This document shows positions 1-43,637 of a stretch of 43,637 bases of DNA, piece after piece (the stretch's first letter is position 1; each line of letters begins with the position of its first letter). Where the stretch lies: assembly GCA_008632985.1 (NCBI GenBank), contig QPGO01000237.1, positions 62,001 through 105,637 on the forward strand, written 5' to 3'. The notes beneath the pieces are model-generated. The model made no database searches, had not been told where the DNA came from, and saw nothing but the letters and a program-made list of their open reading frames with translations. Made by a program: the position numbers and the translations under genes. Source of the DNA: Psammoneis japonica (taxonomy: Eukaryota).

Positions 1-1036
1 TTGAACGGTGACTTGACGTAAAGGCACCAGAGGAAGATCGCTTGTTTCCAGCAGGAGGGGGTGGGAGGTCATGCCTTGACGGCAGAGTGTTCCTTAAAGT
101 GCGTGTGTTGCAATTACGATGGCTCGGGACGGACCTGGCAGACCTGACAGGAGTAGATGTGGTCGATGGAACCGAACGAGAAGTGGCGGAGGAGCCACTG
201 GATGATCAACCAGAAATGGTGGCATGTTGTTTTTGGACGTCGGGCTTCGGAGACTGATGGAAACGACGAGAACCATTCGTTGGGCCATCTAGCGACGGGG
301 AGCCACCCCAGCGAGAACGACCATTGTGTCCTGTGGGATCAGTTGCTGTCACGGGAGAACCAGCGGCAGATGAGCCAGCGGACACAAGGGAAGCAGCAGC
401 AGCATGCCCAGAAATGGCGGGAGCCACATGTTGGTTGCTCAAGCGGGAACGACCATTGTGTCCTGCAGGATTGGTCACCATCACGGGAGAGCCGGCGGCA
501 GAAGAGCTGGCGGCCGCCAGGGAAGCAGCAGCAGCATGCCCAGAAATGGCGGGAGCCACGTGTCAGTCACTCAAGCGGGAATGACCATTGTGTCCTGTAG
601 GACCAGTTGCTGTCACGGGAGAACCGGCGGCAGATGGGCCAGCGGATGCCAGGGAAGCAGCAGCAGCATGCCTGGAAATGGCGGGAGCCACGTGTCGGTC
701 ACTCCAGCGAGAACGACGATGGGATGATGCAGAATCACCAGCTGTTGCGGGAAAATCATTGGCAGATGGGCCAGCAGAAGCAGTGGAACCAGCAGCAGCA
801 GAACCAGCAGTTGCCTTGACTTGGTTGGGGTCACTCCAACGAGAACGACGATGAAGTGAGGGTGCTTTCGTGTTCGTCGAGGGGGAGCCAGCGGCAGACA
901 GGCTTGTGCGGCCAAAAGAAGCAGCAGGACTTGAAACAAAAGCTGGACCCGGAGGTTGGTTCTTTAGCGGTTGGCCCCATCGAGAAAGCCGCTTGGAGTG
1001 ATTGACACGGGTGGGGGCACCACAGCAGTCACTCAT
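1..1036 (-). pseudogene. Disrupted low-complexity Ala/Ser/Pro-rich ORF with repeated RSRW motifs; runs off left edge
   Basis: ATG at 1036 (MSDCCGAPTRVNHSKRLSRW...). One frame runs through ORFs 563..1444 and 206..559, broken by TGA at 563-565 and 206-208. The neighbouring repeat copy has CGA at the position of the 563 stop. Identity unknown. Confidence 0.4.
311..853. repeat. 132-bp (44-codon) tandem repeat, 3 close copies plus 1 diverged
   Basis: Unit starts GCG(A/G)GAA(C/T)GAC at 311, 443, 575 and 707, with a partial at 839. Spacing is exactly 132 bp. Confidence 0.9.
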
Positions 1037-1049
1037 TGCACTGCACCAA

Positions 1050-1525
1050 ACGTCAAAACAGGAACAATGCAAAAAAATACAAAGAGAAAGGATTGGCAGA
1101 AACAAGAAAAAGAAATAGAATGGGCAAAGGAGAGAGCAACGAAAACAAGAAACAACAGAGAAAACAAAAAGAGAGAGCAAGCAAAAATGCAGGCAGCAAG
1201 AAAAAAGAGAGAACAAAGAAGAGAGAGGAAGCAAAAAAGACGAAACAAAGAAGAGAGAGGAAGCAAAAATACAGACAACAAGAAGCAAGAGGAAAGAAAG
1301 AAAGAAGAAAGAGCAAAAAATGACAGATGCAGAGCTGCAACGGCGCCAACCGCACAAAAGCATTGATGGCGCCGAATGGGAAAACACAGTGAAAAAAAAA
1401 AGGAAAGAAAGGCAACAATGAAAGAGGAGCAGTCCTTTTGGCAAAGGACCATTGGATGTGGTGCATCACACCTGAGTAGACTAGAAGAGAGAAGGAAACA
1501 ACAAACAACAAAAGCAACAAGAAAG
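1050..1525. repeat. Purine-rich (A/G) low-complexity tract
   Basis: Dominated by A and G on the + strand, with an internal duplication of ACAAAGAAGAGAGAGGAAGCAAAAA. Confidence 0.75.
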
Positions 1526-1623
1526 GTCGAGTTGTGCAGATACGGTGTGCCGTGTGGATGCAGAGTGATGTTTTTCGTCTACGGCAAAACACTGCTGGTT
1601 CGTGGTAGTAGGTAGTACATGCA

Positions 1624-1664
1624 ATCGCCAACGGAAAATCGCCAACGGACATCGCCAACGGAAA
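1624..1664. repeat. Triple short tandem repeat ATCGCCAACGGA
   Basis: Copies at 1624, 1638 and 1651. Confidence 0.85.
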
Positions 1665-2753
1665 CCATTATATTCATGAATGTTGTTTTAGGCGAACAAA
1701 AGCGTTAACATCCGTTAAAAGGATGTAAGCAAAATTATGTAGGAATATGTACCAGAAGAATAATTAAAGGAAAAAAATGTTCAGTATTATGACACTAAAA
1801 CAAAATAAAGATAATTATTTAAAAGATAAATTATCCATCATGAACATTTTTACACAAATTGTATAAATACACTGGCATTCCTCGCCAAAATGACCGTTGT
1901 CTAATCGGTTTTCGGGCATGTAGTCATTTTATACATTTTGTGTAACTAAGCCACCCGTGGATACACAGAATTAGCGTCTCCTTACCGCTGGATATCTGGA
2001 TTGATTATACTACCTTTTATCGCTGAAGACTTACATTCAACGGTTATATCCAAGTCTATCCTTGATCCTCATCCCTTCATATACCCATTCAACGGTTAAC
2101 GGTCAAGAACCCTACATATTCAAGGATCTTCGTCGCTGAAGACATATATATATATCATCACGGCCAAGAACTTGAACCCACTCTTTGGACTCCGGCTTTG
2201 CTACCACTCTACAAGCACACCGAGTCTATTGTACCTGATCTACCCCGGACTACTGGTGCTCTACAGTTCTACCAGGTCCACGAGGACGACTGTGAGAGCA
2301 AGTAGCCGTGATTACAGCCTGCATTGGGGCGAGGGTGTTTTCCCACATGTGTTCGTTCGTCCACAGCGCCTAACGCCTACGTCAACTGGCCAGCCTGATC
2401 AAGAAATCCAACCGATATAAAATAAGAACGGTTTGGGGGTCTTGTCCACCTCTAGTCAGCTTACCTGCAGGGGTTTACAACCTGCTTCTCCGCTCGTAAG
2501 CAACCCAAAGCGCCACTGGCTGCAGGTGCGGACGTGCCGGCACAACTCTACGGACCGGATAGGAAGTTCAGCACATAACTACGAACGGGATAGCACAACC
2601 ACGCGACTTCTGATTTTAAGACAGTCCAAGATTTCAAGTCAAGTCCAGCTCAAGTCAAGTCTTTTTCAAGCCAAGTTCCAAGTCAAAACTCCGAGTCAAG
2701 ATCACGCTCTAGATTGGTTCCTGTCTTTTGTTTCTACTGCACCGTCCTCCGTC

Positions 2754-5186
2754 ATGGTTCTCACGTGACAGCAACAAACCAAAAGCTTTAAATACATTCT
2801 AGACACTGTGCTCAATCAAGATGATGACAGCCCTCTTCGTTCTGCCCTGTCCATCCACGGGATTGAATCATGTGAGGAATTGTTCACGTTCTTACCCACC
2901 CAAATTGATGCCCTCACTTACAGAGACGGCGCCAATGCAATGCCTTTGCCACGGACCCACAGAAACCTCCTGGCAGCTTTGATCAGCTTCTACTTTGTCA
3001 AAGTTTGCAACGGTGATGATGTGATCAATGAACCCCAGTTACTCACACCCGAGGAATTTCGCAACTACCGCCTTGGTCCGGACTACTTGACCTCTCTAGC
3101 TGCTGGCGCAGCACCCTCCGCACCTGTGCCGAGTCCCTTGCCATCCAAACCAGGTGAACGCAGTGCCATTTTGACACCAGCCTTGCACTGTGCCACCACT
3201 CAGGTGTCCCCTAGACGTGGTGTCAGTCGTGCCCCGCATGTCTTGACCAACCCGCCTGCAAGCAACCTCGGCCCAGTGCAGGATTGCAGCCCTTGCACAG
3301 GCCCACACTTCGAGACCAGTTGGGACACTCCACCCATGGCTTCCAAAGCTGCAGCCTTTGCACCCCACAAACCACATGCTGCCAACCTCCACGTGTCGAC
3401 CCCTGTCACCCTTCACAGTCTTGGTTTGGGAAGTGATGGAGATGACAACTTGCTTCTCGCATCTCCTGATGGGGAGCCTCCTTTTCCCGTCATTGAATCT
3501 GTTCACAACAGTTCAACCGGTTCATCAGATGGGGAGTTCAGGACATCCAAGCAGCTTCGTTGTCTTCAGATCCTCCAAGCATCACACCACGAGACGAGGC
3601 CTCCTGATTGGATGCCCCAAGTCTCGCACCTTGAGACCAGGCCTCCTGACCGGATGCCCCAAGTCTCGTACCTCGAGACCAGGCCTCCTGACTGGATGCC
3701 CCAAGTCTCGTACCTCGAGACTAGGCCTCCTGATTGGATGCCTCAAGTCTCGTGCCTTGAGACTGCGCCTCCTGGTTGGATCCCCCAAGTCTCGTACCTC
3801 GAGACCAGGTCCCCTGATTGGATGTCCCAAGTCTCGTACCTCGAGACTAGGCCTCCTGATTGGATGCCTCAAGTCTCGTGCCTCGAGACTGGGCCTCCTG
3901 ATTGGATGCCCCAAGTCTCACACCTTGAGACCAGGCATCCTGATTGGATGCCTCAAGTCTCGTGCCTCGAGACTGGGCCTCCTGGTTGGATCCCCCAAGT
4001 CTCGTACCTCGAGACTGGGCCTCCTGATTGGATGCCCCAAGTCTCGTACCTCGAGACCAGGTCTCCTGATTGGATGTCCCAAGTCTCGTACCTCGAGACC
4101 AGGCCTCCTGATTGGATGCCTCAAGTCTTGTGCCTCGAGACTGGGCCTCCTGGTTGGATCCCCCAAGTCTCGTACCTCAAGACCAGGTCTCCTGAATGGA
4201 TGTCCCAAGTCTCGCACCTCGAGACTGGGCGTCCTGATTGGATGCCTCAAGTCTCGTGCCTCGAGACTGGGCCTCCTGGTTGGATCCCCCAAGTCTCGCA
4301 CCTCGAGACTAGGCCTCCTGATCAGATGCCTCAAGTCTCGTACATCGAGACTGGGCCTCCTGATCGGATGCCCCAAGTCTCGTGCCTTGAGACCAGGCCA
4401 CCCAACTGGACTCTCCACGTCTCGTGCCTCGAGACCGGGCCTCCCAATTGGATCCTCCACGTCTCGTACCTCAAGACTCGGCCTCCGGATTGGATCCCTC
4501 AAGTCTTGTGCCACGAGACTCGGCCTCCTGATTGGATCCCCCAAGTCTCGCACCTCAAGACTTGGCCTCCTGATTGGATCCCCGAAGACTCGTGTCACAA
4601 GACTGGCAAGTCCTTTTGGATCCCAGAAGTCTTGCAGCATGGGACTGGTTGCCCCAATCAGACATCTGCAGCCTTGCACCACAAGATGTCTTGCTCCAAT
4701 CCGATCCCCGAAGGCTTGCACCTTGAGACTCGTTTCTCCAATTGGATCAGTCTCTCAGGAGATGCAGCTGAGCTTGCAATCGGATTGGTGGAACACAAGA
4801 CCACCGCTTGTGCCTTTGAACTCATGCTTGCTCTGTTCCCCGAGTCGTGCAAATGCCATGCCACCCTGCACGAGCACTGCTCTGTTTTTCTAGCAGCAGC
4901 CCAGTGTGGCAACCGTTCCAAGAACCAACAGACGGCCATCAGTCTTTACGACCTTTGCTCAGGAAGTGAAGGCGATGTCAACTTGTTTGCATTGTCCTGC
5001 GATGTTGCCCCGCCGTTCAACATTGTCAACCAGACCAAGCTTTGCTCCTTCCATTGCAAGTGCGGCTGTGGAATCCCGCAAGATCCCAAGTGTGCCTTGA
5101 GCTTTGAAAAGCACAACGGCATCTGCAATTGGGGAGACGCAGCTCATCTCAAGATGACCCACTTGGAGAATGCAACGTTGCTCTAG
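2754..5186 (+). pseudogene. Gag-N / pol-fragment / 14-aa repeat fusion ORF (810 codons, one CGA->TGA stop at codon 5)
   Basis: MVLT*QQQT aligns to MVLTRQQQT of copia A. Internal patches match copia A (SCEELFTF, LGSDGDDNL, PDGEPP...DGEFRT, NQTKLCSF...WGDA). Confidence 0.75.
3591..4750 (+). repeat. 42-bp coding tandem repeat (ETRPPDWMPQVSYL), ~24 conserved plus ~4 degenerate units
   Basis: Unit GAGACCAGGCCTCCTGATTGGATGCCCCAAGTCTCGTACCTC. Copies counted from the translation. Confidence 0.95.
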
Positions 5187-5294
5187 GATCTTGATCCTTT
5201 CTTGTCTCCTCATGTTTTGGTGCTTTGACTCCAAAGTTCTTCAGTCCATCCGAAGTCGAATCTGTTTCTGTGACTCCTCAAGCAAACTGGGGAG

Positions 5295-5570
5295 TGACAG
5301 GATTTGAACAGGATTTAGGTGCGTGCGAAATGTCGCGCGCTGTTTAGTTTACCGCGCACAGTTTTGTGTGCTTTAGTTCCACGCGTTCGCGCGCGATGCA
5401 GTTTGCTTTCGAGCCACAAGGCTCACAAGAATAACAACAGCAGCCCAATTACACCGACTTGCACGTCTTTCGGCTCCTGCAACGGTCTCTGAGCAGAGAC
5501 TCATCTGCTGTTTAGACAGCAGCAAGGAGTCATTGTTTGAATTCTTGCCATTTGCCTTCAATTTCTGTCA
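5295..5570 (+). repeat. 3' LTR of element A' (276 bp, TG...CA)
   Basis: TGACAGGATTTG...TTTCTGTCA, preceded by GGGGAG. Colinear with the LTRs at 21589 and 28420. Confidence 0.95.
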
Positions 5571-5990
5571 GTGAATGCCAACTTCACTGTCCCCACCCCT
5601 GTTGCAATGTCCTCCATGGAATCTGAGTGGATGGGCACCTGTGCCAGAGCGATGGCTGTGGCTCACCTTTGCATGTTGGCATGCTGCTTCACCCACCTGG
5701 GCACCAGGAACTGCTCCGTCTCATCCCAACAACTCTCTGGTGCTCCCACCATTCTCCTGTTGGACAACAAGGCAGCTGTTCAGATGAGCATCAATGACCA
5801 GCAGACCAAACGCACACGCCACATTGAGCGATGTTGCCAACATGTCCAAGAGGGGTGCCAGGGTGCAGTCATCATGTCCTTGTTTGGATCCCAGCAGAAT
5901 CTCAACTCTTGGATGTTCTCACAAAAACTCAGGCCACCAAGAAGATCTGGATCATGACAGATTGTGCTCTTTGGCATCTCCTTGCACATG
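5571..5990 (+). mobile_element. Decayed Ty1/copia RNase H remnant (different, older family)
   Basis: PVAMSSMESEW, LLDNKAAV, TKRTRHIER and WIPAESQLLDVLTK resemble copia RH motifs. Confidence 0.75.
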
Positions 5991-7989
5991 ACCTCCTGAC
6001 TTCATCCCATGTTCCACCATTCAATTCAAGGGCAGGAACAGGAACCGAACATTGTCATGGTTGTCACCCACCATTGTCAAAAGCCAACCGTTGTCAAGGT
6101 CGCCATTAGAATGATCTCATGGCTGAACATTGCACAAAGTCCGCTAAAAGTGACTGAGCTGTTTTTCATGTGGGAATGATTTTTTTATGAAATCTGCTCC
6201 ATGCTCATTGACTGTTTTCAATCAGTTCTTGGTTCAGAGACTGGCTCTGAACCTCTCACAATGTCCAAAACACTCTTTTGTGTGTTGCATTGACTTTCTC
6301 TAGTTTGCTCTGCCAGCTAGCCTTGCCGTTTGGCACAGGATTCATCACCCTTCGTTCCCTTCAGTTGGACCCACTTGAGTCTCATTTCCTGCCAGTTTGA
6401 CAATGTGATGTCAGTCTATGACATCGGAGCAGAATTTTTGGAGTTGTTTGACAAAAGCAACTGTTCGTGTGCAACACATGCCTTTTTGGGATTGGAATGG
6501 ACTTTTCTTCATTTCAAGATTGACAGACAGACTGTGCACCAAGTGGAATTAATTTGATGTCACGCGACGCTGCGGCGCAGTCATTGCAGCAACAGAGTGT
6601 TCACCATGTTGTTCTCATTGCACATGATGCGACACATGGATGCATTGGCAAGAATCGCTGCTCAGAATGGGAATCAAAGTTCTGCTGAAGCAGCTCCCTG
6701 GAGGACAACACATGAAAGCAAAATTCTTGTCCTTCACCAACCTCAGAAACCAGCAGACTACAGCTCACCAGTGCAATTGCATTCCTTTGTGCCGATTGGC
6801 ACAGCAAGCAATTCTGTGCTGGGAATTTCACTCTTTCACTGCAGGAGCTTCACAAGTCGGTGGATGTTTTTTTGCACTCTGTTCTCAAGTGTGACATCAG
6901 CTGTGAAAAGTCAGCACAAGAAAGAATCAGAAAACAGACAGGAGCCCATTGAGCACCATGGATCGATGAGTGGTCAAAACATGCCCAAAAAAAGCAAAGC
7001 AGGTGTGAATTCAGGCTCGAAAACATTTGGTCTCATCAGCCCCATGATTGCTCGTTGAGGTGGTGGGGGGAAGCTCTAATTGTCAAGGAATGTCCACTGA
7101 CTCAAGCTGGTTTTTGTTCATGAAGACAAGTGACAAAGCAATCCAAGATGCTTGGATTGGAGAGTGGTGGTGGCAGTTCTCCTTTGTCACTGTAACCTGC
7201 TTTGACATGGACCTTTGCTGGATTTTGGTGATGCCATCTGCAGTTCAATGTCCGATGACAAGTGTTCAGCATCATGTTGCCGCACCACTTTGCTTGATCA
7301 CACCATGCTTGACACCTGAGCATCAATGGCTGATGGGGGCATGCATGAGTGTGGAGATCAATGCAGGGTTCTTGATTTCATGGTGAGTCTTCAACAAACA
7401 GGGTTTTCCTCTGTGGACACAACTGATTTGCCTCCCTTCTTCCGATTAGGATCAAGCTGACATCATTCTTTTTCCAACTGACCTGGATCTCCATTCGATG
7501 CATGTTGTTGCATCCCTGTCTGCTGGTTGAATTCGTCAACATGTGGCAAGCACTCTCGCGGAAAGTGGGAACAAAGCTAAAGGTTTTCGCCATTTTGACA
7601 CCTTTGCATTTCCTCCATTGCATCCTCAATTCAAGTGGACTTGTGACGTGATCATGTCCCAAATGCGATGGTTTACAAAACAAGGGATCAAACCTCCGCA
7701 AGACGTCTCCAAGGGCATGTAGAAGCAGTCTGCATTCTGATTGCAATGGAATAATTCTCAATTTTAACAGTGTGTTGTTGCCACGTAGAAGATGCTTTGT
7801 TTGACTTTGCTGCAAGCTTGTTGTTGACTTCTGCCCACCCTGGATTGTTGACTTGGCTTCATCGAGTTCCGCCTGTAATCACAACACGTCTCAATTGGTG
7901 TTGTTGGTCTGCTAAATCCATGCAGTTCTGATTTGAGTGACTGACACAAGTCATCATCACCCCCAAAAACCTGGTCCTTGTTTGTTTTG

Positions 7990-8864
7990 TCAACATTCGG
8001 TCATTTCACAATGACGCCCATCTGCAACAATTGATGCACAGCATGAACCTCAAGATCAATTGCACGTGTGTGCTTCCTTGTCCCGCACTGGCAAATGAGC
8101 AACCAGCCAGGCATTCTAACACATGCATTGAGTGCAGCATTTGAACAGTTAAACCCACTGCGGCTGAAAAGAGTTCAATGATTGAAACCTTGCAGTCATC
8201 CAAAGCTGTTGCCATTCTATCCCCGGGCAACGCCTTGAGCACAGTCACCAACAAGTGGGCAACCATCATCCCATCTGGAGTTTCTGAATCAACAAGATCC
8301 ATCAGTGAAGAAGCATGGGCCACACCGTCTCCACCTCCTGTGACGAGATAGTGTCCACATGCACCCCACGACAGTGCCATCACTGATCGATGATGCCCAC
8401 GAACTGTGCGAAGCAAGGACCCTCCCAAGGCACTCCATGCATTGCAGACTCCTGAGGTGCCACCTCCCACAATGTAATTGCTGCATTTTGAAATGACAAG
8501 GCCTGCAGATGGATTTGATTCCAGCAGCAGTCGACGCTTCCAATGCACAAATGGTGACAGCGGTGCTCAACGTAGTGACAACAGCATGCCACAGGCATTT
8601 TCCTTTCTTTGACCAACACTGCAGAACAACAAAAAAGAGTTTGCACACTGCAGGAAGAGAAACTGGTTGGAAAAGAAGAAAGATGCAACATTCCCAAAGC
8701 AGATTTACTTGCGGTGCCATCAGCTCCACCTGCCATCCGAAAAGAGGACAGAACAGAGCCGTGTGTGGACAGAGCAACACAACGGATGCTCCCCCACCTC
8801 CAGCCGTCAATGAGGTTGTTGGCTTTGAAGTCGAAACGCAAATGGCAAATTGACTGAATGTCAT
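7990..8864 (-). pseudogene. Frameshifted WD40-repeat gene, WDR18/IPI3-like
   Basis: YIVGGGTSG...W...G.LLRTVRGHHRSVMALSW..CGHYLVTGGGDG is the WD40 pattern typical of WDR18/Ipi3. The N-terminus (ATG 8864) is in other frames. The 3' limit is uncertain. Confidence 0.6.
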
Positions 8865-9533
8865 GACGATTATGTTGTAGCATATTACGCAAGAATGGCT
8901 TTTTGTTTTTTGTCCACAAGGCCAACAGGAAGACGAAACATGCCAAAATGATTTCCTGTCCGTCAAACGAGGATGCCAAGAACGGCCATGAATGACACAG
9001 CATCCCTGATTTTGACAGACTACTGGGTAAATGCAATTACTGTCACCTCTCGCACCCTTGAAAGTTGACTCGCTGAACAAAACCAAGTCCAGCAGTGCAC
9101 CGTGCACCGTCAGGGACACCAAGAGCTCTTGCCAGTTCTGCATGAGTCCCAACGGAGCTGAAGTTGACAACGCTCATTCTTCTTTTGTAACACACAAAGC
9201 CGCGTTATGTACAATTTACCGTGTTCTGTAGGAAGGCGGTGATTGGTCTTCGAGGTGTGGCTGCTGTTACCATCATTTGTGTTGTTCGCCATTGATGTTT
9301 GATGCAGACGCAAGGAAGAAATTTGAGTTGTTATTCTTCCGCATGACGTACAGTCTGTCCGTACCCAGGCAAAAATCTTGAAATGAAGGAAGGTCTGCGA
9401 TACTTGTACTTACCGTGTATGAAAGGATGCTGAGGATGCTCCAACTTAGCTCTACTCTACTTCAGTAGAGAGAGAGTAGAGTAGAGACTACTGCAGCTGC
9501 CCTTTCCCTCAATAAGAAGCTACCTTGCTCAGA

Positions 9534-11276
9534 ATGGGCACCTTTGCGGAAGTGGGATCTAGCATATTGCTGTTTACCCTGGTGTTTGGAATGTCCGCAA
9601 CCGTGGATGTTGCGCATCTTCGGAAGCAACTTCGGAATAGGAATGCACTCCTGACTGGAATATCTTTGCAGTTTGTCCTTTTGCCGTTCCTTGGCTTTTT
9701 GGTGGTTAAAGTCCTCAAGATGAGTGCCCCTATGGGGATTTCCCTTTTGGTAGTTACAAGTAGTCCTGGGGGTAGCTATTCCAATTGGTAAGATGGCCTC
9801 TTATGGACGTGGGTTAGTGTTTGACTGCGGCTCATCAGCACTGTGGTATCTTGTTGTCGCCAGGTGGTGTTCCATGTTCAATGCCGATTTGGCGCTCTCG
9901 GTGACAATGACTGCTATCTCAACGCTGCTCTCGGTCATTATGCTCCCTGTTAATCTCGTCATATACGCAGCTAGCTCATACAGTTCTGCTGTGGTTAAGA
10001 GTTTAGATTGGTATGCGCTTTTCCTTTCGATTGTTGTTGTAATTGGAGGAATTTCCTCTGGTTTGATATGTTCTGCCAAGATCAAATCCCGCAAATTTAA
10101 TCTGTTAGCTAACAAGGTAAGTCCGTTTGTTAGTGGTGCTCAAAACAGCCTGGATTATGTCGATGCTCTGCGTTAAACAAATGTACCGTACTTTATATGA
10201 ATCCGTAGCTGGGGAATGTCGCTGGGGTTTCCCTTGTCACGTACTCAGTTTTAGTGTCCAGTTCTGATCACCGATCTCAAGTTTGGGATCAGAACCTCAC
10301 ATTTTATGTTGCTATTGCATCTCCCTGTGTCGTTGGTCTTTGTATCGCGACCTGGATGACATCCCAACTTAAATTGGACAAGCCCGAACGTGTGTAAGTA
10401 TTTCGTGTCGTGAAGGCGTGCAGCTATCGTTGTCTACGTCTCACAATCCCCTTTATTCGGTGATTATCTTAAAGTGCTGTGGCCGTGGAATCCTGTTACC
10501 AGAACACGGGCATTGCTACGTCTGTCGCGATCAACATGTTCCAAGGAGATGATCTTGCAGTCGCTGTCGGCGTGCCTCTTTTTTACGGTGTTTGTGAAGC
10601 CGTTGTGTTAGCAGTCTACTGTCTCGGAAGCTGGAAGTTAGGATGGACGAAAGCTCCGAGGGATGAGAAGTTTTGTGTTGTATTGACTACGTCCTATGAG
10701 GTCGAGGAGGCCGAACGCCACGCCCCGAATGCGATTGAAGTGGTGCTCGGCTTTCGGAAGGAAGGGTTACCGGCGGATCTAGTTTTTTCCGCTATCGACG
10801 AAGGTTACGAAATCGACGAAGTATCTCTCCACTCAATAACTGCAAGTTGTGCCACTGAGTATGTTCACAAGGATCCCCGTGCTGAAAGGACGGCTGACGA
10901 GACGTCTTCTCCCATTGTAGCTGCAAGGGAAGTCGAAATAACGGATGATGAGGTGTCTCCTGCCTTTTCAACTGAGGGATCAGAAGTCGGTGTTCACGGT
11001 AGGATGATGGGAAGAACCTATTCACCACTTGAAACTGAATGCTGCAAAGAGGAAACGGTTGTGCATGACGTAGCACTCTCCGCGAAAGCGACTGTAGCTT
11101 CCAATGAGATTGGAAGTAGTTCTTCAAGTCGCTTTGGAAGGGTCGTAGCGTCTTTTCGTGCCCGTGGTTCAAGTAAATACCCGTACAAAATGGCTTCGGA
11201 TGATGAAGCTGGTGAAGTTTGCCAGGCCTCCGGTTCTCATATCGAAGAGCAGCAGCGCATTCATGTCAGTAAATGA
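9534..11276 (+). CDS. Bile acid:sodium symporter (SLC10/BASS) family transporter, 497 aa; join(9534..9787,9864..10116,10209..10393,10475..11276)
   Basis: Motifs LVFGM, QFVLLPFLGF, SPGGSYSNWW, ADLALSVTMT and ESCYQNTGIA. Three GTAAG...AG introns (76, 92, 81 bp) join into a continuous 1494-nt frame. Confidence 0.92.
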
Positions 11277-12086
11277 GGCTTCTGTTTAGCTGCAAATTCA
11301 TTCTTGTACTGGCCACGTATGAAAAGGAGGGGGAATTTCCTTGCGTGCATTCAACGGTTCATCATTTTCTGGATGTTGGTAGTTGACCGTGTCAGTGTGG
11401 GGATAAAATGCGTGAGCCCAATGCTCCTCAATGCAAATTGTACCACCTTCGGAATAATGAAAACGTGTGGATTTTGAGGGATTAGGAAAAGGAGCGATGT
11501 AAGTAGTCTTTAACAGCAGGAGGCTCTGCACCTGTTTCAATAAGTGCTGAGTTCTTCTGCTGATGAGTGCTGAGTTGCTCCACTTGTCTCATGTTTTCTA
11601 AGAGTCGCACCGGTGACGAGCAGCAGACACTTTCCCCTCTTCCATGTCCCAGGTGAGTTCGTCAGGCCGTGCTCTGTATTGCAGAAGTTCCCGCTTGGTA
11701 GATGCGGATGTTAATGTTACTTAAGATCAGCCAGCGCATCTCCTGAGTTGCAATCCATCATTTGATTTTGCCAAACGCCCTGTCAGGCCCCTGCCCCACG
11801 CCCACCCTGATGTTTTCGGCCGCAACACATAAAACATTTGCCTGACTTGGTGCAACAACATGACGTGGGTGGCACTTCATTGGCGATTCTCTTGTTCAAT
11901 GCAATTCACACACCAGGTCCAAATCTGACAAGTGAACACACGATTCACATCAGCCCAGCAGTGTCAACATCCCAATTCCTGCCTGGCACTGCATTGAGTG
12001 TTGCTGCACTTTTGTGCTTGCTCTAGACTCATGGTCTCATTGTCATGCATGCTTCCCCGTGACAAGGTGACAGAGATCCCTGCATC

Positions 12087-12270
12087 TGAATAAATGCTGA
12101 TGTGCTGTCACGAACACAGGCAGTTTATGCACTGTTGGCGATTGGTCCACTGTCGCTCATTTGGTGGTCCCAGCAGCACAACATCTCACAATTCTAGAAC
12201 CTGTTGATGCTGTTCAACACTCTGTCTTGTCTTGCACCCAATTCTCAGCTGTCATGGCAGCATTTGTTCA
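12087..12270 (+). repeat. Copia B 5' LTR (184 bp)
   Basis: TGAATAAATG...TTTGTTCA, matching 34631-34816. Followed by CTTTGTCAGAGCC, resembling a decayed tRNA-iMet PBS (canonical TGGTATCAGAGC). Confidence 0.9.
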
Positions 12271-12819
12271 CTTTGTCAGAGCCAATGCGCTGTGATGTTC
12301 ATCACCTGGAATGGGCATCACGAACGGCACGACGGTGTCGTTGCGATCGATCGATTTTTGTGGCAAGCGCCATGTTGGTCCCATGGTTGCTCGTGCAATC
12401 GCTGAGTCCTTTGCACATGTCAATGTTCATGGATGTGAATGACATGCTCTTGGAGACCAAAGCTGTGATCCGTCAGACATGACATCAGTGGACGGAATGT
12501 TTGATCCCGTGGATGGAATGTGTTGGCTAAGACACACAAACATTCGTGATGAAGATGACACAATGATTTGTGCACTGAGGTCTGTCATTTGATCACGTGC
12601 ATTTGATTGATCAAAATGCATTGTCAAACTGCTTAGACACTGTGCATGTGGATGCATGCTGTCTGTTGGAAATCACTGCTTGGGAGTGACACCGCCTGCT
12701 CGCGAGTTCGCCAAGTAGAAACCGCTAAATCGGCACGAGAACCACACATTTTTATCACTTTTCTCCACTCACACAAGTGGATGCTCACGCGTTGAAACGT
12801 GAACAACTGCTGACACACC

Positions 12820-15800
12820 ATGGCCGCTGCTGCAGCCTTTGCCGCTTGTCTTGCGCATTGTGGACACAATGCGCAGACGCGCACCTGCACAGCCAGTCAA
12901 GGCTTTGCTGCAATTCAGGACTTGGAACAGGTCCCTTTGGCAGAAATCACCACTGTGACTGAGGGTGTCATGAAGAGCGTGGGCACCGCCGCCAACCCTC
13001 AAGTCCGCTTCCCACACCTGGCGAATCGCAAGTTCAAGGCAATCAACAGCCGACTGCTGCTCTCTTCACTGGTGACGTCATTGGGACATGGACCGCACGT
13101 CTCACAGAATTGGAACAATTCAAGTCAGCGGACTCGGACGACGAATCGGCTGCCAAGACAGCCGTGGAACTCAAGAATCTACATGACTGGCCTGCCTTCC
13201 AAGAGTTGCTGGAGACTGAACTGCACCACCACTGCAGTGCCGTCACTGGTGCACCCCTTGTCTGCCCAGCTGGGGAGCATGAAGATGTCACTGCCGAAAT
13301 GTTTGCTGCCACCTGCTCTGCCATTGATGAAGACCTCATTGCCACTGCCCAACTTGCAGGAGCACAGCGTGCACAGGACAGGCAATGCCTGTATGATCTC
13401 TTGAAGAAGCTGGTGATGGGGGGCCCGGATGGGCTTTTGTCAAACCTTCCAATCGCAATTGCGATGGCTGTGCTGCCTTCTTTGCACTCAAGAGGCAGGC
13501 GGAAGGATCGGCTGCCGCCACCACCCGCAAGAACCATGCCTGTGCACAGATTGCTGCCGGGAAGTGCACCGGATGGGGTCATTTTACTTTTGACCAGTGC
13601 ATTCAACGCCATCAGAAGGCTCACAACGACTTGTCCGAGCTCGATGAACTGGCAGCCAAGACCAAGAAGGTCTCTGACTTTCTCAAGGGCATCTCTGACC
13701 CCAGGTTGGAGACTGGCAAGAGTGCAGTGGATGGTGATCCGACGAAGCTAGCGGATTTTGAAGCATGCCAGCAGTGCATGAAAACTCTGGTGGAGAATGC
13801 TAAGAACCACAATGCTGATGCTTGCGGAATGGCATCCATCCAATGCCGCAACAACCAGCATGGAAAACCTGGCGGCAAGCACCCACCCAAGAAGGATGAG
13901 CCCAGAATCCGGGCAGGCCATTGTCCCATTGAAGAGTGGAATGCTCTCGACGGTCCTGAGCAAGAGCAAGTTCAGAAGCTCCGTGAGGCCAAGAAAGCCG
14001 AGAAGAAATGCAAAGCAGCAGCTGCATCCTTGGAGGCTGAGTCGGTCGATGCCGAAACTCGTGCTGTTAAAAAGGTGGCCATTGCTGAGCCTCAACCTGC
14101 TGATAAACAGAAGGACTCCAAAGAGTCAGAAAAACCGCCTGCTGCCAATGCAGGCATGCAGTTCAGACAAAGTGCCCATGACAAACCTCAGAAGGAGGAA
14201 TGAATGGTTGCGCCAGCACCAAAAGGTGTAGAACCGACTGTTGCCACACCTGCTGGCACCACACATTTATCTGGGCGGTTCTTAAAGGATGCACATCTCT
14301 CTTTGTCATCTGCTGAACATTCAGATGGTGAAGCAACCAATGACCTGGACTCACACCACACTGATGCGTGTGCTGTTGGGTCCAATTTTATCATGTGCTC
14401 TGATGTTGACTGCACTGTTGCAGTGCATCCTCACTCCGAAGAGTGTGCACCAATGATGAATGATCCCATTTGCACAGCTGCTGCCGTGTGGGTTGATCCA
14501 ACTGATGGACAACCATGCCTGCCACTGGTCCATGAGGCTGTGTTTTTTGGGGACAGAATGACTGGCACCCTGCTGTGCCCCAACCAACTGCGAGCAAATG
14601 GACTGACTGTCCACAACACCCCTTGCCAGTTTGATCCCAACAGCACACACTCTGTTGCTTTCCCTGACTCAAAAATCAGGACACCTTTGTGCATGCGAGG
14701 TGTTGCTTCGGTCTTTGACTCACACAAGCTGACTCAGGAGGATCTGGAGAACCTCCCCCGGCTGGAACTCACATCACCCCTTGAATGGGAACCTTCCACT
14801 GATGCCATGGCGCAAAAGGAGGAAGAGTGTGCATGTGCCAGTGTGCGCCAAGGATCAGCGAAGTCTGATGGACAGTCGACAATGATGAATGCGACCAGAT
14901 GTGTCGCTTCAATTCATTCGCATCAGATGTCCCATCACAATGAGAACGTCATTGTGGACACCAATGATGATGATTCTCTGTGTCACCGCTTGCGCACCGC
15001 AAATCCTTGTGTCGGATGGCGCACCAGAAATGGCAGAAGGCCAGACCAAGGACATTTGCAAGGAATGCAGGACACATCAGGAGGTGTCCACCCCACACAG
15101 CCCCTGGCAGAACCCAGCCGAGGCATCCATTCGTGAGTTGAAGAAGAGGGTCCAAGTGACTCTACGCTGGACTGGCACTCACAGGTGACTTTGGTCTTGT
15201 AGTGCCAAATGGGCATGCGACACCCAATGCATGATTGCGGCTGGCATGTCGGATGTGGGAGGATGAGTCCCAGAAGAAGAGGTGACAGGTTCAACACCTG
15301 ACATCTTGTCCCTCTCTCTCTTTGATTGGCACCAACCTGTTCACCATTGCATGCCTGTGGCGGAGTTCCCAAACGAGAAGAAGTGCATTGGCCGTTGGCT
15401 CGGAGTGGCTGACAACTGCACTGACAACATGGCATTCATTGTCCTGCCCGAATCAGGCAGACCCATCATTTGGAAAGATGCATGGGCCATGCCGGAGGAT
15501 GATCTTAAAACTCTGGTGATCCAAACGGATCTTGCATCAGTTGATCAGGCTTTGATCAAACGACTTACCATCCCAGAACAGGGCGCCAATGCTGACTTTC
15601 CTGAACTCCCTGATGACTTCATGGACGAATGGGATGATGCTGTTGAACCCGTGGAACCCAACGCTTCCAAACCAGAGGCTGATGAGCACACCCTGGAGGG
15701 GCTTGACGAATGCCTCACAGCTCAAGTCATGTTACCACGTGGAGGTGAACTGACCCATGCCAGGGTCATTGCACGCAAACGGGACAGTGACGGGGTTCCC

Positions 15801-16582
15801 ATTGGCACTGGGAATGACAACCCTGTCTTAGACTCAAGGACACACGACGTGGAATTCCCTGATGGATCCACTAACTCCTGTGCTGCCAACGTAATTGCAG
15901 AAAATCTATTCGCTCAGATAGACTCTGAAGGCAATGCCCACCAGATCATGAAGGAAACAGTCAATCACCAAACTGATGCCCGTGCCGTAAAGGCTGATGA
16001 CAGGCACATGATGACTAAGACTGGCAGGTGCACTCCCAGGAGGATGACCGCAGGCTGGGACCTGCAAGTTGAATGGAAGGATGGGACTACATCCTGGGTT
16101 CCCCTCAAGGATTTGAAGGAATCTAATCCAGTCGAGGTTGCTGAGCATGCTGTGGCAAACAAGGTAGCTGGTGAACCGGCTTTTAACTGGTGGGTCCGAG
16201 ACGTCTTGCATCGCAGGTCGAGGATCTTGAAGAAAGTCAAGTCGCATCACTGGAAACGTGCTTACAAGTTCAGAATTGAACTCCCGAAATCTGTCAAGCC
16301 ATGGAGACAGACAACAGAACGGGGACTGACTTCTGGTTCAAGGCCATCAAGAAGGAAATGCGCAATGTCATGCCTGCATTTAAATTCCACGATGACGACA
16401 CTGTGCCGGTCAGGCACAAACACATTGAGTGTCATGTGATCTTTGACATCAAAAGCACCCTCCAACGTAAAGCGAGGTTCGTGGCCGGAGGCCATCAGAC
16501 CAATCCACCCAAGGAATTGACCTGTTCCAGCATGGTTTCGCGTGACAGTGTCAGGACAGCATTCACCACAGCAGCTCTCAAC
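12820..16582 (+). pseudogene. Copia B gag-PR-IN-RT(N) remnant
   Basis: Frameshifted ORFs at 12820, 13110, 13631, 14204, 15282 and 16301 carry copia motifs, e.g. WKDGTTSWVPLKDLKESNPVEVAE. The IN N-terminus appears deleted near 15000. Confidence 0.85.
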
Positions 16583-16909
16583 TCAACTCAACACAACGAT
16601 TGCTAGTTGGCACTGGTGCCCTTTGCGGACTTTGGCCCCTGTTGGACCCGACCGGCTGGGGTGCAGAACTCCTTGGAGAAAAGTTCCAGACCGGCATCTA
16701 AGAAATAAAAATAGAAGAAGGGTGTTTCGCGATCGTACTCAACCCAAAGTTGAGGAGCAACACCGTCAGTTGTCCATTTCGTCGAATGACGACAGGTCCC
16801 TGGTAAAGATTGCTACAGTGTCGCCGGTGAAGCCATCGGTTTTCCAGACATGTCAAGCAGGTCCCCGGCACAGCTGATGAAATAGAGAGTCGCCAATCTA
16901 CCACGATTG

Positions 16910-19900
16910 TTAGGAGTCAAAAAGCTCCTGTGCTTGTGCCTCAACCTCCTGTTCCTGAGAAATACGACGACGTTTGGAGGGAGGTCTTACTTCGTCATCG
17001 TAATTGTTTGTCGGATCAAAGTCCCGAATCCTGGGTTGACTGTTGACCCATCTGCGCAGAGCCACTCGTTCATCCTGGAGTTGCACACCGACCCCAAGTT
17101 TGCCGGACAGCCGTTCTCGGGCTGCCACAACATTTGCTAACCAAGAGCGTTTGAAAGATGTGGACTGAGAGAGCAGGGAGACGACGTGACCGCAGAAATG
17201 ACAGGCGAATTCCCCTGGGAGTCCCTCTCGGCCTCGCTGAAAATGGTGGCGAATCCATGAGTCTAGCTCGTCTCTGGCTTGCTCGCTAATTTGAGGATGA
17301 GCGGCAGCATTCCTGTGTTCCCACAACCGTTGCGTTATTCCGATAAGTTGGTAGACCCATCTTCTGACCCATTTAGAACCCGATTTTCTAGAGCCTCGGA
17401 GCCGAAAATGTTCCTGTTGTAAAAGAGCCCACTCCTTCGCTACACAGCCTTCCAGAAGTCTATCTCAGCCAATGACGTATTGTGACTCAACTGCCTGACG
17501 AAGGATTGGGCTAGCATGAGGGTCGAGGCGGACATTGATGTGTTGATGACTACGCCAGGCGGTGAGATGTTCCTGGATGGTGCTCGCTAGGCCAAAAGCC
17601 GCATCGTTGCGATCCACCCAGCGGACATGTTTGCATAAGAGCGACCTCCACTTGTCCGTAGCCTCTGAGCAGGCAACAACGTGCGTAGCATCTTCGTTGT
17701 CAGCATCGCACCGGGGGCATCGCGAATGATCCTGAACCTTCCAGCGTTTCAGCCATTTGCCTGCTCCACACATTCCCACCGCATGTTTAGCCATCCACCG
17801 TCGTTTGCCGATGCCAAGATTCTCAGCGACTGTCTCGATGACGTCCCGATCGATCCTGCGGAAGCCCTCGTTCGTAAAGCGTCGTTTTTGTTCGATCCAG
17901 TGTTTTGCTAGCCGTGTGCCGTGAACATGATGATACAGCCGCTCACCAAGCTTTGTCGAGATCTTGTGTCCTCCGACGAAAACACCCCACATTTCATCTT
18001 TGATGTCAAACTGTCGTGGAAGCCTTTCCTGAGGGTCTAGTCGAGCTTCATGTTGCCATCGTGCTTTAGCTGGGTTGTCCATCTCGATGTTCAATCTTGC
18101 CCATCTGTCGAGTCTTCTGCATCGTAGAGTGTCTTGATGTCCTTTGACCCACCGGAATTTCCACCGTAGTGGGCTCTTGGCGATTTTTTCCTTGACAGCG
18201 CTTAAAATGTCAAAGTCATTGGACGGGGCAGTGACGGGAAGAGTGGGGTCCGACGATTTCCGCAGGGCTTGTTCGCCATCACAGGCGATTTCAATTGCTC
18301 CTTGTTGAACATTGTGATGTAGACAGATGTCTTCAACCGTGAAGACAATGCCGTAGAGACCTGCTGTCTCTGCTCGGCAGGAATTAGCGTCACCAGGGTG
18401 ACCTGGCACAACGTTGGCACCCGTCACTGGGTGAGTTTCTCGTTCCCCTCGGATGGTGAATGCCGATGTTGCAAGATTGTCTTTGGCTGACCCATCACTG
18501 ACCGCAATGGCTGCGCCTGACTCGATGGCATTGGCAACACACAGTCCATCATCATCGACAGTGACTTTGTCATTCGCCCACTGTCGGGCCGGAGGTGGTT
18601 GGCGGAGTCGCTGAAGAAGATTGATTGGACCTGGAGCTTCCTGTCTGGGTCTCGTGCTGGTGGACCCCAAGTGATAAATTCCCCATCTGTCCTTGCCTTT
18701 GCAGCATGCGCGAGCACGTTGAATGTCATCAGGCAGTTTGGTCGGTCCAGACGGAACAAACCGGTGATGATGATTCCTTGTTTGCCTGCAGCTCGACAAC
18801 CTGAACGAGTGCCACAGGTTATTCTGACCCCGTTGACATGGACGCTGTTCCGACGGAGAATGGAACCACTGCCAGTGGGAATCGTTAACTCTAGTGTCGG
18901 GAAGCCAGTTCCCCAAGGATCGGTGTAATCGCCTTGCATGGACATTGGTTGCCCATGTAAAGCAGTGCCTTAGAGCAGTGCGCCACGTCGTCCAATCTGT
19001 AGCCTTCGGACGTTGTTGCGGGGGCCATTCATGTTGTGACCAAAATAAAGGTGTCCTTCTTTCCATTCCACATGTCACAAAGAATTTCACACCCATCGCC
19101 AGTTGAGATGTCAGCAAGTGTTACAACATTCAGGAAGACACGGCACTGATTAAGAGCCTGCAGCTTGGCCCCCTGAAGCCTTCATCTGCAAATCTTTCCA
19201 TGAGAAACACGTCATTCTCACGTGAGAGAGTCAGCGACGGTGTGTCCTTGTTGATGTCGTGGCTGGACAGATGTGTCCACAGATGCTTCACCCATGACTT
19301 GGCAGCCAGGCATCCAAATGTTTGACATGAGCTCGCAAGGAAGGAGCTTCCGACTCCGATTTCCAGCTTGTGTTTCTCCACAAGTGCTCGGAGAAGTTGT
19401 CCCGTGATCGTGTCTGCTTTTCCGTGTTTGACAAATGCCTCGACGTGTTTCCTGTACATGGTGGAGGCAATCGAATCGAATCCGAGGCCTTGCAGTCAGA
19501 TCGGACCGTGTGTGACAGCAAGGGGAAAGGATCTACATAGACCCGATCTCGGAAGGCCTTGTTTGAGAAGCGGTGCTTCGACACATCTGCATTCTTTCGA
19601 CGACAGAGTGAGGGCGAGGAGAGGGCAGTCGAGTGCCTTGCAGACTCTTTGAGTCAGGGCAAGCCACGCATCAGCCTTAGAAAGATGACCTGATCGAGCC
19701 CGATCCGCCCAACCTTCAGCATGTTTCTGGAGTTCTTCCACCGCCGTCCTGCAGTTTCCATCAGGGGCTAACCACACTCCTAGAGTTTTCTTAGCGATGG
19801 AAGGCGAAAGTCATTCAATCAGGTGTCTTGTTCCCTCGGCATCCTCTGTGCACATCTGTGGGTCATCCTGATCATCGGGGTCGCTCTCCTCGTGAACGTA

Positions 19901-21588
19901 CTCCCATCTGCCGTTGGTCCATTTGACCTCGATTAAATGCCACCAGCATTTGTCCGGGCGGGTGTCGCCTCCCGTAACTCTCATGCCGCCTGCAAAGCGG
20001 TCCAGACCTCTCTGAGCTTCTTGAACAACTTCCCAGCCTGGTTGCAAGGGATCGGTGGCTGTGTGAATGATGTCACTGTCGTCGACAAAGGCGAAGCCTG
20101 CAATCCAGAGTTCCTTGTTCGAGATGGCCAAACAGAAGGCTGCCCCGTGTCCCGCAGTTCTCATCATTTCAAGAACAGGAGTGCTGACTACAGCCCAAAT
20201 CTGAGGAGTGTTTCCGTTACCTTGACCGAGTCCTTGCGGAGGCTTGCAATCCAAATCGAAGTTATCCGGGTCAAATGCGATTGCGAAGAGGTCTCCACCA
20301 AACGATTGCTCGGATCGACCATAAATTGTTTTCACCGTGTGTTCCATCTGTTGAAGGGTGGTGAACTCGCAGACAGTTGGTGGTTCTGGAGCTCCTTTGC
20401 TTCGCATTGCCAGTGAGGCACACGAGTGCACAATGAGATCGTAGCATGAACGTAGATCCACAGCAGTGTCCACAGCGTTGATTCTATCCACTCGAATGAG
20501 GTCAAAGATTAGTTGTTTGTTCAGGGCTTGCTCCTCTGCTGAGTGACCCTTCCTGCTGCCGCACTGTTCCCCAGCGATCCAATGCCTTGGTTCAGCGTTC
20601 CTCATCATTTGTCGTCCAAGGATCTTGTTGTTGTTGTTGTTGGCATCAACTTCGAAGCACAGGATGGGCCGCAGAGAGTCCACATGTTCCTGCCCAGTTT
20701 TCTTTGGGATCAGGAGGTCCACACCTTGTCGCCATCGCTTTGGGGAATGACCTGAAATGTGGGGAAAGTTTGCCATGGACGCGTCAAGCTGGGTGAGAGT
20801 GTCATCAAAACGGGCGGCTTTGAAATGAGCGGCACACAACCCCAAAGGGCCGGCGCAGATTTTTTCTTTCACTCTCTTCCAGGACTCCATGCATTCTTCT
20901 GTGGAGATCCACAGTCTCGCACTCACAGTGCAGTCAGACGGGTGATGCAGATGCGACAGGCATTCTCTTGTGCATTGCGTCGCTCCTGGTGGAAATTCAT
21001 ACGATCCATCCAGAATGGCATCGGAGTGGGGGCCAACTCCGAGAAATTGCACATCACCAATGAGAGGCTCCTGCACAAGAGCAGTGTGATGTGTTTGGTG
21101 AAGTCTTGACTCACAGTCTTGAAGCGCTAGAGTTTCCATTTCCTCTTTTTCAGTGACCTCTCGATCAGAGCCGTCTGCTTGTTTCTCGAGGAGGCGTGTG
21201 AGTGGGGATCGGAGAGGTTTGCCGGAGATCCGATTTACTCTGCGATTCTGCTCCCTAGACTCTTCGCGGTTGATGAGTACTCGCAGTTGTGTTTCAGCAT
21301 CGGAGTTGTTGGCTCTGGCTAGCTGATCCGCTCTTTTCTCCAGAAACTTACGTCAGTGGTCAGGAGCATCTTTGGTGATTGCTCGACATTCTTTACAGCG
21401 TTGCGATAGATCTGCCTCTAACTGGACAAGAGTGAGGTTGTGCGCTTCGAAGTCTCTTGATTTTCTTTCCAGATGGTGCATTATCTGAGAACTGATCGTG
21501 AGGCGTTTCCATCAGTGAATTAAAGCGTGGTACAATTCGATGCGTTTGGACGCTCGTTTGAGCTTGGGAGACCAGGACTTGCCTCCCA
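16910..21588 (-). pseudogene. LINE ORF2 C-terminal part: RT, RNase H, Cys/His motif
   Basis: LRPI, GSRKG, DLRSCYD, QGLGQGNG and FVDD (RT). VSDGS...RAE...ACDG...WVKGHQD (RNase H). CPRC...EDATHVVAC. Several stops and frameshifts. Confidence 0.9.
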
Positions 21589-21864
21589 TGATAGAAAATG
21601 AAGGCAAATGGCAAGAATTCAAACAATGACTCCTTACTGCTGTCTAAACAGCAGATGAGTCTCCGCTCAGAGACCGTTGCAGGAGCCGAAAGACGTGTGG
21701 GTCGGTATAATCGGGCTACTGTTATTATTCTTGTGAGCCTTGTGGCTCGAAAGCAAACTACATCGCGCGTGAACGCGCGGAACTAAAGCACACAAAACTG
21801 TGCACGGTAAACTAAACAGCGCGCGATACTTCGCGCGCACCTAAATCCTGTTCAAATCCTGTCA
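21589..21864 (-). repeat. Copia A 3' LTR
   Basis: TGACAGG...TCTATCA on the minus strand. PPT GGGGAG at 21865-21870. Confidence 0.97.
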
Positions 21865-24800
21865 CTCCCCAGTTTGCTTGAGGAGCCACAGAAACAGATT
21901 CGACTTCGGATGGAATGAAGTTCCAGAACATGAGGGGGCGGAGAAGGTCCCAGATTTGGGAGTAACCCCAATGCTTGCTGAGAATGTCAGCAGGGTTGCG
22001 GGAGCCTTCGATGAAGTGGAACTCAAGGTAACCAGAGGCAATTGCCTCACGCACATGGTGGAACGATAGTGCGGTGTGTCGCTTGTGTAACTTGGAGTGC
22101 GGGATGGTGGCACTGTCTACAACCGACTTGTTGTCACCGAACATGTAACTAACGTTACGGATCGGGACGCCAAGGTGGCGCAGGGTGATGCGCAGGTCGA
22201 TAATCTGCTCAACACAAGTCCTTGCGGCAACAAATTCAGACCCGCAGGTCGCAGTCTCCACGGTGGCTTGTTTCTTAGAGAACCAATCAGCTGGGAATTT
22301 GTTGAGGAAGTGGAGCATTCCCATGACAGAGCGTCCGGTGAGCATGCAATGGTACAAGTTTGCATCGACGTAGTGGGTGGTAGTGACGAACTTGCCAAGG
22401 GGCGGTGGAGCGTCCTTCGGGATCATCTCTTCTGCTTCACCATACACGGAATGCATCCATTCATAGGCCGGAGCAGGGAGATCCGAATAGTCGGGCTCTT
22501 CCGCACGAACGCGGAGAGCACCGTGTCGCATCTTGGAGAGGCACCCACAGATGCGTTTGGCACGATCCAAGTGGCCTTGACGGGGCGCAGCTCGGAAGCT
22601 AGAGAGTGACATGACAGCCGTGGTAATGTCAATTCGACCAAGGGACACTGCCCATTGGAGTGAACCAACAAGAGACTGGAACTTGTGAATGCCATCGGGT
22701 CCCAGCAGTTCGGAAGTGTCCAGTTCGGGGTGGTCACCCTTCTCTGGAGGTGACAGGGCGTTGGTGGTGGGTTTCTCCCCAAACAGTCGGGCACAGCTGT
22801 CGACCATGCGCTCGATGTACTTGCGCGGAGACAGGCACAAGGTTCCGTCGGGTTCCCGGGAAAAGTCGCAACCCAGATGGAACTCAATGGGTCCCGCACC
22901 CTTGAGCTTGAACTTGTGCTTTTCCGTGAGAGTGTCGACGAAAGATTGAGGGTCCTTCATGGCAATGGCGAGGTCATCCACATAAACGGCAATGTGTTCA
23001 TAGTGGTCGCCGTTCCTGCGCATCCAAATGTCGGGTTCGGTGCGGCAGGGGAAGAAGCCTTCAGCTCGCAGGCAGTCGGCGAAGCGCTCGTGCCAGCGGA
23101 GACCGGAGCTGCGCAGTCCATACAGTGCCTTGTGGATGACAAGGATGTGTCCTTCGAGTTTGCCGAACTCGGGTCCAGCTACAATGTAAAGCTTCTCCTT
23201 GGTGGTGGCTTCAAGGTAGGCATTGCCAATGTCGGTGGCCCATGTCTCCAACTCGTTGAGTTCGGCCAGGAAAATCATCAGCCGAAGGCCACGGAGGGAG
23301 ACTGCTCCGGAGTAGACACTGTCGATAGGTACGTCCGTGAGGTGCCCGTCGGCTACGAGTCGTGCCTTGTGGCGACCGTCGTGTTTCACATTGTACACCA
23401 GGTGCACTCGGATCTTCTTGTGTCCCGCAGGAGGAGTGGAAGACTTGAAGGGCCCGCAGTCATGGAAGACTTCGTATTCGTCGAGTTGGTCCATCTCGAG
23501 ATTGGTTGCGTCTCCCCACTTGCGGTTGCCGTTGCGTTTGTCTAGTGACATGGCGTGTTTGTAGTTCCGGGGAACTTCGCATCCATGCTTGTAGCGGGGT
23601 GCAGTGCGGAAGGAGCGAAGCTTGGCTTGGTTGGCCATGCGAAATAGCTTCTTTTGGCGCCTCGCGATGGTGCGGAACCGCTTCCAGCCATCCGTGTCGA
23701 GGAGTCCGTTCTCTCGTGCATAGATGGCACAGGTGACGGGGTCGTCCTTGGCGATGATGGCAAGAGGCTCGGACGTGATCTCCCCACTTTCCCATTCAAG
23801 CATGATGTTGTAGCTGGAGCCTTTCCAGGTTGGGTCGTGAGGCTTCAGAGGTCCTTCGTGTGACACGATGCGTCGAAATTTCCAAACAGTGGTGTCTTCG
23901 TCTTCTTGCTCAATGTGATTCATGATGTCATTGTAGGCAAGGACTTCCTCGTATTCGTCATTGTTGACAGAGCAGACGAACTTAGTGAGCTCGGGATTGC
24001 CGTTCACTTTCCATTCGTGGTCTTCGACGGCCTTGACGATGCGAGCTCTGTGGCGTTGTCCGTCCTCTTGTGGCTGCATGAGGAAGGTGCGTCCAATGAT
24101 GTCTTGCGGATCGAAAACTGGCATCTTGGGTGTCCTGATCTCCCCATCAGGAGAGTCGACGGGGTTGTCGTCATGGCGAGATTTGATGATGGGTTCAGGT
24201 GGCTCCCCATCAGGAGGATCAAGACGCAGGTTTCGAACGGCAGGATCGGGGGTAGCGGAGCGGACGTTGGACCGGTAGAGGATCTTCTGAGTCTCGTCAG
24301 ATAGAATCTTGAAGGTCATCTGGTGGCCGACGTGCTCAGCAATGCCAACGAAGCGTCCACGCAACTCACGGGATTCAGACGGCCAATCGGAGTCATCGAG
24401 GTGGAAGTGCACGGGTTCCCACCAGTGAAAGCGAAGCAATGGGCTGATGTCCGGGGTGGAGCCAGTGAGAGTCTCGAGGGGCGTGCGCCAGTGGAGACGT
24501 GGGGACGCTGTATGGTTGAGGATGAAGCACACGTACATGAGCGCCAGCAGCCATGTGTGGGCGGGCGAACCAAAACGATCCATGACAGTGTTCGCCATGC
24601 GCTTCACGGTCTGGTGTCGACGCTCGGCAAAGTTTTGGTGTTGCTGGTGAGGCTCACTTTGCCAGCTAGAGATGAAGAGGGCGCGCAGGATCCCGAGCAC
24701 TTTGTTGCTGATCTCAACTTGAGCACGGTCGCTAATGAGTTTGGATGGGGCACCACGTGCACGGATCTGATCCTCGAGTGTGTTGACAAACTCTTTGTCC

Positions 24801-27481
24801 GTCTTAGTGCCGCAGACGTCAGTGACGGTAGACTCGGTGCCAACAAACAGTTGNNNNNNNNNNNNNNNNNNNNNNNNNNNNNNNNNNNNNNNNNNNNNNN
24901 NNNNNNNNNNNNNNNNNNNNNNNNNNNNNNNNNNNNNNNNNNNNNNNNNNNNNNNNNNNNNNNNNNNNNNNNNNNNNNNNNNNNNNNNNNNNNNNNNNNN
25001 NNNNNNNNNNNNNNNNNNNNNNNNNNNNNNNNNNNNNNNNNNNNNNNNNNNNNNNNNNNNNNNNNNNNNNNNNNNNNNNNNNNNNNNNNNNNNNNNNNNN
25101 NNNNNNNNNNNNNNNNNNNNNNNNNNNNNNNNNNNNNNNNNNNNNNNNNNNNNNNNNNNNNNNNNNNNNNNNNNNNNNNNNNNNNNNNNNNNNNNNNNNN
25201 NNGCGTGATCGGCAGACAAGGAAGCGGACAAGATGGTCTCGTTGACAACGACACGATGACGGTAGTTGCCGTATTCGTCAAACAGGTTGGCAGTGGGATC
25301 GTCCTGTAGGTCAGAGATCGCGTCGTACCACTGGTCGTCGTCAGTGACAGAGTGATCGAGGACGGAAGGGTCCCATGTGTCATCACCGGTGAGGATGACA
25401 TGGGGCAGGGTGTCCCATTCGGCGTCAGTGTAAGGTCGCATGGCAACATAAGGCAGGCCAGCCTTGATGTCAATGGGGATGACATAGCCATCAGGAGTGG
25501 CAATACGTTGCAAGCCGTTGGGCACCTTGACAGAGCGATCGTTGACATCCTGTTTGTGCCATTCGAGCTGGCCGCAGGAATGGATGGTCTTGCCCTTTCC
25601 CGTGTGTGCGTGCTGATGGAGGATGGCGATGACGGGACCACGCTGGGTCTCAATAACGGCACCAGCGGTGACAATGGGGATGTCCACCAATTGATGATCG
25701 TCAATGCCCTGAACGTCGACTTGGCGAGAGGTGCGTGCAATGACGCGAACGTCGTCGCCAGCAATGCCGCCGTTGGCCCCACGATCGACTAGAGCGCCAG
25801 TGCGTGTGGATCGATGAGCAGAGGCAGAGCAAATGACATTGTGGTTGTTAACGCGGCGGTAAGTGCGGCCGTTAAGTTCTATGTTATCTGCAGAAGCTGG
25901 CGGGGTAGAGGAAGCGGCGGATGGCCCCGGTCGACTGGCATTGGGGGCTTGGTTAGGAGACAACAGACGTTGCAGATCACCGGGTGGCAGTGGCTTGCGC
26001 TTGGTGAGGTGCGCCAGGATGGGATTGTCCGAAGTGGCATCCACATGTGGGGCGGAGTCACCAGAGTCAGCAGGAGTCGTGTTGGACAAGTTGACATCAC
26101 CGTCACTCCCAAGGCGTTGGTCGTGAAGGTTGGCCGTAACAGACTCATGGCAGTTGCTGGCTCGCGGGTTGCGGGGAGGTGGACGAGAATGCTCAAGGAT
26201 GATCGCCTTGGAGGAATCGGGCAACGAATCCCAGAGCCGTTGGTGGTCGGGAGGGAGACGTCTCCATTGGACACCGGTGAGGCTGGGACCGCGGGTGTAG
26301 GCAGCATTGGCTTGAAGGACGTCAACGTCGCTGTCAATGTCGTAGAACACATCGTCGGACGGTTCCTCGGAGTAGACGTCGTGTGCGCATATGGCGCGTC
26401 GGGGAGCTCGAGGTGTCGTCTTGGGTTGAAACGTGCTGTCGTACTGAGCTGCCGCGGAGAGGAGCAAGCCACAGCATTGATCGTATGTGAGGCTCTTGCC
26501 ACTCTGCGTACGATGCTGATCAGCTTGGTTCTTGACAGCACGGAGTTCCTCGACAGGGTGCACGGCATTCTCGAGCATGACGCGCTTCTGTCCTTCAGAG
26601 AAGTGGTCACTGGCCGGGATGAGTGCCTCGCACTTGCGCAACTGATCTTGCCAATGAAGGATGAACCCGTGGGTCGGACCTTTCCAAGTGCCATCACCAA
26701 GACGCGCGGTGGTGAGGTACGTGAGCAGGGTGGAGGACTCGATAGATGCGCGGGTGGAGGCAAGCGCGCACTCAGACAAGGAGCGGCAGACGGTCTGTGC
26801 ATCAGAAGACCCCACATTTTCGCGAATGAGAGCCTTGCCCTTGTCGGTGAGAAGGATGCGTTCGAAGACGGCGAACATGTACTTTTGCTGTTCAGCAAAG
26901 AGCAGTTTGTCTTCGGGGCTGGTCGGTTTGTACGACGAGTCTAGAATGCACTCGACGTCTTGGGCACGGGCTTGTGCCACAAGTGAGGTGTGCCAAGTGT
27001 GCCACTGCTTGTCGGATTTGAGAGCCGTGAAAGCGGTGGGATCACGCTTGATGCCTCGCTTGAAGTCCCGCACCGGGTCGCGTGCCTTGGTCGGGTTGGT
27101 GACATGTGGAGGTGCAAGGGGTGAGCTGCCGATGGACACAGAAGACATGTAGTCGGGGCTGAGGCGGCAGGCAAGGAACTCGTCATGCGTGAACAAAGAG
27201 GAGTCATTGGCAACGTCAAGACCTTTGTGTGCTTTAACAATGTACAGACTGACTAGTGCTGCTAACATGTTCTTATAACCACGGGGCAAAGGGATTACAT
27301 CAGTGCCGTTGTCGTACTCAAGCGAGTCGATTTGGGACGGTATGAACGTGAATAGTTCCTGACATGAGTCCGTGCCGTCTTGGGCCAAAGCCAAACGAAG
27401 AGGACTCCCAGCACCTTGGGCAAGCACGGTTCCAACCACGTGCTCGAAACCATCGGTTTGTTGCTGACGAGTGAGAACCAT
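21812..27481 (-). CDS. Copia A Gag-Pol polyprotein (Gag, PR, IN, RT, RNase H); spans an assembly gap
   Basis: LVDRGANG (PR), ISDRA...EPHQQHQNFAE (IN), KARLVADGH, DIGNAYL and YVDD (RT), YVDANL...GDN...NPADILSK (RH). No stops in the sequenced parts, but many Tyr->Cys/His changes. Confidence 0.9.
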   Translation of the reverse strand: MVLTRQQQTDGFEHVVGTVLAQGAGSPLRLALAQDGTDSCQELFTFIPSQIDSLEYDNGTDVIPLPRGYKNMLAALVSLYIVKAHKGLDVANDSSLFTHDEFLACRLSPDYMSSVSIGSSPLAPPHVTNPTKARDPVRDFKRGIKRDPTAFTALKSDKQWHTWHTSLVAQARAQDVECILDSSYKPTSPEDKLLFAEQQKYMFAVFERILLTDKGKALIRENVGSSDAQTVCRSLSECALASTRASIESSTLLTYLTTARLGDGTWKGPTHGFILHWQDQLRKCEALIPASDHFSEGQKRVMLENAVHPVEELRAVKNQADQHRTQSGKSLTYDQCCGLLLSAAAQYDSTFQPKTTPRAPRRAICAHDVYSEEPSDDVFYDIDSDVDVLQANAAYTRGPSLTGVQWRRLPPDHQRLWDSLPDSSKAIILEHSRPPPRNPRASNCHESVTANLHDQRLGSDGDVNLSNTTPADSGDSAPHVDATSDNPILAHLTKRKPLPPGDLQRLLSPNQAPNASRPGPSAASSTPPASADNIELNGRTYRRVNNHNVICSASAHRSTRTGALVDRGANGGIAGDDVRVIARTSRQVDVQGIDDHQLVDIPIVTAGAVIETQRGPVIAILHQHAHTGKGKTIHSCGQLEWHKQDVNDRSVKVPNGLQRIATPDGYVIPIDIKAGLPYVAMRPYTDAEWDTLPHVILTGDDTWDPSVLDHSVTDDDQWYDAISDLQDDPTANLFDEYGNYRHRVVVNETILSASLSADHXXXXXXXXXXXXXXXXXXXXXXXXXXXXXXXXXXXXXXXXXXXXXXXXXXXXXXXXXXXXXXXXXXXXXXXXXXXXXXXXXXXXXXXXXXXXXXXXXXXXXXXXXXXXXXXXXXXXXQLFVGTESTVTDVCGTKTDKEFVNTLEDQIRARGAPSKLISDRAQVEISNKVLGILRALFISSWQSEPHQQHQNFAERRHQTVKRMANTVMDRFGSPAHTWLLALMYVCFILNHTASPRLHWRTPLETLTGSTPDISPLLRFHWWEPVHFHLDDSDWPSESRELRGRFVGIAEHVGHQMTFKILSDETQKILYRSNVRSATPDPAVRNLRLDPPDGEPPEPIIKSRHDDNPVDSPDGEIRTPKMPVFDPQDIIGRTFLMQPQEDGQRHRARIVKAVEDHEWKVNGNPELTKFVCSVNNDEYEEVLAYNDIMNHIEQEDEDTTVWKFRRIVSHEGPLKPHDPTWKGSSYNIMLEWESGEITSEPLAIIAKDDPVTCAIYARENGLLDTDGWKRFRTIARRQKKLFRMANQAKLRSFRTAPRYKHGCEVPRNYKHAMSLDKRNGNRKWGDATNLEMDQLDEYEVFHDCGPFKSSTPPAGHKKIRVHLVYNVKHDGRHKARLVADGHLTDVPIDSVYSGAVSLRGLRLMIFLAELNELETWATDIGNAYLEATTKEKLYIVAGPEFGKLEGHILVIHKALYGLRSSGLRWHERFADCLRAEGFFPCRTEPDIWMRRNGDHYEHIAVYVDDLAIAMKDPQSFVDTLTEKHKFKLKGAGPIEFHLGCDFSREPDGTLCLSPRKYIERMVDSCARLFGEKPTTNALSPPEKGDHPELDTSELLGPDGIHKFQSLVGSLQWAVSLGRIDITTAVMSLSSFRAAPRQGHLDRAKRICGCLSKMRHGALRVRAEEPDYSDLPAPAYEWMHSVYGEAEEMIPKDAPPPLGKFVTTTHYVDANLYHCMLTGRSVMGMLHFLNKFPADWFSKKQATVETATCGSEFVAARTCVEQIIDLRITLRHLGVPIRNVSYMFGDNKSVVDSATIPHSKLHKRHTALSFHHVREAIASGYLEFHFIEGSRNPADILSKHWGYSQIWDLLRPLMFWNFIPSEVESVSVAPQANWGVTGFEQDLGAREVSRAV
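24854..25202. other. Assembly gap (349 N)
   Basis: Run of N inside copia A. Confidence 1.
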
Positions 27482-28401
27482 GGTAGACAAAATGGTGTCA
27501 GGACAATCAATTCTGGTTGGGAAGCGAAGGTAGACTCGAAACTTGGGTGAGAATAGACTTGACTTGAAATAGACTTGACTTGAAATCTTGAACTATCTTA
27601 AAATCAGAAGTCGCCGGGCTTTGTTATCCCGTTCGTTGTTAAGTGCTAAACTTCCTATCCGGTCCGTAGAGTTGTGCCGGCACGTCCGAACCCGCAGCTA
27701 GTGGCGCTTTGGGTTGCTTACGAGCGGAGTAGCGGGTTGTAAACCCCTGCAGGTAAGCTGACTAGAGGTGGACAAGACCCCCGAACCGTTCTTATTTTAT
27801 ATCGGTTGGATTTCCCGATCAGGCTGGCCAGTTGACGTAGGCGTTAGGCGCTGTGGACGAACGAACAAACGCGGGAAAGCACCCTCGCCCCAACGTAGGC
27901 TGTAATCACGGCTACTTGCTCTCACAGTCGTCCTCGTGGACCTAGTAGAACTGTAGAGCACCAGTAGTCCGGGGTAGATCAGGTACAATGGACTCGGTGT
28001 GCTTGTAGAGTGGTAGCAAAACCGTAGTCCGAAGAGTGGGTCCAGGTTCTTGGCCGTGAAGATATGTATATATATATATGTCTTCAGCGACGAAGATCCT
28101 TGAATATGTAGGGTTCTTGACCGTTAACCGATGAATAGGTATACCAAGGGATGAGGATCAAGGATAGACTTGGATATGACCGTTGAATATAAGTCTTCAG
28201 CGATCAAAGGTAGTATAATCAATCCAGATATCCAGCGGTAAGGAGACTTGACGGTGACGTTAACTTCCTGCCGATGCCCTGGTATTGAATGCGCGTAGAC
28301 TTGCCGATGTATGTAGAATATATACGGAGGTCCACGTAGAATTGAAATAGCGTCGTTGGTAAATCAACGACGACGATGGCGGTTGCTCAATGGGTTGACA
28401 A

Positions 28402-28419
28402 TGAGCAAGACTGTTAATC
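28402..28419 (-). promoter_or_regulatory. Putative primer-binding site of copia A, complementary to a tRNA-Asn(GUU)-like anticodon arm
   Basis: Immediately inside the 5' LTR. The + strand reads AGA-CTGTTAA-TC(T). No canonical TGG start. Confidence 0.5.
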
Positions 28420-28695
28420 TGATAGAAAATGAAGGCAAATGGCAAGAATTCAAACAATAACTCCTTACTGCTGTCTAAATAGCAGATGAGTCTCCGCTCA
28501 GAGACCGTTACAGGAGCCGAAAGACGTGTGGGTCGCTATAATCGGGCTACTGTTATTATTCTTGTGAGCCTTGTGGCTCGAAAGCAAACTACATCGCGCG
28601 TGAACGCGCGGAACTAAAGCACACAAAACTGTGCACGGTAAACTAAACAGCGTGCGACACTTCGCGCGCACCTAAATCCTGTTCAAATCCTGTCA
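28420..28695 (-). repeat. Copia A 5' LTR
   Basis: 276 bp, 270/276 identical to 21589-21864 by manual alignment. Confidence 0.97.
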
Positions 28696-29885
28696 TCCCA
28701 TGCGAAGCTTTCTGCATTTCTTATCGGCGAGCCACACACCTTGAACTCGGAGTTCATCGATTCTCTCCCATTCATCGGTGAGTTTGGGTTGCGGGGGACA
28801 AGCAGCCTGCTTTTCATTTTGAATGCTCCTGCTGGGAAGATTGTGTGTTGGTGCGTGGTCTTTATGGATTTTGTTGAATCTGCTTACCACAACTGGATCA
28901 TCGAGTTTGAGTCTTCGAGCAGGATGCCTTTCGAGTTCCGGAGGAAGAGCACCAAAAGCAGTCTGAAACGAGATGTCGATCCAAGCCATGCTGTGATCGG
29001 ATCCTGTGATGCCATCACCAAAGGGCAGAAACCCGCCTTGTTTGATTGTCACACCTGCCGTGGCCCATGTGCCGTCTATGGGGACAGAGCCTGGGTTCCG
29101 TGTTGCTGGAATTGTGTCTTCTCCGCAGCATTTAGTCAAAAGATTTCTAAGTTGCACAGCTGAGAAGGCATCTTTGATCTCAGTTGACTGAGTGTCTTTG
29201 TTCACGTTGCCTGACAGAATGATTTGATCTCCGTCAGCGAGCCATTTGATGACCTCCTCGGTCAGGTCCTCAAGCCAGGCTGCACGGGGGCATCCATCAT
29301 CATCGTGGTCGTTGAAGCACCTTTTGTGTTGGGAGCAAACCGTCCCAGCGCCTTTGCGACTTGCGCAAGGCCGGCACTCTGTGACAATCCAAAGGGTCGC
29401 ACCTGCTTTGCCACGGAATTGGAGCCAGGACCACCTACCCAGACCGGAAGGATCCGTGCCTCTTGCGATCACTCTGTGTCCTGCTTGTTCGATTGCCATC
29501 AGCATTGTACCGCCTGGTTGATAGAAAGAAGAGTGTAGATCGTGGACATTGCAGGCTGCCGAGATGGACGGAGGATGTTCCCAGCACCCTCGGAATCTTT
29601 CCCTCGGTCGTTCGGAGTGTGGGACGGTTCTCCAGCATCTTCCTGTTTCGTTCATGCATGGGACGTCGATGCATTTTTCTTGGACTGTACGGTGTGTGCT
29701 TTGGTTTTTTTGATCTTTGTCATCCAGCGGAAAGCTGTTAATGTTCTGAAATGCAATCCGCAGGGTAGTCTCAGGTTTTTCATTGGTGCAAGCAGCGCCG
29801 CATGTCTTGTTGTTTGATGGTTTTGTGGTAGATTCATTGTCTGATCTCTCTTGTTCGGGACCGTGTTTTCTTTTTCTATTTCCAT
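28696..29885 (-). pseudogene. LINE ORF2 N-terminal part: apurinic endonuclease-like domain
   Basis: RIAFQNINSF, QPGGT, DPSGLGRWSW, GSVPIDG and SDH motifs. Frameshift near 29780. Confidence 0.85.
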
Positions 29886-29958
29886 TGTGGGCCGCCTCTC
29901 TTCGTCAATGACCACGTGGCCGCCCGCCGTGATCCTTCTCTTGATGTGCTGCTCGGAC

Positions 29959-32900
29959 TCACCGGCTTGGTCCCGTGCCGAGCCGGCTTGAACGATTTGA
30001 GTGTTGCCCTGGAAGGGATCCGACTCCCCCCCCCCGCATTGCTGCGGTAGCTTCACTGGAGACGCTTTGCGAGGTCTCCACATCATCGTTGTGTCCGTCA
30101 CTCTGTTCGCTGGGAACAGATCCTGTGTCGACAGTTTGAGCAATTTTCTCCTTTCCTTTGAGCAGCGTGGATTTGACCAACCCCACAATGTCTGCCAGGG
30201 TCATGTTTTTTGCATCGACATTGTCAGGGAGATGAACTGCCAGATCCTGAATCTCACTGGTGATGTTGGCCATTTTCTGCTTCGTGGTCTCCGTGGTCCC
30301 CGAAGTCTCGTTGGACAGGTCCGATCCATCGTCTGATGATTTCTCATCTGGCAGCAGTTGCTTGGTCGGGTCGATGTGAGCCTTTTTTCCTTTCCCAGCT
30401 TCTCGAGCCGAGGCTAAAGTGTCTTCAACTAAACCCCCTCGGCCGAGCATTGCTGGGTCGACAGGTTCTGGAGCAGGAGGAGCATTTTCAATTGGTGAGT
30501 CATCGCGCGTTACCTCAACCTGGACATCCTCCAGGTTCTCAAAATCGCACTCGTCGTTGCCTGGCTCCTCTGCCAGGGCTTGGGTGCATGGATGAGTGGT
30601 TGCATGTTTTTCTTCATCCCACCCTGCTCCTTCCATGTCCTGAACATGAGAGGCAGTGAAGAACCTTTCAACTCCTCGACTGCATCGATGGTGCAGGCAT
30701 GGAAGCAGAGAGTGAGCCACAGGAAGAGCTTCGGACTCCACCTGTGGATGGTGTGTCACAGCGGCGGTTCCTCCTTTGTACTGTGGAAGAGCTCCTGCCT
30801 CCATGAATTGGGGGGATTTCAGTTTGGTTGGTCTTTTGATCATTGTGATCATCTGCCAAAGTGCAAGTTTCATAGCCGGATCGGGCACATCGAGAGCTTG
30901 AACGTTGTGGAGAGGGGCAATTTTGGCATGTTTAAGATGCGCTTGTTGCCGGATGACTGCCGTGTCCACAAGATCAGTCTCGGTTGGGCTGACACAGAAG
31001 GAGCATTCGGGAACAAGCTTGGCGATGGTTCCGAGTGGTTTGTTGGGGTTCGATTTGGAGAACATCGCTTGGAGAGGGCCTCTTGAATTATCTGCATCTC
31101 GTTCGTCCATGATGACATGTAGAGCCTTGGGTTGTGGATGTGTGGCCATTGCGTCTGACGGTTTGGAAACTTTCCGAGCACGAAGCTCGACTGGCACATT
31201 GAGGCGAGAGCCAATTTCCTTTTTGAGCTGTGTTGGGTCAAGATCGGCATGGGCCCACATGAGAAAGAAGCCTCCTTTGGTTCTTTCCGCCTTTTGAAGG
31301 ACCTTGGGTTTGAGGTAGACTTTAAATGCGTCATTGGGGGCATTCTTTAGGATCTCCTGGTTCTCGTTGGGGGGTTGGTCCATGCCAAGTCGAAGGTCGA
31401 TCCAATTGTCTTTCTCTGGATTGAGGTGAACATGTTGAAGACACTGGCGCATCTGTCCGAATGGGAGCTTGGAGAACTGCTTCCGAAAGGCACCACCCTT
31501 GAGGGCAATGGCCTTGTCGCCGCAGTCCCCGGACCACGTCGCCACAGCAATGTTGTCGCCCGTAAGGTTGCAGGCTCTGTCCATGACTTTACCAAAAAAT
31601 TTTCCGATTGAGACTTCCGGATTCTTGTCCTTTGGGAGATTGGATTGTGCAGGGAGTTTGAGAGTGTAGCGACACCAATGTTTCCGAATGGTTTTGTTGG
31701 ATTTCGAGTTGAGTGGGTCAAAGAAGGCCGAGGTTTTAGTGACCTGATTGGATTCTTCCACCGGTGCCGTCTCCATTGGTGTCGGATCGTCATGGAGATT
31801 GTTGTTTTCTGTCACCTTCTTAGCTCGTTTGTTAAGTTTCGGAGTTGTCTTGGTTTTCCCTTTGTTGTCTGGAGTGATTTGCTCAATCGGTTGTCCTGAG
31901 CCGGCCTTGTTCACAGAGGTCGAAACAGCTCTGGCCGTTTTCGTTGCTGCCACGTCAGGGGCTCGAGGGATGGTTTTCTGATTCGTAACAGTCGTCTGAG
32001 TTTGTTTCTTTTTCGGTTTGGTTCCTTCCTGAGCAGCTTTAGACTGTGCTGCCTTGAGACTTGACGTTAGTTTGATCGGTTTCTGTTTGTTTTCAGCTGC
32101 ATTTTTCCTGGCCATGGGTGTTGTTCCTTTGGGTGAACGGGAAGACTTGGTGGAGATCGTGTTTCTCGGGTCGGTTTTTTTTCGCATGATTTCTTCGTCG
32201 GAGCTGGAGGTCTTGTCAGACAATCCTGAGGTTGTAGATGGTTTGAGCTCCGGCGGTGCGACACCAAGAACTGCCACATTGTCATCGGAGTCCTGAGATG
32301 GATCGGATTGACAGTGGAACTCTCCGTCCCGGGGGGTTCCCCACTGCTGACTGAACTGGAGTCAGACGACGTGGAGGATGAGGATGAGGAGGATGAGGAA
32401 TTTGTTGCTACAAGAAGGAGGAGACACTGTCGCCATCCTTGATCTTGGCCTGGAGTTTAGCACGCCTGTGTGCTTCCTTTTTTCCAATGCTTTCTAGAAC
32501 ATGCCTTTCGTTGCTCTGGTTGGAGAGATCATCTTGAAGGTCTTCGTCAACAGGGGCATTCTTGATGAAATTGTTGACAAAATCCTCTTCAGAGTGGAGC
32601 ACAGAATCGACAAAGGAGTCTTCGTCGTCGCCGTTTTGGAGGGATTGGTGCCTGTTTTTGTCATGATGTTTGGTCGACCGGGAGAGATCAGGGGGAGCCG
32701 AGAGCTCTTTGTCGGAGTCATGCATCGTTACTTCCGGTTTCTTGTTTTTGATTGCGTTCTTGGGGGTCTTGTAGTTGCTGTTATCTTCTTCGAAGTCGAT
32801 CTGCTTCTGGCCGATTTCTGCCGTTGTGCCAGGGGATCCGCCAATCTCGAGAAATTTTTTGATTCCTTGTTGTTTCGGATTCATCCTTTTTTGCTTGCAC

Positions 32901-32992
32901 TTGTCGGGAGAACTTACGTCGGTTTGAGAGGCTGCTTTCTTGTAGGGTGAAGAGGCACCCTTACGTTTGGTGCCGTTTTGTTTGTTGGCCAT
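29959..32992 (-). pseudogene. LINE ORF1 (~1000 codons, frameshifted near 32300-32420)
   Basis: ATG ~94 bp inside the element's 5' end. ORFs 32408..33016 and 29959..32277 lie directly upstream of ORF2. No domain recognised. Confidence 0.75.
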
Positions 32993-33103
32993 GGTTGATT
33001 TTGGTTGCTGAGTCACGTAGATGCTGGCACTGAGTTTGTGTGGACTTTCCGGGTTACTTTAGATGCTGATGTGCGCTGGAAAAGTGCCACAGCAGCTCTC
33101 AAC

Positions 33104-34480
33104 CACCTGGAGGTCCTGAGTGCGCCAACATTCAGAATGCCTGCTTGAACGCACACACTGAGGAGAAGTGTCACACCACTGCTGGCCTGGAATTTGGGAA
33201 GCATGATGAAGGAAGGCCGGCAATTGTTGTCCAAGCCTTGTGTGGTCTCAAATGTTCAGGTGCAAGATTTAGGGAGCACATGGCGGCTGCTGTGCGTGAC
33301 ACTGGGTTTGAGTCTTGTAAGACTGACCCGCACGTTTGGATGCAAGCTGCGGTTAAGCTGGATGGCTTCAAGCACTGGGAATGTGTGCTTGTTTACGTGG
33401 ACGACTTGCTGTGCATCTCACATGAACCTCAAAAGATCATGGATTGTGTGAGCTCTAGGTGCACACTCAAGGACGGAAGTGTCTGCGAGCCGGAAGAGTG
33501 CTCAGGCGCCCAGATCAGAAAGTGCCAGTTGTCTGACTTGGACGGCAAGACACGCTGGGCTATGTCCTCTGACCTTTTTGTCAAACGGGCATTAGCTGAT
33601 GTTGAATTAGAGCTTAAGAAAACTGACAGGCATCTTCCGATGAAGGCGTCGACGCCCTTGAGCTCGGGACACAGGCCTGAACTGGACAGCTCACCTGAGT
33701 TGAATGCCAAAACGGCCAACTGTCATCAAGGCCTCATTGGTGTGCTCCGATGGGTGGTTGAACTAGGGTGAGTGGACATTTTTGTCGCTGTCTTGCTCAT
33801 GTCCTCCTGCTCAGTGGCACCATGAGTTGGACCCCTGGACGAGGTGCTCCCCATCTTCGCATGCTTGAAGGCCCACTCTAAGTCTGTGCCAGTGTTCAAT
33901 GACACTGAGCTTGTCTTTGATGAAAGTCGTTTTACCAAGTGCAATTGGGAAGAATGTCATCCTGGCACAGCTGAACCGATGCCACCAAACATGCCGGAAG
34001 CACGTGGGAATGGCATGACCACTGCTTGCTTTGTTGATGCTGATCACGCCGGATGCCGTGTGACGTGCAGGTCCCACACTGGGATCCTGACATTCATTCA
34101 ACGAGCGCCCATCTTGTGCCACTCTAAACAGCAGAACACTGTAGAGTCCTCTACTTTTGGGTTGGAGTTCGTGGCGATGAAGACCGCAGTGGAGCAAATT
34201 GAAGCTTTGCGTTGCAAGCTTCGAATGCTTGGAATCCCCATGGATGGGGCCACTGATGTCTTCTGTGACAATGAAGCTGTCTTCAAGAACTCAACTAAAC
34301 CAGAGTCCACTTTGAAGAAGAAGCACAATGCGATTGCCTTTCACAGGACTTGTGAGGCACAAGCCGCTGGAACAGTGCGCATTGCTTGAGAAGATGGATG
34401 CACGAATCTGGTGGATGCACTAACTGGGTTGTTGCCTGGACCGAAGCTCCGGGCAATTATAAGTCATGTCTTGTGGTGAG
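33104..34480 (+). pseudogene. Copia B RT(C)-RNase H remnant
   Basis: Continues AALN|HLEVLS..IQNACLNA across the LINE TSD. VLVYVDD, RPELDSSPEL, KKKHNAIAFH. Confidence 0.9.
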
Positions 34481-34630
34481 TCCCAAAAGGGGACAACCCA
34501 GATGGGTTTGCTGCGCAGGTGCGGCTTTTCCCACCCCCAACATGAAAACACTGCCCTGGAATGGGGCAGCATCAGGTTGCATTTGTCTGTCGATCTGGCC
34601 CAAGCGGAGCCAGTGTCAGTTCCAGGGGAC

Positions 34631-34816
34631 TGAATAAATGCTGATGTGCTGTCACGAATGTGTGGGCAGTTTATGCACCATTGGCGATTGGTCCACTGTC
34701 ACTCATTTGGTGGTCCCAGCAGTGCAACATCTCACAATTCTAGAACCTGTTGATGCTGTTCAACATTCCGTCTTGTCTTACACCCAATTCTCAGCTGTCA
34801 TGGTGGTGTTTGTTCA
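34631..34816 (+). repeat. Copia B 3' LTR (186 bp)
   Basis: Preceded by PPT-like AGGGGAC. Matches 12087-12270 and is followed by CATC. Confidence 0.9.
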
Positions 34817-34839
34817 CATCTGTGCAGGAATGACACCAC

Positions 34840-37800
34840 CACTGAGCCCCAAGAACACACACACACTGGGAGAATTGTGACCACAGCAAGAGTGGGTGCA
34901 CTGTTCTTCCAGTGAATGGTGCAGTGGTGCATCGTTGCCACTGCCTGAAATGCATGAAGGGTGATGATGGCCACTCAGCATGTCCAAATGTCAGAAGAAA
35001 AGTGGCTGAGCAACATTCTTGGCAAGAGTGTCACTGCAGTTGGCAAAGGTGACAATGTGGTCCAAACAAACAGGATCATGTTCAATCCAACCCTGAAGTG
35101 CAAAATGTCGGGTGTCGACATGTCTAGTGTGGCGGGCAGGTTGGCTGGCACTTGCCATCACAAGGGAAGCATTGTTGCCTTTGCATGTGAAAGCAGGCCT
35201 CATTTGTGGAACTGACAATTCATCTGGAACAGAGTGGAAGCAGAGTGCCATCTCACCAGCACCTGATGCTGCAATGAATTCTGCACCTGGGAGCCGGTGG
35301 ATGCCATCAATTGCGCGTGAGTCTTCCAGGCAACAGCAGCACCAGTGAGGAGAAATGTGGCTCCAGCAATGGAGCAACAATGATTTGTGTTGGCTGGGGA
35401 GGCAGTGGAGCACAGTCACTGGAACTGTTGCAGGGGGGGAATGGCACAAAAGGTTGCACTGGGTTGTTGATGCCAGCAGCATGTGTCAAGCCAAAGTCAG
35501 GGCAGTGCTTCAGATGTCTTGGAGCAGTTTTTGTGCTGTCACAGTGCAAGGAATCCAGGGTTGGATCCAAGCCAGCTCAGTTTGGTGACCGAGAAACTGA
35601 GGTTGATGCGGGTGGCAACCACAGCCCAGATCAACTTGCCAACAGCATTCCTGTGCAAAAAACCACACTGCCATTATGAACTTTTGGAGATGGCAGCAGC
35701 AGCTGGAGCAGGGGCCTCATCAAGGGACTTCATGTGTGAGGCATTAACAGGCATGGGGACAAAAGGAGCAGGCACATGGGCATCATCTGTTTTGGTGAGG
35801 AATGGACAGTTTGCAAGCATCCATTTCATGCAGGAAGTGCCATGGAGATGAAGGCATTCTTTGGGCTGTTTGATGTCATGCCCAAAAAAAGAGTCAGGAA
35901 GCCCTGGCATTTGACCTCACTGCCAATGAGGTTCTTGTCCATGATTTCAAAAATGCAGTGGTGTGTCTTGTCCAAGTGGGCTGCAACAACAGATTGCTGA
36001 CTTGACAGAAGATCAGCACTTCCTTGCTGTTTGTGATGCACTGAAGATGCAGGTTCATGGGCAGTGGGTGTCAAGTGAAGCTTGTCTGGAGTGATCTTGC
36101 ACACATGAACATTCCAAAGATGTGGGGATTCAGGTTGTCCTTGGAGAGCTCACAGCACAGGGAGAGACAGCCTTTTGGGATGGGTGGATGACCAAGGTGT
36201 TTTGTCCACCAATTCTGGAGGACTTTGCCAACCCACATGCAAAACCACTGTTTCATGGGAGGAGCTTGCATCTGTGCCATGTGCTCATTTGTTCTTGAGA
36301 GCTGCGATGAGAGCAAGAACATTCTTGTGTGCTGGGTTGTTCAACTGATGCAGCACAAGTCTGGGCAGGTGTCTGAACAAAACCAACCCTGACTGTGGGG
36401 CTGTCACCACAGATGCCCTGAGCCTTCTTCATGCCATCAAGATCATTTTTGATGAGATGTGGACTGTGCCCATGGGAAAATGGAAGTGTTGGGTGGCACG
36501 GGTGTCAGTTTGCCGAACATGCCTTGGCCATGGCACATTTAAGTTGTCCAAACTTGCTTGCTTCCCAGTCATCCTGATCATCTTGTGTGGTGAGTTTCTG
36601 TCACATGAGCTTGTGCATGGTGAGAAGAGTGAGATCATGCATGGATTCAAGCTGATGGTGCATGTGGTCAATCTGGTCCAGAAACAGTTGTGGGAGTGCA
36701 GCAGCATCCAAAGTTGGTGAGACATTGTCATGGGCAAAATGCAGAATGATGTCTGGGGATGTGCTGGGTGGATGTCTGCCATTGCTTTGTGTCCAACACA
36801 GCAAAGTCGTGAATTGGGAGGGAATTGACTGACATTGGACATGCCCATTTTAGTCCAGAATGCCACCATGGCACATGTGCAGCTCGTGAGCCAGGAAGGC
36901 AAAATGACAGAAATGCAAACAATGTTTGCAGAGGCTGCAATCAAACTCAAAACCACAACATGGTTTGCGTGCGCCAGTGCTGAGGAGAGGAACATCAAAT
37001 GAATCCTTGCAGGGATTGAATGACACAGCCACAGCAGCCACAGAGTCAGAGGTCATTGGATCCTTGGGGGCAAATGCCACAGCAGCTGCCTGGTGCTCTT
37101 CAGGAGGGACAATTGCCATCTCACTGAGGGGAAAGTTTTGCAAGAGACTTGTCTGGGGGGGAGGGGGCAGGGACAAAGGTTTCTTGGCTGCAAGGGTGGG
37201 CACAGAATGGGTGTGGCATCTGCTGCAGAGGTGTGGGAGGGGTTGCAACCTGCTGAATGCCCAGATCAAAGAGCAATTGTGGACCTTGGGGTCTGGCAGG
37301 TTGGGTGAAGTGTGCCTCATCATGCACTGCATGAGGAGCGGTCTTCTCATGGCCAGCAGTGGCATTGACATGTCAAACATTGCCATCGGCAGTGGCACAG
37401 CCAAGTGACATGACATGGAGTGTGTGTTCATCTAACTTGGCAGCGGGTTTGCCTGGGTGATGAGCACACATGCATGAACCAAAGGCAAGAGAATGGGACA
37501 AATGGGGTGCTGTGCCTGTCCACACTTGATGCAAGGTCATGTCAACAGCAGAGTGCCACAGGCAGTTCTTCAGGTGCACCACGTGAGTGAGAGCATCCAC
37601 CCAGCAGGTCAAATGTCATCATGTTCAAAATCTCCACTCTGCCATTTTGCCATGCAGCATCAGAGCCAGCAGGTTCTACCTCACAATCATGCTTGAGACA
37701 GATCTTCCAAAATTCTTCAGAGTGAGCAAGTTCTCCATCTTGATCTGCCTGAACAGCATGCAAGCCATCATTGCATTTATGTCTGGCAAGAAATGGATCA

Positions 37801-38480
37801 ACCAACCAGCCTGACAGGAGGGCATTTGCCAGGGGGAGTGCAAAAAACCCATGCATGCCATGTCTTGACATCCACAACACCAACAGGTGTGAATTGCAGC
37901 CATCTCGGGATTGTGTGATGCACTTGATGCCATCCCTTTTCTGTTTGAGTTTGATGTGGGGTTTCACATCCATCCCAGATGTGTGCACAAAGCTCAAGGT
38001 CCTGTCTCTGTCAGCATGGAGGCACCCAAAACTAAGAAGGAGAAGGACCTCAAAAAGCAACCAGGTGGCCAAAACATCAAGGCCCACTGTTCTTTAGCTT
38101 TCTGCCACAAGGTGGCAGGTTCTGATGCTGTTGCCCCGGGCACTCTTTTCTGATGCTCTTGAAGAGTCCAGTGAGGCCAAACATGCTTGCAGTGTCTCTG
38201 AACTCATTGCTTTGGCTGTCAACAGCAGGAAAATGATGAACATCTTAGACCAAGTTGTTGCTCTTCATGCAGCTTTTCTGAACAAGGCTTTTGCTGACAG
38301 TGTTTCTCATTTCAAATTCTCAAACCAGCCTCTGAACACCTTGGCATCTGCCCATTCATCCATTGTCAACATTCTCAACATTTTGACTCAGCACATGGAC
38401 ACTTCAGAGCATTCCCAAATTGTTGCTGAAGGGCAGGAGATCTCTTCACACTCTGTTACAAAAAATGCAGATGTGGTGCC
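34840..38480 (-). mobile_element. Copia C: highly decayed Ty1/copia (IN-RT-RH)
   Basis: RHTRHVDTRHFALQGW (RH end) and ADQDGEL...AAWQNGRVE (IN core). Boundaries approximate. Confidence 0.7.
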
Positions 38481-41400
38481 ATGGCTCATGCCACAACACT
38501 CTTGCCCTTGTGTTGTTGGTGCATCATCAACACATGTGTCTGCATGAAGACCCACAAAGATTGTGACCCACTGCTTGTGCCAGTGGCAAGGTGTCGAACA
38601 AATGCTGATTTGGTGTCACGACTCACATTGCAACACTCTTGCCCTTTGGTTGTTGCCATGCTCGTGTCCACGCTGCAACTCCCATGCGATTGGACATTAC
38701 AACCCAAATGCACATCCACAGCTGTTCTCCCAATGCCAGCAATGACTCCACATGCTGACCAAATGCAGACCACTCCATCCAGATTTGCTCGGTCCCCGCA
38801 AGTTGGTGACACTTTGCCAGTTCGTCCAATCAAAACATCCTCTCATGGAGAGATGAAACACATGCCCAATTTGCCACCAGCTGGTCTGGCTTGGGAGGTT
38901 GCAAGGCATGAGTGCCATTTACAAACCCTGGACCTTGGCCACAAGGGACCACCACTGCCAAAACAGAAATGAACACAATTGCCAATGCTTTTCACCTGTC
39001 ACAAGCTTCATCAACAGATCCACCAAATTTGTCTCCGTGTCTCCCTTTCCAACTTTCACAATTCCAGCTGTGCAACTGCCTCTCTCACTGTGTGTGAAAA
39101 TTGACTGCATTGTGCTTCTTGTGTCAATGTGGATTCTGGAAAACTGACATTCTTCACCACACCACGGTTGTCACAAAACACATTTGCCAGTCTTTCCAAC
39201 AGCACTCCAGACATGTGCAACTTGCAACACAAGGCAACAGTCACATCCTTGTAAATGTGCATCGTGACCAATTCACTGCCAAATGTGGAGAACCAAGCTG
39301 CATTCTGCCACTCACTGAACCACATGATTGGAGAATTGTTCATGAAGACAACAGTGCCGGAGTGTGACCTGCGCATGACAACATTTTGGCAATGATTCAC
39401 ATCAACAAAAGCACGCATGGTCACCAGGTTCCCACATGGCTTGGGCACCCCAGGTGGCAATTCCTCTTGACCAATCTGTGGCAGTGTTGAACACAGACTC
39501 ATCAATCTTGAGGTCCTTGGGATCAAATCCACCTCTTCCCCTGCTTGGATGCTTCTTCATGCATGCAAGTGCATGGCACAAGGCTTCCAAATGACCCTTT
39601 TTTGGATTTCCCTGATGTTGAGATGATGGGAACACTTCAAACAAAATGTCAATGTGACCCAACTTGATTGCTCATCTGGCAATGCCAACAAGCTGCAGGT
39701 GTCTGGACATCAACTTGGAACCCAACTCGTCCATCCCATCTAATTCTGGTCAGCACTTTGCCAGGAATGGATCCTTCACATTGTTCTTCAAAACTTCACA
39801 ATCTCCATCCTCACTTGGCAAATCCTCCACCATCTTAGCCGGTGCCGGCTTAGCTGGCAAAGGAGTGATGGCACTTTAAACACAGATCTGGTTTTTTTTT
39901 TAATCACATTCTTGATGCAGTCTTTTGGCAAACTGGCCCAAATCACATGACCGTCCTGTGTCTGCATCTTCTCTGTCATCACTCCCAGACAAGTCTTGGG
40001 CTCAGCACATTCACTCTCAGGCTTGAACTTGTGATGCTCAGCAACAGACTCAACAACTGACTTGCTTTCTTGATGCAACACTGTCAACGCATCATCCGCG
40101 TGGACCAACAGCATCTCATGGCACTCGTGTCTGTCCTCACCAACTGCTGCTCACAGGTGTGCATCGGGGTCCACATGCATTGGCTCAAAACCCATGTCTT
40201 GCAAAGCAGAAGAAAATGCCAATTGCCATGAAAACCCTGCACTCTTCAATCCACAAAGTGCTCTCACCACAACCAATGTGCACCCTTTGAACTTGCCACA
40301 TCAAGCTCCACCTTTGAACCACATCTTCTTTGCGCATGGTGCATTCAAACAGGCATTCTCCAAGTTGATGGCAGTGACACATCCACACTGTTCAAAGCTG
40401 CCAGCATGAAAGCAATCTGCACACTTTCCCTTGAAACAATGCTTGAGCACACAACTGAATCTGGTGCCTTTGCAGTGTGACCTCTAGCCACAAACCTGGC
40501 CTTGCAGGTAAAATCCATCTTGACATCAAATGCCATGTGGTGCTGCACATCCACACAGCTTCTGACTCTTTCCTTCATGGACTTGTTGTAGAGTTTTGCC
40601 ATCATGCTTTTCCCACAACACTTTGGCTCAGTCATTTCCTTGTCAATTGCTCTGGCCCAGCAGTCTGCCCTCCATCTCATGATCAATTTGCAGTGCTTCA
40701 TCAACACTCTTTGGCAACTTAACCCCAAACTTGTGTGCAGTCTGCCAACACTTCGACTTGACCAACACAATTCAGCTCCGCTTCCTCAACACATGAGGTG
40801 CCCACCAGGCAAATGCTGGTTCATCCACAATCCAGTTTGCAACTGCACACTCGGCCACTTCTGTTGGGTTGGAATCTTTTGATGTCCTTCAACTTGACCC
40901 AGTTGGAGCTGCCATCCTTCCATGCCACCAGTGACCACTCTCAGCCTTTCATCATCATTTTCTTCTTGCTCTGGCCTCCTGCAGTCTCAGCCATGCTGTC
41001 ATCCTTTGAAATCACATCTTGAGTCTTCCTGTGATCTTGAACTTCATGGAGGACAGAGAACTGATGACCCTTTTTGTCGACCTGAGCAAACATGTTCTCA
41101 GCTGTGACATTTGCAGTGTGCTCATCTGTTGTCCCATCCACATGCTCAAGTTCACACTCCCTGGTGTCAAATGATGGGTTTCAATGGACAGGTTCTGATG
41201 CCTCCTCCTTCCTGTTGGCTTGCCACAGTGACCTCTCACTCTTTTTGTAACTGCACCACATCTTCTGCCTTCTGTTCCAATGTCTGGGACTAACTCAACA
41301 CCAAGGTGCTGATCTGTGGCTTCTTTGTCATCATCATCATCAGGTTGCACATCATCCAATGGCATGTGACCATGCTCCTCATCATCTGGCACCATTCTCT

Positions 41401-43110
41401 TCCTTGATGCTGTGCTCCATTGTCCCCGTCAACCACATGGTCATCCAAACAGAATGCTGGCACCGCCTTGTCTCCTTCAAGTGTAAAGTTCATGTCATTC
41501 AACCATTTTGTCAAGGCTTTGTTGAACTCATCAATCTGTTTCCTCTTGTCCAACCAAACATGGTCGGCTTGCACAACATGCTCCACTGAGGTCTTGAACA
41601 CCAACTTGCCACTCTTGGTCACAATCTAGTGGCACATGTCCAATCCAACCTTTTGTAAGGACATTCCAAGCCACCTTCCAAGTCACATGGGATCTCAAGT
41701 TGCACTTGGTTTCAAATCCAGTCTGTCCCACCACCAAACTGGGATGCAGAATCCAAAATCCAGGTCCAATCTCTGGCATTTGTCCTGTCACTTTTTCATG
41801 TCCAGTTCTGTGGTCTTGATCTCATGCCATTCTTGACAACAATTCTGCTTCATGCACAAGACCAAAATCCCACAATCGCTTTGGAACCCTCTTCTTGGTC
41901 ATTCGCAATTTCCATCACTTGGCCAAGAAACCTGTCTCCTGTTTTGCTGCATGGTTCCATCTGGTTCTTCCTGCCTTGCTCCAAATTTCTGAGTTGCACA
42001 AGCACTCGCATCGCATGTTTCACAAAATCTGCATTCTGGCCAGTAAATTCTCCTGCTCCATCTGTCAACAAGAACTTGGGTGTTCCAATGTCATCCAAAA
42101 ACTCTCAACTGATGATCACCCTGCCTCTGACCAAGCCATCATTGGGGTCACCTTTACAAACTTTCTTGCCTGAGTGTAAATGTCAACACAAGTGTCACCC
42201 AGCATGGACTTGACCTTTGAGATTAGAGTGTCAGCAAACCACATTCCTTTCAGTCTCTTCTGATGCAAATCCAAATGGTCCATGCGAACAACACATCTTG
42301 ACAATGGTTGTGTCAACCTCCCAACACCTTGCTGAGTCACAATGTTGAGAGCATCCTTTGCCACATCCAGGCCAACATTCCACTTCCTTGCTGGCTCTTC
42401 TGCCACAATGTCAGAGGGTCAATCCTTTGTCTGGAGTTCCAACACCCTGTGCTCTGGCTTGTCAACATCCTCTCTGCAGGTGCACGCGATCTTTGCAAAT
42501 GCAATCATGCGGTCACAAAAGGTTTGGAAGTGATGATTTGGGGACATGCTTGCCACATTCTCCTTGGCTTTTCCCCATTGAACTGCCCCAGACTTTTCCC
42601 ACTCTGCTTTCATTTCCGATGTCTCTGACTTTTGCATGTGGGATGTCAATCATTGGATGGCTTGCATCTCCTGTTGTTCTCTGGTCTCATTCGGGAAACC
42701 CATGTTGACCTCCAATGAATTCCAAGTGTTGCCTGTGAGCAAGACAACTGGCAAATGCTGCTCCTCCCATTCTGCAAGTGCACCAGACTCGAAAGACACA
42801 ACTGTCCCTGTGGTGTGAAAAGGGACAAAAGCTTCTTCCATTGAAATGCCACAGATGTCTTGAGGATCACAGCAATTGTCATTCACTGAGACATTGCATG
42901 CTTGCAACTGATTTGGATTGACAAGGGAATGTTCCATTTGCTGTTCCAACCACAACATTTGGTCACCAACCAACAAGTGCTTGATGCTCACATCTGGATC
43001 TGTCCAAATGGTGCATCATTGCACAATGGAAACTTGTTTAACTGGGTCATGTGATTCAAGAAATGGACTTGCTTCACACACTTTGTTGGTGCACCCACCT
43101 GCATGGGCAC
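38480..43110 (-). mobile_element. Copia D: highly decayed CoDi-type copia (PR-IN-RT-RH, probable 3' LTR from 38837)
   Basis: RKWNVGLD...TQQG and TDGAGE (IN), FDVKMDFTCKARFVA and LVHADD (RT), FCDNRGVV and TNLVDLL (RH). PPT-like GAGAGGA then TG at 38837. Boundaries approximate. Confidence 0.8.
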
Positions 43111-43637
43111 CACATTCATTGTGGAACACATGACTGGGGGACCACGTCATTCGAGATTGGCACTGCATTCACCAACCAAACCCATCTCTTGGAGGTCACC
43201 CCAATCCTTTGGAAACTTCTTGTGACATTGTTTGGGTGGGGTTTAGATGGCACAAGCAGCAACAGCAGAGACAATGCAATCACATTTGTGTGGTGTGCAA
43301 ACAAAGCTGAAGCGCAGCCATCACCCCAAACTGTCAAGAAGGTGCACAAGCACCATGACCAAAGTCTGCTGCCAATGAACAGGCAACCAGTGCAGCATTG
43401 TTGCAACAAGCACCGCGTGTTCATAGCTGGGTGCACATGAGCTGCCACTGTTCTTTGGAACATTGATTGATGCTTGGTGGATGACTCTCACAATCTCCTC
43501 ACAGTTTGTGAGGTTGCGGGCTTCTCATTTCTCACATTTGTCATGCATTGACATTGTCATCTGTTTGCAACAAGGTGTCAGCTTGCATTGACTGGCATCA
43601 GCACATTCTCATTTACAACCAAGCAATAGCCCAGTGC

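Follow-up and report, generated by a model that had tools for sequence, protein, structure and literature searches.

In ascomycete fungi, RIP converts CpA to TpA, enriches TpA, lowers GC content and creates stop codons, and in animals APOBEC3 and ADAR act on cDNA or RNA, marking one strand only (G to A, or A to G on the sense strand). The tRNA adenosine deaminases TadA and ADAT2 target the adenine at position 34, which follows the invariant U33, so that a T-A context is built in, and adenine base editors derive from TadA. A bioRxiv preprint of April 2026 (Mettrop et al., 10.64898/2026.01.13.699255) describes hypermutation confined to TpA in giant-virus and virophage DNA integrated in Bigelowiella natans. 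According to the available part of that preprint, 230 of the 231 mutations in integrated viral DNA of mutation-accumulation lines were A to G or T to C, all at TpA; the signature arose de novo in DNA without an RNA stage, was on or off depending on the line and was tentatively assigned to an ADAT2-like deaminase, and ADAR is described as preferring a 5' U, i.e. UA.

Here, all evidence comes from one 43.6-kb window of the genome of the diatom Psammoneis japonica (the whole stretch of DNA analysed, 43,637 nucleotides). Integrated retrotransposon DNA in this window has probably undergone, after insertion, a process that converts TpA to TpG or CpA on both strands and ahead of CpG decay, with an adenine deaminase as its putative agent. 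In the following list of elements and tracts, 'young copia' denotes the element at 21589-28694, called 'copia A' in the earlier note on this DNA, while 'copia A' denotes the one at 12087-34817.

1-1500: TpA-poor tract (TpA O/E 0.17) carrying tandem repeats of 132 bp at 310-800, with no match in Pfam.
1600-5571, forward strand: non-autonomous relative of the young copia.
1976-2953: leader of this relative, with ordinary TpA and 84% identity to 27282-28247.
2769-5186: ORF of this relative (805 aa), TpA-poor, containing a tandem array at 3586-4593 (42 bp x 24).
5290-5571: 3' LTR of this relative (TpA O/E 0.40).
5572-9200, reverse strand: TpA-poor tract (TpA O/E 0.14, CpG 0.38).
8009-8566, reverse strand, inside the preceding tract: decayed WD40-like ORF (WD40 profile E 6.4e-5; Atlas 0.97, 10 of 10 best matches WD40), for which a homologue search gave one weak homologue only.
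9480-11273, forward strand: SLC10/SBF transporter gene with short introns (SBF E 1.3e-11 and 2.6e-8).
11700-12086: TpA-poor flank beyond the copia A LTR (5 TpA versus 24.5 expected).
12087-34817, forward strand: copia A, outermost in the nest.
12087-12271 and 34631-34817: copia A LTRs, 90% identical.
14465-16581 and 33121-34632: copia A coding remnants.
16582-33082, reverse strand: LINE within copia A, with a 17-bp target-site duplication and a weak RVT_1 match.
21589-28694, reverse strand: young copia, with a 5-bp target-site duplication (TCCCA) and an RVT_2 match (E 6.9e-29).
21589-21869 and 28414-28694: young copia LTRs, with 6 differences between them.
27481-28413: young copia leader (TpA O/E 1.07).
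21812-27480: young copia ORF (TpA O/E 0.35-0.39, CpG 0.92-0.98).
24854-25202: assembly gap in the young copia (349 N).
34818-43637: oldest tract (TpA O/E 0.06, CpG 0.14).
38955-40930, reverse strand, inside the oldest tract: copia RT/RNase H remnant.
37376-37615, reverse strand, inside the oldest tract: weak retroviral SH3-like match.

Across 12087-43637, 421 TpA dinucleotides were present versus 1832.8 expected (O/E 0.23; CpG 0.60, CpA 1.55, TpG 1.47), and the oldest 8.8 kb (34818-43637) retained 38 versus 584.9 expected (O/E 0.06; CpG 0.14, CpA 1.91, TpG 1.86). The SLC10 gene, which serves as an internal control, had 86 TpA versus 119.4 expected (O/E 0.72) and a CpG O/E of 0.91, in agreement with the earlier note, which had described TpA as scarce in the old elements and ordinary in this gene. 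TpA-poor DNA also lay outside 12087-43637, at 1-1500 (0.17), 2769-5186 (0.23), 5571-9200 (0.14) and 11700-12086 (0.20), and TpA O/E was below 0.3 in 58 of the 85 500-bp bins of the window. ApA and TpT stood at an O/E of 0.93-1.2 throughout, short LTRs excepted. Most coding DNA shows a mild under-representation of TpA, and 80 related copia loci from metagenomes ranged from 0.51 to 0.99 (median 0.72); a TpA O/E below 0.3 combined with a mean CpA/TpG above 1.4 was found in none of 1530 1-kb intervals of these loci versus 81 of 166 here. As the relatives also keep their Tyr residues (see below), the signature is not a property of the TE lineage itself.

In the encoded proteins, conserved positions were scored against 120 relatives; an alignment column counted if its homologues numbered 15 or more in the copias, or 30 or more in the LINE, and at least 60% of them agreed. 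Tyr was intact in 25 of 44 columns of the young copia, and its other residues in 670 of 729 (Fisher p = 2.7e-9). Among the 19 Tyr that it lost, 15 have become Cys (TGY, 8) or His (CAY, 7). Tyr retention was likewise low in copia A (2/32 versus 229/502 for other residues, p = 3.4e-6), the copia remnant at 38955-40930 (0/15 versus 118/278, p = 5.6e-4) and the LINE (2/7 versus 226/286, p = 0.007). As a control, 29 Tyr columns pooled over the 120 homologues held 3025 Y, 19 C and 55 H among 3405 cells, whereas the same columns in the young copia held 18 Y, 4 C and 4 H; the replacement of Tyr by Cys or His is well beyond chance. Arg was kept in 51 of 53 columns of the young copia, with 2/53 changed to His or Gln, versus 15/44 Tyr codons changed to Cys or His. 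The reverse change, from His or Cys to Tyr, was seen in none of 36 columns in the young copia and none of 92 over the four elements. Changes from Tyr to Cys and from Tyr to His were equally frequent over these elements (21:19; 8:7, 6:7, 4:4 and 3:1), indicating that both strands are hit. The peptides from which the earlier note had argued are all present ('VHADD' at 40091-40105 on the reverse strand; its 'stop-free copia A' is 21589-28694, also on the reverse strand), and its account of A:T to G:C change at TpA on both strands, turning Tyr codons into TGY or CAY and damaging TE proteins without stop codons, is borne out by these counts.

The forward direction that the earlier note had assumed was also recovered at the nucleotide level. 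Between the window copy of the young copia and the depth-weighted family majority, 10 differing sites, among 40 of 1652 variable places listed, were compared with 120 outgroup proteins; all four TpA-type differences were TA to TG or CA (two in the window copy, two in the family majority) and all three CpG-type differences were CpG losses. Two conserved Tyr codons kept by the window copy are Cys in the family majority. The LTR at 5290-5571, with 7 TpA versus 14 and 17 in the young copia LTRs, has TG or CA at six sites where both of the latter have TA, and never the converse, while four of the six differences within the young copia LTR pair are TA versus TG or CA and the copia A pair shows six CA-versus-TG double differences. 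At three sites TG or CA is common to two of these three LTRs, whereas the one at 28414-28694 has TA; by parsimony these would be reverse changes, a point against the forward reading, and they are tentatively read here as parallel losses. Within the 24-unit tandem array at 3586-4593, transitions per base were 31/96 at TpA, 10/96 at CpG and 32/816 elsewhere, and the TA site of the unit is CA in eight units, TG in eight and TA in three or four.

Target-site duplications set the nesting order, along which TpA O/E declines from 0.35-0.39 in the young copia ORF to 0.20-0.30 in the LINE's own sequence (16582-21588 and 28695-33082, interrupted by the young copia), 0.15-0.23 in that of copia A and 0.06 in the oldest tract, with corresponding CpG values of 0.92-0.98, 0.75-0.80, 0.48-0.52 and 0.14. 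TpA depletion thus deepens with nesting order and outruns CpG decay, and it is carried by two TE classes with different modes of replication, copia and LINE. Together, the loss of Tyr, the one-way change, the Cys:His symmetry and the depletion by nesting order ahead of CpG indicate that a mutational process converting TpA to TpG or CpA on integrated retroelements is real, and its spectrum, direction, strand symmetry, dependence on residence time and local confinement are all displayed in this window.

Flanking bases influenced the loss. In ordinary DNA, RTAY, RTAR, YTAY and YTAR occurred 72, 74, 70 and 42 times, compared with 1, 19, 16 and 32 times in old tracts, and in the young copia Tyr became His at 6 of 18 codons after a purine versus 1 of 26 after a pyrimidine (p = 0.013). 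The process would therefore be most efficient at R-T-A-Y and least at Y-T-A-R, consistent with a half-site in which the edited base is the adenine of 5'-T-A-Y-3', although, as TpA is palindromic, damage to A and damage to T leave the same sequence and a T-A-Y half-site is equally R-T-A. A/G differences in the LTR comparisons followed T in 7-9 cases, C in 6-7 and A or G in 0-1 (A in 1), so the specificity is for TpA, neither for WA nor for all A:T pairs. The earlier note's suggestion of Pol-eta acting at WA motifs was consequently set aside, given this bias and ApA and TpT near expectation.

The most abundant family, that of the young copia, departs from uniform depletion. Its LTRs (TpA O/E 0.77-0.86) and 0.9-kb leader (1.07) are ordinary beside an adjoining ORF at 0.35-0.39, the step lying near the start codon, and such sparing is not predicted by a uniform DNA-level process and so counts against the explanation favoured here. 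Between the two copies of the leader there are 127 differences, 56 of them transversions; they affect only 13 of 57 TpA sites, against 16 of 55 CpG sites. Along the ORF, TpA depletion shows no 5'-to-3' gradient; silent-phase TpA stands at 10.9 and 14.8 per 1000 codons (relatives' medians 37.5 and 68.3) and Tyr-phase TpA at 24.7 (median 38.7). The stronger depletion of the silent phases, a further point against the favoured explanation, indicates that some of the TpA had already gone before this copy arose, while the lineage was active and selection sifted the changes. The same LTRs and leader have the highest read depth (copy number from reads covers 21900-41899), TpA-poor DNA includes the WD40-like remnant and about 390 bases beyond the copia A LTR, and the tract with the deepest depletion now exists as a single copy (35240-38574, at 80% likeness). 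Of the earlier interpretation, a context-specific TpA transition process therefore stands, whereas its 'repeat-restricted' scope and Pol-eta are not supported. The phenomenon, of which the note was aware of no description, has been described, the same signature arising de novo in B. natans (10.64898/2026.01.13.699255).

As far as the available part of that preprint goes, the two cases share changes that are only A to G or T to C and only at TpA, with TpG and CpA as products, confinement to foreign DNA in an otherwise ordinary genome, and clustered long-term TpA depletion with CpA and TpG gain, the TpA-poor CDSs of B. natans being enriched in reverse-transcriptase and DDE domains. They differ in host (a stramenopile here, a rhizarian there), in target (copia and LINE retrotransposons versus giant-virus and virophage DNA), in depth (near-saturated at 0.06 versus 0.45 in the B. 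natans viral region) and in the kind of evidence, a fossil record here and a directly measured rate there. CpG decay accompanies TpA loss here, and CpG, flanking context, diatoms and retrotransposons have no mention in that part of the preprint (10.64898/2026.01.13.699255); the RTAY preference and the spared LTRs and leader of the youngest family are new relative to Bigelowiella. The diatom signature resembles RIP in its dinucleotide-specific transitions of repeated or mobile DNA on both strands and its diagnostic dinucleotide index, but, as the earlier note recognised, runs in the opposite direction, destroying TpA, raising GC and making no stops, and the leader, which is repeated more than any other segment, is affected least. 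With 5mC decay at CpG, from which that note also rightly separated it, it shares the TpG and CpA products and the increase with age (CpG O/E 0.14-0.52 in the older elements). However, 5mC decay is incapable of removing TpA or of changing TAY to Cys or His codons, and the young copia has lost one third of its conserved Tyr codons with its CpG still intact (0.92-0.98; Arg 51/53). Like APOBEC3 and ADAR activity, the signature is of a deaminase type and edited retroelement copies are left in the genome; in contrast to it, both strands are marked equally and damage grows after insertion.

Editing coupled to retrotransposition, in which an adenine deaminase would act inside the particle on UA/TA in genomic RNA (A to G in the sense) and in single-stranded cDNA (T to C in the sense), so that new copies land already mutated as with APOBEC3, is unlikely. 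It would account for the ordinary LTRs and leader beside a depleted ORF, seen both in the youngest family and in the non-autonomous element related to it, as these parts may escape by being structured or single-stranded most briefly, and the deeper silent-phase depletion is expected from many selected cycles. All the depleted elements that can be recognised in the window are retroelements, and Cys in the family majority at two conserved Tyr codons implies that damaged templates were copied. However, the Cys:His symmetry requires both substrates, the ORF lacks a gradient, and depletion deepens along the nest to 0.06, LTRs of old elements included, a depth that one round would hardly achieve and a functional lineage could not. 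In addition, the LTRs of one element differ chiefly at TpA, the flank beyond the LTR and the WD40-like remnant are depleted, and integrated DNA viruses of B. natans acquire the same spectrum, according to the available part of the preprint (10.64898/2026.01.13.699255). We consider it still somewhat less likely that the changes are a by-product of silent chromatin, in which a modified or damaged base at TpA, such as thymine oxidised or hydroxymethylated by a TET/JBP-type enzyme, miscodes at replication or repair to give T to C, as a TpA analogue of 5mC decay at CpG. The 5-hydroxymethyluracil of dinoflagellates reportedly sits preferentially at TpA, but we know of no such thymine modification in diatoms. 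The palindromic ambiguity between A and T damage would suit this reading, as would the fact that TpA and CpG loss share elements and both rise with age; the lead of TpA loss in the young copia (15/44 Tyr codons versus 2/53 Arg columns) nevertheless excludes a single clock, and the on/off behaviour between B. natans lines, as given in the available text, suggests a regulated activity (10.64898/2026.01.13.699255).

Selection or inherited composition, whether because TE transcripts avoid UpA, through codon usage or through a copia lineage that is itself poor in TpA, is very improbable. The relatives' median of 0.72, a mild under-representation usual in coding DNA, the restriction of depletion to the ORF in the young family and its strength at silent sites speak for it; yet the change of conserved Tyr to Cys or His is not an outcome of selection (15/44, versus 74/3405 in relatives) and already contradicts it, 0.06 is reached in non-coding and decayed DNA, the lowest of the 80 relatives stands at 0.51, and LTR-LTR and tandem-array differences cluster at TpA. 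A generic heterochromatin bias, from error-prone repair (Pol-eta errors in WA motifs) or from GC-biased gene conversion among repeats, is equally improbable: the A:T to G:C direction fits and repeats are natural substrates for conversion, but ApA and TpT remain at 0.93-1.2 in ORFs and decayed tracts, and A/G differences come after T or C and hardly ever after A or G, so that the specificity is for TpA. An assembly or sequencing artefact is scarcely credible; the 349-N gap lies within a very high-copy element, but the pattern follows element boundaries, codon logic and nesting order, and contigs of a public run, possibly the assembly's own data, reproduce TpA-free tracts exactly over 0.9-4.2 kb (for example, 4222 bases at 34788-39009 with 0 differences).

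The favoured post-insertion process would change A:T to G:C by transition at one or other base pair of the TpA palindrome, on both strands alike. It would set in soon after insertion and continue until TpA is nearly exhausted, several-fold faster than, and apart from, the later decay of CpG to TpG or CpA in the same elements, and would spare the adjoining expressed SLC10 gene. The agent would be enzymatic, and the adenine deaminase suggested in the earlier note is the leading candidate, most plausibly one of TadA/ADAT2 type working on DNA, as has also been proposed for this signature in Bigelowiella natans. TadA's own U-A-C site matches the T-A-Y half-site proposed here, activity on algal chromosomal DNA being putative. 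The process may be targeted to silenced chromatin and may act in defence by ruining TE proteins (Tyr to Cys or His) without stop codons. As the host is a diatom, this is a second lineage with the signature, after the chlorarachniophyte Bigelowiella; a scar previously shown in one unrelated alga only may mark a widespread way to disable invading DNA.

Half of the window was transposon wreckage. Pfam, self-BLAST, tblastn searches with retrieved homologues, and target-site duplications together identified the following features.

About 1600-5571, + strand: non-autonomous relative of the young copia, in the left part of the window
Left part of the window: two TpA-poor tracts, one of which includes the WD40-like ORF
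8009-8566, - strand: decayed WD40-like ORF shortly upstream of the SLC10 gene, in a tract poor in both TpA and CpG
9480-11273, + strand: SLC10/SBF transporter gene (Pfam)
12087-34817, + strand: copia A, with LTRs 90% identical
16582-33082, - strand: LINE inside copia A, flanked by a 17-bp target-site duplication
21589-28694, - strand: young copia inside the LINE, with a perfect 5-bp target-site duplication
34818-43637: older, outer tract to the right of copia A, with a copia reverse-transcriptase remnant at 38955-40930 (- strand)

The LTR pair of the young copia differed at 6 of 281 positions, and its ORF formed a single open frame of 1926 codons spanning an assembly gap (24854-25202) that falls within the element. 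An 800-aa ORF at 29962-32361, by position within the 5' part of the LINE, gave no usable match in an Atlas search (best score 0.81), and Pfam, applied to 266 six-frame ORFs of at least 70 aa, returned no match at E<=0.01 in most TpA-poor tracts. A homologue search with the WD40-like ORF yielded one weak generic match only. The ORF may represent either a captured fragment or a copy of a host gene that underwent hypermutation. The SLC10 exon shared 78-81% identity with proteins from Fragilaria, Cyclophora and Helicotheca and less with those from Nitzschia and others, and the best named copia relative was a Nitzschia protein. The host is a diatom on these grounds, and Bigelowiella natans was discarded as a possible host. 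The non-autonomous relative contained an 805-aa open frame (2769-5186, + strand) without a Pfam match, most of which is made up by a 42-bp (14-aa) unit present 24 times in an array at 3586-4593. A tandem repeat with a 132-bp unit, in 3-4 copies with 78-84% matches, lay at 310-800 in a TpA-poor tract. AT skew fell to -0.30 across the 5' part of the LINE (skewed region 29000-33000) and GC skew went from +0.17 to -0.26 near 38000 (skewed region 34000-43000), both probably following element orientation. The whole window held 56 stop-free stretches of at least 150 aa in several frames, most without a Pfam match. Long open frames occur in the decayed elements because TAA and TAG are nearly absent, and such stop-free stretches would mislead gene callers; for annotators, depleted elements keep long frames, yet their proteins are dead and are missed by profile searches.

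TpA was scarce, with an observed/expected ratio (O/E) of 0.27 over the whole window and values below 0.3 in 58 of 85 500-bp bins. Across 12087-43637 it stood at 0.23 of expectation and in the outer tract at 0.06 (38 observed, 585 expected), with CpA and TpG O/E of 1.5-1.9 in the depleted DNA of this interval. An earlier note on this DNA had described TpA as scarce in the old elements and ordinary in the SLC10 gene, and the values (0.06-0.23 versus 0.72) bear this out; the peptides it quoted were all present in the window. As outside controls, 80 related copia loci were fetched from metagenomes and had a TpA O/E of 0.51-0.99 (median 0.72). Similarly, 81 of 166 1-kb windows combined TpA below 0.3 with mean CpA/TpG above 1.4 here, versus 0 of 1530 in the related loci. 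The related loci are ordinary, and TpA scarcity is therefore a trait of the elements of this genome and not of the copia lineage. The TpA observation as a whole is confirmed.

Conserved tyrosines were preferentially lost. In columns showing agreement among at least 60% of the aligned homologues (150 independent homologues for the LINE), the young copia retained 25 of 44 Tyr versus 670 of 729 non-Tyr residues (p=2.7e-9), and Tyr was kept in 2/32 columns in copia A, 0/15 in the copia remnant and 2/7 in the LINE. As the earlier note had proposed, positions that are normally Tyr had turned to Cys or His, which was the case for 15 of the 44 columns in the young copia (Cys, TGY, 8; His, CAY, 7), the other losses being to Phe (3) and Trp (1). 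Among 120 relatives (homologous copia proteins), Cys or His occupied 74 of 3405 cells in Tyr columns. The reverse change from His or Cys to Tyr was found in 0 of 36 columns in the young copia and 0 of 92 over four elements (young copia, copia A, remnant and LINE). Fungal RIP, which converts C to T at CpA and so produces TpA gain, CpA loss and stop codons, runs in the opposite direction, as the note had recognised: TpA O/E here was 0.06-0.39 and CpA 1.3-1.9, and the young ORF is free of stops. RIP was accordingly rejected.

Comparison with contigs of a public run gave 10 coding sites at which the window copy and the depth-weighted majority of its family disagree, and the 120 proteins served as the outgroup; these polarised sites were drawn from 40 of 1652 variable places. 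All four TpA-type differences ran from TA to TG or CA, two in the window copy and two in the family majority, and all three CpG-type differences were CpG losses. The hits are split between window copy and majority and thus differ from copy to copy. At codons 23001 and 25272 (- strand), the family majority has Cys (TGT and TGC) and the window copy Tyr; Tyr occurs in 111 of 120 relatives at the former, while relatives are mixed at the latter (Phe 22, Tyr 15). It therefore seems that damaged templates gave rise to most copies, which suggests that the young copia family is mobilised in trans. Substitutions between the run contigs and the window totalled 383 A>G, 367 T>C, 313 G>A and 291 C>T, with 26-48 for each transversion. 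We consider it very probable that a mutational process converting TpA to TpG/CpA is real.

This process is symmetrical between strands and specific to TpA. Tyr to Cys reflects A to G on the sense strand and Tyr to His reflects T to C, and the two occurred 21 and 19 times over the four elements; both strands are hit, in agreement with the earlier claim of an A:T to G:C process at TpA acting on both. The near-equal counts exclude a fossil of ADAR-type RNA editing, which would leave A to G on the sense strand only, and also a one-strand cDNA deaminase acting alone. Error-prone synthesis by Pol-eta, which the note had offered as a candidate, would target A:T pairs in WA motifs, including ApA. However, ApA and TpT O/E were 0.93-1.2 in ORFs and decayed tracts, and A/G differences in LTR comparisons followed T 7-9 times, C 6-7 times and A or G 0-1 times (A once), so that this candidate is not supported. 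Decay of 5mC at CpG does accompany the process, and the nesting order, which gives relative ages independent of composition, shows TpA and CpG O/E both falling along it: 0.35-0.39 and 0.92-0.98 in the young copia ORF, 0.20-0.30 and 0.75-0.80 in the LINE, 0.15-0.23 and 0.48-0.52 in copia A, and 0.06 and 0.14 in the outer tract, respectively. TpA has thus been lost in the young copia while CpG is intact, with one third of its conserved Tyr codons gone and 51 of 53 Arg columns intact, and Tyr codons contain no CpG. The note had been right to set 5mC decay aside as the explanation, and none of 5mC decay, ADAR, APOBEC and Pol-eta accounts for the process in this window.

Loss of TpA goes on once an element has inserted, and it is separate from the decay of CpG. 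For example, 4 of the 6 differences within the young copia's own LTR pair set TA against TG or CA. The copia A LTR pair contained six double differences of CA versus TG, the final state reached when a pyrimidine-purine step has decayed in the two LTRs independently. Within the 24-unit array, one TA site has become CA in 8 units and TG in another 8, and transitions per base were 0.32 at TpA, 0.10 at CpG and 0.03-0.04 elsewhere, although the units are not independent and these rates are illustrative only. It is likely that the process acts on integrated DNA.

The earlier note's core interpretation was supported, but its restriction of the process to repeats was not. The young copia family is the youngest and most abundant (word depth about 90,000-160,000 versus about 35 for single-copy DNA) and has to account for a considerable part of the genome; across 21900-28569, the summed word depth of the run contigs was about 38,000-162,000 against the same single-copy level. 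Even so, TpA O/E was 0.77-0.86 in its LTRs and 1.07 in the 0.9-kb leader between LTR and ORF, with depletion beginning near the start codon. The leader is common to the young copia (27481-28413, - strand) and the non-autonomous relative (1976-2953), in which it is likewise ordinary in TpA but half of the LTR TpA has been lost. Divergence between the two leader copies is 16% and includes many transversions, with no more than a mild excess of differences at TpA and CpG. The leader is also CpA-poor (O/E 0.72), rich in CTAC words (CTAC/GTAG O/E is 1.72 in the window's ordinary set) and the deepest-covered part of the whole element. Conversely, TpA is ordinary in the SLC10 gene and scarce in the retroelements, but depletion extends to the WD40-like remnant and to about 390 bases outside an LTR, and the most depleted tract is single-copy today. 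Sparing of the LTRs and leader could reflect targeting set by chromatin, with promoter-like parts spared, or intact cis-acting parts may have survived in copies that were mobilised in trans; it is also possible that the sparing stems partly from editing during reverse transcription. In the young ORF, TpA depletion was stronger in the silent phase than in the Tyr phase, and part of the loss was therefore accrued under selection in an active lineage.

Surviving TpA is not a random sample. RTAY, RTAR, YTAY and YTAR numbered 72, 74, 70 and 42 in the window's ordinary DNA; the old tracts had 1, 19, 16 and 32, and copia A had 1, 14, 19 and 27. Tyr to His affected 6 of 18 codons after a purine versus 1 of 26 after a pyrimidine in the young copia (p=0.013), while Tyr to Cys, where the 3' neighbour is always a pyrimidine, was independent of the preceding base. 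Because the survivor classes and the Tyr to His bias both fit it, a putative half-site 5'-T-A-Y-3' with the adenine edited, or equally R-T-A with the thymine edited, offers a lead. The product-side ratio (RCAR+YTGY versus RTGR+YCAY) was 0.87-1.20 in transposable elements and 1.32 in ordinary DNA. Judged from sequence context, T-A-Y would be compatible with DNA adenine deamination of the TadA/ADAT2 type as candidate agent, and we propose a DNA adenine deaminase tentatively, at somewhat less than an even chance.

To our knowledge, RIP, which is confined to fungi, stood alone for decades as a mutational defence of genomes against mobile DNA. Full-text literature searches returned no description of TpA-directed mutation for diatoms and, for the process itself, only one preprint, so that the earlier note's view of it as undescribed no longer holds. 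A TpA-directed, GC-raising counterpart of RIP was first reported in 2026 from a single chlorarachniophyte, Bigelowiella natans, of which mutation-accumulation lines were sequenced (Mettrop et al., bioRxiv, April 2026; 10.64898/2026.01.13.699255). There, two integrated viral regions had 231 new mutations, of which 230 were A to G or T to C, all at TpA. The rate was raised about 1000-fold, episodically and in some lines only, and foreign or mobile DNA was hit while ordinary host DNA was spared; TpA-poor, CpA- and TpG-rich clusters occur elsewhere in the genome, TpA-poor coding sequences are enriched in reverse-transcriptase and DDE domains, and an ADAT2-like deaminase was proposed (10.64898/2026.01.13.699255). 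The same spectrum is seen here in the Tyr changes, the polarised sites, the LTR and array differences at TpA and the balance of Cys and His, and the window carries the expected long-term footprint of clustered TpA loss with CpA/TpG gain. In contrast to the Bigelowiella case as the available text presents it, the diatom belongs to another supergroup, the targets are retrotransposons, the footprint is much closer to saturation, and it is joined by CpG decay and a flank preference, neither of which that text mentions. The diatom footprint is of the same kind as that of Bigelowiella, a kind described only in 2026. Further carriers are hinted at by one metagenomic copia protein (P0086, on a 46,825-base contig), the only one of the 120 relatives with the Tyr to Cys/His pattern, which has 10 Tyr, 6 Cys and 6 His in 29 Tyr columns. 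Its residues include 1.7% Tyr, versus 3.2-4.4% in three other relatives, and 2.2% Cys. Identity to the young copia is no higher than 56%, and to the older copias of the window it is 25-33%. The protein may come from a second carrier genome.

That the process serves as a defence we hold to be an evenly balanced question. A broader reading, which we regard as unlikely in its entirety, would make TpA-directed chromosomal editing an old, shared defence arm of the SAR supergroup (rhizarians and diatoms), perhaps reaching beyond it. Its agent would be a DNA adenine deaminase derived from TadA/ADAT2 and using a T-A-Y half-site, acting in bursts against newly silenced insertions; its chromatin-set reach would ruin coding bodies and spare promoters and leaders, and transposable element lineages would answer by purging silent TpA. 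Other genomes can be surveyed with an index of TpA loss, CpA+TpG gain and Tyr to Cys/His change, and the candidate T-A-Y motif is a handle for finding the enzyme, which would be a natural DNA adenine editor. Several diatom species are genetically engineerable. The near-saturated footprint on diatom retrotransposons means that the TpA process is not a one-alga curiosity, that the main class of mobile DNA in eukaryotes is among its targets, and that it is able to remodel much of a genome.
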